This document shows positions 1 through 64,000 of a DNA stretch of 64,000 nucleotides, piece after piece. Origin of the DNA: an uncultured Bacteroides sp. (GTDB lineage Bacteria; Bacteroidota; Bacteroidia; Bacteroidales; UBA11471). The stretch's first letter is position 1, and each line of letters begins with the position of its first letter. The stretch spans positions 409,285 to 473,284 of the forward strand of contig OZ007034.1 in NCBI GenBank assembly GCA_963931635.1, in the 5' to 3' direction. The translations under genes were made by a program, and so were the position numbers. A model generated the notes under the pieces. It ran no database searches. It was not told the DNA's origin and saw nothing but the letters and a program-made list of their open reading frames with translations.

Positions 1-2553
1 CCAGATATCGCCCACACTACCGCCCACACGGCCTATGATAGAGGCTTGCGCAATTTTCTGTATCAACTGGTTCTCGTCGGCCGTCTCAGAAAGCGACAAT
101 ATCTTATTGTTGTTTTTCGCCCAGTTGAAACGTAACGTCCAACTGAAATCTCTCGTCAAGACAGGGACAGCCTCCACTTCAATTTCATAACCCATGTTCT
201 GCACCGTACCCGAATTTATGGTAGCCTTGCTGTAACCGGTCGTCGGGTCCATCGGCGCATCGATGATTTGGTTCTTGGTGCGGTTATAATAGTACGCAAA
301 ATCGACACCGAGACGGTTGTTGAATACCCTGAAATCGACACCGGCCTCATAGTTGGTCGATATTTCGGGTTTGAAATCGGTATTGAACAATGTCGTGGGG
401 AGTTTTACCGAACCGGGAAAGTTTGTAGTGGCATAATATTGCGACGTCTTGTAGGGGTCGGTATCATTACCCACTTGGGCCCAGGAGAGGCGCAACTTCA
501 CGAGATTTATCTCGTCGGGCATCTCAAACCACTCATTCATCAACGTGCTCATCGAAACCGACGGATAGAAGAATGAATTGTTTTTCTTGGGCAGGGTCGA
601 CGACCAGTCGTTACGTCCCGACACATCGAAGAAAATTTTGTTGGCATAGGAGATGTTTGCCGTGAAATAGACGCTGTTCACCTGCTTGTTGAGAAGCCGC
701 TGGTCATACTCGATGGCCGAAACAGCATTTGCCAATTTGTAAACACCCGGAGTAATCAGGCCGTTGGCGGCATTCGACAGCATGTCGAGTTTCGACACCA
801 TCATATTTCCACCGACAGCGGCATTGAGGGTGATTCCATTGAAAAAACTGTTGTGATAAGTCAGCAAGACATCATTGTTGAGTTCATAACTGAACACATT
901 CTGTTTTCGGAAATATCCATCGGGGAAAACCACGTCGCTTACCGGACGGTGCTGTTCGCGCAAATCGTTTTCGAGTTGCAAAGCCGAACGCACCATAAAA
1001 TCGAAGTGGCTGCTCAATTTCAAGTTTGCCGACAACATCGACACCGTAGCATGTTTTTCGGTGGGGTTCAAAGCCTCGTAAAGTATCACATAGGGATTCT
1101 GAATGTTTTTACTGAACGGTTGCAGTTGAGTGACATTCTCCTGTCCCCGCACCCACATGTCGCGATACCAGTCCAAGTCGACACTGGGGTTTTGAAAGGC
1201 TAGGAAATAAGATATGGCGTTACCACTATAACCCACGGTGGGGAGATTGTCGCTTTTGCGCCAAGTGTAACTTGTCCGGTAATTGATACTCAGCAGGCGT
1301 GAAATCTGTTGCTGCCCCGAAATCGTCGCCGTGAGGCGTTGGAACCCGGTATTGGGAAGAATCCAGTTGTTCTTCATGTGGGTTACCGAAGCCCTCACCG
1401 AACCGCGGTCATTCTTACCCGACAAAGAAAGCGAGTTGGTCGTCGTAAAGCCTACGCGGAACAGGTCCTTGCGGTTATTCTCGTAAGACCTCCAAGGCGT
1501 AGGACTCTCACCACGAGCTTGTGTTTCGGGATCATACTGGTAAAATGACAATCCGCTGTCGAGACGCGGGCCAAACGCACTACTCGTCCCGCCCGTTCCA
1601 CTCACCGTTCCGTCGGGAAAATCGCCATAAGAATAGTAATGCTGGCCTTCATAAATCGAACCTTCGAGGCCGATGTTCGTCGACTGCCCCTGCCCGAATT
1701 CATACTGATAATCGGGCCACATCATCACATTTTCCATACTCGTGTTCGACGAGAAGGAAACACCGAGCCTGTCGTCCTGCTCGCTACCGTTTTTGGTCGT
1801 TACCATTATCACGCCGTTCGCCGCACGGGAACCGTACAATGCCGTAGCACTGGCCCCTTTGAGCACTTGCACGCTCTCGATATCTTCGGGATTCAGGTCG
1901 GAGAATCCGTTGCCAAAGTCTATCGAACCTTCACCCGAAGCCGCTTGCGCATTACCGGTATTTACCATGGGGGCACTCATCGGGACACCATCGACAACAA
2001 TCAAAGCGTTGTTGCCACCCTGGTTCAATGAAACATCTCCCCGTAAAGAAATACGCGTGGAACCCAGCGGACCCGCAGATGTATTGACGTTCAATCCGGC
2101 TACTTTTCCCACCAATGCCTGCGACCAGTTGGCCGATATGGAACGTGTGATTTCGCCGGCTTCAAGTTTCGTGGTGGAATATCCCAATCCGACTTCGTTG
2201 CGTTTTATACCCAATGCCGTCACCACGACATCGTCGAGAACAACATTTTTCTCGGACAACACGACAACCCAATTGGTTTTCCGGGGGCTGTAAGATACCG
2301 TATCGGGATCATAGCCCAAGAGACTGAACACCACCTTATCGGCAGTTCCAAGGCCAATCTTGCTCGACAGCGTGAATGTTCCATCGGCATCGGTCATGGT
2401 CGCCGTTGCAGAGCCTTTCACCGAAACATTCACGCCCACCAACGGTTCGTTGTTCCTATCGACAACCTTGCCATTGATTACGGTCTGTGCTTGGGCTGTT
2501 ATCGCCGCCAAGCTGAACAGGAAAATAAATTTTCTTTTTAACGTAAACAACAT
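1..2553 (-). CDS. SusC/RagA-family TonB-dependent outer-membrane receptor, partial (C-terminal end lies beyond window start)
   Basis: I translated the minus strand from the ATG at 2553-2551. It reads MLFTLKRKFIFLFSLAAITAQAQTVINGKVV... (signal peptide plus carboxypeptidase-regulatory-like N-domain). A plug-type motif QVLKGASATALYGSRAANGVIMV follows around 1800-1870. The frame is in register to position 1 (last codons ...IGRVGGSVGDIW). It is missing from the ORF track only because there is no stop in the window. Confidence 0.9.
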   Translation of the reverse strand, partial: MLFTLKRKFIFLFSLAAITAQAQTVINGKVVDRNNEPLVGVNVSVKGSATATMTDADGTFTLSSKIGLGTADKVVFSLLGYDPDTVSYSPRKTNWVVVLSEKNVVLDDVVVTALGIKRNEVGLGYSTTKLEAGEITRSISANWSQALVGKVAGLNVNTSAGPLGSTRISLRGDVSLNQGGNNALIVVDGVPMSAPMVNTGNAQAASGEGSIDFGNGFSDLNPEDIESVQVLKGASATALYGSRAANGVIMVTTKNGSEQDDRLGVSFSSNTSMENVMMWPDYQYEFGQGQSTNIGLEGSIYEGQHYYSYGDFPDGTVSGTGGTSSAFGPRLDSGLSFYQYDPETQARGESPTPWRSYENNRKDLFRVGFTTTNSLSLSGKNDRGSVRASVTHMKNNWILPNTGFQRLTATISGQQQISRLLSINYRTSYTWRKSDNLPTVGYSGNAISYFLAFQNPSVDLDWYRDMWVRGQENVTQLQPFSKNIQNPYVILYEALNPTEKHATVSMLSANLKLSSHFDFMVRSALQLENDLREQHRPVSDVVFPDGYFRKQNVFSYELNNDVLLTYHNSFFNGITLNAAVGGNMMVSKLDMLSNAANGLITPGVYKLANAVSAIEYDQRLLNKQVNSVYFTANISYANKIFFDVSGRNDWSSTLPKKNNSFFYPSVSMSTLMNEWFEMPDEINLVKLRLSWAQVGNDTDPYKTSQYYATTNFPGSVKLPTTLFNTDFKPEISTNYEAGVDFRVFNNRLGVDFAYYYNRTKNQIIDAPMDPTTGYSKATINSGTVQNMGYEIEVEAVPVLTRDFSWTLRFNWAKNNNKILSLSETADENQLIQKIAQASIIGRVGGSVGDIW

Positions 2554-2573
2554 AATCCTATATTTTGGTACGG

Positions 2574-2581
2574 CAAAAGTA
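2574..2581 (-). promoter_or_regulatory. Bacteroidetes-type -7 promoter box TACTTTTG upstream of the SusC-like gene
   Basis: Exact match to the TAnnTTTG consensus on the minus strand, about 20 nt upstream of the ATG at 2553. Confidence 0.45.
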
Positions 2582-2746
2582 TCGTCATGCTGTTTCAAGG
2601 GTATGACAAGAGTATTAATTTATCGACCCCGATCCGTAACAGTTATTTCATTTTTGTGACGAATAATCACATCTCACCGATTCTGTCAATGGGCACCGAT
2701 GTCAACAGGAGCATTACCCGTACTATTTATTTATAAACCAATGATT

Positions 2747-2790
2747 AAAAAAACATTCCCGGCATGGGTATAAATCCCATGCCGGGAATG
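2747..2790 (-). terminator. Intrinsic terminator-like hairpin (15-bp perfect stem) followed by a T-run on the minus strand
   Basis: CATTCCCGGCATGGG (2754-2768) pairs with CCCATGCCGGGAATG (2776-2790). The A-run at 2747-2753 on plus is a T-run after the stem on minus. Confidence 0.6.
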
Positions 2791-2818
2791 AAACCTTGCA
2801 GGTTCTCAAAACTCGGGC

Positions 2819-2850
2819 ATAAAAAAGTTCCGGGACCAATGTCCGGGAAC
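2819..2850 (-). terminator. Terminator-like hairpin followed by a T-run on the minus strand
   Basis: GTTCCGGGAC (2827-2836) pairs with GTCCGGGAAC (2841-2850), 9 of 10 pairs. On minus it is followed by TTTTTTAT. Confidence 0.45.
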
Positions 2851-2971
2851 TTTCCAACAAATTTCAAACGACGCGGAAGGACACGAACTTGCGATTCCGG
2901 CACAAGCGACCGCAACTCTTATATCCCCCGGTCGCAGGTCGCGCAAAGCAAGACATTTCAAGTATATACAT

Positions 2972-3000
2972 AAAAAAGCCCCGAAGATTATCGAGGCTTT
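2972..3000 (-). terminator. Intrinsic terminator downstream of tRNA-Asp
   Basis: The minus strand reads AAAGCCTCGATAATCTTCGGGGCTTTTTTA. It is an imperfect GC-containing hairpin followed by a T6 run, immediately 3' of the tRNA. Confidence 0.55.
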
Positions 3001-3002
3001 TC

Positions 3003-3079
3003 TGGCGGTGCGGACGGGACTCGAACCCGCGACCCCATGCGTGACAGGCATGTATTCTAACCAGCTGAACTACCGCACC
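3003..3079 (-). tRNA. tRNA-Asp (anticodon GTC), CCA encoded
   Basis: The reverse complement is GGTGCGGTAGTTCAGCTGGTTAGAATACATGCCTGTCACGCATGGGGTCGCGGGTTCGAGTCCCGTCCGCACCGCCA. It folds by hand into a 77-nt cloverleaf with anticodon loop CTGTCAC, T-loop TTCGAGT and discriminator G. Confidence 0.95.
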
Positions 3080-3131
3080 ATTTTTCAGGGATCTTACCCA
3101 TTGCCACCCGGCTCTCTGCCGAATTGCGGTG

Positions 3132-3139
3132 CAAAGATA
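3132..3139 (-). promoter_or_regulatory. -7 promoter box TATCTTTG upstream of tRNA-Asp
   Basis: Exact TAnnTTTG on the minus strand, about 50 nt upstream of the tRNA 5' end. Confidence 0.4.
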
Positions 3140-3269
3140 TGTATTTATTTCTTTTCTGCAATAGCTTTGCGATATTTTTTCTTTCTCTTTCGCGCTTATT
3201 GAACACAATCGCCTCCCACAAGGATATTGTAGGAGGCGATTGCAGACTTTGTCGAACAAGAAGTCGCAC

Positions 3270-4457
3270 TCAATCGAGCGGACGTATCTCCTCTTCACAA
3301 CAGGTGAGTTTCTCAACTCCCTCTTCGGTAACCAAATAGGTGTTTTCGATGCCCACCGGCCCGACACCGGGAATTACAAACTTGGGTTCGAGGGCGAAGA
3401 CCATACCGGCTTCCAACACATCACGCGAACGAGGTGCAATGACCGGTAACTCATTGATTTCAATGCCTACACCATGACCCACAAAACCGGCTTTCTGACG
3501 GTGTCCCATGAAATAGGCCTCAACATCGCGAGCACGGGCTATTTCCAGAGATTTGTTGTAAAGGTCGGCAACTGCTACTCCAGGACGTGCCGCCGATGCA
3601 ACAGCTTGATGTATCTCTATAGATACCTGATGGGCATGGAGGGCTATTTCGGGGATTTCTCCCAGGGAATAAACCCGGGAAAGGTCGGTCATATAACCGG
3701 TAAAGTTTCCGTTGATATCGACCATTACCGTCTGCCCCGGATGTATCGTCGTTCCGTTGCAACCAATTGGGAGCGAATCGTCGAGACCGGCACCTCCCAT
3801 GGCAAAATCATAAGGGGTGGGTGTATCGGCATTTTCGCCCGAGAGCACATTGCCCATGAATATTTCCATGCTATGTCCAAAAATACGGAAAATTCCCAAC
3901 GAACCGTGCTGTCGGGCACACCGCTCAATTTCAATGGAAAACTCCAAATCGGTCATTCCCTCGGTATAGAGTTTGGGTATATGGCGATACAACAAATCAT
4001 GCGAAGCGGCCGACTGACGGAGAAGCGCTATCTCGAAGGGGGTCTTCACCGCCCTGACATTCCTGATGAGCATATTTCCTCCATTGAGAATCTGCGCCGA
4101 AGAGAAAACGGCCGCCAAGCGATTATACTCGTTGAACGAAAGAGTATCGCCTTCAAGGAGCAACGTTCCGGGCATTGCAAGGCCGCGGTTTTTCAGTTCG
4201 TCGGGTATCTGTTCGGGCTTACGTATGTATATAACATTATCCCCCGACAAATCGACCGGTCGACGAACGAAATAGAGCATGTCGCCCTCGACAGGGATAT
4301 AGGTATAGCCACAAAAAACTCGGCTCGACGTATAATAAAGATTGGCATTATCGGTCAGCAACAAGGCATCGGCCGACATACAACGCATGGCGGCTTGAAT
4401 TTTTTCCTTCCGAGCGAGAGCTTCGGGAGCAAAGACGGGATTGTACATCATAGTCAT
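3270..4457 (-). CDS. M24-family metallopeptidase (Xaa-Pro aminopeptidase/dipeptidase-like)
   Basis: 395-aa ORF with a creatinase/prolidase-like N-domain followed by a pita-bread catalytic domain. Motifs seen: VMVDINGNFTGYMTDLSR, GHGVGIEINELP, FALEPKF. Confidence 0.85.
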   Translation of the reverse strand: MTMMYNPVFAPEALARKEKIQAAMRCMSADALLLTDNANLYYTSSRVFCGYTYIPVEGDMLYFVRRPVDLSGDNVIYIRKPEQIPDELKNRGLAMPGTLLLEGDTLSFNEYNRLAAVFSSAQILNGGNMLIRNVRAVKTPFEIALLRQSAASHDLLYRHIPKLYTEGMTDLEFSIEIERCARQHGSLGIFRIFGHSMEIFMGNVLSGENADTPTPYDFAMGGAGLDDSLPIGCNGTTIHPGQTVMVDINGNFTGYMTDLSRVYSLGEIPEIALHAHQVSIEIHQAVASAARPGVAVADLYNKSLEIARARDVEAYFMGHRQKAGFVGHGVGIEINELPVIAPRSRDVLEAGMVFALEPKFVIPGVGPVGIENTYLVTEEGVEKLTCCEEEIRPLD

Positions 4458-4479
4458 ACGATTTTTTGGTGTTCACTCT

Positions 4480-5763
4480 TTATAGATAATCAATACATCT
4501 TTCCAATTTCATAAATCGAGACCCTTTTATTAGAATTGTGCGTCCCGACAAGGGGTTCTTCTGCAAATCACTGATCAGTGCATCGGTATCGGCAAAAGCA
4601 GGCAGTCCGGCAGCAACCTGTCCGAACTCTTTTCCTACCAACATCACATCAACGTCGGGGTATCCCTTCAAACGCTCAACAATGTGTCGATGCTCCGCTT
4701 CGCTGTCGGCGCCCAACTCTCCCATATCGCCCAATATGAGCGTCTTATGTAAGAAGTCGGCCGAAAAGAAATTGTCAAGGGCCACCGCCATGCTCGACGG
4801 ATTGGCATTGTAGGCATCGACAATGAGTGTGTTATGAGGGGTCTTTATCATTTGCGAACGCCGATTTTGCGGTTCGTAAGCGGCAAGCGCCGCCGCTATC
4901 TCGGGCGGCTCGACGCCAAAGTAGGCCGCTACGGCTGCCGCAGCCAAGGCATTGGGCAGGTTGTAACTGCCGATGAGATGAGTATCGACCTCGCATGTCG
5001 TATCTTTACAGGTAAAAGAGAACGATAGAAACGGCGAGCAACTCAGAAGACGACCCGACACCCAAAGGCCGGATGTGGTACCATATTCGGCAGCCACGGC
5101 ACCCTCGGCACGGGGGGCAAGCACCGCATCTTCGTGATGGAGAAAGATTTTCCCGCCATGAGCCTTCACAAAATCGTAAAGTTCACATTTGGTGGCAACG
5201 ACTCCCTCAAACGAACCGAATCCCTGCAAATGGGCCTTGCCCACGTTGGTAATCAAGGCGTAATCGGGCTCGGCAATCGTCACCAGTTCGGTGATATCGC
5301 CGGGGTGACTGGCTCCCATCTCCACCACGGCTATCTCATGGGAATCGTCAAGTTTCAAAAGGGTGAGCGGCACGCCTATGGAATTGTTGAGATTTCCTTC
5401 GGTAGCAAGTACCTTAAAACGTCTCGACAGGCAGGCGGCCGTCAATTCTTTTGTAGTGGTTTTCCCGTTGGTTCCGGTAATGCCTATCACCGTACGTCCC
5501 CACTCCCGACGATGACGACGGGCCAAAGCCTGCAACGCCTGCAAGACATCATCGACCAGCACATAGCGCTCGTCGACAGCCACCGTCGAATCGTCGACAA
5601 CGGCATAGGCACAGCCGTCATGTAAAGCCTGGGCAGCAAAGCGGTTGCCGTCGAACGTTGTTCCGCGCAAAGCAAAAAATATGGACCCGTGAGGACAATG
5701 ACGACTATCGGTCGTTATCACTTTTTGCGCACGAAACAGGGTATATAAAGATTCTATATCCAT
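4480..5763 (-). CDS. murF: UDP-N-acetylmuramoyl-tripeptide--D-alanyl-D-alanine ligase
   Basis: Mur-ligase P-loop GITGTNGKTTTKEL and a typical MurF N-terminus MDIESLYTLF...ITTDSR. I moved the start to the ATG at 5763; the ORF track starts at 5802. Confidence 0.9.
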   Translation of the reverse strand: MDIESLYTLFRAQKVITTDSRHCPHGSIFFALRGTTFDGNRFAAQALHDGCAYAVVDDSTVAVDERYVLVDDVLQALQALARRHRREWGRTVIGITGTNGKTTTKELTAACLSRRFKVLATEGNLNNSIGVPLTLLKLDDSHEIAVVEMGASHPGDITELVTIAEPDYALITNVGKAHLQGFGSFEGVVATKCELYDFVKAHGGKIFLHHEDAVLAPRAEGAVAAEYGTTSGLWVSGRLLSCSPFLSFSFTCKDTTCEVDTHLIGSYNLPNALAAAAVAAYFGVEPPEIAAALAAYEPQNRRSQMIKTPHNTLIVDAYNANPSSMAVALDNFFSADFLHKTLILGDMGELGADSEAEHRHIVERLKGYPDVDVMLVGKEFGQVAAGLPAFADTDALISDLQKNPLSGRTILIKGSRFMKLERCIDYL

Positions 5764-5897
5764 CGCTCTCCGTAAATTTTTTACGACGGCGAAAATAATC
5801 ATTATTTACCGGATTGTCTGTCGGGAAAAGTGATTTTTCTATAAAAAAATATTCAGGCACAAAAGATTTCTCTCTTTTCCCGTCATAATGTATCATT

Positions 5898-6401
5898 TCA
5901 TTTTCTGAAATCTTTCAATTCTTTCTGCAATTGTACCCGACTTGCATGAATACGACTTTTAACCGTACCCAGAGGTATTCCCATCTTTTCGGCAATTTCC
6001 TGATATTTATAACCCGACAGGTACAACGACATGGGAATCTTATACGTCTTGTCAAGCATGTCGACGGCTCGCTGTATGTCTCCGACGGCAAATACCGTAT
6101 CACCGGAACATTCCATCGACACCTCATCGCACGGCATCACATGCTCTATTTCGTCCTTGGTCATGCAGCAACATCGTGTCGAATGACGGGTATTATTAAA
6201 AAACACATTCCGCATAATGGTATAGAGCCACCCCGATATATTGTTCTCTTCGGTATACATCCCGACCGATTTCAAGGCGCACAGCAATGTCGATTGTAAC
6301 AAATCCTGTGCGTCGTCATAATTCCGAGTCAACCGGTAAGCCCACCGATACATTTCGGTCCGGTTGCTTACCAGGTAATCGGATATTTCATCTTTTTCCA
6401 T
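5898..6401 (-). CDS. ECF-type RNA polymerase sigma-70 factor
   Basis: 167 aa. Region 2 reads DDAQDLLQSTLL...GWLYTIMRNVFFN. Region 4 helix-turn-helix reads YQEIAEKMGIPLGTVKSRIHASR. A Cys-rich linker lies between the two regions. Confidence 0.85.
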   Translation of the reverse strand: MEKDEISDYLVSNRTEMYRWAYRLTRNYDDAQDLLQSTLLCALKSVGMYTEENNISGWLYTIMRNVFFNNTRHSTRCCCMTKDEIEHVMPCDEVSMECSGDTVFAVGDIQRAVDMLDKTYKIPMSLYLSGYKYQEIAEKMGIPLGTVKSRIHASRVQLQKELKDFRK

Positions 6402-6509
6402 GAATATTAGTTCCGCATTATATCAATTTTTCTTTCGTTTCATATAAACAAATCACACAAAAGAACAAAATTGTTCGATTTTTTAAAAATTTATTTTCTT
6501 ATTTTCAAA

Positions 6510-7805
6510 TCAATCAGCCTGAGAAGTTGTCCTCTTTAAACCGAAATCAGATGGAATTTTCAGAAAAGGCAGCAACACAAAAACCGGCAACGTACACACC
6601 ATCACCCACACGAAAAAGAGAGTATAGCCTATGCGGTCGGCTATCCAGCCGGCGCCCATGCCGGGCAACATCATGCCCAACGCCATAAATGCCGTACACA
6701 GGGCATAGTGAGCCGTGGCGTGCCGCCCTTCGGAGAAGATAATCATGTAGAGCATATAGGCGGTGAATCCGAATCCGTAGCCCAACTGCTCGACGGCCAC
6801 GCAGACATTGACAATCGCCAGCGAAGAGGGCTGTACCCACGAGAAATAGACATAAACCAGATTGGGCAGTGTGAGCAGCAGCGCCATGGGCCACAGGCAG
6901 CGACGCAGGCCGTAACGGGCGACAGCCCACCCCCCGACAAGCCCGCCAAGGGTGAGCGCCACCACTCCCACCGTGCCGTAGACAAAGCCCACCTGCCCGG
7001 TCGTCAGCGCCAAACCGCCATCGGCCCGCTCATCGAGAAGGAAGAGCGACGACATCTTCACCAACTGAGCTTCGGCCAAACGGTAGGTGAGCAGAAAGAG
7101 CAAGGCTACGCCGATGCCCGGCTTGGCAAAGAAGGAGCGGAACGTCTCGCACAACTCCCGCCCGATGTCGGCAGCCCGACCCACCGAAGCTCTGTCACCC
7201 GACGGACGGGGCAGCAAAACGAGATGGTACAGGGCAAAGACAAAGAAAAGCAGGGCCATGATGCCGAAGGTAAGCGACCAGGCCACCTCGACACGGCTAA
7301 GGAGTTCGAGCCGCCCGGCCAACATCACCAGCAATCCCTGTCCGGCTATCATGGCTATGCGGTAGAAGGTACTACGTATACCTACAAAAAACGACTGCCG
7401 ATGGGTGTCAAGCGCCAGCATATAGAAACCGTCGGCGGCAATATCATGTGTCGACGAACTGAACGCCATCAGCCAGAAAAAGGCCAGCGTGGCACGGAAG
7501 AAAAAGGGGGCCGGCAGCGTGAGTGCCACACCCGCCATGGCCGCACCTACCAGAAACTGCATGGCGACTATCCACCAGCGGCGTGTACGCAAGATGTCGA
7601 CAAACGGGCTCCACAAGGGCTTGATGACCCACGGCAGGTAGAGCCACGCCGTGTAGAAGGCTATATCGGTGTGCGAGATGGAGAGACGGTCGTACATAAT
7701 CACGGCTATCGACATGACGGCCACATAGGGAATACCTTCGGCAAAATAGAGCGTGGGCACCCAGGTCCATGGCGAACGAGAGAACGGAGCAGTTTTCATC
7801 GGCAT
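6510..7805 (-). CDS. ampG: AmpG-family MFS muropeptide permease
   Basis: 431-aa polytopic membrane protein. The N-terminus WTWVPTLYFAEGIPYVAVM is typical of AmpG-type MFS permeases. It is the last gene of the MurNAc operon and overlaps the upstream gene by 10 nt. Confidence 0.8.
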   Translation of the reverse strand: MPMKTAPFSRSPWTWVPTLYFAEGIPYVAVMSIAVIMYDRLSISHTDIAFYTAWLYLPWVIKPLWSPFVDILRTRRWWIVAMQFLVGAAMAGVALTLPAPFFFRATLAFFWLMAFSSSTHDIAADGFYMLALDTHRQSFFVGIRSTFYRIAMIAGQGLLVMLAGRLELLSRVEVAWSLTFGIMALLFFVFALYHLVLLPRPSGDRASVGRAADIGRELCETFRSFFAKPGIGVALLFLLTYRLAEAQLVKMSSLFLLDERADGGLALTTGQVGFVYGTVGVVALTLGGLVGGWAVARYGLRRCLWPMALLLTLPNLVYVYFSWVQPSSLAIVNVCVAVEQLGYGFGFTAYMLYMIIFSEGRHATAHYALCTAFMALGMMLPGMGAGWIADRIGYTLFFVWVMVCTLPVFVLLPFLKIPSDFGLKRTTSQAD

Positions 7806-8761
7806 CGGGTTTTAAGTTGTTGCAGGCAAACATCGAGAAGCGAGGGTTCGGCCACCTGACGGTAAATATCGGCCAACTCCGCAGCCGAAAGGGAGAGGAA
7901 ATCTGTCTCCCGCGGTGTAATGACGACCCCGGCCATATCGACAGCCCCGGGGCTGACCAGGCGCTGTGCCTCTCCCCCGGCATCGTACTGCCACGGGCGG
8001 TGGCGGGTGCGCAACACCGCCCAACACCGCCAGCTCGTCCCGGTAAAGGAACAGAGCATGTTCACCGGTGGCTCGACATCGCCTGACGGCACGGGCAAGA
8101 GAGCCTCTACCCGCTCCCAGAAAGCACACAGGGCTTCGACATCGTCGCCTTCGAAAGCCAGCATCGCCACCGGCCAACGGGTAAGCCATGAATAGACGAC
8201 GCCCCCCACCCAACGACAACTCTCGCCCTGCGCCGCAAGCAGGGCGTCCCACTGCGACTCAATGGGTACAAAGCCTTTGTTACCGGCCTGGAAATGCATG
8301 TGGTCGGGAGCCGAGGCTCCGCAGCGGGCTCCGTTATAAAACACAATACAGGCAGGCAACGCAGCGGCCAGCTGCAACATATCGCCGAAACGTCCCCGCA
8401 GGAGTTGCGGCACATGTTCTACCGCCGGCAACGTAAAATGGCGGGGAAATATCGGATAGGGGTTGACCAGCAACTGGTAGCGGTCTGCCACCGGTACGGA
8501 AAGCTGCTCGACGGGACGATTGGCATCGCACAGAAAGCAGGGGCGCTGCGCCACCGAACGGCGGTCGACCTTCGAGGCCGTGGAACGGATACGCTCGGGG
8601 TTGCACTGCAACCGCACGGGCACTCCACCCACCTCGACGGTGCGCTCGCGGCATTGCGACAAGGCCGCATAGTGGCCGGCAGCCCCGGGCCACTGCTGCC
8701 ACTGCATGCGCAGCAGGGCATCGGCCTCATCAGCCAGATTTTTCAGACTATCGGGTTTCAT
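7796..8761 (-). CDS. DUF4922-like protein with HIT/GalT-type HxHxQ motif (putative nucleotidyl-/phosphoryl-transferase)
   Basis: 321 aa containing [10 protein letters not shown]. It is translationally coupled (overlapping) to both the GT2 gene upstream and ampG downstream. Confidence 0.6.
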
Positions 8762-10211
8762 GGTTCATCTGCCTGCGGGCGGCCAGTTCCATGGCCCGCA
8801 GACTGTCTTTATATGCATTGTTGCGGTTGATGCGTCCGGTATCGAGAGCCGCATCGGAATTTCCCTCCCAACGACGACACAGGTAGAGCGACTCGTAGAT
8901 GCGCCCTATGGGGTAGGTGCGCGAGAGGCGCAGCGCCACGGCATAATCTTCGCCGTAGCTTACATCGGGAAACGGACAGGCTCTCAGCAGCGGGGTATAA
9001 AAAGCACGGGGAGCTCCCAGTCCGTTGATGCGCAGGGCGTTGTTGTGCCCGTTCTCGGGGGTCCATTCGCGGTGGTCGATAAGTCCCGGAGGGAGGAGAT
9101 GCAGATTCCAGTCGGTGAGTTCGTAACTGCCCACCACCATGGCACACCGCTCCCGACGGAACGTCTCGACGATACGACTCAGCACATGAGCATCCTTGTA
9201 GAGGTCGTCGCTGTCGAGTTGCACGGCAAAGCGTCCGCAGGCCGGGTGGTTCACGGCATAATTCCAGCAGCCGCCGATGCCAAGGCCCACGGCCTCGGGT
9301 ATCAGGTGCAGCAACTGCGGAATCTCTCCGGCCAACGCTTGCAGAGCCGAAGTGGTACCGTCGGTCGAATGGTTGTCGACCACGATGATGTTATAGGAAA
9401 AATCGCCCTGCTGAGCCGCTGCCGAACGCACGGCATCGGCTATCGACCGCACCCGGTTGTAGACCGGTATCACCACCGATACATCGACGGGGAAGTCGCC
9501 CTTCTCATACTCCACGACACGCTGCACGGGTGGCAACCACGCCCCGACAGCCTGCAAATGGCGGGTACAGGCACGCTCCATCTCTATCTGCACAGCCCGG
9601 TTCCGGGGGTCGACATAGTCAAACTGCCGCTCGCCGGCCTGTCGGAGAAGCGGTCGCTCGCCGTAGAGCATCTCGCGCAAATGGAACAGGGCACCCCGAC
9701 GGGAGAGTCGCAAGCGAAGGTCGTAGAGAGCGGCATAGCGGTAGGAGATATCCATCTCCGAAACAGCGGAGAGAAAGGTATCGGCCCGAAGAAAAAGCAA
9801 CGTCCCCAGGTCGAAATCGTCTCGCAACGACCCTTCGTGATAATCGATACGGGGGTGAGGCGTGCGCGTTCCCTCCTCGTCGCGCCACGAATCGGCGTAA
9901 ACCAGCGGCGCACCCGTGTCGCCGGCAACCGCCAGCAAGCGGGAACAGAGATTACCCGACGGGAGAAATTCCATTCCGGGCAGGGCAATCAACAGAAAAC
10001 CCTCCTGCACCTCACGCGACATGCGGCGCAACGTGTCGGTCTCGTACAAGGAGGCGTGCCAAAGAGTGCAGCCGGGTATGTCGGCCGCATCGCCGGTCGC
10101 ACAGAGATAAACTGCCTTCACTTCCCGACACGAACGAAGCGCGTCGACCGAACGGCGAAACGCCGGCGTATCGGAGTAAGCGAGGAAACAGCAGATGTCG
10201 GTATTATTCAT
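8748..10211 (-). CDS. Family-2 glycosyltransferase with about 230-aa N-terminal extension
   Basis: GT2 signatures [10 protein letters not shown]...[12 protein letters not shown] and the QLDSDD motif lie in the C-terminal half. The start was set to the ATG at 10211 (MNNTDICCF), just after the murQ stop. Confidence 0.8.
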
Positions 10212-11058
10212 GAGAAGAGGGTTTATGTACACCCGAGGCCACTCCGCTGCGGAATGCCTCCACGGCACGGCTCACCGAGCCGTGCTGCAACAGCAGCCCG
10301 CGGGCCTCGTCATACGGAAGCCCCGTCGACTCTACAATCATGCGGCTACCCCGGTCTATCAGTTTCTTATTGGTGAGTTGCATATGTACCATGCGGTTGT
10401 CTTCGACACGGCCCAATTCTATCATGGTCGACGTCGATATCATGTTGAGTACCAGTTTCTGTGCCGTACCGGCCTTCATGCGGGTGCTTCCGGTAACATA
10501 TTCGGGGCCGGTAACGACCTCGATGGGTATATCGGCCACTTGCGATACCGGTGCACCTGGATTGCAGGCAATCGATGCCGTGAGAATACCGGCCTCCCGA
10601 CAACGGCGCAGGGCCCCTATCACATAGGGGGTCGTTCCCGAGGCTGCTATGCCCACCACCGTATCGAGCGAGGTAATGTCATGAGCCTGCAACTCTTCCC
10701 ACCCTCTGATTTCTCCGTCTTCGGCCGACTCGACCGAGCGACGCAGTGCGGCGTCGCCTCCGGCAATCAGACCGATGACCCGGCCGGGCGGCATGCCATA
10801 CGTCGGGGGTATCTCCGACGCATCAAGCACCCCGAGACGACCACTCGTCCCGGCCCCCATATAGAAAAGCCGCCCGCCACGGCGCATCCGCGGCACAAGC
10901 TGCTCGACCAGACGGGTAATCTGCGGAATGGCCTTTTCCACCGCATCGGCTACTTTATGGTCTTCGGCATTGATTTCGGAGAGAATCTCACCCACCGGCT
11001 TCGTTTCGAGATGACGGTAGGGCGAGGGGTATTCGGTTATTTTCTGAAAGTCTTCCAT
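10204..11058 (-). CDS. murQ: N-acetylmuramic acid 6-phosphate etherase
   Basis: 284-aa SIS-domain protein. Motifs: [39 protein letters not shown]. Confidence 0.9.
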
Positions 11059-11062
11059 ACGG

Positions 11063-11908
11063 CTATTCGGTCGTTCGTTGAGCGTGATACCGGGCCAGGG
11101 CCTCTCCGGGCGAGGGAAGGACAGTCGCCACCTCTACCGACAGCGAGCGGGCAACCTCACGCAGCACCCCGGCAAAATAATAGGCCACAGACCCGACAAA
11201 GTGTACCGGGAATTGGGTATAAGGATAGGTCAGTATGTTCCGCCGGAAGAAGGCTTCGAAACGACCGGCTACCAGTTGGCACACATAATCGTCGTCGAGA
11301 TGCTCGTGCAGGAACGGAGCGAAACGGGCCATAAAACGGTTGGGAAACGGACGCCGGTAGACGCTCTCCAAAAGTTCACCCTGAGACAGGGGATAGCGGT
11401 CGAAGAAGGGCTTGGCCACCGATTCGGGCAGGAGGCCCTTCATGGCATCGGACAAGAAATGCTTGCCCAGGTCGCTGCCGCTCCCCTCATCGCCGAGCAA
11501 ATATCCCAGCGAGAGGACGCTGCGCGTGAGTGTCCGTCCGTCGTAAAGGCCCGAGTTGGAACCTGTACCGAGAATCGCCACGATACCGGGAGCGTCGCCA
11601 CACAAGGCGCGGGCAGCCCCCAACAGGTCGCTGTGTACCTCGACCGTGTCGGCACCTATCACCCGGCGCAACTGGGCACAAAGCATCTCGGCCGGACGGC
11701 CCACACAACCGGCCCCGTAGAAAAAGATTTCGGTCATGCTTTCGACAGGCAACTCTTCCAGCACCTCACGGGTGAGAAGACGTCGTATCTCATCTTCGCT
11801 CAGAAGGTAAGGATTGAGACCTGCGGTGCGGAACGAGCGTTCGACACCCTCTTTGCCAACCAGCAACCACTCGGTTTTGGTCGACCCGCTATCGGCAATC
11901 AATATCAT
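11063..11908 (-). CDS. BadF/BadG/BcrA/BcrD-type ATPase, MurNAc/GlcNAc kinase-like
   Basis: The N-terminus MILIADSGSTKTEW and ILGTGSNS are sugar-kinase/ASKHA phosphate-binding motifs. The start was set to the ATG at 11908. It occupies the MurK-equivalent position next to murQ. Confidence 0.75.
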   Translation of the reverse strand: MILIADSGSTKTEWLLVGKEGVERSFRTAGLNPYLLSEDEIRRLLTREVLEELPVESMTEIFFYGAGCVGRPAEMLCAQLRRVIGADTVEVHSDLLGAARALCGDAPGIVAILGTGSNSGLYDGRTLTRSVLSLGYLLGDEGSGSDLGKHFLSDAMKGLLPESVAKPFFDRYPLSQGELLESVYRRPFPNRFMARFAPFLHEHLDDDYVCQLVAGRFEAFFRRNILTYPYTQFPVHFVGSVAYYFAGVLREVARSLSVEVATVLPSPGEALARYHAQRTTE

Positions 11909-11979
11909 AAATCCGGTATTTGTAATCCGCCGCAAGTTAATGATTTTTTCAGGAACATCGGGATCTGCCGGCGCAGAAA

Positions 11980-13293
11980 TCACCGATAATAGCAATCGAG
12001 CTCGGCACCGTGATAATAGTGGCGAAGTATCGCGCGATAATCGTACCCGCGGTGTGCCATGACGGCGGCACCTATCTGACACATTCCCACTCCGTGCCCC
12101 CAACCGGCACCGTCGAGAATAAAATCGGTACCCGAACGTCTCACGACAAAGGCCGAACTGTACAGGTGCGAAGGCGACAGTATACGCCTGATATAAAGCT
12201 CCTTGCCGACGTTCTTCTCGCACCGCGTACCGACGATACGCAGGCTGACGATGCGCCCCGAAGGGCCGCGCCGCAGCGGTTCGAGACGGGTTATCTCGCC
12301 AAAATCGATGCCCGAACGACGAGCCACCAACGCCGAAAGCTCGCGGGCCGAATAGCGGACCTGCCAGCGGAAAAAGTCGGGCGTCTCGCGATCGTAGCTG
12401 TTAAGCACCTGGGAGAGTATGGCCGCATCGGCCGTATGACAAAAGACATCGGGGCGGCTGTCGATAAAACGTTCGGCCTCCTGCTCCCGAGTGAGGTCGA
12501 CCCTCAGCCGGTCGTCGGGCGCATCGTAGACCGGTTGCAGATAGTCGTGCGGCTCGGGACCCCAGCAGTTTTCAAAACGCTCACTCACCCCGCCGCAACA
12601 TTTGGAGAAGCGGGCATCGCACACCTCGCCGCCATACATCAGCACTTCGCCGCGGGTCGCGGCCACCGCGCGGGAGACGTATGGCGTGGCCACGCGCGAG
12701 AGCCCATGGTAACGCTGGCAGTGGTCGTCGGCACAAACATCGAAGAGGGTGTGGTCGTCGCGGTCGTACCAGCAGACGATTTCGTCGGGCGTCTCTTCCC
12801 CCCGGGAGAAGCTGCGCACCGGAGCCGGCCGGCCGCTCAGGCGGGGCAACTGTGCCAGCAGCCAACTGCGGGAAACGACGGCGTGAGCCTTCAACAGTTC
12901 AAGCGAAGAGGTGGCACTCATCTCCGAAGAGATGACACTGGTGAGATAGGTTTCGAGCGGGACCTCGTTGACGGCATGAACCGTGGCTCCATGGGCCAGC
13001 AACTGCAAGATGCCGCAGAAGGTCTGGCACTCCTGCCGCTGCCAGTGGAAATCGACTCCGATGGTTACATGAGGCAGGTCGAAGAGCGACTCGGGACGGG
13101 AGGGTAAAAGACGCAACGTGTCGAACACCCGGCCGCCTACCGACACACCACGTCCGTCCGAAGCGGGACAGGCCCGGTATTCACCGGCAGGGAAAGCCTC
13201 TCCTGCGGGGGTGTAGAAGGTATCGCGCAGGCGGAAATCGACAGCATCACCCCGCTGCACACCGACGGTTATATAGGGTTCCTTATCTATCAT
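11980..13293 (-). CDS. SpoIID/LytB-domain protein (amidase-enhancer-like)
   Basis: 437 aa. The C-terminal motif GWGHGVGMCQIGA is typical of the SpoIID/LytB family. Confidence 0.75.
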   Translation of the reverse strand: MIDKEPYITVGVQRGDAVDFRLRDTFYTPAGEAFPAGEYRACPASDGRGVSVGGRVFDTLRLLPSRPESLFDLPHVTIGVDFHWQRQECQTFCGILQLLAHGATVHAVNEVPLETYLTSVISSEMSATSSLELLKAHAVVSRSWLLAQLPRLSGRPAPVRSFSRGEETPDEIVCWYDRDDHTLFDVCADDHCQRYHGLSRVATPYVSRAVAATRGEVLMYGGEVCDARFSKCCGGVSERFENCWGPEPHDYLQPVYDAPDDRLRVDLTREQEAERFIDSRPDVFCHTADAAILSQVLNSYDRETPDFFRWQVRYSARELSALVARRSGIDFGEITRLEPLRRGPSGRIVSLRIVGTRCEKNVGKELYIRRILSPSHLYSSAFVVRRSGTDFILDGAGWGHGVGMCQIGAAVMAHRGYDYRAILRHYYHGAELDCYYR

Positions 13294-14765
13294 TTCCGAG
13301 CGAGTTGTCCGGAGAATGTCGGCCGGCCCACCGACAGAAGCATCAATCCGGCAAATGTTATCAATCCGTTAAGCATCAACAGTTCATACCCCATCTGATA
13401 GCCGAAAGCTCCGGCAAGCCACCGTTGCAGCGCATAACAGAGTATGGGAGAGAGCAGCGCCACCCAAGGCACATAGCGGTCGCGGGGAGATCCTTTCATG
13501 AAAAGGCCGTAGACAAAAAGCCCCAGCAACGGGCCGTAGGTATAGCCGGCTATGGTGTAGATGGCGTCTATCACACTGGTATCGTTAAGGGCCTCGATTA
13601 CACAGATAATGAGGAAGAAAAGCAACGAAATGCCCACATGGGCCCGCTTGCGCAGGGTTACCGCCTCGGCGGCCGAGCGCCGGTTTACTCCCAGCAAATC
13701 GACACAGAACGATGTGGTGAGTGCCGTCAAGGCCGAGTCGGCACTCGAAAAGGCGGCGGCCACGATACCGATACTGAACAGCAGCAAGACCCCGAAGCCG
13801 AGATAGTCGGTCGCCATCAGGGGCAGGAGCTCATCGGTCTTGGAGGGCAAGGCGATACCCGCCTGTCCGGCATAGGCCACCAGCAGGATTCCCAACACAA
13901 GAAAGAGCAGATTGACCGGGACAAAGGCCGTGCCATAGATATACATATTCTTCTGCGCCTCCCGCAACGTGCGTATCGAGAGATTCTTCTGCATGATATC
14001 CTGGTCGAGGCCCGACATCACTATGGTGATGAAGATGCCGCTGAAAAACTGTTTGAAGAAGTTCTGTTTCGACTGCCAGTCGTCAAAGACGAATACACGT
14101 TCGAGCCCACTCGCGCGTACCGTATCGACCACCCCTTGCACGTCGAGATGCATTCGCGTCATGAGCTGTGCCAGGATAAGCAGCAGGGTCCCTATCATGA
14201 AAACCGTCTGCAAGGCATCGGTGCGCACAATCGTGCGCATACCGCTACGGTGGGAATAGAGCCAGATGAGCAGCACCACCGCCAGAGCCGTGGCCCAAAA
14301 GGGTATGTTCCAGCCGGCCAGGACGATGCGCTGCAAAATAAGCACCACAAGATAGAGCCGTGCGGCTGCGCCTATTATCTTGGAGATAAAAAAGAAAACG
14401 GCACCTGTCTTGTGGGAACAGAGGCCGAAACGGTGTTCGAGGTAGGTGTATATCGAGGTGAGGCCGAGGCGGTAATAGAGGGGCAGCAGAATTTTGGCTA
14501 TGGCTATGTAGCCCACGACAAAGCCCAGGACCATCTGCATGTAGGTCATTTCTATGGTCAAGGGCATACCGGGAACCGAAATGAATGTTACCCCCGATAT
14601 GGAGGTGCCTATCATTCCTATGGCCACCAGCCACCAGGGTGAAGATTTTCCGGCCAGGAAGAAGTTGCTGTTGTCGTCGGACTTTCCGCCCGAGAAACGG
14701 CCGATAAGCAGCAGCACGGCAAAATAGGCTGCCAGTATGAGGAGTAGGATTATCCCGTTGTTCAT
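13290..14765 (-). CDS. Sodium:solute symporter-family transporter (MurT-equivalent position)
   Basis: About 490-aa polytopic membrane protein and first gene of the MurNAc operon. The start was set to the ATG at 14765 (MNNGIILLL); the ORF track begins at 14810. Confidence 0.75.
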   Translation of the reverse strand: MNNGIILLLILAAYFAVLLLIGRFSGGKSDDNSNFFLAGKSSPWWLVAIGMIGTSISGVTFISVPGMPLTIEMTYMQMVLGFVVGYIAIAKILLPLYYRLGLTSIYTYLEHRFGLCSHKTGAVFFFISKIIGAAARLYLVVLILQRIVLAGWNIPFWATALAVVLLIWLYSHRSGMRTIVRTDALQTVFMIGTLLLILAQLMTRMHLDVQGVVDTVRASGLERVFVFDDWQSKQNFFKQFFSGIFITIVMSGLDQDIMQKNLSIRTLREAQKNMYIYGTAFVPVNLLFLVLGILLVAYAGQAGIALPSKTDELLPLMATDYLGFGVLLLFSIGIVAAAFSSADSALTALTTSFCVDLLGVNRRSAAEAVTLRKRAHVGISLLFFLIICVIEALNDTSVIDAIYTIAGYTYGPLLGLFVYGLFMKGSPRDRYVPWVALLSPILCYALQRWLAGAFGYQMGYELLMLNGLITFAGLMLLSVGRPTFSGQLARK

Positions 14766-14854
14766 CGTATCGTCAGAGCCGGCAGGCGAGGTATCGACCG
14801 GCCGTTTCATAAACCGGGAGCGACCGCAGCTGCGGCATCGGTTTCAGGTGTTTT

Positions 14855-15610
14855 TCAGTTCTGTTTGAAATAGTAGGTAATGGTGCCCCATTGATTCTCG
14901 TTGCCCGAAGCCTTGTGCTCAAAGACGGCACGGCGGGCGGCCGCTTCGGCACGACTGCGCAAGGTGGCGTTGGAGGCAGCGGTACCTTTGCTGCCCGAGG
15001 GAGTAACGTTGGCCTGTACCACCTGACCACGGGGGTCGACCAGCACCTCTACGACGATGGTTCCCTCATCGTTGGTGCCTGTATATTCGGGCTTGGGCAG
15101 ACTTCCCACCAGCCCTCTCCCGCCCAAGTCATAGTCGCCATAACCGGGCGAACCGACAGTGGCACCCGAGGGAGCGGTACCTTGGGGTGAGCCTTTACGG
15201 CGATTGTCGGCGGCGATACTGTCGGCCGTCTTTCCCTTGTTGAGAGCGCTGGCCCACAAGTCATCTATCTGCGAAGTTTCGGGCTCGGGCTGCGGCTGCG
15301 GGGTGTTTTCGGTGGGAGCAACTGTCTTTTCGGGCTCGGGCTTCTTTTCGTCGAGAGCGACCGTCTCTTCGATGTCCTGCGTAACAACGGGCTCGGCTTC
15401 GACCGGACGCGGACGGGGTGCTGCCACTGCGGGGGTGAACGTGCCGGCATCGGCATCGACGACACCCAGTTGCAACACGACACCGCTGCCGTCGTCTTCG
15501 GTAATCACCGGAGCCGACAGGGTGTAAAACAGCAGCAGCAACAAGATGGCGGCGTGAACGACAACCGTTACTGCCAGTGCGACCGTCCGATTTTTATTTT
15601 CTGCTTCCAC
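14855..15610 (-). CDS. tonB: TonB-family energy transducer
   Basis: An N-terminal TM anchor is followed by a Pro/Glu-rich spacer (PQPQPEPE) and a C-terminal TonB-like domain. It sits downstream of exbB-exbD. Confidence 0.8.
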   Translation of the reverse strand: MEAENKNRTVALAVTVVVHAAILLLLLFYTLSAPVITEDDGSGVVLQLGVVDADAGTFTPAVAAPRPRPVEAEPVVTQDIEETVALDEKKPEPEKTVAPTENTPQPQPEPETSQIDDLWASALNKGKTADSIAADNRRKGSPQGTAPSGATVGSPGYGDYDLGGRGLVGSLPKPEYTGTNDEGTIVVEVLVDPRGQVVQANVTPSGSKGTAASNATLRSRAEAAARRAVFEHKASGNENQWGTITYYFKQN

Positions 15611-15620
15611 GTCGTAGGGG

Positions 15621-16034
15621 TTACTCTTTTACAGGTTGTGTGGCCAAGACCATGCGCAACTGGTTGTCATTGGCGATATTGAGGACTTTCATGATTTCGC
15701 GGTAAGGTACGCTTTCATCGGCATAGAGGGCAAAATACATTTCGGGGTCCTGATTGCGGGCTTCGGTCAGGTAGGCGGGCAATTCTTCGTAGGCCACCTT
15801 CACGGCTTTGGCTTTTCCCACCGAAACGTAGTAATTGAGCGACGCGTCGATGGTTACGCGAGCCAACGGCTTGACGGTAGTCTGCTGCTTGCTCTGCGGG
15901 AGGTTGACCTTTATGGCGTTGGGGAATACAAAGGTCGATGTTACCATGAAGAAGATGAGCAACAGAAATATTACGTCGGTCATCGAAGCCATGCTGAAAG
16001 AGGCCTCGATGCGGTTTTTGCGTTTAAGAGCCAT
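15621..16034 (-). CDS. exbD: Biopolymer transport protein ExbD/TolR
   Basis: 137 aa. The N-terminal TM region reads MTDVIFLLLIFFMV, typical of ExbD. Confidence 0.85.
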   Translation of the reverse strand: MALKRKNRIEASFSMASMTDVIFLLLIFFMVTSTFVFPNAIKVNLPQSKQQTTVKPLARVTIDASLNYYVSVGKAKAVKVAYEELPAYLTEARNQDPEMYFALYADESVPYREIMKVLNIANDNQLRMVLATQPVKE

Positions 16035-16051
16035 AATGCGTTCTCCTCATT

Positions 16052-16765
16052 CTATTTCTTGTTGGCCGGCTCGTTGAGCAGATCCATAAATTCCATGGTG
16101 CTGGCTTCGAGCTGGTTGACAACCGTATTGACCCGTGAAACCAGATAGTTGTAGGCAAACATGGCTATGATGCCCACTACCAGACCGGCTACCGTAGTAA
16201 CCAAAGCTTCGTAGATACCGCTCGACAGCGTGGTGATGTCGGCCGCTTCGCCGGCAGCCGCCATGCTGTAAAACGCATTCACCATACCGGTAACCGTACC
16301 GAGGAACCCGAGCATGGGGGCACCGGCGGCGGTAGTGGCTATCCAGGTAAAGCGGCGTTCGAGCTTGGCCACCTCGATGTTTCCCACGTTTTCGATGGCC
16401 ACCAGCACATCGTTCATGGGACGCCCCAGCCGGGTGATGCCTTTCTCGACGAGACGGGCAACCGGTGTGGGATTTTTCTTGCAGAGGTTCAAGGCCGAGT
16501 CGATGTCGCCGGCGTGAATGTAATCCTTGATGCGCTGCATGAAGGTGTCGTCTTGCCGGGCGGCGTCGCGCAACACGAGCAGACGCTCGACAAAGATGTA
16601 TATCGTAACCAGGGAGAGGAGAACGATGGGTATCATGATGAATCCGCCTTTGAGCGAAAGCGACCACAGGTTCAACGGCGGAACGGCGGTCTGTGCTTCG
16701 AGAGCGGCAGCCTGCACGGGCTCGACCACGGCGGTCTGAGCCAGGAGAGAGAGCATAAAAGTCAT
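16052..16765 (-). CDS. exbB: MotA/TolQ/ExbB proton-channel protein
   Basis: 237 aa with three TM segments. The conserved C-terminal region reads GAPMLGFLGTVTGMV...ALVTTVAGLVVGI. Confidence 0.85.
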   Translation of the reverse strand: MTFMLSLLAQTAVVEPVQAAALEAQTAVPPLNLWSLSLKGGFIMIPIVLLSLVTIYIFVERLLVLRDAARQDDTFMQRIKDYIHAGDIDSALNLCKKNPTPVARLVEKGITRLGRPMNDVLVAIENVGNIEVAKLERRFTWIATTAAGAPMLGFLGTVTGMVNAFYSMAAAGEAADITTLSSGIYEALVTTVAGLVVGIIAMFAYNYLVSRVNTVVNQLEASTMEFMDLLNEPANKK

Positions 16766-16804
16766 GGTAAGTGTTTTTATTATTCGAACAGCGGTTATAT
16801 ATTT

Positions 16805-17518
16805 TTATTTCAGACAATCGAGATATCGGTGTATCGTCTCTTCGAGCCCATAATAGAGCGCATCGCATATCAAGGCGTGTCCTATCGACACCTCATCGAG
16901 ATGTGGCACCTGCTCGTGGAAATAACGCAGATTTTCGAGGTTGAGGTCATGCCCGGCATTTACCCCCATACCCAGTTTATGAGCCAGCTTGGCAGCTTCG
17001 ACAAACGGGGCTACGGCTTTCTCGCGGTCGGCAGCATAGCCCGAGGCATAGGGCTCGGTATACAACTCGATACGGTCGGTACCCGTCTTGGCAGCCCACT
17101 CAATCATTTCGAGGTCGGCGTCGACGAATATCGACGTGCGTATGCCGGCATGATTGAAACGGTCGACCGTCTCGCTGAGGAAGTCGAAGTTCTTGCGGGT
17201 ATCCCACCCGGCATTGGAGGTTATGGCATCGGCGGCATCGGGTACCATGGTTACTTGTGCCGGCTTTACCTGCAAGACAAGATCGATAAAGCGACCGATG
17301 GGATTGCCCTCGATGTTGAATTCGGTGTGAAGGGCCGGACGCAAAGCATATACGTCGGCATAACGGATATGGCGTTCGTCGGGCCGCGGGTGCACCGTGA
17401 TACCTTGCGCGCCAAACTGCTCACAATCGATAGCCACTTTCAGTACGTCGGGAATCTGTCCCCCACGGGCATTCCGCAAAGTGGCGACTTTGTTTATGTT
17501 CACGCTGAGTTGTGTCAT
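16805..17518 (-). CDS. pdxJ: Pyridoxine 5'-phosphate synthase
   Basis: Motifs [28 protein letters not shown] and NAGHDLN. The start was set to the ATG at 17518. Confidence 0.9.
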
Positions 17519-17699
17519 GATACAATAGAGATTATTCCGTTTTTTTAAATTTCCGCATAGGCGGGAAGTATATTTTTGACTATTTTTGTCGTCAAAATAT
17601 ATTCGCAAAAATAATAGCTTTTGCTCAATTCTGAAAAAAACTATTCCACATTTGCATTATATTTCGTAAAAATTCCACACAAACCGTCATCGTCAAATC

Positions 17700-18569
17700 A
17701 TGCGCATTGTCATTTTCGGAAAATCATACGCCTCAGACCGGAAAGAGGAGATACGAGCCATATTCTCTTCACTGGAAACCTATTCACCCGAACTTCTCAT
17801 CGACCGGGAGTTTGCCACTCTTCTGCACAAAATGGGCGTGAAAACTCCCGAAGCCACCCTCGTTGCCGACAATGATTTCGAGGCCGACCTGGCCCTGAGC
17901 CTCGGCGGCGACGGCACCTTCCTGAAAACAGCCGAGCGCATCGGCGACAAAGAGATTCCCATTCTCGGCGTGAACCTTGGCCGCATGGGCTTCCTGGCCG
18001 ACGTACAGTGCTGCGAAACGGCGCAGGCCATCGACGAAATCATGGCAGGCCACTACCACATCGAAGAACGCACACTGCTGCACGTCATCGATGGCAGCCG
18101 GGCGGCCTGGCCCTTTGCCCTGAACGAGGTGGCCGTGCTGAAACTCGACACCTCATCGATGATTACCATACACGCCTACCTCGACGGCACATTTCTCAAC
18201 ACCTATCAGGCCGACGGGCTGCTGGTGTCCACGCCTACCGGATCGACCGGCTACTCACTGAGCGTTGGTGGCCCCATCGTGGCCCCGAACGCCTCAAACT
18301 TCATCATCAACCCGGTTGCCCCGCACAGCCTCAACGTAAGGCCTCTCATCATCGACGACAACGCCGAGATAACCTTGGTGGCCGAAGGCCGCAACCGCCA
18401 TTTCCTCGTCAGCCTCGACGGCCGTTCCGAAGAGAAACATTCGGGCGAAAGCATCACACTGCGGAAAGCCGCTTTCTCGACGCACGTCGTCAAACGCGAC
18501 AAACAGGTCTTCGCCGATGTGCTGCGCAAAAAACTGCTATGGGGCGCCGATACAAGGAGCAACCTGTAA
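17700..18569 (+). CDS. nadK: NAD kinase
   Basis: 289 aa. Motifs: GGDGT (LSLGGDGTFL), NLGRMGFL, STPTGSTGYSLS. Confidence 0.9.
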   Translation: MRIVIFGKSYASDRKEEIRAIFSSLETYSPELLIDREFATLLHKMGVKTPEATLVADNDFEADLALSLGGDGTFLKTAERIGDKEIPILGVNLGRMGFLADVQCCETAQAIDEIMAGHYHIEERTLLHVIDGSRAAWPFALNEVAVLKLDTSSMITIHAYLDGTFLNTYQADGLLVSTPTGSTGYSLSVGGPIVAPNASNFIINPVAPHSLNVRPLIIDDNAEITLVAEGRNRHFLVSLDGRSEEKHSGESITLRKAAFSTHVVKRDKQVFADVLRKKLLWGADTRSNL

Positions 18570-18701
18570 CCCGCAACATTCCATCTTTCCGCCATATCGC
18601 TTTGGGGTGGAACGACAAGTAATAAAACCATTTATTTAGTTTTATTAACTAAATAAATCATTCATTATGCTCTAAAAGAATAAAAACCATACAAAATTTA
18701 C

Positions 18702-18709
18702 TACTTTTG
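18702..18709 (+). promoter_or_regulatory. -7 promoter box TACTTTTG
   Basis: Exact TAnnTTTG, about 25 nt upstream of the ATG at 18735. Confidence 0.4.
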
Positions 18710-18734
18710 TCATACAAGATAAAAATTGTTTTGT

Positions 18735-19055
18735 ATGACAAACAAAAAGCCTTCGAGAAAAGAACTTGCCGCACTCCTGCAAACCTTGATTATTCTGGCC
18801 GGAGACAACGCCTCCTGCTCCAAAGAAAAACACAACATCATCGAAAGTATTTGCAAAAAATATGATTTCTACCCCGAGGTACTGGAAATAACCTCGGTAG
18901 ATCCTTGCGACGTATTTGCCCACATAGAAGAGATGGAGGTAAGACTGCAATTTGCCAGCCATCTCATCTCTCTAGTCGAAGCCGGAAACGAAGAATACAT
19001 CGACGCCCACCATCTCTCCTACTTATCAAAACTTCTCTCTATTCTCAGCCAATAA
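18735..19055 (+). CDS. Hypothetical small helical protein (106 aa)
   Basis: Intact ORF with its own -7 box, followed closely by the next gene. I recognised no motif. Confidence 0.5.
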   Translation: MTNKKPSRKELAALLQTLIILAGDNASCSKEKHNIIESICKKYDFYPEVLEITSVDPCDVFAHIEEMEVRLQFASHLISLVEAGNEEYIDAHHLSYLSKLLSILSQ

Positions 19056-19075
19056 AAAAGTTGTACATTTGCGGC

Positions 19076-19783
19076 ATGAATATCCGCACCATCACCGACA
19101 AAGAATTCGGAATCGTGTCGTTGCACGAACGCAGCACCGCACGCCATCTCATATTCAGAATAAAACAGGGACGACTCTCTGCAACCATTCCCCCACACAC
19201 CCGTACAACAACGGTAAAAGAGACCATCGAGAACCGACGTACCGACCTGCGCCGCCTCTTTGCCCGATGCCGCACCATCCTCCTGCAACCGGGTGATACC
19301 CTATACACCCGCACGTTTGTCATCGAACTCGTAAGCAGCGAAGAACCGACAATACACAGTCGCCTGCACGACAACATCTTGCACATTGCCCTATCGGCCA
19401 CAGCCGACCATAACGATCCCCACATACAAGAGGCCCTGGCCCGCGTCATACACCGATACCTGAAAAAAGCCGCCGAGGAATTTCTTCCACAACGTCTTGA
19501 ATATTGGGCCCATAAGACCGGGAACAGCTACAACGGCGTAACCATCGGAAGGGGCACACGACGACTCGGCTCGTGCCGGAGCGACCGGCACATAACCCTC
19601 TCCTACCACCTCATGTATCTGCCCGACCGGCTCATCGACTACGTTATCCTGCACGAACTCTCGCACCTCTCCGAGATGAACCACGGCGCCCGATTCCACG
19701 ATATATGCAACCGCTACTGCAACGGAAACGAACTGATATTGAGAAAAGAACTTCGTAATTTTCCATTCCCTACCGGTCGATGA
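19076..19783 (+). CDS. YgjP/DUF45-like zinc metallohydrolase (M48-like)
   Basis: HExxH zinc motif in ILHELSHLSEMNHGARFH near the C-terminus. The start was set to the ATG at 19076. A -7 box TACATTTG lies at 19064-19071. Confidence 0.7.
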   Translation: MNIRTITDKEFGIVSLHERSTARHLIFRIKQGRLSATIPPHTRTTTVKETIENRRTDLRRLFARCRTILLQPGDTLYTRTFVIELVSSEEPTIHSRLHDNILHIALSATADHNDPHIQEALARVIHRYLKKAAEEFLPQRLEYWAHKTGNSYNGVTIGRGTRRLGSCRSDRHITLSYHLMYLPDRLIDYVILHELSHLSEMNHGARFHDICNRYCNGNELILRKELRNFPFPTGR

Positions 19784-19881
19784 AAATGCAACTTTCGTTA
19801 AAAAACAATAAAAGTACATTTGCCAACCCCTATAAATAGATAAATAAGAAAAGGGTACTTGCGCACACCAAAGAAAAGAAC

Positions 19882-19889
19882 TATATTTG
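19882..19889 (+). promoter_or_regulatory. -7 promoter box TATATTTG upstream of rimP-nusA-infB
   Basis: Exact TAnnTTTG, 73 nt upstream of the rimP ATG. A second exact box, TACATTTG, lies at 19815-19822. Confidence 0.45.
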
Positions 19890-19911
19890 CCCTCGTAAAT
19901 GAGCCGAAAGA

Positions 19912-19939
19912 GAGGGGACAAGTTTGTCCCCTCGTTTTA
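19912..19939 (+). terminator. Hairpin followed by a U-rich tract in the rimP leader (terminator of the upstream gene or an attenuator)
   Basis: GAGGGGACA (19912-19920) pairs with TGTCCCCTC (19925-19933), then GTTTTAT. It lies between the -7 box and the rimP start. Confidence 0.5.
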
Positions 19940-19961
19940 TATCGGCCAATAACCCAGCAAC

Positions 19962-20429
19962 ATGATTGACCTCCAATCCGTAAAAGAAATCGTAAACGAG
20001 GGCATACAGGGCACCGACTTGTTTGTCGTAGACATCACCGTATCGCCCGACAACCGCATTGTCGTCGAAGTCGACAACGACGAAGGTGTAGACATAGACC
20101 GCTGCACCACCCTGCACCGCTATATCGAGAGCCGCCTCGACCGCGAAGTCGAAGACTACGAGCTCGAAGTGGGGTCGGCCGGCATCACCTCGCCGTTCAA
20201 GGTCGTCAGACAATACCAGAAAAACATTGGAAACGAAGTCGAGGTGCTCTCCCGCTCGGGACAGAAACTCACCGGCACGCTCAAAGCGGCCGACGAAGAG
20301 GCATTCACCCTTACCGTCACCAAAAAGGTAAAACCCGAAGGAGCCAAACGCAAAATCGAGGTTGAAGAAGACTTGACTTTCCCCTACAACGAAATAAAAT
20401 ATACAAAATACATAATCAGATTTAAATAA
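19962..20429 (+). CDS. rimP: Ribosome maturation factor RimP
   Basis: 155 aa in the conserved rimP-nusA-infB order. The rimP stop and the nusA start are separated by a single nucleotide. Confidence 0.85.
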   Translation: MIDLQSVKEIVNEGIQGTDLFVVDITVSPDNRIVVEVDNDEGVDIDRCTTLHRYIESRLDREVEDYELEVGSAGITSPFKVVRQYQKNIGNEVEVLSRSGQKLTGTLKAADEEAFTLTVTKKVKPEGAKRKIEVEEDLTFPYNEIKYTKYIIRFK

Positions 20430-20430
20430 A

Positions 20431-21702
20431 ATGGCCAAGAAAGAGGAAACAATCAGCATGGTCGACACCTTCTCCGAATTCAAGGAACTGAAAAACATCG
20501 ACCGCACCACCATGATCAGCGTGTTGGAAGAATCTTTCCGCAACGTATTAGCAAAGATGTTCGGCACCGATGAAAACTTCGACATCATCGTCAACCCCGA
20601 CAAGGGCGACTTTGAAATATGGCGCAACCGCGAAGTGGTTGAAGACGACAAAGTGGAAGACCCCAATCTGCAAATCTCCCTGTCGGAAGCCAAAAAAATC
20701 GATGCCGACTACGAAGTGGGCGAAGAGGTTACCGACGAAGTATTCTTCGAGAAGTTTGGCCGTCGCGCCATCTTGAACCTGAGACAGACCCTCGCCTCGA
20801 AAATTCTGGAGCTCCAGAAAGACGCCATCTACAACCAGTACAAAGACAAAATAGGCCAACTGATAAGCGCCGAAGTGTACCAGATATGGAAAAAGGAGAT
20901 GCTGCTCATCGACGATGAAGGCAACGAACTGATACTCCCCAAGACCGAACAGATACCCGGCGATTTCTACCGTAAGGGCGAGACGGCCCGTGCCGCCATC
21001 TTGCAGGTCGACAACAAGAACAACAACCCCAAAATCATCGTGTCGCGCACGTCGGAAGATTTCCTGCGCCGCCTCTTCGAACTCGAAGTACCCGAGATTC
21101 ACGACGGGCTCATCACCATACACAAAGTGGCCCGTATCCCCGGCGAGCGTGCCAAAATCGCCGTTGAGTCGTACGACGAACGCATCGACCCGGTAGGCGC
21201 CTGCGTAGGTGTGAAAGGTTCGCGCATACACGGCATCGTGCGCGAACTGCGTAACGAAAACATCGACGTCATCAACTACACGACCAACACGTCGCTCTTC
21301 ATACAACGGGCGCTGAACCCCGCCAAGATATCCTCGATACGCCTCAACGAAGAGGAGAAAAAGGCCGAGGTATTCCTCAAACCCGAAGAGGTATCTCTCG
21401 CCATCGGAAAAGGCGGTCTCAACATTAAGCTGGCCAGCATGCTCACCGGATACACCATCGATGTATACCGCGACATCGACGAGAGCGAAGAAGAAGACAT
21501 CTACCTCGATGAGTTCAAGGACGAAATCGACGAATGGGTAATCGAAGCCCTCAAAAGCATCGGCTGCGCCACCGCCAAGAGCGTATTGGCCAAGAGCCGC
21601 GAAGAACTCATCGAAGGTGCCGACCTCGAAGAAAATACCGTCGATGACGTTATCCGGATTCTGAAAGCAGAATTTGAAGACTCCGACGAAGAAGCACAGT
21701 AA
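20431..21702 (+). CDS. nusA: Transcription termination/antitermination factor NusA
   Basis: 423 aa with S1 and tandem KH domains (DPVGACVGVKGSRI; LAIGKGGLNIKLAS). Confidence 0.95.
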   Translation: MAKKEETISMVDTFSEFKELKNIDRTTMISVLEESFRNVLAKMFGTDENFDIIVNPDKGDFEIWRNREVVEDDKVEDPNLQISLSEAKKIDADYEVGEEVTDEVFFEKFGRRAILNLRQTLASKILELQKDAIYNQYKDKIGQLISAEVYQIWKKEMLLIDDEGNELILPKTEQIPGDFYRKGETARAAILQVDNKNNNPKIIVSRTSEDFLRRLFELEVPEIHDGLITIHKVARIPGERAKIAVESYDERIDPVGACVGVKGSRIHGIVRELRNENIDVINYTTNTSLFIQRALNPAKISSIRLNEEEKKAEVFLKPEEVSLAIGKGGLNIKLASMLTGYTIDVYRDIDESEEEDIYLDEFKDEIDEWVIEALKSIGCATAKSVLAKSREELIEGADLEENTVDDVIRILKAEFEDSDEEAQ

Positions 21703-21808
21703 AACGCCGTCGGGACAAGCGGCCCAAACGAGCCGACCTTCACGCTCTCGCAGCCACAAGAGGAAAAGAAAAGTGGCCAACAAGATTCATCAACGTTAAA
21801 ATGTAACT

Positions 21809-24706
21809 ATGTCGATAAGGTTAAATAAAGTAACAAGAGATTTAAACGTAGGTATACAGACGGTAGCCGCGTTCCTTCGCAAAAAAGGTTTCGAGATAGA
21901 ATTGTCCCCGAACGCCAAAATCACCGACGAGCAGTACCAGATGCTCGTCAAAGAGTTCAGTTCCGACAAAAATCTGAAAATCGAGTCGGAACGTATCAGC
22001 CAGGAACGGCAGAAAGAGAAAAAGGCCGCCCAGGAAGAGACCGGCAACGAGTCTCAGGAAATAAAGACATTTATCGACGAATCTTTGAAACCACACATCA
22101 AAGCGGTAGGAAAAATCGACTTGGACAATCTGAATAAAAAAGTCGAAGAGCCCAAGAAAGCAGAGTCCGAAGAAGAGCCGGGACCCATCGAAGAGCCGGC
22201 AATCGACGAGACAGTGCCGCCAACCGCCGAACCTGAATCGGACAACGAAATAGAAAACGACAGCAACGACGACACCGACTTTGAAGAAGAGGCTCCCGAA
22301 GAGAGCAAAGAAAGTCGTACCGCCGAAGAAGATGACAAAGATGAGGTTGTAGACATGCCGAATGACGACGAGGAAAATACCCCTCAGGAAGAAAAAACCG
22401 CCGAAGAGGCTCCCGTCGCCCAAGAAGAGCACGCCGAAAACACCCCGGAAAAAGACAACGGCATATTCAAACTCAACACGGTAAAAACTCCCGGCATCAA
22501 CGTGGTGGGGAAAATAGACCTGTCGGCCATCAACCAGCAGACCCGTCCCAAGAAAAAAAGCAAAGAAGAAAAGCGCAAAGAGCGGGAAGCCAAGGAAAAA
22601 CAGCGCGTCGACAACAAACGGCCCGCACCGGCAACAGCCCCCGAAACCACAGAAAACGATGGCGAGCGCAAAAAACGCAAACGCATCAAGAAAGAGCGCA
22701 TCGACATCGAACACAACATCGACAACTCTTACAGCAGCGATCGCCACAACAACGGCAACAACAAACCGCAACCGTCGAAGCTGAAAAAGCCCGTTAAGGC
22801 TGAAGTCAACGAAGAAGATGTGCAGAAGCAAATCAAGGAAACGTTGGCCCGACTCACCGCCAAAGGACAAAAGAAAAGTGCCAAGTGGCGGAAAGAGAAA
22901 CGAGAAGCCTTCTCGACCAAGGCACAAGAAGCAGCCGAGCGCGAAATGGAAGAGAGCCGCATCTTGAAACTCACCGAGTTTGTTACCGCCAACGACCTAG
23001 CCAGTCTCATGGACGTACCCGTAAACAAGGTCATCGCCACCTGCATGAGCCTGGGTATCATGGTATCTATCAACCAGCGTCTCGACGCCGAGACCATCAA
23101 CATCGTGGCCGAAGAATTCGGCTTCCAGACCGAATATGTAAGTGCCGAAGTAGCCGAATCGATGGATGAAGAAGAAGACAGCGAAGAGAACCTCACCCAA
23201 CGTCCGCCTATCGTAACCGTCATGGGACACGTCGACCACGGTAAAACATCGCTGCTCGACTACATACGCAATGCCAACGTCATCGCCGGCGAGGCAGGCG
23301 GCATCACACAGCACATCGGTGCCTACAACGTCGTACTCGACGATGGTCGCCGCATCACCTTCCTCGACACCCCCGGTCACGAAGCCTTCACCGCCATGCG
23401 TGCCCGAGGCGCCAAGGTTACCGACATCGCCATCATCATCGTGGCTGCCGACGACAACGTCATGCCCCAAACGGTCGAAGCCATCAACCACGCTTCGGCA
23501 GCCGGAGTGCCCATCGTCTTCGCCATCAACAAAATCGATAAGCCCAACGCCAACCCCGACAAGATAAAAGAGGAGCTGGCCAACATGAACTACCTGGTTG
23601 AGGAGTGGGGCGGCAAATACCAGTCGCAAGACATCTCGGCCAAGAAGGGAACCGGCGTAAAAGAGTTGATGGAAAAAGTACTGCTCGAAGCCGAAATGCT
23701 CGACCTCAAAGCCAATCCCAACCGTCGTGCCACGGGCTCCATCATCGAGTCGGCCCTCGACAAAGGTCGCGGCTACGTGGCCACGGTACTGGTCGAGAAT
23801 GGTACCCTGCACACCGGCGACGTAGTATTGGCCGGAACACATTTCGGTCGTGTAAAAGCCATGTTCAACGAACGTAACGCCCGCATCAAGGAGGCAGGTC
23901 CCTCGGCCCCCGTGCTCATACTCGGACTCAACGGCGCCCCCACTGCCGGCGATCAGTTCAAAGTACTGAGCAGCGAACAAGAGGCTCGTGAAATTGCCAA
24001 CAAACGCGAGCAGTTGCAACGTGAACAAGGCCTGCGTACCCATAAACTGCTCACCCTCGACGATATAGGCCGCCGCATCGCCATCGGCAACTTCCAGGAG
24101 CTGAACATCATCGTCAAAGGCGACGTCGACGGTTCCATCGAGGCATTGAGCGACTCACTCATCAAACTCTCTACCGACGAGATACAGGTAAACGTGCTGC
24201 ACAAAGCCGTGGGTCAAATCTCGGAATCGGACATCACGCTGGCCGCTGCCTCCAACGCCATCATCGTAGGTTTCCAGGTGCGCCCCTCCATTGCTGCCCG
24301 CAAACTGGCCGAGAAAGAGGGTGTCGACATACGTCTCTACTCGATTATCTACGACGCCATCGAAGAGGTAAAAGCCGCCATGGAAGGTATGCTCTCGCCC
24401 GAAATCAAGGAAGAGGTTACCGCCACGGTCGAAGTGCGCGAGACGTTCCACATATCCAAAGTCGGCACCGTGGCCGGTGGTATCGTGAAAGAGGGCAAAA
24501 TCAAACGCACCAACAAAGTGCGCCTCATACGCGACGGTATCGTTATCTACACCGGAGAGCTCGGCTCTCTCAAACGCTTCAAGGACGACGTGAAAGAGGT
24601 AGCCACCGGCTACGAATGCGGCCTCAACCTGGCCAACTACAACGACATCAAGGTAGGCGACCTTATCGAAGCCTACGAAGAGGTCGAAGTAAAGAAAACT
24701 CTCTGA
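21809..24706 (+). CDS. infB: Translation initiation factor IF-2
   Basis: 965 aa. GTPase motifs [20 protein letters not shown] and NKID. The long charged, low-complexity N-terminal region is typical of IF-2. Confidence 0.95.
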
Positions 24707-24773
24707 CATAGCGATAAGGCGGACCTTTGCAACAACGCAAAGGCCGTCTTATCTCCTATCTGACAGGACGACG

Positions 24774-25331
24774 ATGAATATACAAATCATAGACATTATC
24801 GTTGGTGCTCTACTTGCCTACGGCCTGGTACACGGCTACTACAAAGGCATTGTCCAGCAACTGGGTGCGCTGGGAGGACTGATTGTCGCCATACTGTTTG
24901 CCAACCTTTTTGCCCCGCTGTTTGAGAACCTGCTCAACCGATTCGACGTAGCCGGGCCACGCATTACCCACCAGTTGGCCTACCTCATCTCTTTCCTCGT
25001 ACTTCTCTTCGGATGCAACTTTCTGGCCCGACTGCTCAAAAAGACGCTGCACATCTTGCACCTGGGATGGTTCGACCGCATCGCCGGCAGCCTTTTCTGC
25101 TGTTTCAAGTACCTGCTCATCACCAGCGTCCTGCTCAACCTCTACACCCTGCTGGGAGGCAAAGACAACATCGTGCCCCCCGTACCGCAGGAGGCTCGTC
25201 TGTGCCAGGTGGTCATGCAGGTGGCACCATTCGTCATCGACTGGTCAAACGAGAGAGTAACCCTACCCGACGACATACACATCTCCCTGCCGGAAATAAA
25301 CAAAGAAGATATTCCGGCGTTTTTACAATAA
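24774..25331 (+). CDS. cvpA: CvpA-family membrane protein
   Basis: 185 aa with four predicted TM helices. The N-terminus IIDIIVGALLAYGLVHGYYKG is typical of the CvpA family. Confidence 0.7.
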   Translation: MNIQIIDIIVGALLAYGLVHGYYKGIVQQLGALGGLIVAILFANLFAPLFENLLNRFDVAGPRITHQLAYLISFLVLLFGCNFLARLLKKTLHILHLGWFDRIAGSLFCCFKYLLITSVLLNLYTLLGGKDNIVPPVPQEARLCQVVMQVAPFVIDWSNERVTLPDDIHISLPEINKEDIPAFLQ

Positions 25332-25376
25332 ACCGGGGGCGGCCCTACTTCACCCCCGACAGTGTCAGGACCGACA

Positions 25377-26876
25377 ATGAAAAAAGAAAGTCTCAACCAT
25401 CAGCATAACGACAATCCGGCGTCTCAGACGCAACGGGAGTCGGAAAAAATCATCGACGAGGTAACCTCGTCGGACTACAAGTACGGCTTTGTTACCGACA
25501 TCGATACCGAGGTCATACCCCGCGGCCTGAACGAAGAGGTCGTGCGGCTCATCTCGGCCAAGAAGCACGAGCCCGAATGGCTGCTCGACTTCCGGCTCAA
25601 AGCCTTTGCCTACTGGAAAACCCTCGAAATGCCCCACTGGGCACATCTCGACATTCCCGACATCGACTTCCAGGCCATCAGCTACTACGCCGCGCCCAAG
25701 ACCAAAAATGCGCCCAAAAGCCTCGATGAGGTCGACCCCGAACTGCTCGACACCTTCAACAAACTCGGCATCTCGCTCGAAGAGCAGATGAAGCTATCGG
25801 GCATCGCCGTCGACGCCGTCATGGACAGCGTATCGGTGAAAACCACCTTCAAGGAGAAGCTGGCCGAACTGGGCATCATCTTCTGCTCCATCAGCGAGGC
25901 GGTGAAAGACTACCCCGACCTTGTGCGCCAATACCTGGGCTCGGTAGTTCCTTACCGCGACAACTTCTTCGCCGCCCTCAACTCGGCGGTATTCAGCGAC
26001 GGGTCGTTTGTGTACATACCCAAAGGGGTGCGCTGCCCCATGGAGCTGTCGACCTATTTCCGCATCAATGCGGCCAACACGGGACAGTTTGAGCGCACCC
26101 TCATCATCGCCGACGACGACAGCTATGTAAGCTACCTCGAAGGTTGCACGGCGCCCATGCGCGACGAGAACCAGCTGCACGCCGCCATCGTGGAAATCAG
26201 AGCCCACGAACGGGCCGAGGTCAAATATTCGACCGTGCAAAACTGGTATCCCGGCGACAAGGAGGGCCGCGGCGGTATCTACAACTTCGTCACCAAACGG
26301 GGACTCTGCAAGGGTGACCACTCCAAAATCTCATGGACACAAGTCGAGACCGGCTCGGCCATCACCTGGAAATACCCCAGCTGCATACTGGCCGGCGACA
26401 ACTCGGTGGGTGAATTCTACTCCGTGGCCGTTACCAACAACTATCAGCAAGCCGACACCGGCACCAAGATGATACACATCGGCAAGAATACCCGCAGTAC
26501 CATCGTATCGAAAGGTATCTCGGCCGGCCAGAGCCAGAACAGCTACCGCGGACTGGTGCGCGTGGCTCCGGGCGCCGACAACGCCCGCAACTACACCCAG
26601 TGCGACAGTCTGCTGCTGAGCGACCGGTGCGGAGCCCACACCTTCCCCTACATGGACATCAAGAACGACACGGCCGTGGTGGAACACGAAGCGACAACCT
26701 CGAAAATCAACGAAGAACAGATTTTCTACTGCAACCAGCGGGGTATTCCCACCGAAGAGGCAGTAGGCCTCATCGTCAACGGATATGCCAAGGAGGTGAT
26801 GAGCAAGCTCCCGATGGAATTTGCCGTCGAGGCACAGAAACTACTGCAAATCACCCTCGAAGGTTCGGTCGGATAA
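25377..26876 (+). CDS. sufB: Fe-S cluster assembly protein SufB
   Basis: About 499 aa and first gene of the sufBCDS order. It has the conserved SufB core (e.g. AAIVEI...[27 protein letters not shown]). The start was set to the ATG at 25377 because the ORF track start is a GTG. Confidence 0.9.
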
Positions 26877-26932
26877 CCCGAGACAGAAGCAAAAGAAACC
26901 TCTTCACAACGAATTAAAATCCATACAGAAAT

Positions 26933-27685
<753 letters not shown>

Positions 27686-27700
27686 ATTTGTCCTACCACT

Positions 27701-29041
27701 ATGAAGAATGCAGCACAACAATATATCGACCTCTTCCACCAAAACCGGGCCCTCATCGACAGCCATTCGGCTCCGGTGCTGAACAGCCGGCGCGAAGAGG
27801 CCATGCGCGACTTTGAACATCTGGGACTCCCCGGAAAATCGCAGGAAGCCTTTCTGCACACCGATGTCGAGGCCTTCTACGCCCCCGATTACGGTCTGAA
27901 CCTGGCCCGGATAACCCCGAAAGTCGATTTCAAGGAGACTTTCCGCTGCGCCGTTCCCGACCTCGAAAGCCGGCCCTACTTCTTCGCCGGAGATATCTTC
28001 CTGGGAGGTGGCGACCCGGCACTGCCCCAAGGTGTAGTGGCTTGCAGCCTGCGCGAGGCCGCCACGAACTATCCCGCACTGGTAGAGCGCTACTACGGCC
28101 GGCTCGCCCGCACCGACAAAGACGGGACGGTTGCTCTCAACACGGCACTCGTACAAGAAGGTTTCTTCCTCTATGTTCCGCGCAACGTACAAATCGAGGC
28201 ACCGCTGCAACTGGTACATCTCCTGCACGGTGCCCACGACTTCATGGCCAACCGGCGTCTGCTCATCATACTCGAAGAGGGGGCACAGGTGCGACTGCTC
28301 TCCTGCGACCACACCCTCGACAAGGGTAACTTCCTGACCTCGACGGTGAACGAAATCTTTGTCGGCCCTCGTGCCACGTTCGACTACTACGACCTCGAAG
28401 AGTCGACACTCAACACCCACCGGGTAGCGTCGACATTCATACGGCAGGAGTCCGACTCCAACGTCCTGGTCAACGGCATCACCCTGCATAACGGGTATAC
28501 CCGCAACAACTACTACATCGCCCTCGACGGCGAAGGGGCCGAGACCCACCTCTACGGCATGGCCGTGGCCGACAAGCGGCAGGCGGTCGACAACTTCACC
28601 TTCATCGACCACAAGGCGGCCCGCTGCACCAGCGACGAACTCTTCAAGTATGTACTCGAAGACTCGGCCACAGGTGTCTTCAACGGCCGTATTCTCGTGC
28701 GCCAAGGAGCTCAGAAGACCTCGGCCATACAGACCAACCGCAACCTCTGCACCACCAAGGAGGCACACATCTATACCCAACCCCAACTCGAAATCTACGC
28801 CGACGACGTGAAGTGCAGCCACGGTGCCACAACGGGCCAGCTCGACGGGAACGCCCTCTTCTACATGCGTTCGCGCGGCATACCCGAAGCCGAGGCCCGC
28901 ATGCTGCTCATGGTGGCCTTCACCCACGACGTCATAGAGAAAGTTCGCATCGAACAGTTGAAAGAGCGGCTGCACAAGATGGTCGAGCGCCGTTTCAGAG
29001 GCACCCTCGACAAGTGTGCCGGCTGCCGCATCTGTCAGTAA
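27701..29041 (+). CDS. sufD: Fe-S cluster assembly protein SufD
   Basis: 446 aa between sufC and sufS. It has a SufB/SufD-family C-terminal beta-helix region. Confidence 0.85.
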   Translation: MKNAAQQYIDLFHQNRALIDSHSAPVLNSRREEAMRDFEHLGLPGKSQEAFLHTDVEAFYAPDYGLNLARITPKVDFKETFRCAVPDLESRPYFFAGDIFLGGGDPALPQGVVACSLREAATNYPALVERYYGRLARTDKDGTVALNTALVQEGFFLYVPRNVQIEAPLQLVHLLHGAHDFMANRRLLIILEEGAQVRLLSCDHTLDKGNFLTSTVNEIFVGPRATFDYYDLEESTLNTHRVASTFIRQESDSNVLVNGITLHNGYTRNNYYIALDGEGAETHLYGMAVADKRQAVDNFTFIDHKAARCTSDELFKYVLEDSATGVFNGRILVRQGAQKTSAIQTNRNLCTTKEAHIYTQPQLEIYADDVKCSHGATTGQLDGNALFYMRSRGIPEAEARMLLMVAFTHDVIEKVRIEQLKERLHKMVERRFRGTLDKCAGCRICQ

Positions 29042-29058
29042 TCGAAAGGAGGAATGCC

Positions 29059-30276
29059 ATGCTCGACATCGAAAAGATACGACAAGATTTTCCCATTCTC
29101 ACCCGCGAGGTATATGGCAAGCCGCTGGTCTATCTCGACAACGCCGCCACCTCGCAGAAACCGCGTTGTGTCATCGACACCATCACCGACGGTTACACCC
29201 GCATCAATGCCAACGTTCACCGCGGCGTTCACCGCCTGAGCCAAGAGGCTACCGACGGACACGAACACGCCCGCCGACGCGTACAGCAGTTTCTCAACGC
29301 GGCCAGCGATCGGGAAATCATCTTCACTCGGGGCACGACCGAGTCGATAAATCTGGTGGCTCACTCCTTCGGACAGGCTTTTCTGCACGACGGCGACGAG
29401 GTTATCATATCAGAGATGGAACACCACGCCAACATCGTGCCGTGGCAACTTCTCCAAGCAACGCGCCGCATACGGCTGAGGGTCATACCTATCGACGACC
29501 GCGGCGTACTCGACATGGAGGCTTTCGCAGCGGCATTCAACGAAAAGACCCGACTGGTCTCCATCACCCACGTTTCGAATGTACTGGGCACGGTCAACCC
29601 CATCAAGGAGATTATCGACCTGGCCCACCGGCACGAGGTACCGGTACTCATCGACGGAGCGCAGGGTGCCCTGCACCACCGGGTCGACGTGCAGGCTCTC
29701 GATGTCGACTTCTATGTATTCTCGGCCCACAAAATGTACGGGCCTACCGGCATTGGTGTTCTCTTCGGCAAAGAGAAGTGGCTCAACGCCATACCTCCCT
29801 ACCAGGGCGGCGGCGAGATGATAGGTCATGTAACCTTTGAAAAGACCACCTTCAATGAGCTGCCGTTCAAGTTCGAGGCCGGGACCCCCGACTACATCGG
29901 GACGATGGCCTTTGCCAGCGCCCTCGACTACATCGACCGCATCGGCATAGAAAACATTGCCGCCCACGAACAGGAGCTGTTGCAATACACCACCCGCCGG
30001 CTCCTGGAAGAGGTTGACGGCATACGCATCTACGGCACAGCCCCCCAGAAGTGTGGCGTCATCTCGTTTCTTGTGCGCGACATTCACCCCTACGACATGG
30101 GCATGCTGCTCGACAAGCTGGGGTTTGCCCTGCGGTCGGGCCACCATTGCGCCCAACCGCTCATGGAACGGTTCGGCATCGTAGGAACGCTGCGCGCCTC
30201 GTTTGCCCTGTACAACACGCAAGAAGAGTGCGAGGCTTTTGTCCAGGCCGTAAAACGAGTGGCCTCCATGTTCTGA
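29059..30276 (+). CDS. sufS: Cysteine desulfurase SufS (class V aminotransferase)
   Basis: YLDNAATSQKP, the PLP-lysine region SAHKMYGPTGIG and the active-site RSGHHCAQP. The start was set to the ATG at 29059. Confidence 0.9.
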   Translation: MLDIEKIRQDFPILTREVYGKPLVYLDNAATSQKPRCVIDTITDGYTRINANVHRGVHRLSQEATDGHEHARRRVQQFLNAASDREIIFTRGTTESINLVAHSFGQAFLHDGDEVIISEMEHHANIVPWQLLQATRRIRLRVIPIDDRGVLDMEAFAAAFNEKTRLVSITHVSNVLGTVNPIKEIIDLAHRHEVPVLIDGAQGALHHRVDVQALDVDFYVFSAHKMYGPTGIGVLFGKEKWLNAIPPYQGGGEMIGHVTFEKTTFNELPFKFEAGTPDYIGTMAFASALDYIDRIGIENIAAHEQELLQYTTRRLLEEVDGIRIYGTAPQKCGVISFLVRDIHPYDMGMLLDKLGFALRSGHHCAQPLMERFGIVGTLRASFALYNTQEECEAFVQAVKRVASMF

Positions 30277-30313
30277 CCGACCCTGCCCCGACCACTTATA
30301 CAACAGGATAATC

Positions 30314-30354
30314 ATCAGGCCGTCTCAAAATCGGTTTGAGACGGCCTGATTTTT
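30314..30354 (+). terminator. Strong intrinsic terminator after sufS
   Basis: Perfect 16-bp stem, ATCAGGCCGTCTCAAA (30314-30329) pairing with TTTGAGACGGCCTGAT (30335-30350), followed by TTTT. Confidence 0.85.
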
Positions 30355-30360
30355 GTCTTC

Positions 30361-32967
30361 TCACGACAACTTCGTCGAAACCACCGGCTCAAACGATACA
30401 TCGACGGCATCGAGATGGAAACGGGGAGACACCCTGCCCGAAACCGCCAGCCGGTGGTATTTATAAGGTGGTGCATAGGTGTTCAGCAGGAGACGCCCTG
30501 GCAGAGGGCCATCGACCTGCGCCCGGTAGATGCAGCCATACCCCTGCTCTGCCCGGTTACTTCCCCACACCGAGAGCGAGAGCGCAACGCCCTCTTCGTC
30601 GCCACACCGTATGGCCAGACGAGGTATGCGTTTCGGCACATCGGGCCACAACTTCACGGCCCGGGTTATAAGCGCAATCTCCACCTCCTCATAGGTCTGC
30701 TCGTCGCACAAGTCATAGACTTCCCCGGACGGACCTATCGCCAGCAGACTGGGATAGAGCGAATAAAACGCTTCATAGGTGACACTGCGCCGTGCCCACT
30801 GCGCCGATGTCAGGTCGAAAACCCACATATAAGGATAGTCGGGCGAGAGAAAAAGCAGTTCCTTCTCGATATAGTTATACCCGACCTCGGCCGTTGTTAC
30901 AAACGTATAGAAGGGGGTCTCATCGGCCGCCGTCGCACCGACCGCCGGAGCCTCTGAGAGCAACGAGACGGCATCGCCCGGCGTGTCATCGGGACCCCCC
31001 TCGAAAGGCTGTGACAAGAGCGACACTTCGGACCCCTGCAACGCCATGAGCCCTTGCTCCGAGAGGTAAAGCACCGCGTCGTCGACCGAAATGATATGAC
31101 GGGGCGACAATGCCACTTCGCGGTTGACCGGCGACTGGCTGGCATATAACATATCGCCACTGCCCTGTCGCAAGGCCCAAATACCATCGGTCGTGAAGAC
31201 ATAGAGCGGGAACTCACCATACTGTCCCTGCGACAGTGCCGCCGTAGCCGCCGCCATACCGAATATGGCTCCGGTGGAAAGGGTGTAGGTGAGATTCTGC
31301 GGGAACGAAAAGGGATTGTAAACCGCCGACACCCGCATCTTGCCGGGCACATACTCTTCGGGATTCTTCACCTCGGAATATAACGTTCCACCCATCAACT
31401 CCTGATTCGAGTTCAGGGTTATGGGAGAGAATGACGGGTGGAGGTAGTAGGCCATATTTTCATTGGGAGAGGGTTTCAGCGTAAAATGATTGTAACGGTT
31501 GGGTGAGTCCGATTCGGTAAGGCCTATAATTTCCAGAGATACGGCCCGGCTGTCGGGATAAGACAAATAGGGCGAAAGACGGAACACATCGGGGGCAAAG
31601 TCCTTTATCAACACGCTTTGTCCCATGGTACCTTTGAGCGTAACCCTCACAAACCCTTTCCCAACGTAAGTCGACATTGCCTCGCCATGATAGTTGTCTT
31701 GATTCACCGAAAAGAGCGAAAGCGGATAGCCGTCGAAAAACCGCGTCGTAACGTTGGCCAGGTGGAGTCTTCCGTTGTAGACATACGACTCCTTGGCCCG
31801 AAGGGTATGGAGCGAGAAATTGTCGACCGAGAGCGTGCGCTGCTGTATCAGGTTGGAGAGTGAGCAGGAATATTCCAGCAGCTTTGCCGTTCCGAGGTCG
31901 TCGGCCAAGGTCTCTATATCAAGCGTAGCGACTTTATAGAAAAGCGATTCGTTGATAATCTGTTCCCGCTGTTCAGAGTCGGACAATAGAGGAACCGAAA
32001 AGCGCAAGACACTGGCCGGGTCGCCATTACCGTTCAGTTCGGCACTGATACGATACTGTTCAATGGTATCGTCCTTGACCAAAGGCAATTCGCGCGAAAA
32101 AAATATGTCGATACCCTTCACAATGTCGCTCCACTGTGCGAGGTTGGCTTTCTTTACCGTGTAATGCACCTTCTCACCCGACAACGTAAAGGGGTTATGC
32201 AGCAACTGCGTTACCTTATCGTCTTTCACGAGGCACAACGAAGCCAGATCGTTTCCAAACGGCAAGGCATCGGAACAACACAGCAACACCGGCGGAGAAG
32301 GATAGATGTAACTGTCGTCGTAAAGCCTCAGAGCGTAACGCACCAAAAACGGGTATGACAAGTACCCGTCGTCGAGCAACGCGCTTTTGACCCGGCTGTA
32401 TGTGCCATAGACCAGCGATGAAAAGCGCACCTTATCGTTGTCGGAGAGCACAAAGGTTTCGTCGTTGGGCGATGGAGAGACAAGGGCATAATCGTTCCAA
32501 GTCTCTTCTTTTACCGTCTTTCCCGACATGGAAAAGGATATTTCGGGAAATTCGGGACTTTCACCCAGAAAATGATAGGAGCCATCGGTAAAGAAAAGAT
32601 AAAGCATCTTCTCCCCGGTGAATACAACCATGGCGTTTTCCACCGCCTCTATACGCTGTATGTCGGGTATTTCAAAACTTTGAGGCTCTTGCACCGGCGT
32701 TATCTGTCCGTCGGCCTCATCGGCCTCATAATACAAATTTGTACCGTCATAGGTAAAATAGTGCTTGTAGGCCTCGTTGGCATGGACAAAGAGAAGGCGG
32801 TGGGAAGCATCGGCCGGTGTATAGCGGCAGACAGGCGTTCCCACAGGTGTCCACACCCCCTCCCGGCAACGGAGGTTGACCAGGTGACTGCACTCTCCGT
32901 CGGGTGAGACCGACGGAGGCAACAGAGTCGATATCCCGGTAATCTGTAATCGTTTCTGGTTTTGCAT
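30361..32967 (-). CDS. Orphan 868-aa protein, possibly phage virion/tail-associated (no recognised motif)
   Basis: Long intact ORF transcribed divergently from the portal-like gene. The start was set to the ATG at 32967 because an exact -7 box lies at 32998-33005, inside the longer track ORF. It is beta-rich and Ser/Tyr/Leu-rich, with no signal peptide. Confidence 0.7.
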   Translation of the reverse strand: MQNQKRLQITGISTLLPPSVSPDGECSHLVNLRCREGVWTPVGTPVCRYTPADASHRLLFVHANEAYKHYFTYDGTNLYYEADEADGQITPVQEPQSFEIPDIQRIEAVENAMVVFTGEKMLYLFFTDGSYHFLGESPEFPEISFSMSGKTVKEETWNDYALVSPSPNDETFVLSDNDKVRFSSLVYGTYSRVKSALLDDGYLSYPFLVRYALRLYDDSYIYPSPPVLLCCSDALPFGNDLASLCLVKDDKVTQLLHNPFTLSGEKVHYTVKKANLAQWSDIVKGIDIFFSRELPLVKDDTIEQYRISAELNGNGDPASVLRFSVPLLSDSEQREQIINESLFYKVATLDIETLADDLGTAKLLEYSCSLSNLIQQRTLSVDNFSLHTLRAKESYVYNGRLHLANVTTRFFDGYPLSLFSVNQDNYHGEAMSTYVGKGFVRVTLKGTMGQSVLIKDFAPDVFRLSPYLSYPDSRAVSLEIIGLTESDSPNRYNHFTLKPSPNENMAYYLHPSFSPITLNSNQELMGGTLYSEVKNPEEYVPGKMRVSAVYNPFSFPQNLTYTLSTGAIFGMAAATAALSQGQYGEFPLYVFTTDGIWALRQGSGDMLYASQSPVNREVALSPRHIISVDDAVLYLSEQGLMALQGSEVSLLSQPFEGGPDDTPGDAVSLLSEAPAVGATAADETPFYTFVTTAEVGYNYIEKELLFLSPDYPYMWVFDLTSAQWARRSVTYEAFYSLYPSLLAIGPSGEVYDLCDEQTYEEVEIALITRAVKLWPDVPKRIPRLAIRCGDEEGVALSLSVWGSNRAEQGYGCIYRAQVDGPLPGRLLLNTYAPPYKYHRLAVSGRVSPRFHLDAVDVSFEPVVSTKLS

Positions 32968-32997
32968 ATTTTTGAGATTTAAGATTTTTGACTGCGA

Positions 32998-33005
32998 CAA
33001 ATGTA
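32998..33005 (-). promoter_or_regulatory. -7 promoter box TACATTTG for the 868-aa ORF
   Basis: Exact TAnnTTTG on the minus strand, about 30 nt upstream of the ATG at 32967. Confidence 0.45.
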
Positions 33006-33165
33006 ACCGTTGCCCGACCGGATAATATGGGGAATTTATCAAATCGCCCTGCGACAACCGTTTTTTATAAACTTCACACGACGGCCGCCGCTTTTGTCAC
33101 TTTATTTGCTTCCGGAAAAACATCGCGGCAGGGCCGCTTCACGTCTAACCTATATTTTACTTTTT

Positions 33166-35106
33166 ATGAAAGAAACCAATTATCGCATTTTCAACAACCG
33201 CCATCTGATGCCTCCCCGCAAAGCCGATGGGAAAATCAGCAAGGAGAAACGGGTTACAGGCACCCCTCCCGAAGAGGCCGACCTGGAGGTACTGTGGCAG
33301 GCCAAACGGGCCTGGGACAATCTCGACAAATACCGTCGCACACGCACACGCAGCCGCAACTATACCTTTGGCAACCAATGGAGCGATACCGTCGATCTGC
33401 CCGACGGCCGCTGCATGAGCGAAGAACAGTACTTGAAGGAGCAGGGAAAAGTCCCCCTGAAAAACAACCTGATACGCAAACTGATAAAAAACGTTGTGGG
33501 ACAGTTCCGCTCGATACAGACTCAACCGGTGTGTATGTCGCGCAACCGGCAGGACCAGTCGATCAGCGAGCTGTTGACCTCGGCCCTGCAATATGTGCAT
33601 CAGCACAACCGCCTGTGGGAAATCGACGGTCGCACCCTCGAAGAGTTTCTCATCTCGGGCAGCTGTTTCCACAAGATAGGATACGGGAAACGTCAAAACA
33701 AAAACGATGTGTGGATCGACGAAATCAACCCCAACCGCATCTTCTTCAACAATATGGAAGATTCCAGGCTCTGGGACTGCACCCTCATAGGCGAACTGCA
33801 CGACGTGCCCGTGGCACAGATTCTCTCACACTTTGCCCACGGGTCGCGCAGCCGGGCTGCCGAATTGCGCGAGATGTATTGCAATGCTACCGAAAGCCTG
33901 ATAAGAGAGACATATGAAAACCTTACAAGCGAACCACTCGACAACATCGACTTCTTCATTCCGACCGACCAACATCTGTGCCGCATCATCGAAGTGTGGC
34001 GGCTCGAAAACCGGGAACGGCTCATGTGCCACGACACCCTCACGGGCCGATACTACAAGGAAGAGCTCGACCAGACTTCCGCAATCGAAGCCGAGAACCA
34101 GCGTCGCATACGCGAAGCCAAGGCCAAGGGTGTAGAACGGAAAGAGGTGCCACTGATAGAGACCGAATGGTTTGTCGACCAATTCTGGTACTACCGTTTC
34201 TTCACACCCTTCGGCGAGATACTGGAAGAAGGCGAGACCCCCTACTGGCACGGCGAACACCCTTACGTGTTCAAACTCTATCCGCTTATCGACGGCGAAA
34301 TTCACTCCTTCGTCGAAGATGTCATCGACCAGCAACGCTACATCAACCGACTCATCACTTTGGTCGACTTCATCATGGGTTCGAGCGCCAAAGGTGTACT
34401 GCTGTTTCCCGAGAACCAGATTCCCGACGGCATGACCATCGAAGACATTGCCGAGGAGTGGACCCGCTACAACGGCGTGATCCTCTTCAAGCCCAAACCT
34501 GGTGAGGCTCTTCCGCAACAGATTGCCATCAACGCCACCAACATCGGTGCCTATGAACTGCTGCGACTGCAAATGCAACTGCTCGACGACATCTCGGGCA
34601 TACACGGCCCCATGCAGGGACAGGCACCCACTGCGGGGACACCAGCCGCCCTCTACTTCCAGCAGGTGCAGAATGCCGGCGTAAATCTGGTCGACATCTT
34701 CGAGTCGTTCAAGACTTTCAGAGAGAATCGCGATACCAAACTGCTGAAAACCATTCAGCAATACTATGATTACCCGCAATATGTCGATATTGCCGGCGAT
34801 AAGATAAAGGTACGAGAGCTGCCTTACACTCCCGACGAAGTGCGTAATGCCGAGGTCGACATCAACATCATTGAATCGCCCTCTTCACCGGTACTCCGCA
34901 CATCGTCCAACGAATTCCTGCTCGAACTCTTCCGCATGGGACAGATTTCGCTCAGAATGTTACTCGAAAACGGAGCTTTCCCCTTCTCCGACCGACTGTT
35001 GCAGAGCCTCGACAAGCAAGACCAGGAGCAGGCTTCGGCCCTTGCCACCATGGCACAGACACTCTCGCAGGCAACGCCACAGCAACAAGTCATGCCCCTA
35101 AGATAG
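33166..35106 (+). CDS. Phage portal-like protein (646 aa)
   Basis: The size fits a portal. The N-terminal KRAWDNLDKYRRTRTRSRNYTFGNQW resembles the Y-x-G-x-QW stretch of podovirus-type portals. The C-terminus is Gln/acidic-rich. The start was set to the ATG at 33166 (MKETNYRIF). The assignment is by eye only. Confidence 0.6.
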   Translation: MKETNYRIFNNRHLMPPRKADGKISKEKRVTGTPPEEADLEVLWQAKRAWDNLDKYRRTRTRSRNYTFGNQWSDTVDLPDGRCMSEEQYLKEQGKVPLKNNLIRKLIKNVVGQFRSIQTQPVCMSRNRQDQSISELLTSALQYVHQHNRLWEIDGRTLEEFLISGSCFHKIGYGKRQNKNDVWIDEINPNRIFFNNMEDSRLWDCTLIGELHDVPVAQILSHFAHGSRSRAAELREMYCNATESLIRETYENLTSEPLDNIDFFIPTDQHLCRIIEVWRLENRERLMCHDTLTGRYYKEELDQTSAIEAENQRRIREAKAKGVERKEVPLIETEWFVDQFWYYRFFTPFGEILEEGETPYWHGEHPYVFKLYPLIDGEIHSFVEDVIDQQRYINRLITLVDFIMGSSAKGVLLFPENQIPDGMTIEDIAEEWTRYNGVILFKPKPGEALPQQIAINATNIGAYELLRLQMQLLDDISGIHGPMQGQAPTAGTPAALYFQQVQNAGVNLVDIFESFKTFRENRDTKLLKTIQQYYDYPQYVDIAGDKIKVRELPYTPDEVRNAEVDINIIESPSSPVLRTSSNEFLLELFRMGQISLRMLLENGAFPFSDRLLQSLDKQDQEQASALATMAQTLSQATPQQQVMPLR

Positions 35107-35140
35107 CCACGAGATGTTCGGCAAGGACTATTCTTCTCAT

Positions 35141-35180
35141 AAAAAAAGAATGAGTTCCGTGAGGAATTCATTCTTTTTTA
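35141..35180. terminator. Bidirectional terminator between the portal-like gene and the convergent lipoprotein gene
   Basis: An A-run, then AAGAATGAGTTCC (35146-35158) pairing with GGAATTCATTCTT (35163-35175) with one mismatch, then a T-run. Confidence 0.75.
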
Positions 35181-35184
35181 CGTC

Positions 35185-35694
35185 TTACTCATTAGCCTCA
35201 ACCATCTCAAAGAATCCGCTGATTTCTTGCTGATCAATAGCTTGTCGTACATTAAACCTTTTCACTTGGTCCTCATACCCTCGCTTAGTCACTTTTATCT
35301 CTATTTGCACGTCTCGTGAGTTTTCATAAGTCAACCCCAAAATATTGAACGAACGCGTCTCTTCATACGGCGTTGTAGTGAGGTAAAGTTCATTGGTATT
35401 CTTCACCACACTCGGTATACTGGAAATCACTCTCCAAAATATACGAGCTCCACGCGGATCGCTGTCAAAAGCCCAACGTATGATTGTGCGTTCAAGTGCT
35501 GTTTGTCCGGGAGCATCGCGACTTACCATATTTGAAGCTTCACCTGCAACAATAGTAGGATCGTTCCGATAAGTAGAATTAACTCGAACATTAACAGGTT
35601 CAACCTTGACTCCTTTATAAAGAGATTTTACCGAGGAGGCACAAGCTCCGAACAAAAACAATGCAACAATTGAGAAAAATAATACACACTTCAT
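35185..35694 (-). CDS. Lipoprotein with PEGA-like C-terminal domain (169 aa)
   Basis: Lipobox signal MKCVLFFSIVALFLFGAC. The C-terminal domain has DSDPRGARIFW...TTTPYE...VTKRGYEDQVKRFNV, resembling the PEGA pattern. Confidence 0.7.
   Translation of the reverse strand: MKCVLFFSIVALFLFGACASSVKSLYKGVKVEPVNVRVNSTYRNDPTIVAGEASNMVSRDAPGQTALERTIIRWAFDSDPRGARIFWRVISSIPSVVKNTNELYLTTTPYEETRSFNILGLTYENSRDVQIEIKVTKRGYEDQVKRFNVRQAIDQQEISGFFEMVEANE
35219..35574. repeat. Copy 1 of a 356-bp direct repeat (partner 35741-36096)
   Basis: My hand alignment of the two copies gives 4 mismatches in 356 bp, with an offset of 522 bp. Confidence 0.9.
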
Positions 35695-35703
35695 AATCTA
35701 TCT

Positions 35704-36501
35704 CTAATTATCTATTTTTTTCACTAACTCAAAAAAGCTACTGATTTCTTGCTGATCAATAGCTTGTCGTACATTAAACCTTTTCACTTGGTCCTCATAC
35801 CCTCGCTTAGTCACTTTTATCTCTATTTGCACATCTCGTGAGTTTTCATAAGTCAACCCCAAAATATTGAACGAACGCGTCTCTTCATACGGCGTTGTAG
35901 TGAGGTAAAGTTCATTGGTATTCTTCACCACACTCGGTATATTGGAAATCACTCTCCAAAATATACGAGCTCCACGCGGATCGCTGTCAAAAGCCCAACG
36001 TATGATTGTGCGTTCAAGTGCTGTTTGTCCAGGAGCATCGCGACTTACCATATTCGAAGCTTCACCTGCAACAATAGTAGGATCGTTCCGATAAGTGGCA
36101 TAATTAGCATATGAAGTCGGTTGCATATCCATAAAATAATACCGTGAATCGGGAACCATAATAGCACCGGTAGCCACATCTATCAGCATACCAGGAACCA
36201 AAAACCAAAACAAGTTCAAAAATGTAGTACCATTAAACTTTTTATTTATTTCAAAAGCAAAAGGTTCATACCCCTCAGCCTCAGCTATAACCTGTGTTGG
36301 CTTCAAATTCCTTTTTACTTTAATTTGAGCTGGCAACATTATATCAGCATATCTCTCCCCATCCACAGTTAATGTGACCGGGACTTTAACATTTGGATCA
36401 TTCAACACGACCTTCGATTTTTTCCCATAAAACATCGTTGCACATGAAGTAAGAACAATTAGTGCCAACGACAACATGAAAATCCGTTTCATATTATTCA
36501 T
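35704..36501 (-). CDS. Lipoprotein with PEGA-like domains, paralogue of 35185-35694 (265 aa)
   Basis: Lipobox MNNMKRIFMLSLALIVLTSC. Its C-terminal ~118 aa are almost identical to those of the neighbouring gene. The start was set to the ATG at 36501, downstream of the -7 box. Confidence 0.7.
   Translation of the reverse strand: MNNMKRIFMLSLALIVLTSCATMFYGKKSKVVLNDPNVKVPVTLTVDGERYADIMLPAQIKVKRNLKPTQVIAEAEGYEPFAFEINKKFNGTTFLNLFWFLVPGMLIDVATGAIMVPDSRYYFMDMQPTSYANYATYRNDPTIVAGEASNMVSRDAPGQTALERTIIRWAFDSDPRGARIFWRVISNIPSVVKNTNELYLTTTPYEETRSFNILGLTYENSRDVQIEIKVTKRGYEDQVKRFNVRQAIDQQEISSFFELVKKIDN
35741..36096. repeat. Copy 2 of a 356-bp direct repeat (partner 35219-35574)
   Basis: Same alignment as copy 1. 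Of the 4 differences, 3 are synonymous and 1 changes S to N. Confidence 0.9.
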
Positions 36502-36523
36502 AGTATTAAAATAATTATTGCTG

Positions 36524-36531
36524 CAAAGATA
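36524..36531 (-). promoter_or_regulatory. -7 promoter box TATCTTTG for the lipoprotein pair
   Basis: Exact TAnnTTTG on the minus strand, about 22 nt upstream of the ATG at 36501. Confidence 0.45.
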
Positions 36532-37326
36532 TATTATTAACAATGCGAACAAAAATTTTTTAACAAAAATTTTATGATATACACTTTGTACTGGCTGACA
36601 AAAAAGGTTTGCTAAACATTCAGCGATAGACTTCTACCATACGACTAACATTAAACCATCGTCACAAAGTAACAAATCCGAATAGCTCTAATGAGGTATT
36701 AGAGATGTAACAACTGCGCATACAAACGCCCTTTTCGACTTAATAGGCTGCACCCTGTTTCTATTTCTCAATCAAGAAAAACGACCGAAAGTGGCAGGGT
36801 GATTTCCCGCCACTTCTCTTTCCAAAAGGAAACCCGACCTCAGTCCAGCGAAATATTTTTCAATAATAAGCCGTTTTAAGTCTTATTATCACCATATTTC
36901 TGGCATACGGAATTTACTTAGTATAATCAAAGGTGAAAATTCGTTTCCCAGCTTGCTCCTTCTTGCCTTTCACTATAAGTGTGTTTCTACAAATTACGAA
37001 GCTTATACCCCGATCAGCGTTGACAGACTGAAAAATTACCGCCCATTTCTACAATTACTGCATAACAGTCTATAAAAAGATGCACAAATTGGCCATTACA
37101 TCGCAAAACAACTGGTCTCAGACGTGAGCAAGAATGAGAAAGTCACACAGAATTAGTTCAAAGACAAAAGATAATTGTGAAATCTTTTACTGCCAACAGC
37201 CGACTGTTCCCCGGCTAATCACCAATATCGAAATATCAGATTATTTAAAAGTAAAATATTCCTCATAACCGACAAGATGAAAATAACATTTCACGACAAA
37301 CCGTTGAACCAGATTTTTCTGATATT

Positions 37327-37370
37327 CAAAAAAAGACATGAAAGGAGGGAAAAGTTCCCCCTTTCATGTC
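37327..37370 (-). terminator. Strong intrinsic terminator ending the DUF4919 (rplU-rpmA-PTP-DUF4919) gene string
   Basis: GACATGAAAGG (37335-37345) pairs with CCTTTCATGTC (37360-37370), plus an inner GGG/CCC. On minus it is followed by TTTTTTTGA. Confidence 0.8.
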
Positions 37371-37391
37371 TTATTCCTTACCCATGACCGC

Positions 37392-38102
37392 TTACTCAGC
37401 GCCGAACTTATGCTGGTACTCTTCGAGAATACGGCTCACGTTGAAATAAAATCCACGGGCATTGCCTATGAGATCGTAAACCTGTATGTAATCGTAACAG
37501 GGCGGTCGGAACTCATACGACTCGGCAACAACTCCCAGCGTGTTGAGCAGGTCATAGGCATGCACCGGTTCGATAATATACCAGGCCGTTTCGGGTGTGC
37601 GACCGTCGCCGGTAGACAAGATGGCATCGAGCAGATAGTGAATGCGTGTCTGCCAGAAAACCACTTCGGACTGATGGCCCAACAGATTGTGGACATAAGC
37701 CAACAAAGTCATGCGCCGCATGTCGAACGGATTATCGGCCAATACCTGCTCGGCATACCGTATCAGAGCCCGACACTCTTCCTCGCTGTAATCGCAACGG
37801 CGATACAAGGTGTCGAGCGACGTTTCATAAGAAGAGACCCGGTAAGGGTCGTAATCGTCCTGGAAAGAATAGCCCAGATAGAGATGCCGATAATCGTCAG
37901 GTGTCAAGGTTGTGTCGCGACTGAGATAACGCTCGATAAGTCGCGGGTAATAGTAGGGCGACTTACTGTCCTGCACGGCCTGCCTGATAGCTTCCATATC
38001 GGGACGCACAATCGCCACCGTATCGCCATCGGCATGAGAACGGGCCCAAACACCGCTCACACAAGCCACCAGCAGACATATAATAAGTATCTTCTTTTTC
38101 AT
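37392..38102 (-). CDS. DUF4919-like secreted protein
   Basis: Signal peptide MKKKILIICLLVACVSGVWA. The helical-repeat-like body resembles DUF4919 proteins from memory. The start was set to the ATG at 38102 because the track start is a TTG. Confidence 0.55.
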   Translation of the reverse strand: MKKKILIICLLVACVSGVWARSHADGDTVAIVRPDMEAIRQAVQDSKSPYYYPRLIERYLSRDTTLTPDDYRHLYLGYSFQDDYDPYRVSSYETSLDTLYRRCDYSEEECRALIRYAEQVLADNPFDMRRMTLLAYVHNLLGHQSEVVFWQTRIHYLLDAILSTGDGRTPETAWYIIEPVHAYDLLNTLGVVAESYEFRPPCYDYIQVYDLIGNARGFYFNVSRILEEYQHKFGAE

Positions 38103-38113
38103 ATACAAAAAAT

Positions 38114-38629
38114 TCAAAAACCGGGGCGGCCCTTCACATCGGCCTCGATGAGATGGTCCAACAAGCCGTCGCAGGCATCTTCGAGCAGATCGAGCACCAG
38201 TTCGAAACCGTCGGCCCCACTGTAATAGGGATCGGGCACATGGTCGTGGGCATAGCGGCGGGAATAGTCTGTCATGCGGTGAATCTTCGTCCAGGCATCA
38301 GCATCGGGCGCCAGGCGGCGCAGATTCTCGATGTTCATGTCGTCCATACCGATGATAAGGTCGAAACGGTCGAAATCGTCGGTCGTAATGGGGCGCGAGC
38401 GATGTTCGAGACGATAGCCCCGGCGGGCGGCATGAGCCCGCATACGGGGGTCGGGCAAATCGCCTGCGTGACCGCCATAAGTACCGGCCGAGTCGATGTC
38501 GAAAACCGACGACAGACCGCGCTCCTTCACCTTTTGTCGCATGATGCCCTCAGCAGCCGGCGAACGGCAGATGTTGCCGAGGCAGACAAACAATATGCGA
38601 CTGGGACGGGAGGGGGCAGGTGTGGTCAT
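38114..38629 (-). CDS. Low-molecular-weight protein-tyrosine phosphatase
   Basis: Active-site loop VCLGNICRSPAAEG (CX5R-S) and a conserved DP motif (VPDPYY). The start was set to the ATG at 38629. Confidence 0.9.
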   Translation of the reverse strand: MTTPAPSRPSRILFVCLGNICRSPAAEGIMRQKVKERGLSSVFDIDSAGTYGGHAGDLPDPRMRAHAARRGYRLEHRSRPITTDDFDRFDLIIGMDDMNIENLRRLAPDADAWTKIHRMTDYSRRYAHDHVPDPYYSGADGFELVLDLLEDACDGLLDHLIEADVKGRPGF

Positions 38630-38786
38630 ATCGGAATGTAGATTTGTTTCAACGGGGGACAAAGATACGCTTTTTCAACCCGTCAAACCAATTATTTTCT
38701 ATAACAAAGGGATTAAAAAAAATCAAAATGCCATTTTCAGCAGGAGAAACGACACGAAATGTTATACCGGCTACGGTCTTCGCATG

Positions 38787-38827
38787 AAAAGCAAAACAGG
38801 GTACCGGTTATGCCGATACCCTGTTTT
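38787..38827 (-). terminator. Terminator-like hairpin downstream of rpmA
   Basis: On minus: AAAACAGGGTATCGGCATAACCGGTACCCTGTTTTGCTTTTC. The CAGGGTA/TACCCTG stem spans 38797-38823. Confidence 0.6.
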
Positions 38828-38883
38828 CTTACTTGTCTATGTTCCTTACTTGCAACGGCAAGCGTCGCCTCTGAGGAATAATC

Positions 38884-39141
38884 TTAGTTTTGGGGTTCAA
38901 CCGAAACGTAGGAACGGTTGTCTTGTTTCTTACGGAATACAACAACACCGTCGATGAGGGCAAACAAGGTGTGGTCTTTGCCCATACCTACGTTTACTCC
39001 GGGGTGGTGTACCGTACCTCTCTGACGCACGAGGATATTTCCAGCTTTCGCTACTTGTCCGCCAAAGACTTTCACACCTAATCTTTTACTTTCTGATTCG
39101 CGGCCGTTCTTTGAACTACCGACACCTTTCTTGTGTGCCAT
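38884..39141 (-). CDS. rpmA: 50S ribosomal protein L27
   Basis: [24 protein letters not shown]... is the canonical L27 N-terminus. Confidence 0.97.
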
Positions 39142-39163
39142 TTTCTTCTCGTTTAATCAGTGG

Positions 39164-39475
39164 TTAAGCAACAATATCTTTAATTAACACTTCGGTAAAG
39201 CATTGACGGTGACCGTTGCGTTTGCGGTATCCTTTTCTTCTTTTCTTCTTGAAGACGATGATACGTTCGCCTTTAAGATGTGAGAGAACTTCGCAAACGA
39301 CTTTTGCACCTTCTACGGTGGGAGCGCCTACTTTTACGGCTCCGTCGTTGTCGACCAACAATACTTTGTCAAACTCAACAGCAGCACCCTGCTCTGCGTC
39401 CAGACGGTGAACATAGAGTCTCTTGCCGGCTTCGGCCTTGAACTGCTGTCCTTGGATTTCTACAATTACGTACAT
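39164..39475 (-). CDS. rplU: 50S ribosomal protein L21
   Basis: [25 protein letters not shown]... is canonical L21. It lies directly upstream of rpmA. Confidence 0.97.
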
Positions 39476-39567
39476 CTGTTTTTTAAATAATTACAGGTTA
39501 CCTCCGCCGGGTGGCCGTCCGCTTTCTTATGGACTGCTCTTATGAACCCGTTACGGAATAAGAGCCG

Positions 39568-39575
39568 CAAATTTA
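39568..39575 (-). promoter_or_regulatory. -7 promoter box TAAATTTG for rplU-rpmA
   Basis: Exact TAnnTTTG on the minus strand, about 90 nt upstream of the rplU ATG, in the 152-bp gap after the terminase gene. Confidence 0.5.
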
Positions 39576-39627
39576 CGCACTTATTTCCAATAACCCAAAT
39601 TTTTTATCGATGTTTTTTATTTTTTCT

Positions 39628-41637
39628 CTACATACTGGCCTCACTAAGAGGCATCGACGAGTGGCGACGGGTGCGGCGCACGTGGTCGACGAGAACGGGC
39701 AACGGCTCGGAATAACAGATATAGGTACCGATACAACGGGTAATGAGAATATCGTCGTGATGACCGTCCATGGCACCGAAACTGCCGTTGGGCTTGCGCT
39801 CGAAGACATCGTGTTCGTAGCAGGCCAGCAGGTCGCGCTCGACATAGCCGCTCTCGCGCAGCATCTGTATCTGGTGGTTGATAATGAGCGTCTTGGTCGA
39901 ACGGTTCATGTGAAAGCCCCATCGCGACGGTGCCGATGAGCGTATCGTCTCGGAAGAGGCCCGCGCATAGAGATGCGAGTAGGCGTCGGAAAGGGTATCG
40001 AGTATATACTCAGTGTGCTCTCCGTCGGTGTGCTCGGTTTCAAGCGTATTGCTCTCGATAACGAGCAGAGCCTCTTGGTAAAACGCGGCTATCTGGGCCG
40101 CTTTCCAGGCCAGAAGGTCGTGATCGATGTGTCCGCGCCACTGGGCAACAACCTCGGGCACACCGCCATACATCTGCCAGTAACGGTCGAAGACGACAAT
40201 CACCGAGTAGTCGGCCGAGACCGACCGGCCACCGATGTCGACCACCACGATGTAACGGCCGCTCACCCTGACCGCGTCGTCGGGCAACGCCCACACCTGC
40301 AACTTGCCGGCCGGCTCATCGACAAAGCGCAGCTCTTGGAGCGATTCCCGGCCGAAAGCCTTCTGACCATACACCTCTCCCACCCGGTCGGGCGGGCGGC
40401 AATTCTCGCGCAGCCGCTGTACCTGACGTATGTCAAAGACCCGTTCGCCACTGTGGTTAAAGGCTTCGACATCGTCGGAGGGATACTCTGCCATCATATC
40501 GGCATGGTCGGCATATTCCTTGCGTTTCTGCCGGTACCAGGCTATTGCTTCGAGGGTAGCCCCCCGATGCCACAAAGTGGTCTCGTAATCGTCGAGCGAA
40601 GCGGCAAAGGCGGCAGGGTCATCGACCGGCAGAGCATACATCTCGATGTCGTACCACGGGACGAACAGAAACTCTTTGTCGCTCTCTCCGCGCTTGGCCC
40701 GCTCACACTCCTGGTGAAAGTAGTTTCCCGTACCATTGGCGGTACTCTCCATCACGATGAGCGAATCGGGCAGCAACGCCACCGACCCGCACACGGCACG
40801 CACCAGCGACTCGGGCGAACGCTGTCGCGTACGCGGCCAGAAAGCCACCTCTGATAGGTGTGCCATGACAGCGTCGGAACCGCGCACCGACTCGGGCGTC
40901 TCGGCCGACGACACGGTAACCCGACTTCCCGACCCTTCGATGACCGAAGTATTGCCGGTTCGCTCGTACGGGCGGAACCGCGGTGCCACACCATCGGGCA
41001 TGAGCCAGGCCGGATAATTGTCGAGCAACTTAGTGTACATTCCTTTTATGTGGGCCGCCGCATCTTTGAGGTGGGCACATATTACACTGTGCCAGTTCTT
41101 GCGATGTACCAGCTGTATCCATGCCATATAGAGTTGCACGAGCGTGGAGCCGCCCCACTGGCGGGCTTTCAGCAGAATCAGACGCACGGGCTTGCGGGCA
41201 CGCCGCTGCGATTCGAGGCGCACCAGCAGCTTGCGCTGCGGACGGTTGAGACGGAAGGGCACATCGCCGTCGCCCATCTTGTCTTTGATACGGACAAACA
41301 TCACGGCCCAGAACTCAAAGTCGTACCGTATGCGCACCTTTACCCAGCGGCGCCATACCTCCTCTTTCCAATGCGTACAGGGCGGCCGGCCCAACTCTTT
41401 TTCGATAAAGGAGGCGAGAGAACCGCAACGGCGCAATTCCTGCACGAGCTCCACCTCGTCGAGCATCTCTCGCGGAATATACTGCAAGGGTATTGGGGCG
41501 TCGGGCAGATGCAGGACGACCCGCTCACCCACGGCGGCCCCTTCACCCGTCTCGGGGTGGTATGGAGCCGACCGTTGACGATTACGACGGTCGTTCTCGG
41601 CCAGTATTGCTTTTATCTCCTCCTCGGTTGCGTTCAT
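39628..41637 (-). CDS. Phage terminase large subunit (TerL), full length
   Basis: ATPase half: FRLNRPQRKLL...RLILLKARQWGGSTLVQ (Walker-A-like), AHLSEVAFW (Walker B/catalytic Glu region) and VMESTANGTGNYF. Nuclease half: YIVVVDIGGRSVSADYSVIVVFDR, LLVIESNT and GHHDDILITR. The start was set to the ATG at 41637 because the track start at 41694 is a TTG. Confidence 0.8.
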   Translation of the reverse strand: MNATEEEIKAILAENDRRNRQRSAPYHPETGEGAAVGERVVLHLPDAPIPLQYIPREMLDEVELVQELRRCGSLASFIEKELGRPPCTHWKEEVWRRWVKVRIRYDFEFWAVMFVRIKDKMGDGDVPFRLNRPQRKLLVRLESQRRARKPVRLILLKARQWGGSTLVQLYMAWIQLVHRKNWHSVICAHLKDAAAHIKGMYTKLLDNYPAWLMPDGVAPRFRPYERTGNTSVIEGSGSRVTVSSAETPESVRGSDAVMAHLSEVAFWPRTRQRSPESLVRAVCGSVALLPDSLIVMESTANGTGNYFHQECERAKRGESDKEFLFVPWYDIEMYALPVDDPAAFAASLDDYETTLWHRGATLEAIAWYRQKRKEYADHADMMAEYPSDDVEAFNHSGERVFDIRQVQRLRENCRPPDRVGEVYGQKAFGRESLQELRFVDEPAGKLQVWALPDDAVRVSGRYIVVVDIGGRSVSADYSVIVVFDRYWQMYGGVPEVVAQWRGHIDHDLLAWKAAQIAAFYQEALLVIESNTLETEHTDGEHTEYILDTLSDAYSHLYARASSETIRSSAPSRWGFHMNRSTKTLIINHQIQMLRESGYVERDLLACYEHDVFERKPNGSFGAMDGHHDDILITRCIGTYICYSEPLPVLVDHVRRTRRHSSMPLSEASM

Positions 41638-41698
41638 CTTTTTTTCAGGCAAAGATGCACGAGAAGAGGCGGCAAACAGTGCGTTTTTTATCAAATCG

Positions 41699-41950
41699 TC
41701 AACGCAGAGCCGCCAGGCGGTCGAGCGTGTCGGATATCACCGAGAGCGTGTCGCTGCCCTCACCGACCGCCGCCACGCGGCCCTGCTTTTCGAGAATCTC
41801 GATGCACTTCAACAGATTTACCTCACTGGTACATTCGGGAATCAACTCTTTCAGTCGGTTGTAACAGAGTTCGAGCATCTCTTCCCGACGGTCTGTCGGG
41901 TTATGTGCCGGAGAGACTTCCGGGGAATTTACAGATTGATTTTTCTTCAT
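41699..41950 (-). CDS. Hypothetical 83-aa protein immediately upstream of TerL (small-terminase position)
   Basis: ATG start, helical sequence, and its stop lies 4-60 nt before the TerL start. The functional idea rests on position only. Confidence 0.5.
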   Translation of the reverse strand: MKKNQSVNSPEVSPAHNPTDRREEMLELCYNRLKELIPECTSEVNLLKCIEILEKQGRVAAVGEGSDTLSVISDTLDRLAALR

Positions 41951-41985
41951 GATTTCTACGATTTTATAAATATCACATCGAACGG

Positions 41986-41993
41986 CAAATTTA
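41986..41993 (-). promoter_or_regulatory. -7 promoter box TAAATTTG for the 83-aa/TerL unit
   Basis: Exact TAnnTTTG on the minus strand, about 35 nt upstream of the ATG at 41950. Confidence 0.45.
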
Positions 41994-41999
41994 CAGGGT

Positions 42000-42007
42000 G
42001 ATATTTG
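42000..42007 (+). promoter_or_regulatory. Near-consensus -7 box GATATTTG for the 176/155/1079-aa unit
   Basis: One mismatch to TAnnTTTG, 58 nt upstream of the ATG at 42065. It is back-to-back with the minus-strand box. Confidence 0.3.
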
Positions 42008-42064
42008 CGACGTGATGTGATTCTTTACAAAAAACAGTATTAACTCAAAAAAAGTAGACAGATT

Positions 42065-42595
42065 ATGATAGTCAATTTACTCAGCGGCATTATCCGCAAT
42101 GCCCGAAACCGTCGCGCGGCAGAGAAGGCCCAGACTCAGGCCTTGAACACCATCAACGCCCAGCAGTCGCAACTCGACAACATGTTCAACAGCGAATACT
42201 ACGGCGACTACATGAACCGCTCCGACGTGCAATCGATGCTGCGCAGCATGCAAGACCAGATGCGACAACAAAACGCCCAGAGTTACAGCATGGCTGCCAT
42301 GACGGGTGCAACACCGGAAGCCATGGCTGCCCAACTGAGCAACAACGCAGCTCTCATGGGCAACACATACAGCCAGATAGGCGCCAACATGTCAAACTGG
42401 AAAAATAATGTGCTCAACAACTACATCAACAACTCCATGGCTCTCAGCAACCAGAAGTACAACTTGTGGAACCAGCAAGCCTCCGACTTCAGAAACGCTG
42501 CCCATCAGTCGATGACCCAGGCTCTCGACAACTACACGCAAATCTATTCGTCTCTTATCGGAGGTGCCGGCAACGTGTTGAGCAACATACTCTAA
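42065..42595 (+). CDS. Hypothetical Asn/Gln/Met/Ser-rich protein (176 aa)
   Basis: Intact ORF and first gene of the plus-strand phage-like unit. It is low-complexity and predicted helical (NAQQSQLDNMFN..., MQDQMRQQNAQS). Confidence 0.6.
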   Translation: MIVNLLSGIIRNARNRRAAEKAQTQALNTINAQQSQLDNMFNSEYYGDYMNRSDVQSMLRSMQDQMRQQNAQSYSMAAMTGATPEAMAAQLSNNAALMGNTYSQIGANMSNWKNNVLNNYINNSMALSNQKYNLWNQQASDFRNAAHQSMTQALDNYTQIYSSLIGGAGNVLSNIL

Positions 42596-42598
42596 TTT

Positions 42599-43066
42599 AT
42601 GGGAGGAAGTGATATGAAAAAAACAGATCATACCGACAACGCCACTCGCGATGTGCGTCGCAGCGTAGCCGAAGGGAAAGGCTTTCTCTCAACCTGCATG
42701 TCGGCGTTGAGAGGAGACAGCGAAGCGGCACACCGCATCGACACTCTGGGCGAGACACTCCTCCTGCTCGGGAAAAGGCCCCGAAAAGAGGGCGAGATAT
42801 CCCTCCCAGGCGACAACGGCGAACGTCTTGAACAGCTCATGGTCCAACACCGCCGTACCCGCAGACTGCGCCCGCAACCTGACGGGTTTCTCTACATTTT
42901 GCGCCAACTCTCGCAAATAAGCCTGCCCACGGGACAACCCGCACTCGACCCGGAGATGAGCCCGGAAGAGCAACAAAAGTTCTACACTTTCAACGTACTC
43001 GTCGCCAACGGGCTCTCCCCGCAAGAGGCCGAAGAGGAGGTCGAAAGAATCTATTCACCCGCTTAA
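42599..43066 (+). CDS. Hypothetical protein (155 aa)
   Basis: ATG lies 3 nt after the previous stop, so it is tightly packed in the operon. I recognised no motif. Confidence 0.55.
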   Translation: MGGSDMKKTDHTDNATRDVRRSVAEGKGFLSTCMSALRGDSEAAHRIDTLGETLLLLGKRPRKEGEISLPGDNGERLEQLMVQHRRTRRLRPQPDGFLYILRQLSQISLPTGQPALDPEMSPEEQQKFYTFNVLVANGLSPQEAEEEVERIYSPA

Positions 43067-43076
43067 AATTTCATTT

Positions 43077-46000
43077 ATGGAACAACCACGCAAATCCTGG
43101 GCCCGCATCGACAGCACCTTGCAACGGAATCTGGGCCATAAAAAATATTATGAAATTCCTATCGAAAATCTTCCGGGAACTCTTGTGGAAAACGACATTC
43201 TGCGTTTTCCCGATTCTGATGCCAATCCGAATGTACCCGAGCATATGATCTTGCGGTATCACGAACCCGACAGCAGACCTCAGGCTCCCGAGACTCTGAT
43301 CTTGCAGCATCACGACCTCGTCAGCAGACCACAGGCTCCCGAGCTCCTCATTCAGCAGTACCCCGAGCTTCGTAACAATCCGAACAGCATCGGTTATCCC
43401 GGGTATCAATTTACCCCCGAAGAAATTTCACGCTTTCTCTCGGATATTAAGCAATATCCTCCCAAAGAGGTTCAGTCCGGCCCACAACCCATCACAACCT
43501 TCGGAGAAGGATTCAGACAGTCGCTCGACCAGTGGAAAAACAATTACAGTTACGACTATGGCAATCTCATGAAGGAGATGAATCACGAAGAAGAAATCCG
43601 TAATGGATTGATGGCCCTTGACGAAAATCCCGAATTGAGCCGAGGTAACGTGCAGGAGATAAACTGGTCTATAAAGGCGCTGCGCCGGGGCATCGCCGAA
43701 TACCGAAGACGCATCGAAGCCGGGGAGGGTACACCCGAAGACGAAGCCGCCATCTTGAAAGATTCGGAAAAGATTCGGGGCCTGTATGCCATGCAACAGC
43801 AATACTACAAGGGCGCTACCCCCGAAGAGGCCGAAGCCTGGCGCAACAACTACATTGCCCAAGGTGGCACGGGCATGCAACGTATGGCCGAAGCTCGGGA
43901 AAATCAGAAAAACTATCGGCCGACCGAAGGGTGGGCTAATGTTGGCGAAATAGCATTTAATCTTGCTCAAGTTGTACCTGCTGTCGCTGCAACCGCAGTA
44001 AATCCCGCAGTCGGTGCAATCGCCATTGGAGCCGGCATGGGTGATATCGCTTCCCAGAATTTGGCACAAAGCAATATGCTGGCCGACCAGATCGAAGAAC
44101 AAACGGGGAAAGAGATCTCGACCGGGAGACGCCTTGCCCAAGCTGGGATAGGCACCACAATTGATGCGGCCACGTCACTATTTGCTCCCACAAAAATGGT
44201 AAATGCCTCACAACCTTTTTTCAAAAGCTTAGCTAAAAACAGCATCTATCAAGGGATCTTTAACGGTACAAACTCTATATTGCATGACTATGGCTCAAAT
44301 CTTACCCTCGGAAATAATCTCACGAATAATGAAATTCTCTCGAATGCAGGAAAGAATTTCCTCGTCGGAGCGGCTACCGGAGCGGGAGCCACGACTGTGG
44401 GGAAGTTAGCAAACAAGGTATCCAGAACAAGCAGCCCTGTCAGAGAGATTCCCGACGAGGCAGGAACAAAGTCTACTTCCTCCGGTGATAAAATTATACC
44501 CTATTCCATTCCAGACCTCGGTTATTATCGTCTCAAGATGAAGCCATTAAGCCCATCCGTCCGTGATGCCCTCATAAAAGAAGGTGTGATCATCGACGAC
44601 ACCCCCACAACGATTCCTTTCGATACCTACCGACGGAAACAGTTGGCACCTCCGGGTACATACGTCCGTCCCTATCAGAATCCGGGAAAGATTGACCCCA
44701 ACGACCTGAGAATGATTCCGCGAGACGAGGTACAGGATAACATGACCATTCCCATGAACCGCTACCAGCTCTCCTATCCTCTGCCCGAAGGCATGAGCAA
44801 TGAGCCCATCACCATTCCGCATGGCAGATACGGTCATGGTTCCTCTTTCTGGGGTGACAATTTCAGACTTTCCTATCCCTTGCCAGAAGGCATGAGCAAT
44901 GAACCCATCACCATTCCGCAGGGAAGATATGGCCATGGTTCCTCTTTCTGGGGGGACAATTTCAGACTCTCATACCCCCTGCCCGACAACTGGGACAACT
45001 CGCCGGTAACGATTCCTTTCGACACCTACCGACGGAAACAGCTGGCACCTCCGGGGACATACGTCCGTCCCTATCAGAATCCGGGAAAGATTGACCCCAA
45101 CGGTCTGAGAATGATTCCAAGGGAAGAGGTACAAGATAACATGACCATTCCCATGAACCGCTACCAGCTCTCTTATCCCCTGCCCGACGACTGGGACAAC
45201 TCGCCGGTAACGATTCCTTTCGACACCTACCGACGGAAACAGCTGGCACCTCCGGGGACATACGTCCGTCCCTATCAGAATCCGGGAAAGATTGACCCCA
45301 ACGGTCTGAGAATGATTCCAAGGGAAGAGGTACAAGATAACATGACCATTCCCATGAACCGCTACCAGCTCTCATACCCCCTGCCAGAAGGCATGAGCAA
45401 TGAACCCATCACCTTTCCGCATGGCAGATATGGAAGTGGCTCCTCTTTCTGGGGCGACAATTTCAGACTCTCATACCCCCTGCCCGACGACTGGGACAAC
45501 TCGCCGGTAACGATTCCTTTCAACACCTACCGACGGAAACAGCTGGCACCTCCGGGAACATACGTCCGTCCCTATCAGAATCCGGGAAAGATTGACCCCA
45601 ACGGTCTGAGAATGATTCCAAGGGAAGAGGTACAAGATAACATGACCATTCCCATGAACCGCTACCAGCTCTCTTATCCCCTGCCCGAGGGCATGAGCAA
45701 TGAACCCATCACCATTCCGCAGGGAAGATATGGAAGTGGCTCATCTTTCTGGGGTGACAATTTCAGACTCTCCTATCCCTTGCCCGAAGACTGGGACAAC
45801 TCGCCGGTAACGATTCCTTTCAACACCTACCGACGGAAACAGTTGGCACCTCCGGGGACATACGTTCGTCCCTATCAGAACCCGGGAAAGATTGACCCCA
45901 ACGGTCTGAGAATGATTCCACGGGAAGAGGCACAGGACTATATGTCTATTCCCATGAACCGCTACCAGTTCTCCTATCCCCTGCCCGACGACTGGGACAA

Positions 46001-46316
46001 CTCACCGATAACGATTCCCTTCGACACCTATCGACGGAAACAGCTGGCACCTCCGGGAACATACGTTCGTCCCTATCAGAATCCGGGAAAGATTGATCCC
46101 AACGGTCTGAGAATGATTCCGCGGGACGAGTTACAAGAGAATATGACCGCTCCCGGAAGTATGGGCCGAGAGCCGCAAGCAGGAGCCACTTCGTCAGAAG
46201 CAAACGACACCGCCACACCATTCAAGGCCTACGAAGACATGTTCGGGATAGACAAGCTGGATGATAATGACAAAAAAGCAAAAACGCCAAGAGGCCGGAA
46301 GAAGAGAAAGAAATAA
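43077..46316 (+). CDS. 1079-aa repeat protein with Gly/Ala-rich hydrophobic segments and a polybasic C-terminus (possible virion internal/ejection or fibre protein)
   Basis: Intact ORF. Hydrophobic stretch VVPAVAATAVNPAVGAIAIGAGMG. About 520 aa of mosaic tandem repeats. The C-terminus reads KAKTPRGRKKRKK. Confidence 0.8.
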   Translation: MEQPRKSWARIDSTLQRNLGHKKYYEIPIENLPGTLVENDILRFPDSDANPNVPEHMILRYHEPDSRPQAPETLILQHHDLVSRPQAPELLIQQYPELRNNPNSIGYPGYQFTPEEISRFLSDIKQYPPKEVQSGPQPITTFGEGFRQSLDQWKNNYSYDYGNLMKEMNHEEEIRNGLMALDENPELSRGNVQEINWSIKALRRGIAEYRRRIEAGEGTPEDEAAILKDSEKIRGLYAMQQQYYKGATPEEAEAWRNNYIAQGGTGMQRMAEARENQKNYRPTEGWANVGEIAFNLAQVVPAVAATAVNPAVGAIAIGAGMGDIASQNLAQSNMLADQIEEQTGKEISTGRRLAQAGIGTTIDAATSLFAPTKMVNASQPFFKSLAKNSIYQGIFNGTNSILHDYGSNLTLGNNLTNNEILSNAGKNFLVGAATGAGATTVGKLANKVSRTSSPVREIPDEAGTKSTSSGDKIIPYSIPDLGYYRLKMKPLSPSVRDALIKEGVIIDDTPTTIPFDTYRRKQLAPPGTYVRPYQNPGKIDPNDLRMIPRDEVQDNMTIPMNRYQLSYPLPEGMSNEPITIPHGRYGHGSSFWGDNFRLSYPLPEGMSNEPITIPQGRYGHGSSFWGDNFRLSYPLPDNWDNSPVTIPFDTYRRKQLAPPGTYVRPYQNPGKIDPNGLRMIPREEVQDNMTIPMNRYQLSYPLPDDWDNSPVTIPFDTYRRKQLAPPGTYVRPYQNPGKIDPNGLRMIPREEVQDNMTIPMNRYQLSYPLPEGMSNEPITFPHGRYGSGSSFWGDNFRLSYPLPDDWDNSPVTIPFNTYRRKQLAPPGTYVRPYQNPGKIDPNGLRMIPREEVQDNMTIPMNRYQLSYPLPEGMSNEPITIPQGRYGSGSSFWGDNFRLSYPLPEDWDNSPVTIPFNTYRRKQLAPPGTYVRPYQNPGKIDPNGLRMIPREEAQDYMSIPMNRYQFSYPLPDDWDNSPITIPFDTYRRKQLAPPGTYVRPYQNPGKIDPNGLRMIPRDELQENMTAPGSMGREPQAGATSSEANDTATPFKAYEDMFGIDKLDDNDKKAKTPRGRKKRKK
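44574..46150 (+). repeat. In-frame mosaic tandem repeat: 201-bp module A (x6) and 99-bp module B (x4), order A-B-B-A-A-B-A-B-A-A
   Basis: Module boundaries read from the sequence at 44775, 44874, 44973, 45174, 45375, 45474, 45675, 45774 and 45975. Each module starts with Y-P-L-P. A2 (44973-45173) and A3 (45174-45374) differ at 3 of 201 nt. Confidence 0.9.
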
Positions 46317-46408
46317 GCCTCTCCCAAGAGCTGCACGGCTTAACCCCACTCAGCCGCAACAGGGATAAATAAAAATATATTGTTTGTTGCAAAAAGAGAA
46401 AAATATGC

Positions 46409-46416
46409 TACCTTTG
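46409..46416 (+). promoter_or_regulatory. -7 promoter box TACCTTTG upstream of tRNA-Gly
   Basis: Exact TAnnTTTG, 27 nt before the tRNA 5' end. A TTTG at 46383-46386 is a possible -33 element. Confidence 0.5.
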
Positions 46417-46442
46417 CTGTCGCATTCCCCACGAGGAGACAG

Positions 46443-46515
46443 GCGGCAGTAGCTCAGTTGGTAGAGCATCAGCTTCCCAAGCTGAGGGTCGCGGGTTCGA
46501 GCCCCGTTTGCCGCT
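46443..46515 (+). tRNA. tRNA-Gly (anticodon CCC)
   Basis: GCGGCAGTAGCTCAGTTGGTAGAGCATCAGCTTCCCAAGCTGAGGGTCGCGGGTTCGAGCCCCGTTTGCCGCT folds by hand into a 73-nt cloverleaf. Anticodon loop TTCCCAA, T-loop TTCGAGC, discriminator U. Confidence 0.9.
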
Positions 46516-46526
46516 CTCATTTTTCG

Positions 46527-46556
46527 AACAGGTCGTTATGAAAATAACGGCCTGTT
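46527..46556. terminator. Hairpin between tRNA-Gly and the convergent mini-ORF array
   Basis: AACAGGTCGTTAT (46527-46539) pairs with ATAACGGCCTGTT (46544-46556), 13 bp with one G-U pair and a GAAA loop. The flanking U-tract is weak. Confidence 0.5.
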
Positions 46557-46564
46557 TCCGTTTA

Positions 46565-46747
46565 TCAAGTTGCCAAAAAATAGAGCCCAATAAAAAGGAG
46601 GATAATCACCAGAAATATAATCCCCAAGCCCGTCATTTTCAAGAAATATCGTGTAAATTCCATGTCGGAACGCGCGTAATAATAAGTGATTGCCACAAAA
46701 ATGACCAAAGAGGCGATAAAAAGAATTATACCTATGCTGTCCATCAT
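46565..46747 (-). CDS. Tiny two-TM-helix protein (60 aa), array member 1
   Basis: MMDSIGIILFIASLVIFVAITYYYARSDMEF...GLGIIFLVIILLFIGLYFLAT. It is paralogous to the next two ORFs. Confidence 0.55.
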   Translation of the reverse strand: MMDSIGIILFIASLVIFVAITYYYARSDMEFTRYFLKMTGLGIIFLVIILLFIGLYFLAT

Positions 46748-46782
46748 AAAATCTATTTACAATTTACAAATACTACAATCTA

Positions 46783-46980
46783 TCAAGTTGCCAGGAAATA
46801 GAGCCACACAAAAAGGAGGATAGCCGCTAAAATCGATAAATAAAAGGCACACCCTATCCACGATTTTTTCAGCGCAGGCCACCACACATTCATATCAGAA
46901 CGCAAATAAAGATAAGAGAGTACAACGGTCGCGACACCACTAACAATCAAAAGAATTATTTCTGTTGTTCTGTCCATCAT
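46783..46980 (-). CDS. Tiny two-TM-helix protein (65 aa), array member 2
   Basis: MMDRTTEIILLIVSGVATVVLSYLYLRSDMNVWW...LSILAAILLFVWLYFLAT. Confidence 0.55.
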   Translation of the reverse strand: MMDRTTEIILLIVSGVATVVLSYLYLRSDMNVWWPALKKSWIGCAFYLSILAAILLFVWLYFLAT

Positions 46981-47009
46981 AAAATCTATTTACAAATAGC
47001 TACAATCTA

Positions 47010-47204
47010 TCAATTCGCCAGGGAATAAAGCCACACAAAAAGGAGGATAGCCGCTAAAATTGACAGGAATAACGCTATACCCATCCATGTATTTGTCAAA
47101 ATAGGGCGCCAAAAATCCATATTCGAGCGAAACATATGAAAGTAAAATATCCCGAGACCTAGCAATATAACAATCAAAAGAATTATTTCTGTTGTTCTAT
47201 CCAT
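47010..47204 (-). CDS. Tiny two-TM-helix protein (64 aa), array member 3
   Basis: MDRTTEIILLIVILLGLGIFYFHMFRSNMDFW...LSILAAILLFVWLYSLAN. It shares identical N- and C-terminal stretches with member 2. Confidence 0.55.
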   Translation of the reverse strand: MDRTTEIILLIVILLGLGIFYFHMFRSNMDFWRPILTNTWMGIALFLSILAAILLFVWLYSLAN

Positions 47205-47251
47205 ATAAGACTCTTTAAGTTCCCTATATCATTCGGGTAAAACGATTATCA

Positions 47252-47291
47252 GAAAAAAGCGGCCGTGCCCCTAAAAAGCGCGGCCGCTTTT
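47252..47291 (-). terminator. Intrinsic terminator of pgi
   Basis: GCGGCCG (47259-47265) pairs with CGGCCGC (47281-47287). On minus it is followed by TTTTTTC. Confidence 0.7.
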
Positions 47292-47309
47292 GCATATACA
47301 CCTTGGCTA

Positions 47310-48641
47310 CTACAAGCGTGCCTTGATGGCTTTGCTCTCGGCTTCGTATCCGGGCTTATCGAGCAAGGCAAACATATTCTTCTTATAAGCCTCGACACCG
47401 GGCTGGTCAAACGGATTGACGCCCAACATATAACCGCTTATACCGCAGGCTTTCTCAAAGAAATAGACAAGTTGGCCGATGTAATATTCGGTAACGGCAG
47501 GCATCTCCACCTTCAAGTTGGGAACACCTCCGTCGACATGGGCTATCTGAGTACCCAGTTCGGCCATTTTGTTCACGGCATCGATACGTTTTCCGGCCAG
47601 GAAATTCAGTCCGTCGAGGTTCTCCTCATCGGCAGGAATGGTCAGCTCATGCTTCATCTGTTTCACCGAAACGACTGTTTCAAAAATCGTACGTTCTCCG
47701 TCCTGAATCCATTGACCCATAGAGTGGAGGTCGGTGGTAAAGTCGACAGAAGCCGGGAATATGCCCTTATGGTCTTTTCCCTCGCTCTCGCCGTAGAGTT
47801 GTTTCCACCACTCGGCAAGGAAATGCAGTTTGGGATTGAAGTTGACCAGAATTTCGATCTTCTTGCCTTGGCGATAAAGCACGTTGCGGGCCGATGCATA
47901 CTGCAAGGCCGGATTTTGCTCGGCGGGTACCGTTTCGTCGCAGGCTTTCTCCATGTCGGCAGCACCGGCCACCAGCTGTTTGATATCAAAACCGGCCACA
48001 GCAATTGGCAGCAACCCCACGGGTGTAAGCACCGAGAAACGTCCGCCCACGTTATCGGGAATGACAAAGGTCTTGTAACCCTCCATGTCGGCCAGTTTGC
48101 GCAAGGCACCACGAGCCGCATCGGTAACAGCAACGATACGTTTCTTGGCCTCGGCCTTGCCCACCTGATCTTCCAGTTGTTTTTTCAGCAGGCGGAAAGC
48201 GATGGCAGGCTCGGTCGTGGTTCCCGATTTGGAGATATTGATAAGACCGAACTGTTTGCCCCGGAGGAGTTCCTGCAATTCATAAAGATAATCTTCGCCG
48301 ATGTTCTGTCCGGCAAAAAGCACCCGTGTACCGGTACTCTTTTTAAGGTGAGCAAACGAGTCGGAGAGAGCCTCTACCACCATTTTGGCACCCAGGTAAC
48401 TGCCACCAATACCGATGGCCACCACCACCTCGCAACGCTCGCGCAGCGAAGCAGCTACGGCCTCTACCTCATCGAGAAATGCCGGCGTTATCGACGACGG
48501 CAGATGAAGCCAACCCAAAAAATCGTTTCCCTTACCATTACCGGCATGCAGGGTTTTCTGTGCAGCCACGGCCTCAACAGCCACAGCCTCGACAGCCTCT
48601 TTTCCAAGAGCTTTCGTGTAAGAAAATGCAATTGTTTCCAT
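47310..48641 (-). CDS. pgi: Glucose-6-phosphate isomerase
   Basis: 443 aa. Motifs: [29 protein letters not shown]. Confidence 0.9.
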
Positions 48642-48676
48642 AGTATTCTGTATAACTTATGTTTGTTTCTTTTTCT

Positions 48677-48684
48677 CAAAAATA
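48677..48684 (-). promoter_or_regulatory. -7 promoter box TATTTTTG upstream of pgi
   Basis: Exact TAnnTTTG on the minus strand, about 35 nt upstream of the ATG at 48641. Confidence 0.4.
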
Positions 48685-48836
48685 GAAAATTCCGCAGAAA
48701 CCGACAAACAATGGCAGGATATTTTTCGGAGAACGAGATAAAATGGAAAAAGAAGAGGCCGGGAAGCGGTTGTTTTTGAAAAAAGACGTATCTTTATCGG
48801 CCAAAAGCAAGTGCTTTGTCCTTGCAGATTTCCGAC

Positions 48837-50012
48837 ATGAGAAAACTTTACGCCTGCCTGCTGTCTCTGATTTTCTGCGTCCCGGCCGTTGCCGAGCGGG
48901 TCGACAGCCTGCGCGTATCGCTGCTTACCGCTGCCCCGGGCAGCCAGGCCTACGAACTCTTCGGACACACAGGCATACGGGTGCGTAACGGGCACGACGA
49001 CATTGTGTTCCATTACGGGCTCTTCGATTTCAATGCCCCCCACTTCTTCTACCGATTTACCAAAGGAGAAACCGATTACAGCATCGGCGCGGCAGGATAC
49101 CGCGACTTCGTATACAGTTATGTGCTGCGCGGCAGTACGGTCTATGAGCAGGAGCTCCTGCTTTCACCGGACGAAGCCCGTCAACTGCTCGACACCCTGC
49201 TCCTGAACATGGAGCCCGACCGACGCATCTATCGATACAATTTTCTCTTCGACAACTGCGCCACCCGACCGCGCGACAAGATAGAACACTGCCTCTCGGG
49301 AGAGATACGCTACAACACGGCCGACACGACACGGGTCACATTCAGAGAGTTGATACACGAGCACACGCGCAACCACCCGTGGCTCACCTTCGGCATAGAC
49401 CTGGCCCTGGGGGCACCGCTCGACAGGCCCGCCACCCTGCGGGAACAAATGTTCCTGCCATCGATTTACCGCCAGTGTGTCGAAGAGGCCCGCATTGTCG
49501 AGAGCGACGGTACGGTGCGCCCGCTTACAGGAGAGACACATACTTACGAAGGCGTACAAGGGGCCCTCAAAGCCAGTTCACCGACACTGCTCACCCCCAC
49601 CGTCGTCTTTACCCTGATCTTTGTCCTCACCGTTGTTTTCTCCATAGCAGAATATCGACGGGGCCGCCACATACGGGCACCCGACTATGTGATATTCGGG
49701 TTTTACGGACTGTTCGGCTGCGTGTTGTTTTTCCTCATATTCATCTCGATACACCCGGCCACTTCGCCCAATTACTCGGCACTGTGGTGCCACCCGTTTC
49801 TGTGGGTCATCGCCGCATGTGAAGCATTCGCCCCCCGCAAACGCATCACCACACAGCTCATGTCGGTACTGCTGCTGGTCAGCCTGGTTACGATAGTATC
49901 CATGCCGTTCCTGCCACAGACGTTCCACCCGGCATTTGTGCCGCTGGCACTCATACCGGCCGTTCGCAGCATTGCTTGGCTTAAAATCGAGCAGAAAAAC
50001 GGCCGATTATAA
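48837..50012 (+). CDS. DUF4105-like (Lnb N-terminal domain) protein with C-terminal membrane region
   Basis: Signal peptide MRKLYACLLSLIFCVPAVA, then APGSQAYELFGHTGIRV...YRYNFLFDNCATRPRD, typical of DUF4105. Four or five C-terminal TM helices follow. The start was set to the ATG at 48837. Confidence 0.7.
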   Translation: MRKLYACLLSLIFCVPAVAERVDSLRVSLLTAAPGSQAYELFGHTGIRVRNGHDDIVFHYGLFDFNAPHFFYRFTKGETDYSIGAAGYRDFVYSYVLRGSTVYEQELLLSPDEARQLLDTLLLNMEPDRRIYRYNFLFDNCATRPRDKIEHCLSGEIRYNTADTTRVTFRELIHEHTRNHPWLTFGIDLALGAPLDRPATLREQMFLPSIYRQCVEEARIVESDGTVRPLTGETHTYEGVQGALKASSPTLLTPTVVFTLIFVLTVVFSIAEYRRGRHIRAPDYVIFGFYGLFGCVLFFLIFISIHPATSPNYSALWCHPFLWVIAACEAFAPRKRITTQLMSVLLLVSLVTIVSMPFLPQTFHPAFVPLALIPAVRSIAWLKIEQKNGRL

Positions 50013-50096
50013 TCAACGGCCGGCTCCAAGAGACGAAAAGCCCGGACGGCGCCACTATTTTATGCAAGAAAAGGCCCGAAATTCAAGCATTTTATC

Positions 50097-50104
50097 TATC
50101 TTTG
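50097..50104 (+). promoter_or_regulatory. -7 promoter box TATCTTTG upstream of secA
   Basis: Exact TAnnTTTG, about 90 nt upstream of the secA ATG. Confidence 0.45.
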
Positions 50105-50194
50105 CAACGTATTGTGCCCGATAGCCTCATGAGGCCACCGGCTACCATGCATTTTTAAACCGAAACAAGTAAAAAACACAACCGAAATACCACT

Positions 50195-53503
<3,309 letters not shown>

Positions 53504-53591
53504 CCACAGGCAGCAGCCATACCCCTGAAACCATACATTAATCCCGGCCGGAAGCCCCATACTCCCGGCCGGGTCAGAAAATAAAAAGCCA

Positions 53592-55319
53592 ATGAACATA
53601 CTCGAACTGAGCGAACAAGAAATCATTCGTCGCAACAGCCTCGACGAGATGCGGAAACTGGGCATCGAACCCTACCCCGCCGCCGAGTATCCCGTAAACG
53701 CCTATACCGACGAAATCAAAGAATCCTTCTCCGACGAAGCTCCCCAACGGGAAGTTTCGGTAGCCGGCCGCATCATGAGCCGCCGCATCATGGGCAAAGC
53801 CTCCTTTATCGAGCTCAAAGACTCGAAAGGCCGCATACAAGTCTACATCTCCCGCGACGACCTCTGCCCCGGAGAAGACAAGGAACTCTACAACACCGTA
53901 TTCAAGAAACTTCTCGACATCGGCGACTTCATCGGCATCAAGGGCTTTGTGTTCCGCACCCAGATGGGCGAAATCACCATTCACGCCCAGGAACTCACCG
54001 TGCTGGCCAAGTCGCTGCGCCCGCTGCCCATCGTCAAGATCAAAGACGGCGTTGTCTACGACGCCTTTGAAGACCCCGAGCTGCGCTACCGCCAACGCTA
54101 CGTCGACCTGGTCGTAAACGAAGGCGTGAAAGAGATATTCATCAAACGCAACCGGGTGTACAACTCCATGCGCGAATTTTTCAACTCGCGCGGCTACATG
54201 GAGGTCGAGACCCCCATACTGCAATCGATTCCCGGTGGTGCCGCCGCACGGCCCTTCATCACCCACCACAACGCACTCGACATTCCGCTCTACCTGCGTA
54301 TCGCCGACGAGCTTTACCTCAAACGCCTTATCGTGGGCGGATTTGAAGGCGTGTATGAATTCTCCAAGAACTTCCGCAACGAAGGCATGGACCGCACGCA
54401 CAACCCCGAGTTCACCTGCATGGAGATATATGTCTCCTACAAGGACTACAACTGGATGATGAACTTCACCGAACAGATGCTCGAAAAAATCGCCCTCGAC
54501 GTCAACGGTACAACCCAGGTGCAGGTGGGCGACAACCTCATCGACTTCAAAGCTCCCTACAAACGGGTAACCATGACCGATGCCATCAAAGAGTTTACCG
54601 GTGTCGACATCACCGGCATGAACGAAGAGCAACTGCGCGACGTATGCCGCCAGCTTGATATCGAAATCGACGACACCATGGGTAAAGGCAAACTCATCGA
54701 CGAGATATTCGGTGAGAAATGCGAAGGTCATTTCATACAGCCCACCTTCATCACCGACTACCCCATCGAGATGTCGCCCCTCACCAAGCGCCACCGCAAC
54801 AACCCCGAACTGACCGAACGCTTCGAACTGATGGTCAACGGAAAAGAGTTGTGCAACGCCTACTCCGAACTCAATGACCCCATCGACCAGCGCTACCGCT
54901 TCGAAGAGCAGTTGCGACTCTCCGAGAAAGGCGATGACGAAGCGATGTTCATCGACAACGACTTCATACGCGCGCTCGAATACGGCATGCCGCCCACCTC
55001 GGGTATGGGCATCGGCATGGACCGCCTCGTCATGCTCATGACCGGACAGTCGACCATTCAGGAAGTACTCTTCTTCCCGCAGATGCGTCCCGAAAAGACC
55101 CAAAAGAAGGACCCCGAAAGCGCATACGTAGGCATCGGCGTTCCCAAAGAGTGGGTTCCCGCCATTCAGAAAGCCGGCTACCTCACCCTTGAAGCTCTGA
55201 GCAGTGCCAACCCCAACAAGTTGCAGCAAGACTTGTGCGGGCTCAACAAGAAGTACAAACTCGAACTGACCAACCCTACGGCCGAAGAGGTAAGAACCTG
55301 GGTCGAAAAAGCCCGATAG
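53592..55319 (+). CDS. lysS: Lysine--tRNA ligase (class II)
   Basis: 575 aa. Motifs FRNEGMDRTHNPEFT and GMGIGMDRLVM. It has a C-terminal extension of about 70 aa. Confidence 0.95.
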   Translation: MNILELSEQEIIRRNSLDEMRKLGIEPYPAAEYPVNAYTDEIKESFSDEAPQREVSVAGRIMSRRIMGKASFIELKDSKGRIQVYISRDDLCPGEDKELYNTVFKKLLDIGDFIGIKGFVFRTQMGEITIHAQELTVLAKSLRPLPIVKIKDGVVYDAFEDPELRYRQRYVDLVVNEGVKEIFIKRNRVYNSMREFFNSRGYMEVETPILQSIPGGAAARPFITHHNALDIPLYLRIADELYLKRLIVGGFEGVYEFSKNFRNEGMDRTHNPEFTCMEIYVSYKDYNWMMNFTEQMLEKIALDVNGTTQVQVGDNLIDFKAPYKRVTMTDAIKEFTGVDITGMNEEQLRDVCRQLDIEIDDTMGKGKLIDEIFGEKCEGHFIQPTFITDYPIEMSPLTKRHRNNPELTERFELMVNGKELCNAYSELNDPIDQRYRFEEQLRLSEKGDDEAMFIDNDFIRALEYGMPPTSGMGIGMDRLVMLMTGQSTIQEVLFFPQMRPEKTQKKDPESAYVGIGVPKEWVPAIQKAGYLTLEALSSANPNKLQQDLCGLNKKYKLELTNPTAEEVRTWVEKAR

Positions 55320-55356
55320 CGAAAAAAACATCTAAAATCAGAGAGGAGGAACAACG

Positions 55357-56355
55357 ATGAATCTCCCGGGAAAAGTGGCCATCATCGGAGGCGGCACATG
55401 GGCTACCGCCATCGCAAAGCTCGTCTTGTGCAATGCCGACTCCATCAACTGGTACATACGCAACGAAGACACCATCGAGGAGTTTATCCGCTCGGGGCGC
55501 AACCCGATGTACCTGTCGAGCGTGAAATTTGAAATCAGCCGCATCGGATTCTCGGCCGACATCAACAATGTCGCCAAAGAGTCGGATACGCTCATTCTGG
55601 TCACGCCCTCGCCCTACATCAAGTCTCAGCTCAAAAAGCTGAAAAGCAAGGCCCTGCAAGACAAGTTCATCATCTCGGCCATCAAAGGCATCGTACCCGA
55701 CGAGAATCTGGTCATTACAGAATATCTGAAACGATACTTCAAAGTTCCCGGCGACAGGCTGGCCGTCATCGGCGGCCCCTGCCACGCCGAGGAGGTAGCC
55801 CTCGAACGGCTCTCCTACCTCACCATAGGCTGCCCCGACCTGCGCAACGCCCAGATGGCTGCCGACCTGCTGCGCACCCCGTTCATGCGCACCACCACGT
55901 CGACCGACGTCGAAGGTATAGAATATGCTGCCGTGCTGAAAAACGTCTACGCCATCGCAGCCGGTATATGCAACGGCATGAAATACGGCGATAACCTGCA
56001 AGCCGTGTTGGTGTCAAACGCCATACAAGAGTTGCAACGGTTTGTCAACGTGGCCAACCCCATGCCCCGCAACATCTGCGAGCCGGCCTACTTGGGCGAC
56101 CTGCTGGTAACGGCCTATTCCAGTTTCAGCCGCAACTTCCTCTTCGGCACAATGATAGGAAAAGGCTACTCGGTAAAGGCAGCTCAGACCGAAATGGAGA
56201 TGATAGCCGAAGGCTATTACGGCACCAAGTGCATTACTGAAATCAATGAAAAGCTGCAAGTGGAAATGCCGATTCTGAATGCTGTGTACAACATACTTTA
56301 CAAGCGCAAGTCCATTCCCTGTGAACTGCGCCAACTGGCTGATAGGCTGCATTGA
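55357..56355 (+). CDS. gpsA: NAD(P)H-dependent glycerol-3-phosphate dehydrogenase
   Basis: Rossmann motif VAIIGGGTWATA, then GPCHAEEV and AEGYYGTKC. Confidence 0.9.
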   Translation: MNLPGKVAIIGGGTWATAIAKLVLCNADSINWYIRNEDTIEEFIRSGRNPMYLSSVKFEISRIGFSADINNVAKESDTLILVTPSPYIKSQLKKLKSKALQDKFIISAIKGIVPDENLVITEYLKRYFKVPGDRLAVIGGPCHAEEVALERLSYLTIGCPDLRNAQMAADLLRTPFMRTTTSTDVEGIEYAAVLKNVYAIAAGICNGMKYGDNLQAVLVSNAIQELQRFVNVANPMPRNICEPAYLGDLLVTAYSSFSRNFLFGTMIGKGYSVKAAQTEMEMIAEGYYGTKCITEINEKLQVEMPILNAVYNILYKRKSIPCELRQLADRLH

Positions 56356-56369
56356 CCTCATACCGATAT

Positions 56370-56416
56370 AAAAGAGTGAGGGGCGCTCCCATACGGGCAC
56401 GCCCCTCACTCTTTTT
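56370..56416. terminator. Bidirectional terminator between gpsA and slyD
   Basis: AGAGTGAGGGGCG (56373-56385) pairs with CGCCCCTCACTCT (56400-56412). It is flanked by an A-run and a T-run. Confidence 0.85.
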
Positions 56417-56432
56417 GCAGGAACAAATGTCA

Positions 56433-56993
56433 TCAATGGCAACAGCCACCACCACAGCCATCGTGGTCGTGATCGCCACAACCACCACCGCAACTGTCGC
56501 AACCACAACCGCAGGAATGCACGGGGTTAAGCTCTTCGGGCGTAGCAGGACGCACCGTCTTGACCGTACCCACAAAGTGAAGGTCCTCACCGGCAAGCGG
56601 GTGGTTGAAGTCCATTACCACAATATCTTCTTTCACGTCGAGTACCGAACCATTGAGGCGGTTGCCACTGGCATCCATCATGGGCACGGTATTGCCTGGG
56701 AAAATATATTCGTCGTCGAATTTACCATCGACCTCAAACATTTTTTTGTCGAGTTCAAGCACATGGTCTTCATCACGTTCGCCATAAGCGTCGTTACAGG
56801 GAATCACAAAATCGAAAGTGTCGCCCACCTTCAAGTCCATGATTTTAGCCTCGAACGAGGGAAGCATCTGCTCCACTCCGCAGACAAAACGCAGGGGAGA
56901 ATCTTCCGAAGTTTCCTCCATCAGTTCGTTTTCGGGACCAACAAAAAGTTTATACGTCAATTCGACAAATTGTCCGGGTTTGATTGTTTCCAT
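56433..56993 (-). CDS. slyD: FKBP-type peptidyl-prolyl isomerase SlyD with Cys/Gly/His-rich C-terminal tail
   Basis: FKBP plus IF-domain architecture (VELTYKL...HPLAGEDLHFVGTV). The tail reads HSCGCGCDSCGGGCGDHDHDGCGGGCCH. Confidence 0.85.
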   Translation of the reverse strand: METIKPGQFVELTYKLFVGPENELMEETSEDSPLRFVCGVEQMLPSFEAKIMDLKVGDTFDFVIPCNDAYGERDEDHVLELDKKMFEVDGKFDDEYIFPGNTVPMMDASGNRLNGSVLDVKEDIVVMDFNHPLAGEDLHFVGTVKTVRPATPEELNPVHSCGCGCDSCGGGCGDHDHDGCGGGCCH

Positions 56994-57267
56994 ATAATAA
57001 ATATGTTATTAAATAAGTATTCACGGTATTTCCCGCAAAGGTACGAAAGGTTTTCCAGATTCCTGGCGTCGGACTCAAAAATTACCTTATATTAAAGATG
57101 TGAAGTCACAGAAAGAACAAAATCATAACGAATGTGTTATTGTTCAAGAAAAACAAATCAAAACCTTTGTATTAAAAAAAATATTTGCATCTTTGCAGTC
57201 AAAAGATTGTTAACAACCACGACTGTCCGCGAGGACCGCATATATCATTTACAGAATTAACTCAATT

Positions 57268-58578
57268 ATGGAAAAAGAACAAAAACCCCGCCGTCCCCGT
57301 ATTGGAGAGGCAAAAGGGGCCGCTTACCGTGAAGGAAACAGCGAAAAGTACGAAAAGGTAAATTACTCTCGTCGCAACGATTCGGACTACAACTACAACA
57401 ATCGACGTCCTTACAACAACGAAAACCGCAACTACAACCGTCGGAACGACAGTTATGGCAGTAGCAACTACAACTACAATCGCAGTAACTACAACAGCGA
57501 CAATTCCCGTCCGGCCGAAGACAACTTCAACCGCTACGGCGACTATGGTCACAGCCGCAACTACGGCGAACGGCAAGAGGCTGGCTACAACCGCAATAAC
57601 TACAACACGGGCGGCTACAACTACAACAACCGCCGACCCTACCGTCAGAACAACGAAACGGCCGAAGAGCCCAACTTCAATACCATAGGCGGCAACAACC
57701 GACCCTACCGTCAGAACAACCGCAGCGGGTTCAACAACAAGGGCGGATACAACAAGCCTTACGACGGCAACACGCAACGCCGTCCGTTCGGGAACAACCG
57801 TAAACAACGCCCGGTCATGCCCCGTCGCGTCGTTTACGACGAGAGTACCATAGACCCCAACGAACCGATACGCCTCAACAAGTTCCTGGCCAATGCCGGC
57901 GTGTGCTCGCGCCGCGAAGCCGACGAATTCATACAAAAGGGCGAAATTAAGGTCAACGGCGAAGTCATTACCGAGTTGGGCACCAAAATCACCCGCAACG
58001 ATGTGGTAACCCACAACGACAAGGTGGTTCTACCCGAACACAAAATCTATGTGCTGCTCAACAAGCCCAAAGACTGCGTTACCACCTCGGACGACCCCCA
58101 AGGCCGCCTCACCGTCATGGACATCGTGCGCAATGCCTGCACCGAGCGCATCTATCCCGTAGGTCGTCTCGACCGTAACACCACCGGCGTGCTGCTGCTC
58201 ACCAACGACGGCGACCTTGCCTCGAAACTGACACACCCCAAATACATCAAGAAGAAAATATATCACGTATGGCTCGACCGCGACGTCAACGAAGAAGACA
58301 TGCAACGCATTGCCGACGGCATAGAACTTGAAGACGGCCCCATACACGCCGACGCCATCAGCTACGCCACCGACACCGACAAGAACCAGGTGGGCATAGA
58401 GATACACTCGGGCCGCAACCGCGTCGTGCGCCGCATCTTCGAGTCGCTGGGATACCGCGTCGTCAAGCTCGACCGCGTATACTTTGCCGGCCTTACCAAG
58501 AAAAACCTCCCGCGCGGACGCTGGCGCTATCTCACCCAACAGGAGGTAAACTTCTTGAAAATGGGCTCTTTTGAATAA
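57268..58578 (+). CDS. RluB/RsuA-family rRNA pseudouridine synthase with about 190-aa Asn/Tyr/Arg-rich N-terminal extension
   Basis: S4 domain IRLNKFLANAGVCSRREAD. Catalytic motif GRLDRNTTGVLLLTNDG. The N-terminus is low complexity (NYNNRRPYNNENRNYNRRN...). Confidence 0.9.
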   Translation: MEKEQKPRRPRIGEAKGAAYREGNSEKYEKVNYSRRNDSDYNYNNRRPYNNENRNYNRRNDSYGSSNYNYNRSNYNSDNSRPAEDNFNRYGDYGHSRNYGERQEAGYNRNNYNTGGYNYNNRRPYRQNNETAEEPNFNTIGGNNRPYRQNNRSGFNNKGGYNKPYDGNTQRRPFGNNRKQRPVMPRRVVYDESTIDPNEPIRLNKFLANAGVCSRREADEFIQKGEIKVNGEVITELGTKITRNDVVTHNDKVVLPEHKIYVLLNKPKDCVTTSDDPQGRLTVMDIVRNACTERIYPVGRLDRNTTGVLLLTNDGDLASKLTHPKYIKKKIYHVWLDRDVNEEDMQRIADGIELEDGPIHADAISYATDTDKNQVGIEIHSGRNRVVRRIFESLGYRVVKLDRVYFAGLTKKNLPRGRWRYLTQQEVNFLKMGSFE

Positions 58579-58622
58579 TTTACAGACACAACATCAAACA
58601 AGAATAAGAGAGGAACAATCAC

Positions 58623-60029
58623 ATGGAAACGCTTAAACGCACCCGCATTGCCGACCTGTTCCGCACCCAACCCATAGGCACGACCGTCATGGTGAAAGGC
58701 TGGGTACGCACTCGCCGGGGCAACAAACAAGTAGGATTTATCGCCTTGAACGACGGCTCCACCATAAAAAACCTGCAAATCGTCGTAGACCTTGAAAAGT
58801 TCGACGAAGAGACCCTGAAACTCATCACCACCGGAGCCTGCATCTGCGCCACCGGCCGACTGGTCGAGTCACAAGGCAAAGGACAGAGTGCCGAAGTACA
58901 GGCCGAAACACTCGAAGTGTACGGCACCGCCGACCCGCAGACCTATCCGCTTCAAAAGAAAGGACACACCATGGAGTTCTTGCGCGAGATAGCCCACCTG
59001 CGTCCCCGCACCAACACGTTCGGAGCCATATTCCGCATGCGGCACCAGATGGCCTACGCCATACACACCTTCTTCCACCAGAAGGGATTCTGCTACTTCC
59101 ACACCCCCATCATCACGGCATCAGACTGCGAAGGGGCCGGACAGATGTTCCAGGTAACCACCAAGAACCTCTACAACTTGAAGAAAGACGAGAACGGCGC
59201 CATCATCTACGACGACGACTTCTTCGGCAAGCAGACCAGCCTCACCGTTTCGGGCCAACTCGAAGGTGAGCTCGGCGCCACAGCGCTGGGTGCCATCTAC
59301 ACCTTCGGTCCCACATTCCGTGCCGAGAACTCCAACACCCCGCGGCACCTGGCCGAATTCTGGATGATAGAGCCCGAAGTAGCCTTTGCCGACCTCGAAG
59401 AGTTGATGGACCTCGAAGAGGAATTCATCAAATACTGTGTCAAGTGGGCCCTCGACAACTGCCAAGACGACCTGCAATTCCTCAACGACATGTTCGACAA
59501 AGGTCTTATCGAACGCTTGCAAAAGGTGGTAGAGACCGAATTTGTGCGCCTACCCTACACCGACGGCATCAAGATACTCGAAGAGGCCATCGCCAAAGGA
59601 CACCAATTTGAATTCCCCGTATACTGGGGCTGCGACCTCGCCAGCGAACACGAACGCTACCTCGTAGAGGAACACTTCAAGAAACCGGTCATCATGATCA
59701 ACTACCCCAAAGAGATAAAAGCCTTCTACATGAAACAGAACGAAGACGGAAAGACCGTACAGGGTACCGACGTTCTATTCCCGCAGATAGGCGAAATCAT
59801 CGGTGGCAGCGTGCGTGAAGAGAGCTACGACAAACTGATGGCCCGCATCGAGGAGTTGAATATACCCATGAAAGACATGTGGTGGTATCTCGATACCCGC
59901 AAATACGGAACCTGCCCGCACGCCGGCTTCGGACTGGGATTTGAACGCCTCATGCTCTTCGTTACCGGTATGTCCAACATCCGCGACGTGATACCTTTCC
60001 CCCGCACTCCCAAGAATGCCGAATTCTAA
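58623..60029 (+). CDS. asnS: Asparagine--tRNA ligase
   Basis: 468 aa. Motifs: [21 protein letters not shown] and GFGLGFERL. Confidence 0.95.
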
Positions 60030-60043
60030 ACGGCACTTTCCAT

Positions 60044-60089
60044 AAACAAAGCGTGGCAGCTCTTGCAGGCTGCCACGCTTTGTTTTTTA
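60044..60089. terminator. Bidirectional terminator between asnS and the glycoside hydrolase gene
   Basis: Perfect 17-bp stem, AAACAAAGCGTGGCAGC (60044-60060) pairing with GCTGCCACGCTTTGTTT (60069-60085), followed by TTTT. Confidence 0.9.
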
Positions 60090-60106
60090 TTTACAACTCA
60101 ATGAAG

Positions 60107-63100
60107 CTATTCCCGATAAAGCAGCGAGACGGGGCCCGCTATGCCCGAGGCAACCAGCGTATCGGCCGGGGTAACAATTTCGGGGTAGGCATAGGTTATG
60201 CGTTCATCGGCCGGTCGTGAAGCATCGCCTATCATGCGATTCATCAGCGAATTGGCTACATACAGTTCGAGCACATTATCGCCGTCGTGCACAAACGGGG
60301 TGAGGTCTACCTCCCAAGGAGAGCACCACACAATACCCGCCTCCCGGCCGTTTACCACCACACGGGACACTGCACCAAGCGACGAGAAACGCAGACAGAC
60401 CCTTTCGCGGGCATCGTGACGCTGCACCGTCAGCTGACCCCGATAAAGAGCCGTTCCCGAATAATATCTGATGCGTGCATCGGCATGCGTCGTCCAGTCG
60501 GTCAGCGTATGGAACACGACCTCTCCGGGCCCTCCCTTGGCGGGGTCGAAATATACCTGCCACGGGCCGTCAACCTCGACCACCCGCTCCCGGCACAACC
60601 ACCGGGCAGCCGGCAACGTATCGGAGGGCGCGTCGGCAAGTACCACAAAACAGGCCTCTCGCGGAGCCAATTCAAGAGGCAATGCCACGGTACCATCGTT
60701 CATGGGCAACGCCGGCACGGCATAGCGACGGCCATCGACCGGATTCCACAACTGAGCCTGTCGATAGGCCGAACGGAATATCATCGTATCGGACAATGGC
60801 CGTTGGGTGTGATTGTCGAGAAAATAGATATCGGCATCGTCCAGCCGACGGTGTGCGAAATAGAGTTTTCCCCTCTTTACATCGCCATGCATCAGGGCCA
60901 GGTCGGGCGTAAGGCCCGCCTCGGCCACCGCTTCGTGCAAAGACATTCCCCAATACACCGTACCCCGTCCATAGGAACGGCGGCCCTGCGATACAGGGGT
61001 CTCTCCCCAAAGAGCGGCCACCCACCGGCGGTACTCCTCGTCGCAAGTCAGGTCGACATGAGAGGGCGAACCCGTAGGCCGCGGCCCGTACACCGGGACA
61101 CCGGCCTCGACAAAGGAGGCAATCTTCTTCAAGGCTGCCAGCGTCAGCTCACCGTTACGAGGCAAAATGACCATGCGATAACTCATGCCGTCGGGCAGGA
61201 TCACTCGTCCGTCGCGGGCCTCCATACGGCGAAACAGGGCATCGGATGTAAAAGCGTCGAAATCATATCCGGAAGGAATCTCGGGCAACCGGTAGGTGAG
61301 AATCTTCACGGGAGCATTCTCCCCCAGATAGACCGCCAGGTCGACCACCGGCCGCCCCTGCCGCATGAGATAGGCGCAGCGAGCCTGATAATCCCAGAAC
61401 GGGCGGCTGTATGGCCAGAAGGTATTGTTGCGGTTGAGACAGTAATGACGGCCACCTCCCGTATTGCCCGGCACGCTGTCGAGCCACGGCTGGTAGGCCG
61501 ACGCACAGACAACAAACTCGTTGATGCCGAAACAGTAGGCATAGTCGGCCAGCGATTTGAGATAGGCCGGCGAGTGGGCAAACTTGGCATCGGTAAACGC
61601 CTCGCCCGAGGCTATCGGTTTTGCATAAAGATGGGCGGCCGAGGAACACTCCTTGATGTCATAATTGCCATCGGGGTGAATGGCCCAAAATTCGCCCTGA
61701 GGCTTGGCCACCCGACCTTTGGCCTGTATGGGGTCGGCCACGATGCAAAGCGCATTCCCGGTGGCCTGCGCGGTAAAATCGAGGCCCCGCTCCCGGCACA
61801 ACCGGTCGAATGTAGCATAATAATTATCGGCTATGAGGTCGGCAATGGTACGCCGCACGTCGTACAGAAATGCCTCCGACTCCTGCGACGAACCCACGAC
61901 ATAACCGGCCATCACCGGCAAATACTTTTTCAGGTCATAACCGCGTCGGACCCGAAATTCGCGGTCGAAATCGGGGGTCCAGTTCTGCGAACCGGCCTCG
62001 TGGCTGTCCATCGCCATGCCCTGCAAAGCGATACCGTGTCGGGTGAGGGTGTCGGCGATTGCGCCGAAATAGTGCCGCCACTGACACTCAGCTGCCTCGA
62101 CCGACATCTTGTCGCACTCCAATCCCAGCAGATTGGGACGTCCGTGCTTGGTCTTGCTCCCCGTAGGTACGTGCGTTACACGCAGCACCGTCCAAAGCCC
62201 TTCGGGCGCCTGCCAGCGCAACATGCCATCGTCGTCGAGCAAGGCGGTAAGGTCGATGACCGATGCGGTGTCGACAACCTCCGACCGTGAATAATGAGGT
62301 GTCGCACCGGCTTCGATATACTCGGCATAGAGCCCCGACTTCTCTTCCCAACAGTCGACTGCGGCCTTCGACGAGAGACAAACGTCGCCCAACTGCATGG
62401 CCAGGCGCGGCTTGTCGGGTGTCGTCCAGTCGTGCAGGTTCAGGCGGAAATAGCGCCCCGTAACCGCCGGAAAAGAGACCGTCTTCTGCTTCCACGACGA
62501 GTGAGCCCGATACACCGGCAAGAGGTCGCACACGGACCGATAATGGTGCCCGTCGTCAGAGACTTCAAGCTGTCCCAGCGGAGGCAGCACCTGGTAGCCG
62601 GTGCCGACAAACGTGTCGGCCGGTGGGCCGGGCACATTGGTCGCACTGGTGGTAGCCTTTCCGCGAGGAGCTACCTGGTAAGTGAGACTGCGGGCGGTAA
62701 ACTCCCGGCCAAAATCGAGATACACATAGACCGACGTTCCTTTTTCGGGTACGGGTATCGAGGTCAACTTCACTCCGGGACGGAACAGCGATTCGACGGG
62801 TAGCGTCGGCAGATTGGACGACACGCGGGGGCGAAGCGAACGACTGTCTTCACTCCCCGCCGACGATGCCGGAAAAGCCAAGACTGCTATATCTTTATAA
62901 TAAGACGACGAGGGTCGCGGCAACTTCACCTCTACCGACCGCCCCCCGGCAAGCACGGTATCGACCGCAGCAACCCGCTGCATACCCATCTCGGGTGTAA
63001 TCCAGGGACCGCCGGCCACATAGCCGTTGGAGACATGACATTCAAAGGTGAGCCCCAGCCGCTCGGCCTCCCGGGCCGAGAAAATCAGCATCTCCCACCA

Positions 63101-63385
63101 CTCGGGCGAGAAGGCATCAAGAGCCCGGGGCGTTTTCTTGTTATGCACCTGATCGTAATAGACCACGCCTCCGACACCGGCGCGGCGATAGGCTTCCAGG
63201 TCGGCCGTAATCCCCACACGGGTAGTCTCGGTTTCGCCATGAAACCACCACACCTTGGTACGGGTCGAGTCGGGAGGGGTCGTAAAAACGGCAGCCACCT
63301 CGTCGAGCGTCGCAGAATGACTGTTTCTATCAGGTGCACAAGAACAAAAAACCAACAATAATGAACAGGCAACAAAATATTTCAT
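60107..63385 (-). CDS. Large lipoprotein glycoside hydrolase (GH106-like alpha-L-rhamnosidase family, tentative)
   Basis: Lipobox MKYFVACSLLLVFCSC. The N-terminal KVWWFHGETETTRVGITADLEAYRRAGVGGVVYYDQ and the C-terminal GH2-like sugar-binding module resemble Bacteroides GH106-type enzymes. The family call is from memory. Confidence 0.6.
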   Translation of the reverse strand: MKYFVACSLLLVFCSCAPDRNSHSATLDEVAAVFTTPPDSTRTKVWWFHGETETTRVGITADLEAYRRAGVGGVVYYDQVHNKKTPRALDAFSPEWWEMLIFSAREAERLGLTFECHVSNGYVAGGPWITPEMGMQRVAAVDTVLAGGRSVEVKLPRPSSSYYKDIAVLAFPASSAGSEDSRSLRPRVSSNLPTLPVESLFRPGVKLTSIPVPEKGTSVYVYLDFGREFTARSLTYQVAPRGKATTSATNVPGPPADTFVGTGYQVLPPLGQLEVSDDGHHYRSVCDLLPVYRAHSSWKQKTVSFPAVTGRYFRLNLHDWTTPDKPRLAMQLGDVCLSSKAAVDCWEEKSGLYAEYIEAGATPHYSRSEVVDTASVIDLTALLDDDGMLRWQAPEGLWTVLRVTHVPTGSKTKHGRPNLLGLECDKMSVEAAECQWRHYFGAIADTLTRHGIALQGMAMDSHEAGSQNWTPDFDREFRVRRGYDLKKYLPVMAGYVVGSSQESEAFLYDVRRTIADLIADNYYATFDRLCRERGLDFTAQATGNALCIVADPIQAKGRVAKPQGEFWAIHPDGNYDIKECSSAAHLYAKPIASGEAFTDAKFAHSPAYLKSLADYAYCFGINEFVVCASAYQPWLDSVPGNTGGGRHYCLNRNNTFWPYSRPFWDYQARCAYLMRQGRPVVDLAVYLGENAPVKILTYRLPEIPSGYDFDAFTSDALFRRMEARDGRVILPDGMSYRMVILPRNGELTLAALKKIASFVEAGVPVYGPRPTGSPSHVDLTCDEEYRRWVAALWGETPVSQGRRSYGRGTVYWGMSLHEAVAEAGLTPDLALMHGDVKRGKLYFAHRRLDDADIYFLDNHTQRPLSDTMIFRSAYRQAQLWNPVDGRRYAVPALPMNDGTVALPLELAPREACFVVLADAPSDTLPAARWLCRERVVEVDGPWQVYFDPAKGGPGEVVFHTLTDWTTHADARIRYYSGTALYRGQLTVQRHDARERVCLRFSSLGAVSRVVVNGREAGIVWCSPWEVDLTPFVHDGDNVLELYVANSLMNRMIGDASRPADERITYAYPEIVTPADTLVASGIAGPVSLLYRE

Positions 63386-63594
63386 GGTATATCACAAAAA
63401 TCTTCTGCGAAAATAATACAAAAAGACGTTAGTCCAAAAGAAACCACCCATGCGCCGCAAGAGCAACAACAGATGGAGTAAACAACCCAAAAAATATTCC
63501 CGGGATATTTTTCAGACAGAAACTACCCGTGAAAAGGCAAGAAAACGGGAATGAAAAATTTTCAGGAAAAGTTTTGTATTACAGATAAAAAGCG

Positions 63595-63602
63595 TACCTT
63601 TG
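63595..63602 (+). promoter_or_regulatory. -7 promoter box TACCTTTG upstream of rplM
   Basis: Exact TAnnTTTG with a TTTG 18 nt upstream (63573-63576). It lies about 113 nt before the rplM start. Confidence 0.5.
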
Positions 63603-63715
63603 CAGTCCGATTATTACCACAAAAGCAACCCGACGTAACAACGGCAGCCGTCCTTTGGCCTGGATGTTGCCGATAAGTGCGTCAATAAGTAATTAACAAT
63701 TAAAGAATTAACAAA

Positions 63716-64000
63716 GTGGATACGTTAAGTTACAAAACCATTTCGGTGAACAAGGCAACCGCCCAAAAAGAGTGGGTTGTGGTAGATGCCACCGGCCAAT
63801 CTCTGGGTCGCATCGCTGCCAAGGTAGCCAAACTCCTGAGAGGAAAATACAAACCCAGCTACACTCCTCACGTAGACTGTGGCGACAATGTCATCATCAT
63901 CAATGCCGACAAAGTGGAACTTACCGGCAAAAAATGGAATGACCGTATATATATTCGTTTCACGGGTTATCCCGGCGGCCAACACCTGCATACACCGGCC
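63716..64000 (+). CDS. rplM: 50S ribosomal protein L13, partial (runs off window end)
   Basis: My own translation from the GTG at 63716 reads [67 protein letters not shown]... This is canonical L13. It is not in the ORF track because there is no stop in the window. Confidence 0.9.

Follow-up and report, generated by a model that had tools for sequence, protein, structure and literature searches.

The window (the whole 64 kb stretch of DNA that was analysed) carries seven phage-type ORFs set among housekeeping genes: a tail nozzle gene (p868; 30361–32967, minus strand, 868 aa), a portal gene (33166–35106, plus strand, 646 aa), the large terminase gene terL (39628–41637, minus strand, 669 aa), p83 (41699–41950, minus strand, 83 aa) and, all on the plus strand, p176 (42065–42595, 176 aa), p155 (42599–43066, 155 aa) and p1079 (43077–46316, 1079 aa). 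Independent gene calls on public contigs reproduced all seven, uninterrupted and at the positions first assigned to them, and bore out their layout as two blocks, about 4.5 kb apart, on either side of rplU-rpmA. This gap holds two lipoprotein genes, 0.9 kb of ORF-free DNA, and genes for DUF4919, LMWPc, rpmA and rplU; terL lies immediately upstream of rplU-rpmA and shares their strand. The lipoproteins had been described as PEGA-like, but a Pfam search returned no match; the pair and its AT-rich spacer are missing from the closest relatives, and are a recent foreign insertion. The remaining genes of the window are housekeeping genes (a murC-like ligase, nusA-infB, sufBCDS, pgi, secA, aspS, gpsA and a GH106 rhamnosidase), as are those in the 10 kb past its right end. 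A tRNA-Gly gene abuts p1079, an adjacency confined to the nearest relatives.

The 64 kb yielded no gene for an integrase, a repressor, a capsid or lysis, in agreement with the initial annotation, although its further statement that tail genes are absent was wrong, since the 868-aa ORF is one (see below). At this locus, genes for integration, replication, immunity and excision are likewise absent from the window and its 10-kb right flank, and profiles of phage capsid, scaffold and head genes gave no match in the window. The codon usage of the portal, TerL and p176 genes is ameliorated, lying close to that of the host gene set (r = 0.95 for the portal), and this matches the host-like composition noted earlier by eye for TerL and portal.

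The portal protein matches Pfam P22_portal (PF16510, E = 4.5e-36), where it scores 125 bits (cut-off 26.1) over profile positions 5–576 of 594, and phrog_156 (3.3e-74). This full-length family match above the curated threshold identifies the protein as a portal of the P22 type. It is 42% identical to the portal of the Bacteroides temperate phage BF1-TP2 and 62% identical to the product of a stand-alone gene on the Barnesiella viscericola chromosome. TerL has no match in Pfam or NCBIfam; it matches phrog_2 (4.7e-19) and further terminase PHROGs, its profile matches T4 gp17 (3e-7), and its AF2 model, although mediocre (pLDDT 68), gives structural matches to T4 gp17 (9e-14) and to terminase nuclease domains. 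The motifs LKARQWGGST, hhhSE, ESTANG, VDxGG, ESNTLET and HDD are conserved to the same degree as in phages, and identity to the BF1-TP2 TerL is 46%. Because of these profile and structural matches and the conserved motifs, the protein is identified as a large terminase with an ASCE ATPase (Walker A/B and coupling motif) and a C-terminal RNase H-like nuclease. Both calls, terminase and portal, had been made from the sequence at the outset and are upheld, with Pfam support for the portal only.

The 868-aa ORF, initially taken for an orphan, has relatives. It matches phrog_32516 (1.3e-71), a family of unknown function, and aligns end to end with BF1-TP2 gp33 (E = 6e-70, 25% identity). Its AF2 model (pLDDT 89.9, pTM 0.82) recovered in Foldseek the nozzle or muzzle proteins of SU10, cyanophage A4, crAss001, Kp7, P22 and T7 (1e-17 to 1e-8), the best BFVD match having a TM score of 0.81; the leading matches in PDB and BFVD are without exception nozzle, muzzle or gp10 proteins. 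By fold, p868 is thus identified as a beta-propeller-based podovirus tail nozzle of the P22 gp10/T7 gp12/SU10 class.

Among the smaller ORFs, p83 (cluster c12) adjoins TerL in 17 loci, and is always upstream of it in Barnesiellaceae-type loci. Searches for a family or phage homologue of p83 (Pfam, NCBIfam, PHROG and hhalign-type profile comparison) were empty, and it is a candidate for a small terminase subunit or a regulator. The product of p176 is a homologue of BF1-TP2 gp70 (blastp 3e-6; hhalign probability 99.9, E = 1.5e-32), which opens the gp70-gp69-gp68 module of internal, ejected proteins in that phage. Between p176 and p1079, a position kept across relatives, lies p155, a lineage-specific small protein that found no homologue in Pfam, NCBIfam, PHROG or phage profile comparisons. 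The 1079-aa ORF had also been called an orphan, and it has indeed no domain match of its own (Pfam, NCBIfam, PHROG), but the BF1-TP2 gp68 profile matches members of its family (5.5e-40), which points to a relationship with part of this giant 'polyvalent' phage protein. Polyvalent proteins (Pfam LPD/ART-PolyVal) are found in phages and conjugative elements; phage gp68 carries InPase, ART-PolyVal, PBECR5 and LPD38 domains. The similarity of the p1079 family is to one segment of gp68, and p1079 follows p176 just as gp68 comes after gp70. Unlike polyvalent proteins, p1079 lacks enzymatic domains, and its C-terminal half is a lineage-specific array of tandem repeats (44769–46130).

The phage-type genes carry Bacteroidales-type -7 promoter boxes, although the window shows no enrichment of the consensus TAnnTTTG (33 occurrences, 25.5 +/- 4.6 expected). 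In the divergent control region between nozzle and portal (32968–33165), a TACATTTG box (32998–33005, minus strand) is located 31 nt upstream of the nozzle ATG and a one-mismatch TTTATTTG box (33101–33108, plus strand) 58 nt before the portal ATG; both are invariant or nearly so in six species. The initial annotation had given exact boxes to the nozzle, portal and p83 units, and those of the nozzle and p83 stand, whereas for the portal an exact TAnnTTTG at 32967 was rejected because cross-species conservation favours the one-mismatch TTTATTTG. In the second divergent region (41951–42064), between p83 and p176, two -7 boxes stand back to back: TAAATTTG (41986–41993, minus strand), which is 36 nt before the p83 ATG and serves p83-TerL, and GATATTTG (42000–42007, plus strand), which serves p176. 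Both are bracketed by an inverted repeat, ATCACATC (41972–41979) and its complement GATGTGAT (42014–42021), which is 88.6% complementary over 11 species and at most 53% when slid. This architecture of promoters and inverted repeat is conserved among relatives, and the repeat is likely to be an operator. Block I is bounded, as first noted, by two hairpins, one with a 16-bp stem (30314–30350), resembling a bidirectional terminator, where sufS and the nozzle gene converge, and one with flanking A/T runs (~35141–35179), seen on inspection of the sequence, where the portal and lipoprotein genes converge.

The gene order of the window (sufS, nozzle, portal, DUF4919-LMWPc-rpmA-rplU, TerL-p83, p176-p155-p1079, pgi-lnb-secA) recurs, whole or largely, in other species with TerL 77–98% identical, and synteny with the core genes is kept across Ca. 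Caccoplasma and Coprobacter. In five other species with this synteny, the divergence of TerL tracks that of host genes: TerL is 90% identical in L007 (secA 96%, pgi 91%, sufS 89%), 82% in L009 (secA 93%) and 72% in L013 (secA 83%). The ORFs are intact across dozens of species. In the L014 lineage TerL is fragmented and possibly broken. Elsewhere in the Barnesiellaceae, and in the Muribaculaceae, the homologues are scattered amid different housekeeping genes. In C. fastidiosus the p176-p155-p1079 trio is beside secA and p83-TerL beside histidine kinases; TerL stands alone in one 3.2-Mb contig; one module sits between thiamine pyrophosphokinase and ferritin/SSB/aroA; the complete genome of B. 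viscericola has a solo portal gene with the trio 4 kb away; and the nozzle occurs alone in another housekeeping context. Muribaculaceae carry nozzle-TerL pairs, and in some a muramidase gene adjoins the nozzle.

Purifying selection on TerL and portal comes close to that acting on core genes, while the other five genes are less constrained. Compared at dS above 1, where dS is saturated, dN/dS was 0.042 for TerL (range 0.04–0.10) and 0.068 for the portal (0.05–0.07), with 0.034, 0.040 and 0.033 for the core genes sufS, pgi and secA (core range 0.03–0.07); the values were 0.09–0.18 for the nozzle, 0.04–0.11 for p83, 0.04–0.08 for p176, 0.16–0.34 for p155 and 0.17–0.29 for p1079. In TerL trees, all built by neighbour-joining, the chromosomal sequences of Barnesiellaceae and Muribaculaceae, two families of gut Bacteroidales, form one clade (bootstrap 99 for subclade A, 100 for B and 94 for A+B) that includes no viral contig, and its sister group consists of bona fide phage contigs bearing capsid genes. 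Among 2.9 million viral contigs there was no TerL more than 55% identical to that of the window, while those from genomes and metagenomes span a gradient of identities between 99% and 56%. Synteny across related Bacteroidales and purifying selection had been proposed as the check, and the positive outcome of both supports the reading of the set as a domesticated packaging and portal apparatus, as does the non-viral, chromosomal clade. The accompanying view, which rejected both a fresh prophage and random decay, is likewise borne out by the intact ORFs, core synteny, core-like dN/dS and chromosomal clade; strain-specificity, an adjacent capsid or integrase module, and mistaken TerL or portal calls are excluded.

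The closest phages are the Bacteroides temperate phages BF1-TP2, BS-TP4 and BKO1-TP3 (PQ571263, PQ571277, PQ571269), with TerL 44–47% identical, and the related IMG/VR contigs L176–L180 (52–55%). Phages of the BF1-TP2 type share with the window the TerL unit, the portal (42%), the nozzle gp33 (25%), gp70/p176 and the gp68-related large protein, and have the same local gene logic of TerL unit, portal and internal-protein module. The phages are, however, 64–68 kb in length, and BF1-TP2 has a single block with genes for an integrase, a repressor, replication, lysis, a scaffold and a capsid, whereas the window has only seven of the phage-type genes, interleaved with core genes.

Genes for capsid, scaffold, adaptor, receptor-binding and lysis proteins were absent from the window, its right flank and about 30 related loci; for MCP and scaffold genes the negative result extends to about 55 related chromosomal loci. 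In other Bacteroidales contigs (from genomes other than that of the window, with cluster names that include Muribaculaceae and Alistipes) there are stand-alone four-gene capsid modules, comprising a scaffold, an SU10-type MCP, gp55 and gp54, that are set among aroB, FKBP and ksgA or beside leuS. Across four aroB-linked contigs the MCP is 81–83% identical, similar to the flanking FKBP and ksgA, and head-only modules are found beside rimP-nusA-infB in other Bacteroidales loci. The capsid modules are tied to the nozzle-TerL loci by weak synteny hints only, and some bear a TerL from another clade, so these modules may be part of another element. A 2026 preprint, the one indirect hint of particles that package host DNA, reports that virus-like-particle fractions contain abundant Muribaculaceae DNA, that its coverage is uniform and that no mechanism is known.

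On balance, it seems probable, though far from secure, that the locus represents an ancient, domesticated and dispersed podophage gene set, probably for a GTA-like particle system. The source would be a temperate podovirus of the BF1-TP2 type, captured once, before the Barnesiellaceae and Muribaculaceae diverged; its genes would then have been inherited vertically as chromosomal genes, with rearrangements scattering them amid housekeeping genes. Short-tailed, phage-like particles would be completed by genes for the capsid, scaffold and adaptor at other sites in the genome. TerL, perhaps with p83 as small subunit, would pump DNA through the portal into the procapsid by a headful-type mechanism, the nozzle would seal the portal channel, and p176, p155 and p1079 would be packaged as ejection proteins and cargo. 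The outcome may be a gene-transfer-agent-like 'viriform' controlled by the host.

An unlikely alternative is exaptation without a particle of its own, either for cellular DNA translocation or for interference with BF1-TP2-like phages, where a portal, nozzle, terminase and ejection proteins made by the host could poison or hijack the assembly of an invader. Only part of the virion genes are clustered, with no capsid gene in the searched loci of the lineage; related temperate phages infect Bacteroidales, so that a target exists; and p155 and the p1079 repeat region evolve fast (dN/dS 0.17–0.34), as conflict predicts. However, PADLOC defence models matched none of 10 proteins, and the retention of all ATPase and nuclease motifs, with whole-length conservation at housekeeping level, exceeds the needs of a decoy. 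Motor, portal, nozzle and ejection proteins form a coherent assembly line, and capsid modules are also retained in other Bacteroidales contigs.

A helper-dependent, satellite-like or complementing role, in which the set works only with capsids or tails from a resident or incoming phage, or provides functions that such a phage lacks, is judged quite improbable. Capsid-forming satellites show that an incomplete set of virion genes can be maintained; they are compact mobile islands with integrase, replication and their own capsid genes, and without tail genes. The window set shares with cf-PICI a partial virion set including terminase and portal, and both the lack of a local capsid gene and the head-only modules near rimP-nusA-infB would fit such a role, but it is neither compact nor mobile, includes a tail nozzle, has no capsid gene nearby, and its locus lacks integrase and replication genes. 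Its dispersed chromosomal sites and vertical inheritance over a family-level time span indicate a host trait and not a mobile satellite. An ordinary defective prophage, rearranged and slowly decaying, is very improbable: although the phage origin is certain, the set is incomplete as in cryptic prophages, tRNA-Gly abuts p1079 and TerL is in fragments in one relative (L014), the set is not strain-specific, has no pseudogenes or integrase remnant, and is conserved under strong selection over a family-level time span, with ORFs intact in dozens of species (dN/dS 0.04–0.1 at saturated dS), conserved core synteny, ameliorated codon usage and a monophyletic chromosomal clade outside the viral contigs, while the tRNA adjacency is limited to the nearest relatives and near-identical DNA in unrelated hosts, a sign of recent horizontal spread, was not seen.

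For the domesticated, GTA-like reading, the comparison class is that of GTAs and viriforms (RcGTA of Rhodobacter, BaGTA of Bartonella, VSH-1 of Brachyspira) and PBSX-type defective phages. Like GTAs, the window set consists of chromosomal, phage-derived packaging and virion genes without an integrase or replication module, and occupies several loci, inherited vertically within a large clade and subject to purifying selection. RcGTA descends from an HK97-type long-tailed phage, whereas the window set derives from a P22/SU10-like short-tailed phage (PF16510 portal, nozzle, polyvalent-type internal protein). It is also far more fragmented than GTAs, down to single genes amid housekeeping genes, and has no located capsid gene. 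The literature searched held no report of a GTA in the phylum Bacteroidota. The bacteria probably use the seven genes, most likely for making phage-like particles, and the particle system, if real, would be a previously undescribed one.

The seven phage-derived genes were recovered by ORF listing and translation as intact ORFs at the coordinates first assigned to them, none being interrupted, and the same seven have been called independently on public metagenome contigs of identical sequence, including one of 928,868 bp. The first block comprises the p868 gene (30361-32967, minus strand) and the portal gene (33166-35106, plus strand) and is bounded by hairpins, as had been described. The second contains TerL (39628-41637) and p83 (41699-41950) on the minus strand, followed by p176 (42065-42595), p155 (42599-43066) and p1079 (43077-46316) on the plus strand. 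The portal call is firm (Pfam P22_portal, 4.5e-36; phrog_156, 3.3e-74). TerL gave no match in Pfam or NCBIfam profile searches, and its identification, which was also upheld, comes from several terminase PHROGs (phrog_2 at 4.7e-19), from 46% identity to the terminase of the Bacteroides phage BF1-TP2 over 96% of the TerL length, and from a profile match to T4 gp17. The AF2 model of TerL is mediocre (pLDDT 68), so that its best structural matches (T4 gp17, the T7 terminase and terminase nuclease domains) count as supporting rather than decisive. The blocks are separated by two lipoprotein genes, some 0.9 kb of ORF-free DNA and the genes for DUF4919, an LMW phosphatase, rpmA and rplU, and the remaining window genes are housekeeping in character (a murC-like ligase, an ECF sigma factor, nusA-infB, sufBCDS, pgi, secA, aspS, gpsA and a GH106 rhamnosidase). 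An Rfam scan of the window returned two tRNAs only, with no match in the 0.9-kb ORF-free spacer. A tRNA-Gly(CCC) gene (46443-46516) begins 127 nt past the p1079 stop and was considered as an old attachment site, which it probably is not; the same neighbour is present in the related locus L007 and not in more distant loci, and since the adjacency is confined to the nearest relatives it is probably incidental.

The 868-aa product, initially taken for an orphan, is a tail nozzle. Its alignment with gp33 of BF1-TP2 runs from one end to the other (E 6e-70), and its AlphaFold model, based on a 65-sequence alignment, is confident (pLDDT 89.9, pTM 0.82). The best PDB matches (1e-17 to 1e-8) are all nozzle or muzzle proteins of short-tailed phages, namely those of SU10, cyanophage A4, Pa223, crAss001, Kp7, P22 (gp10) and T7 (gp12), and the best match among predicted viral structures has a TM of 0.81. 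The statement in the initial annotation that no tail gene is present therefore needs correcting; that the 64-kb window lacks an integrase, repressor, lysis or capsid gene was borne out. In BF1-TP2, gp70-gp69-gp68 form a single unit, and gp68 is a 3633-aa polyvalent protein with InPase, ART-PolyVal, PBECR5 and LPD38 domains. The p176 family and gp70 are homologues (hhalign probability 99.9, E 1.5e-32), and a profile built from gp68 homologues matches the p1079 family, with the C. fastidiosus member at 5.5e-40. Because of this position and homology, the p176-p155-p1079 trio appears to be the counterpart of the phage internal/ejected protein module. In its C-terminal half p1079 is made of an array of tandem repeats (44769-46130) with periods of 99, 201 and 300 nt, and the p1079 homologues of close relatives reach only 653-797 aa, which implies that the number of repeats changes rapidly. 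Family, PHROG and hhalign searches found no homologue of the p1079 N-terminus, nor any detectable relatives of p83 and p155 outside the window's lineage.

The temperate phage BF1-TP2 (68 kb) encodes an integrase, a repressor, replication functions, an endolysin, a capsid protein of the DUF5309/SU10 type and a scaffold. Its head and packaging core is common to many Bacteroidales prophages, in the shared order gp54-gp55-MCP (major capsid protein)-scaffold, divergent from TerS-like genes and TerL, and then the portal and a giant protein; in prophage L082, TerL, nozzle and portal are consecutive. Only part of this core is present in the window. Searches by tblastn and HMMs with the phage MCP, scaffold, gp54, gp55 and TerS-like families gave no match in the window or in about 55 chromosomal loci, and an outward walk for a capsid gene found none on the left side, where a 78-kb contig of another assembly reached just past the window end, or in the right flank, where the adjoining 10 kb carries rplM, rpsI, rpsB, tsf and others.

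Relatives of TerL number in the thousands, with graded identities of 99, 92, 82, 79, 74, 73 and so on down to 56%, the named ones being Coprobacter, and the portal gives a comparable graded series (Barnesiella viscericola, 62% identical). A scan of one genome per species yielded at least 585 loci, and among the best 80 of these, which were searched with the window proteins, TerL divergence follows that of the flanking core genes. Synteny is retained across related Bacteroidales: the arrangement sufD-sufS / nozzle / portal / DUF4919-LMWPc-rpmA-rplU / TerL-p83 / p176-p155-p1079 / pgi-lnb-secA recurs, whole or in large part and on contigs several of which are incomplete, in L006 (TerL 98%), L007 and L008 (90%, Ca. 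Caccoplasma intestinavium), L011 (79%, Coprobacter sp.) and L014 (77%). In L014 (6983-11937) the TerL gene is broken into three ORFs of 351, 205 and 78 aa, with a PEGA/FGE-sulfatase gene separating it from p83; either the gene is being lost in this lineage or there are errors in the MAG. The linkage of rplU-rpmA-LMWPc-DUF4919 to TerL and/or the portal is kept in several lineages despite inversions (window 38884-39475 with 39628-41637; L091, 8117-10047).

Elsewhere the genes occur in other housekeeping contexts. In C. fastidiosus secA adjoins the trio, followed by p83-TerL and then histidine kinases; a 3.2-Mb contig has a solo TerL between relA/HD genes with a DpnII system and a TonB receptor; and in another group the module lies between thiamine pyrophosphokinase and ferritin, SSB and aroA. 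In the complete genome of B. viscericola the portal gene stands alone, flanked by miaA/OMP and ferritin/H+-PPase, and the trio follows at a distance of 4 kb; a related Barnesiella-like contig has a solo nozzle adjoining GH97-sprA-ruvA. In Muribaculaceae a nozzle-TerL pair is found among ZIP/TonB genes and 2-oxoacid:ferredoxin oxidoreductase, beside serS or, in one group, beside prmC. In this last group a PF11860 N-acetylmuramidase gene, possibly a lysis gene of the domesticated set, stands between nozzle and TerL (L040, 9201-9797; also L038 and L042). A PHROG search of unassigned neighbours in the related loci revealed no phage genes.

In a neighbor-joining tree of 83 TerLs, all copies located among host genes fall in one clade and the capsid-adjacent copies lie outside it. 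No TerL more than 55% identical to that of the window was found in a scan of 2.9 million viral contigs, and a capsid gene lies beside TerL in 75 of the 80 best viral-contig matches. The closest viral contigs (L176-L180, 52-55%) have an MCP divergent from TerL, then a p176-like gene and a polyvalent protein, and together with L050 form the sister group of the chromosomal clade. Bootstrap values (100 replicates) were 99 for the Barnesiellaceae-type clade, 100 for the Muribaculaceae-type clade, 94 for the two together and 84 for both plus the sister phages, these being distance trees with host taxonomy taken solely from record titles. A chromosomal clade of this support and without viral members fits a single capture before Barnesiellaceae and Muribaculaceae diverged, which would have been followed by vertical descent and rearrangement.

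Nei-Gojobori dN/dS values between the window and L007, at dS above 1, indicate purifying selection: 0.042 for TerL, 0.068 for the portal, 0.070 for p176, 0.091 for the nozzle, 0.114 for p83 and 0.218 for p155, compared with 0.034, 0.040 and 0.033 for the core genes sufS, pgi and secA, and 0.130 for lnb. The dN of TerL (0.058) is below that of sufS or sufD. Its motifs (Walker-A-like LKARQWGGST, Walker B, coupling and nuclease acidic) are as conserved in chromosomal as in phage copies, and codon usage correlates with that of the host core set (portal, r=0.95; TerL, 0.76; p176, 0.72).

The two lipoprotein genes (169 and 257 aa), which are paralogs with nearly identical C-terminal halves, have a GC3 of 0.35 and a codon-usage r of about 0 against the same core set, and so are clearly foreign. 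Heminiphilus faecis ORFs (L036, 238-1688) are 70-72% identical to them. Their designation as PEGA-like could not be confirmed, as no Pfam family matched. The pair and its AT-rich, ORF-free spacer (35185-37391) are absent from the closest relatives (L006-L008), so the gap between the blocks is in part a recent insertion, and this segment looks like a horizontal acquisition between the portal and DUF4919.

In 11 species, whose TerLs range down to 58% identity, the 114 bp that separate p83 from p176 are organized alike: a TAnnTTTG box serves p83-TerL and a GAnnTTTG box on the opposite strand serves p176. Both back-to-back boxes are enclosed by an 8-bp inverted repeat (ATCACATC at 41972-41979 and GATGTGAT at 42014-42021), which is 88.6% complementary across the 11 species versus at most 53% when slid. 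Covariation is weak and did not exceed the shuffle control, so the repeat is described as conserved and operator-like only, a candidate operator. In the nozzle/portal spacer the TACATTTG box for the nozzle is kept and TTTATTTG for the portal is invariant; no convincing operator motif common to the two divergent control regions was found. A box of its own, for rplU, lies between rplU and TerL. TAnnTTTG is not enriched in the window, and since Bacteroides phages would use the same promoter type, the boxes show a capacity for expression, not domestication.

Most matches of a metagenome scan with a four-sequence phage MCP alignment were prophages, and none was a locus of the window's lineage. The scan also gave compact scaffold-MCP-gp55-gp54 modules without TerL or portal within 10 kb. 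Such a module adjoins aroB, DUF5715, two FKBP genes and ksgA in L121, L131, L156 and L159 (MCP at about 10.0-11.5 kb in L121 and L131/L133, 5.0-6.5 kb in L156 and 6.9-8.4 kb in L159), and the MCP (PF17236) is 81-83% identical among the four, compared with 82-89% for FKBP and 81% for ksgA; the modules are conserved between species to the same level as their housekeeping neighbors. A portal-scaffold-MCP-gp55-gp54 block lies between leuS/LicD and rdgB-PorZ in L163-L165, and a head-and-packaging block abuts rimP-nusA-infB in L120, L160 and L166. Members of the clusters are named Muribaculaceae, Lepagella and Alistipes. Interleaved domestication of this kind can therefore extend to capsid modules in other Bacteroidales, and the absence of a capsid gene from the window is no evidence that the genome lacks one. 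Some of these loci carry a TerL of a different clade, and synteny gives only weak hints of a link to the nozzle-TerL loci. In three uncultured Alistipes loci (L124, L128 and L146) a TerS-like gene, scaffold, MCP, gp54 and a different-clade TerL make up a compact unit, with no portal nearby, and their relative L147 is without gp54 and TerL; this unit may represent a second, independent phage-derived island family.

Synteny, dN/dS, motif conservation and the single non-viral clade agree with the original proposal of neither a fresh prophage nor random decay, but perhaps a domesticated packaging/portal apparatus, and the genes are very probably domesticated and vertically inherited. As a set they are coherent and under selection (packaging motor, portal, nozzle and internal-protein homologs), have Bacteroidales-type promoter boxes and, within the locus, no means of self-propagation, and are best classed as a GTA-like domesticated phage element. 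For a particle or gene transfer agent (GTA) function the balance is about even. The gene products, with capsid genes encoded elsewhere, would assemble into short-tailed particles and so give a GTA-like viriform. Terminase and portal would fill these particles with DNA by a headful mechanism, and delivery would be through the nozzle, helped by the p176, p155 and p1079 proteins. Two alternatives are less likely. One is exaptation for phage interference or another cellular role; defense-system models matched none of 10 proteins, and full catalytic conservation argues against a decoy. The other is a helper-dependent complementing set. A simple prophage remnant is contradicted by the evidence.

Full-text literature searches gave no account of a GTA or a domesticated terminase/portal set in Bacteroidales, Muribaculaceae or Barnesiella, and those on BF1-TP2 likewise turned up no such system. 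According to a 2026 preprint, DNA of Muribaculaceae (Duncaniella) is abundant in virus-like-particle fractions; its coverage is uniform or sloping, and the preprint identifies no mechanism. Such DNA is what a system of this kind would predict, although the link is speculative. Taken together, the data allow a tentative reading, somewhat less probable than the particle function itself, in which Barnesiellaceae and Muribaculaceae share an ancient, host-controlled, podovirus-derived GTA whose genes stand one by one between core genes. Such an agent would be a first both for Bacteroidota and for GTAs with a P22-type portal and nozzle; its particles would contain, besides host DNA, the fast-evolving, repeat-rich p1079 cargo, and it could explain the uniformly covered Muribaculaceae DNA. 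The set stands out by its podovirus origin, extreme fragmentation among core genes and host phylum.

GTAs are known from a handful of lineages only, and none has been reported from Bacteroidota. Domestication can, on the present example, break a prophage up into individual virion genes that stand amid genes for ribosomal proteins and metabolism, and because prophage and GTA finders seek gene clusters, so dispersed a system would be missed. Domesticated TerL and portal genes would also mislead virome and prophage annotation, since both serve as viral hallmark genes. Barnesiellaceae and Muribaculaceae are abundant gut bacteria of humans, rodents, poultry and ruminants, and Bacteroidales exchange genes in the gut at very high rates; if the GTA reading is true, a family-wide, selected packaging and delivery apparatus would offer a testable mechanism for this exchange.

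Follow-up and report, generated by a model that had tools for sequence, protein, structure and literature searches.

Gene content, synteny and selection of the cassette

The gene under study encodes the 1079-residue 'big protein' of a phage-like cassette of seven ORFs: a large terminase-like protein (TerL), p83, p176, p155, the big protein itself, a protein of ~868 residues and a P22-like portal. In the window (the whole 64-kb stretch of DNA that was analysed), these are laid out as a TerL-p83 pair and a p176-p155-big protein operon, plus the genes for the ~868-residue protein and the portal:

30361..32967, − strand: ~868-aa phage structural-like protein (phrog_32516, E = 1.3e-71), divergent from the portal gene
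33166..35106, + strand: P22-like portal gene, 646 aa (Pfam PF16510, E = 4.5e-36)
39628..41637, − strand: large-terminase-like gene, 669 aa as called, the ORF extending to 41694 (phrog_2, E = 4.7e-19)
41699..41950, − strand: p83, a small protein directly upstream of TerL, conserved in all cassette loci
42065..42595, + strand: p176, which opens the three-gene operon and is homologous to gp70 of phage BF1-TP2 (dN/dS 0.11)
42599..43066, + strand: p155, fast-evolving upstream operon partner at a conserved position (dN/dS 0.33)
43077..46316, + strand: big protein, 1079 aa (ORF call)
46443..46516, + strand: tRNA-Gly(CCC), 127 bp 3' of the big protein stop codon (ARAGORN)

TerL lies 1.4 kb upstream of the big protein gene in the window and the portal gene 8 kb away; in one other locus (L022), the portal and ~868-aa genes adjoin the orthologue. 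Gene order is conserved in L001, L017, L021 and L022, beside SecA, PGI or Lnb_N, and this synteny spans genomes with SecA 83-96% identical. TerL is 70-73% identical in loci where SecA is 83% and PGI 78% identical, and p83, which sits where a small terminase subunit is usually encoded and may have that function, retains 52-68% identity in distant loci. None of the seven ORFs is disrupted in any of the loci examined, and dN/dS across the cassette is 0.05-0.33 at dS ~0.9-1.2 (0.05 for TerL, 0.15 for the portal, 0.28 for the N-terminal part of the big protein versus the sister species), with p155 and the big protein as the fastest-evolving members. These values bear on whether the cassette could be a decaying prophage remnant, with the repeats described below arising neutrally by slippage or recombination in a disused gene. 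Phage-like genes are indeed interspersed with housekeeping genes (L21/L27, LMW phosphatase) and a capsid gene is missing, but the intact ORFs, the low dN/dS at dS ~1, the synteny held across genomes with SecA 83% identical and the purifying selection on the B modules of the repeat array make decay extremely unlikely.

Homologues of five cassette genes, or of their relatives, are present in Bacteroides phage BF1-TP2. TerL and the portal are 46% and 42% identical to its gp60 and gp61, respectively; the ~868-aa protein is 26% identical to gp33 (tblastn E = 3e-63); p176 matches gp70 (HMM E = 1.5e-15); and the C-terminal domain of remote relatives of the big protein matches residues 2153-2462 of gp68 (phrog_14770, E = 2e-26), a 3633-aa polyvalent protein with InPase, ART-PolyVal, PBECR5 and LPD38 domains. 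Metagenomic phages show the order TerL, p176-like gene, X and a ~2700-aa giant protein, and the big protein thus holds the operon position of the giant polyvalent protein in BF1-TP2-related phages. A search for homologues of the BF1-TP2 capsid, scaffold and tail proteins found none in the 64-kb window and none closer than 10 kb to any cassette locus, and none of the seven cassette proteins has a match in PADLOC. Judged from these genes, the cassette, which probably descends from phages related to BF1-TP2, is phage-derived, chromosomally fixed, vertically inherited and kept under selection in uncultured gut Bacteroidales. The gene is therefore part of a chromosomal cassette passed on vertically and lacking a nearby capsid gene, not of a phage or an intact prophage. 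Elsewhere, a related solitary TerL-like gene adjoins an Eco57I-type methylase and a TIR plus WG-repeat protein.

Module anatomy of the 1079-residue protein

The features mapped along the big protein gene are:

43246..43343, + strand: N-terminal 51-bp x1.9 tandem duplication, 17-aa unit ...SRPQAPE... (Tandem Repeats Finder)
43485..43925, + strand: near-invariant alpha-helical core, aa 137-283 (identity, AlphaFold2)
43935..44066, + strand: dimorphic hydrophobic helical-hairpin segment, aa 287-330 (Kyte-Doolittle hydropathy maximum 1.83)
~44601..44774, + strand: module A', A-type without the YPLP head (pS 0.24, pN 0.016 versus A1)
44775..44873, + strand: module B1
44874..44972, + strand: module B2
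44973..45173, + strand: module A1
45174..45374, + strand: module A2, adjoining A1 and forming a near-identical pair with it
45375..45473, + strand: module B3
45474..45674, + strand: module A3, 3-4 nt from A1 and A2
45675..45773, + strand: module B4
45774..45974, + strand: module A4, an older copy, 16-18 nt from A1-A3
45975..46139, + strand: terminal module A*, A-type, diverging after MIPRDEL
46209..46313, + strand: conserved C-terminal motif TPFxAYEDMFGIDKL and polybasic tail RGRKKRKK (invariant alignment columns)

The array comprises ten in-frame modules (residues ~509-1021) in the order A'-B-B-A-A-B-A-B-A-A*, with A of 67 and B of 33 residues and a common head, YPLP-x4-N-x-P-[VI]-T-[IF]-P, as a preliminary description of this DNA had it. 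Tandem Repeats Finder returned periods of 99, 201 and 300 bp across 44769-46130 with 87-97% matches. The array is 15% Pro, and its core motif, [IVLF]-P-x-x-x-[YH] (ΦP-x-x-x-Y), is found 16 times, where shuffled sequences predict 1.4.

The repeats had been called near-perfect and taken to point to recent expansion or concerted evolution; the description as near-perfect holds for one set of modules. Near-identity is limited to A1-A3 (3-4 differences in 201 nt), including the adjacent pair A1 and A2, which do differ at only 3/201 nt as first reported and share an identical run of up to 184 nt. By contrast, 16-34 nt separate A4 and A* from A1-A3, and the four B copies differ from one another at 9-13/99 nt. 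Nearly all of the B differences are synonymous (11/99 nt between B1 and B2 yield one amino acid difference), with pS 0.383, pN 0.032 and pN/pS 0.08 for the pooled copies, and hence the B peptide is under selection; pS is 0.2-0.3 and pN 0.03-0.055 for the older A copies. The B copies are therefore old duplicates held by purifying selection, and recency does not extend to the whole array. A1, A2 and A3 share identical stretches of 116-184 nt, a recombination substrate through which the array could grow or shrink by unequal homologous exchange among its modules.

The modules fit no described repeat family, in agreement with the initial failure to recognise one. One candidate was Toprim_C_rpt (Pfam PF13368), the C-terminal ssDNA-binding repeat of topoisomerase I, whose profile positions 4-16 are matched by the B modules (xEPITIPQGRYG) with a summed score of 23.8 bits for the whole array (E = 4.4e-5) and E = 0.29 for a single B module. 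Identity with this family was rejected: only 13 of the 57 positions in the profile are covered, none of the matching stretches reaches significance by itself, and B has 33 residues versus 57 for the domain. The resemblance is at the level of the motif only. Structure prediction gave no confident model for the repeat half (pLDDT ~20-30, from a shallow alignment).

Outside the array, the 17-aa N-terminal duplication, first reported as a 45-51-bp repeat, is not present in aligned sister-species orthologues. The core at residues 137-283 is 94.6-100% identical within a species, 85% identical to the sister species and common to remote relatives at 20-26% identity. It is predicted to be helical (AlphaFold2 pLDDT 70-86, with a deeper alignment), and its best BFVD matches, all with weak scores, include first segments of giant phage proteins, some of them LPD-containing; hhalign found no significant similarity between this core and the N-terminus of giant phage proteins (E = 0.004 at 8% probability; E = 0.27). 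The hydrophobic segments mentioned in the preliminary description correspond to one strongly hydrophobic stretch (aa ~286-330), and the hairpin segment exists as two allele classes, both found in both sister species. The chain does end in RGRKKRKK, and the TPFxAYEDMFGIDKL motif with a poly-Lys tail recurs in the L026 lineage and in the relative P0028. The protein's own sequence has no signal peptide or lipobox, and Pfam searches found no LPD or enzymatic domain. Its relatives are rare: only 33 at E ≤ 0.001 among 1.84 billion representative proteins.

Array variation between lineages

The identical 1079-aa protein, with identical module DNA, is present on 10 contigs, eight of them longer than 0.2 Mb, and among these are long-read 'tig' contigs built with Canu in at least two ENA assemblies. 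Variation in module number and order, raised at the outset as possible between cells or strains, was accordingly not seen within the window's strain; it is found between lineages:

window: 10 modules
L017 allele: 11 modules in another order, copies 8-12 nt apart
sister species: 2-3 modules
L023-L026: 35-aa units, x2-4
P0028: 16-aa IPxGTY units, ~17 copies

Expansion or mis-joining of the array during assembly, which long reads were to reveal, deserved attention because short-read contigs frequently end within it (L010, L011, L013, L015, L023 and L024) and some short alleles contain chimeric modules. For the window's allele, its exact recovery on the 10 contigs refutes this explanation, and the array is not an assembly artefact. 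An artefact has still to be reckoned with for the 912-aa and 779-aa alleles, which come from short-read assemblies, have near-identical backgrounds and chimeric modules, and may be collapsed assemblies. Because the locus is broken or collapsed in short-read assemblies, copy numbers derived from MAGs are untrustworthy; the between-lineage differences we regard as reliable are those of the window versus L017 (10 versus 11 modules, reordered), the sister species, L026 and P0028.

All lineage-specific arrays sit between the conserved core and the conserved tail, and the ΦP-x-x-x-Y core is present in all four unit types. Each lineage may have assembled a different unit (16, 33/67 or 35 aa) on a common core motif, which would make this a new type of repeat, re-invented with a different unit length per lineage. 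Variable unit length and copy number between conserved flanks, together with the Pro content, would also suit a Pro-rich, semi-rigid spacer or a segment that binds the envelope, such as one that crosses the periplasm or peptidoglycan while DNA is delivered; length alone would then matter, and specific binding by the motifs would not. We consider this quite unlikely, because a pure spacer would need neither peptide conservation nor a kept core, whereas the module peptides are conserved at non-synonymous sites (pN/pS 0.08) and every unit type retains the core; a 510-aa array, if extended, would moreover reach far beyond periplasmic dimensions.

Possible roles of the cassette and its repeat protein

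Bacterial surface proteins have recombination-prone in-frame repeat arrays with contingency-type length variation, and the big protein resembles them in its in-frame units (99 and 201 nt), long identical runs and strain-differing copy number. A variable surface fibre or adhesin, whose module shuffling alters host or receptor specificity or evades immunity, would accommodate a mosaic order that differs between strains. However, the array is invariant within the window's strain and belongs to a phage-derived packaging cassette, the protein lacks a signal peptide and a lipobox and gives no hint of a beta-helix or fibre fold, the modules are conserved rather than diversified in sequence, and the operon position is that of a phage internal or polyvalent protein, not of a tail fibre. 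The fibre role, one of three proposed initially, finds nothing in its support and is very unlikely; gene neighbourhood and phage homologies fit a virion internal or ejection role best among the three.

Tentatively, and with slightly less than even confidence, we favour the view that the big protein is an ejection- or cargo-type protein whose C-terminal half forms a multivalent ΦP-x-x-x-Y array with a polybasic tail. Like the large polyvalent proteins of phages (BF1-TP2 gp68, phi24B gp47), it is encoded after a p176/gp70-like gene and near TerL and portal genes, is large and fast-evolving with a variable C-terminal 'payload', and has remote family members with a domain homologous to gp68 residues 2153-2462. 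Phage polyvalent proteins have been predicted to be packaged in the head (Iyer et al. 2017, PMC5512222), and the LPD domain-containing gp47 of podovirus phi24B was detected by virion proteomics and proposed to be an ejection protein (bioRxiv 10.64898/2026.04.10.717836). The giant polyvalent protein of related phages would be of this kind, thought to be head-packaged and ejected with the DNA, and by analogy the big protein may be packaged and ejected too. The big protein differs from the polyvalent proteins in being encoded in a bacterial chromosome and not in a phage, and in a payload made up of a Pro/Tyr repeat array and polybasic tail. Against the ejection reading, it has no LPD, enzymatic or toxin domain, its N-terminal core shows no detectable relationship to the N-terminal part of the giants, and homologues of capsid, scaffold or tail proteins are missing from the 10 kb around every cassette.

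Podovirus ejection or internal core proteins (P22 gp7, gp20 and gp16; T7 gp14-16) provide a second comparison. Shared traits are three co-transcribed proteins near portal and terminase genes, hydrophobic or Gly-rich segments with no recognisable enzymatic fold and, in the cassette, a P22-type portal. We found no sequence or profile similarity to the P22 and T7 proteins, and to our knowledge podovirus ejection proteins carry no long tandem Pro/Tyr modules. If the big protein is of the ejection type, its conserved helical core (aa ~137-283) would dock it to partners, and the hydrophobic hairpin and Gly-rich helices (aa ~287-450) could be membrane-active, like podovirus ejection proteins. The C-terminal half would be an extended Pro/Tyr/Arg-rich ΦP-x-x-x-Y array followed by the FGID motif and the Lys/Arg tail, acting as a multivalent thread that may bind nucleic acid or a partner through the motif, with module number setting its valency and length. 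DNA binding is predicted from composition, the polybasic tail and the 13-residue partial Toprim_C_rpt match. The array also marks the fastest-evolving part of a conserved phage-derived cassette in abundant uncultured human-gut Bacteroidales, and an active cassette would offer a tractable example of ejected or internal phage proteins evolving by module exchange.

Gene transfer agents and viriforms resemble the cassette in being fixed chromosomal sets of phage-derived genes, vertically inherited under purifying selection, which can be split over sub-loci. The cassette differs in having no capsid, scaffold, head-completion or tail genes within 10 kb, and no gene transfer agent of Bacteroidales was described in the literature searched. 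If active, it would represent a new kind of domesticated phage element in the dominant gut phylum, be it a gene-transfer device or an anti-phage hijacker. The latter would be a capsid-less 'portal-and-terminase hijacker', undescribed to date, serving defence and/or gene transfer with a terminase, a portal, the ~868-aa structural protein and three internal-protein genes. These would act as parasites or saboteurs on the capsids of BF1-TP2-like phages that infect the cell, resulting in packaging of host DNA or aborted assembly, with the 1079-aa protein as the co-evolving multivalent DNA- or phage-binding part, a fast-evolving effector or interface in an arms race. Such a hijacker is conceivable but unlikely, and the proposal is wholly inferential. 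Against it, PADLOC gave no match to any cassette protein, a helper phage of this host is not known, and the capsid genes could be at another genomic site, as they are in gene transfer agents with several loci. Consistent with it, TerL and the portal are strongly selected, yet capsid and tail genes are absent near any cassette, p155 and the big protein evolve fastest, the solitary TerL-like gene has the methylase and TIR plus WG-repeat neighbours noted above, and the dimorphism of the hydrophobic hairpin is trans-species.

The module array and its variation among lineages

The ORF at 43077–46316 (plus strand) encodes a protein of 1079 aa whose C-terminal half is a module array, with periods of 99, 201 and 300 bp across 44769–46130 in Tandem Repeats Finder. 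Cutting the protein at YPLP yielded nine units preceded by one headless A-type copy (A'), and recovered both the module sizes (A, 67 aa; B, 33 aa) and the ten-module order A-B-B-A-A-B-A-B-A-A of the preliminary description; with copies numbered, the array reads A'-B1-B2-A1-A2-B3-A3-B4-A4-A*, where A* is a terminal A-type copy diverging after MIPRDEL. The repeats had been called near-perfect, with adjacent A copies differing at 3 of 201 nt. The latter figure is that of A1 versus A2, and near-perfect describes A1–A3 well (3–4 nt apart, with identical runs of 116–184 nt), but not A4 and A* (16–34 nt differences from A1–A3) or the four B copies (9–13 differences in 99 nt). Because the nucleotide differences between modules are overwhelmingly synonymous, in the pooled B copies (pN 0.032, pS 0.383, ratio 0.08) as in the older A copies (pN 0.03–0.055, pS 0.2–0.3), and only A1–A3 are near-identical, the array is a mixture of old duplicates whose peptide is kept by selection and one very recent A duplication, to which the recent expansion proposed earlier has to be confined. 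B-likeness is present in the first half of A (local alignment score of 59 versus 19±4 in shuffles) and also at its end (p≈0.006), and a core motif common to A and B, [IVLF]-P-x-x-x-[YH], was observed 16 times compared to 1.4 expected. Pro makes up 15% and aromatic residues 12% of the repeat half.

Module number, order and the unit itself differ among lineages.

Repeat arrays by lineage (lineage; array or unit; number or size)
Window strain; A' B B A A B A B A A*; 10 modules
L017, a divergent allele with the protein 84% identical; A' B B A B A B A B A A*; 11 modules
Sister species, SecA 96% identical; 2–3 modules; proteins of 638–678 aa
Loci L023–L026, TerL 89% identical; 35-aa unit LPPATYRSQIPFPEDIDPNVQTIIENGTYYRERPE; 2–4 copies
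Related protein P0028; 16-aa IPxGTY unit; about 17 copies

The length variation foreseen in the preliminary description thus exists among strains and species (10 versus 11 versus 2–3 modules), with no sign of it inside the window's strain, whose array is identical on 10 contigs. The A copies of L017 are 8–12 nt apart, and its assembly is therefore credible. The end of the protein is conserved in every lineage: [ST]PF-x-x-Y-x-x-x-FGI[DE]-x-L, then a poly-Lys/Arg tail.

That the array might be an assembly artefact, as had been allowed for at the outset, draws on the many short-read contigs that stop inside it (L010, L011, L013, L015, L023 and L024). The exact 1079-aa protein is, however, encoded on 10 contigs (8 of them longer than 0.2 Mb) that include long-read Canu 'tig' contigs from at least two ENA assemblies, all with module DNA identical to the window, and we reject an artefact for the window allele, its probability being negligible. 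MAG-derived copy numbers at this locus are unreliable. A 912-aa allele on a MEGAHIT contig (L003), with 2 differences from the window in its N-terminal 1500 nt and modules resembling B2/B3 and B3/B4 chimeras, may have arisen by genuine unequal crossover or by collapse during assembly.

The short repeat noted near the N-terminus was also recovered by Tandem Repeats Finder (51 bp, 1.9 copies, 43246–43343). It corresponds to a 17-aa unit present twice in the window and missing in the sister species; a 25-aa unit stands twice at residues ~46–95 of P0028, and the two duplications are of independent origin.

Family searches and the remainder of the protein

The repeat type, which the preliminary description had not recognised, is undescribed: no significant family was found for the protein in Pfam, PHROGs, NCBIfam or PADLOC, and neither the family profile nor the repeat half had a match among PDB sequences. 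One recurrent weak match in the B modules, to Toprim_C_rpt, was significant only as a sum over the array, and membership was rejected since it covers just 13 of 57 profile positions. The strings YPLP and PPGTY resemble the eukaryotic YPxL and PPxY motifs, a likeness that we ascribe to chance, PPGTY being PPxxY and the protein having no export signal.

The family is tiny and limited to uncultured gut Bacteroidales. Its profile had 33 matches among 1.84 billion representative proteins, with the repeats matched only by the close clade and P0028 and the other matches confined to the N-terminal core, and the gene is present in one of 185,579 GTDB species representatives, an uncultured Bacteroidales MAG. 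By tblastn, the N-terminal part had no match among 50,697 phage records, and scans of IMG/VR with the remote-homologue alignment and with the A+B module, the latter a metagenome search proposed earlier, gave no relatives. A word-index search with the distant-relatives alignment returned close relatives only; a second one, with remote members, reached genomic context.

Structure prediction, proposed earlier for single A and B modules, suggested a helical fold for the almost invariant N-core (residues 137–283; pLDDT 70–86 using the alignment with remote relatives) but gave no confident structure for the repeat half (pLDDT ~20–30 with a shallow alignment). AlphaFold2 was uninformative for the full-length protein (mean pLDDT 27); its N-core model (mean pLDDT 57) had weak matches in BFVD, with TM-scores of 0.26 or less. 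The sole strongly hydrophobic stretch of the protein lies at residues ~286–330 and contains a hairpin (aa 287–330, 43935–44066) with two, possibly three, allele classes common to two sister species, the window hairpin being 66% identical to that of sister-species protein P0013 versus 35% to that of same-species P0001. Since these classes cross the species boundary and the flanking residues 137–283 are in line with the species tree, the pattern suggests either trans-species polymorphism or recombination between species.

A terminase–portal cassette in the bacterial chromosome

The window is bacterial chromosome, with genes for IF-2, NusA, SufBCDS, L21/L27, PGI, SecA and aminoacyl-tRNA synthetases, and the gene for the 1079-aa protein belongs to a cassette of phage-like genes within it:

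30361–32967, minus strand, ~868-aa protein (phrog_32516)
33166–35106, plus strand, P22-like portal
39628–41637, minus strand, TerL-like gene
41699–41950, minus strand, p83
42065–46316, plus strand, operon of p176, p155 and the 1079-aa protein

In the window these genes are interrupted by two lipoprotein genes and those for DUF4919, LMW phosphatase, L27 and L21. They are also present in the sister species (L001) and recorded at L017 and L027–L035; at L021 they adjoin SecA (83% identical) and Lnb_N, and at L022 all seven form one contiguous block near PGI (78% identical).

Conservation of cassette genes (gene; identity to L021/L022; dN/dS versus sister species)
TerL; 70–73%; 0.05
Portal; 66%; 0.15
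p83; 52–68%; 0.16
p176; 25–51%; 0.11
p155; 23–30%; 0.33
1079-aa protein; 23–26% (N-core only); 0.28 (N-terminal part)

The comparison genes SecA and PGI each gave a dN/dS of 0.04, with dS ~0.5–1.2. Because dN/dS is low and the gene set recurs beside SecA, PGI and Lnb_N, the cassette is a selected, vertically inherited element. Its interpretation as the decaying remnant of a prophage, which we rejected, is highly improbable given dN/dS values of 0.05–0.33 and conservation in genomes whose SecA is 83% identical.

Scanning metagenome contigs for TerL gave at least 282 relatives; among the best 80 of these, used for locus comparison, TerL–p83 and p176–p155–big protein occur together wherever the locus is complete and its TerL at least 70% identical. 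A search for capsid, scaffold and tail homologues within 10 kb of the cassettes was negative throughout. The literature searched yielded no Bacteroidales GTA, no domesticated terminase–portal cassette and no description of a capsid-less TerL–portal cassette; that ours represents a novel type of domesticated phage machine is, in our estimate, unlikely.

A solitary TerL-like gene, 62–64% identical to the cassette TerL and without the other cassette genes, was seen in bacterial chromosomes at loci L037–L062 (for example L049 9980–12013, on a 1.97-Mb contig), its neighbours including an Eco57I-type N6 methylase, a TIR plus WG-repeat protein and a TonB-dependent receptor. In the window, two adjacent paralogous lipoprotein-like genes (35185–35694 and 35704–36552, both minus strand) have 369 nt in common at 98% identity and are missing at the same position in L001 and L017; the lowest GC of the window (0.41) is a dip at 36–38 kb in their region.

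Phage ancestry and a possible role

Homologues of the cassette occur in three temperate phages isolated from Bacteroides, BF1-TP2, BS-TP4 and BKO1-TP3 (PMC12694917). Relative to BF1-TP2, TerL is 46% and the portal 42% identical, the 868-aa protein is 26% identical to gp33 (E=3e-63), and the p176 profile matches gp70 (E=1.5e-15), which forms one operon with gp69 and gp68, a textbook polyvalent protein of 3633 aa with InPase, ART-PolyVal, PBECR5 and LPD38 domains. Remote members of our protein's family have, where it has repeats, an alpha-helical domain that matches gp68 residues 2153–2462 (E=2e-26; phrog_14770). In metagenomic BF1-TP2-related phages (L064–L084, L100, L081, L087–L090; for example L066, 9968–21981), with TerL about 52% identical, the order on one strand is TerL, p176-like, X (~430 aa) and a giant polyvalent protein of ~2700 aa (>2400–2700 aa across these phages). 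This corresponds to the cassette layout of TerL and p176–p155–big protein, and argues that the 1079-aa protein occupies the slot of the giant one. Homology between the N-core and the giant-protein N-terminus was dropped, the hhalign matches (E=0.004 at 8% probability; E=0.27) not being significant, and, unlike gp68 with its LPD38, the 1079-aa protein has no LPD domain in Pfam. Packaging in the phage head is predicted for large polyvalent proteins (PMC5512222), and in podovirus phi24B the LPD-bearing gp47, found in virions by proteomics, has been proposed to be an ejection protein (bioRxiv 10.64898/2026.04.10.717836).

We class the 1079-aa protein as a phage-derived internal or polyvalent-type protein with a lineage-specific repeat payload. 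As to what it does, we tentatively propose, at somewhat below an even chance, that it is the cassette's internal, ejection-type or cargo protein with a multivalent, recombining array. The conserved helical core would dock the protein to its partners, membrane activity would reside in the hydrophobic hairpin and the Gly-rich helices, and the C-terminal half would be a multivalent ΦP-x-x-x-Y array, closing with the FGID motif and basic tail, which may bind either nucleic acid or another protein, a partner, with a valency set by module number and be remodelled by unequal recombination between modules. A hijack or defence effector encoded by the cassette is unlikely, an array acting purely as a spacer slightly more so, and a surface fibre or adhesin, a reading we rejected, very improbable.

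The 114-bp divergent intergenic region between p83 and p176 contains an 8-bp inverted repeat, ATCACATC ... GATGTGAT (41975–42030, arms ~34 bp apart), which could be a candidate operator of the two divergent operons or due to chance. A tRNA-Gly(CCC) at 46443–46516, 127 bp downstream of the stop codon of the 1079-aa protein, may be an ancestral phage integration site.
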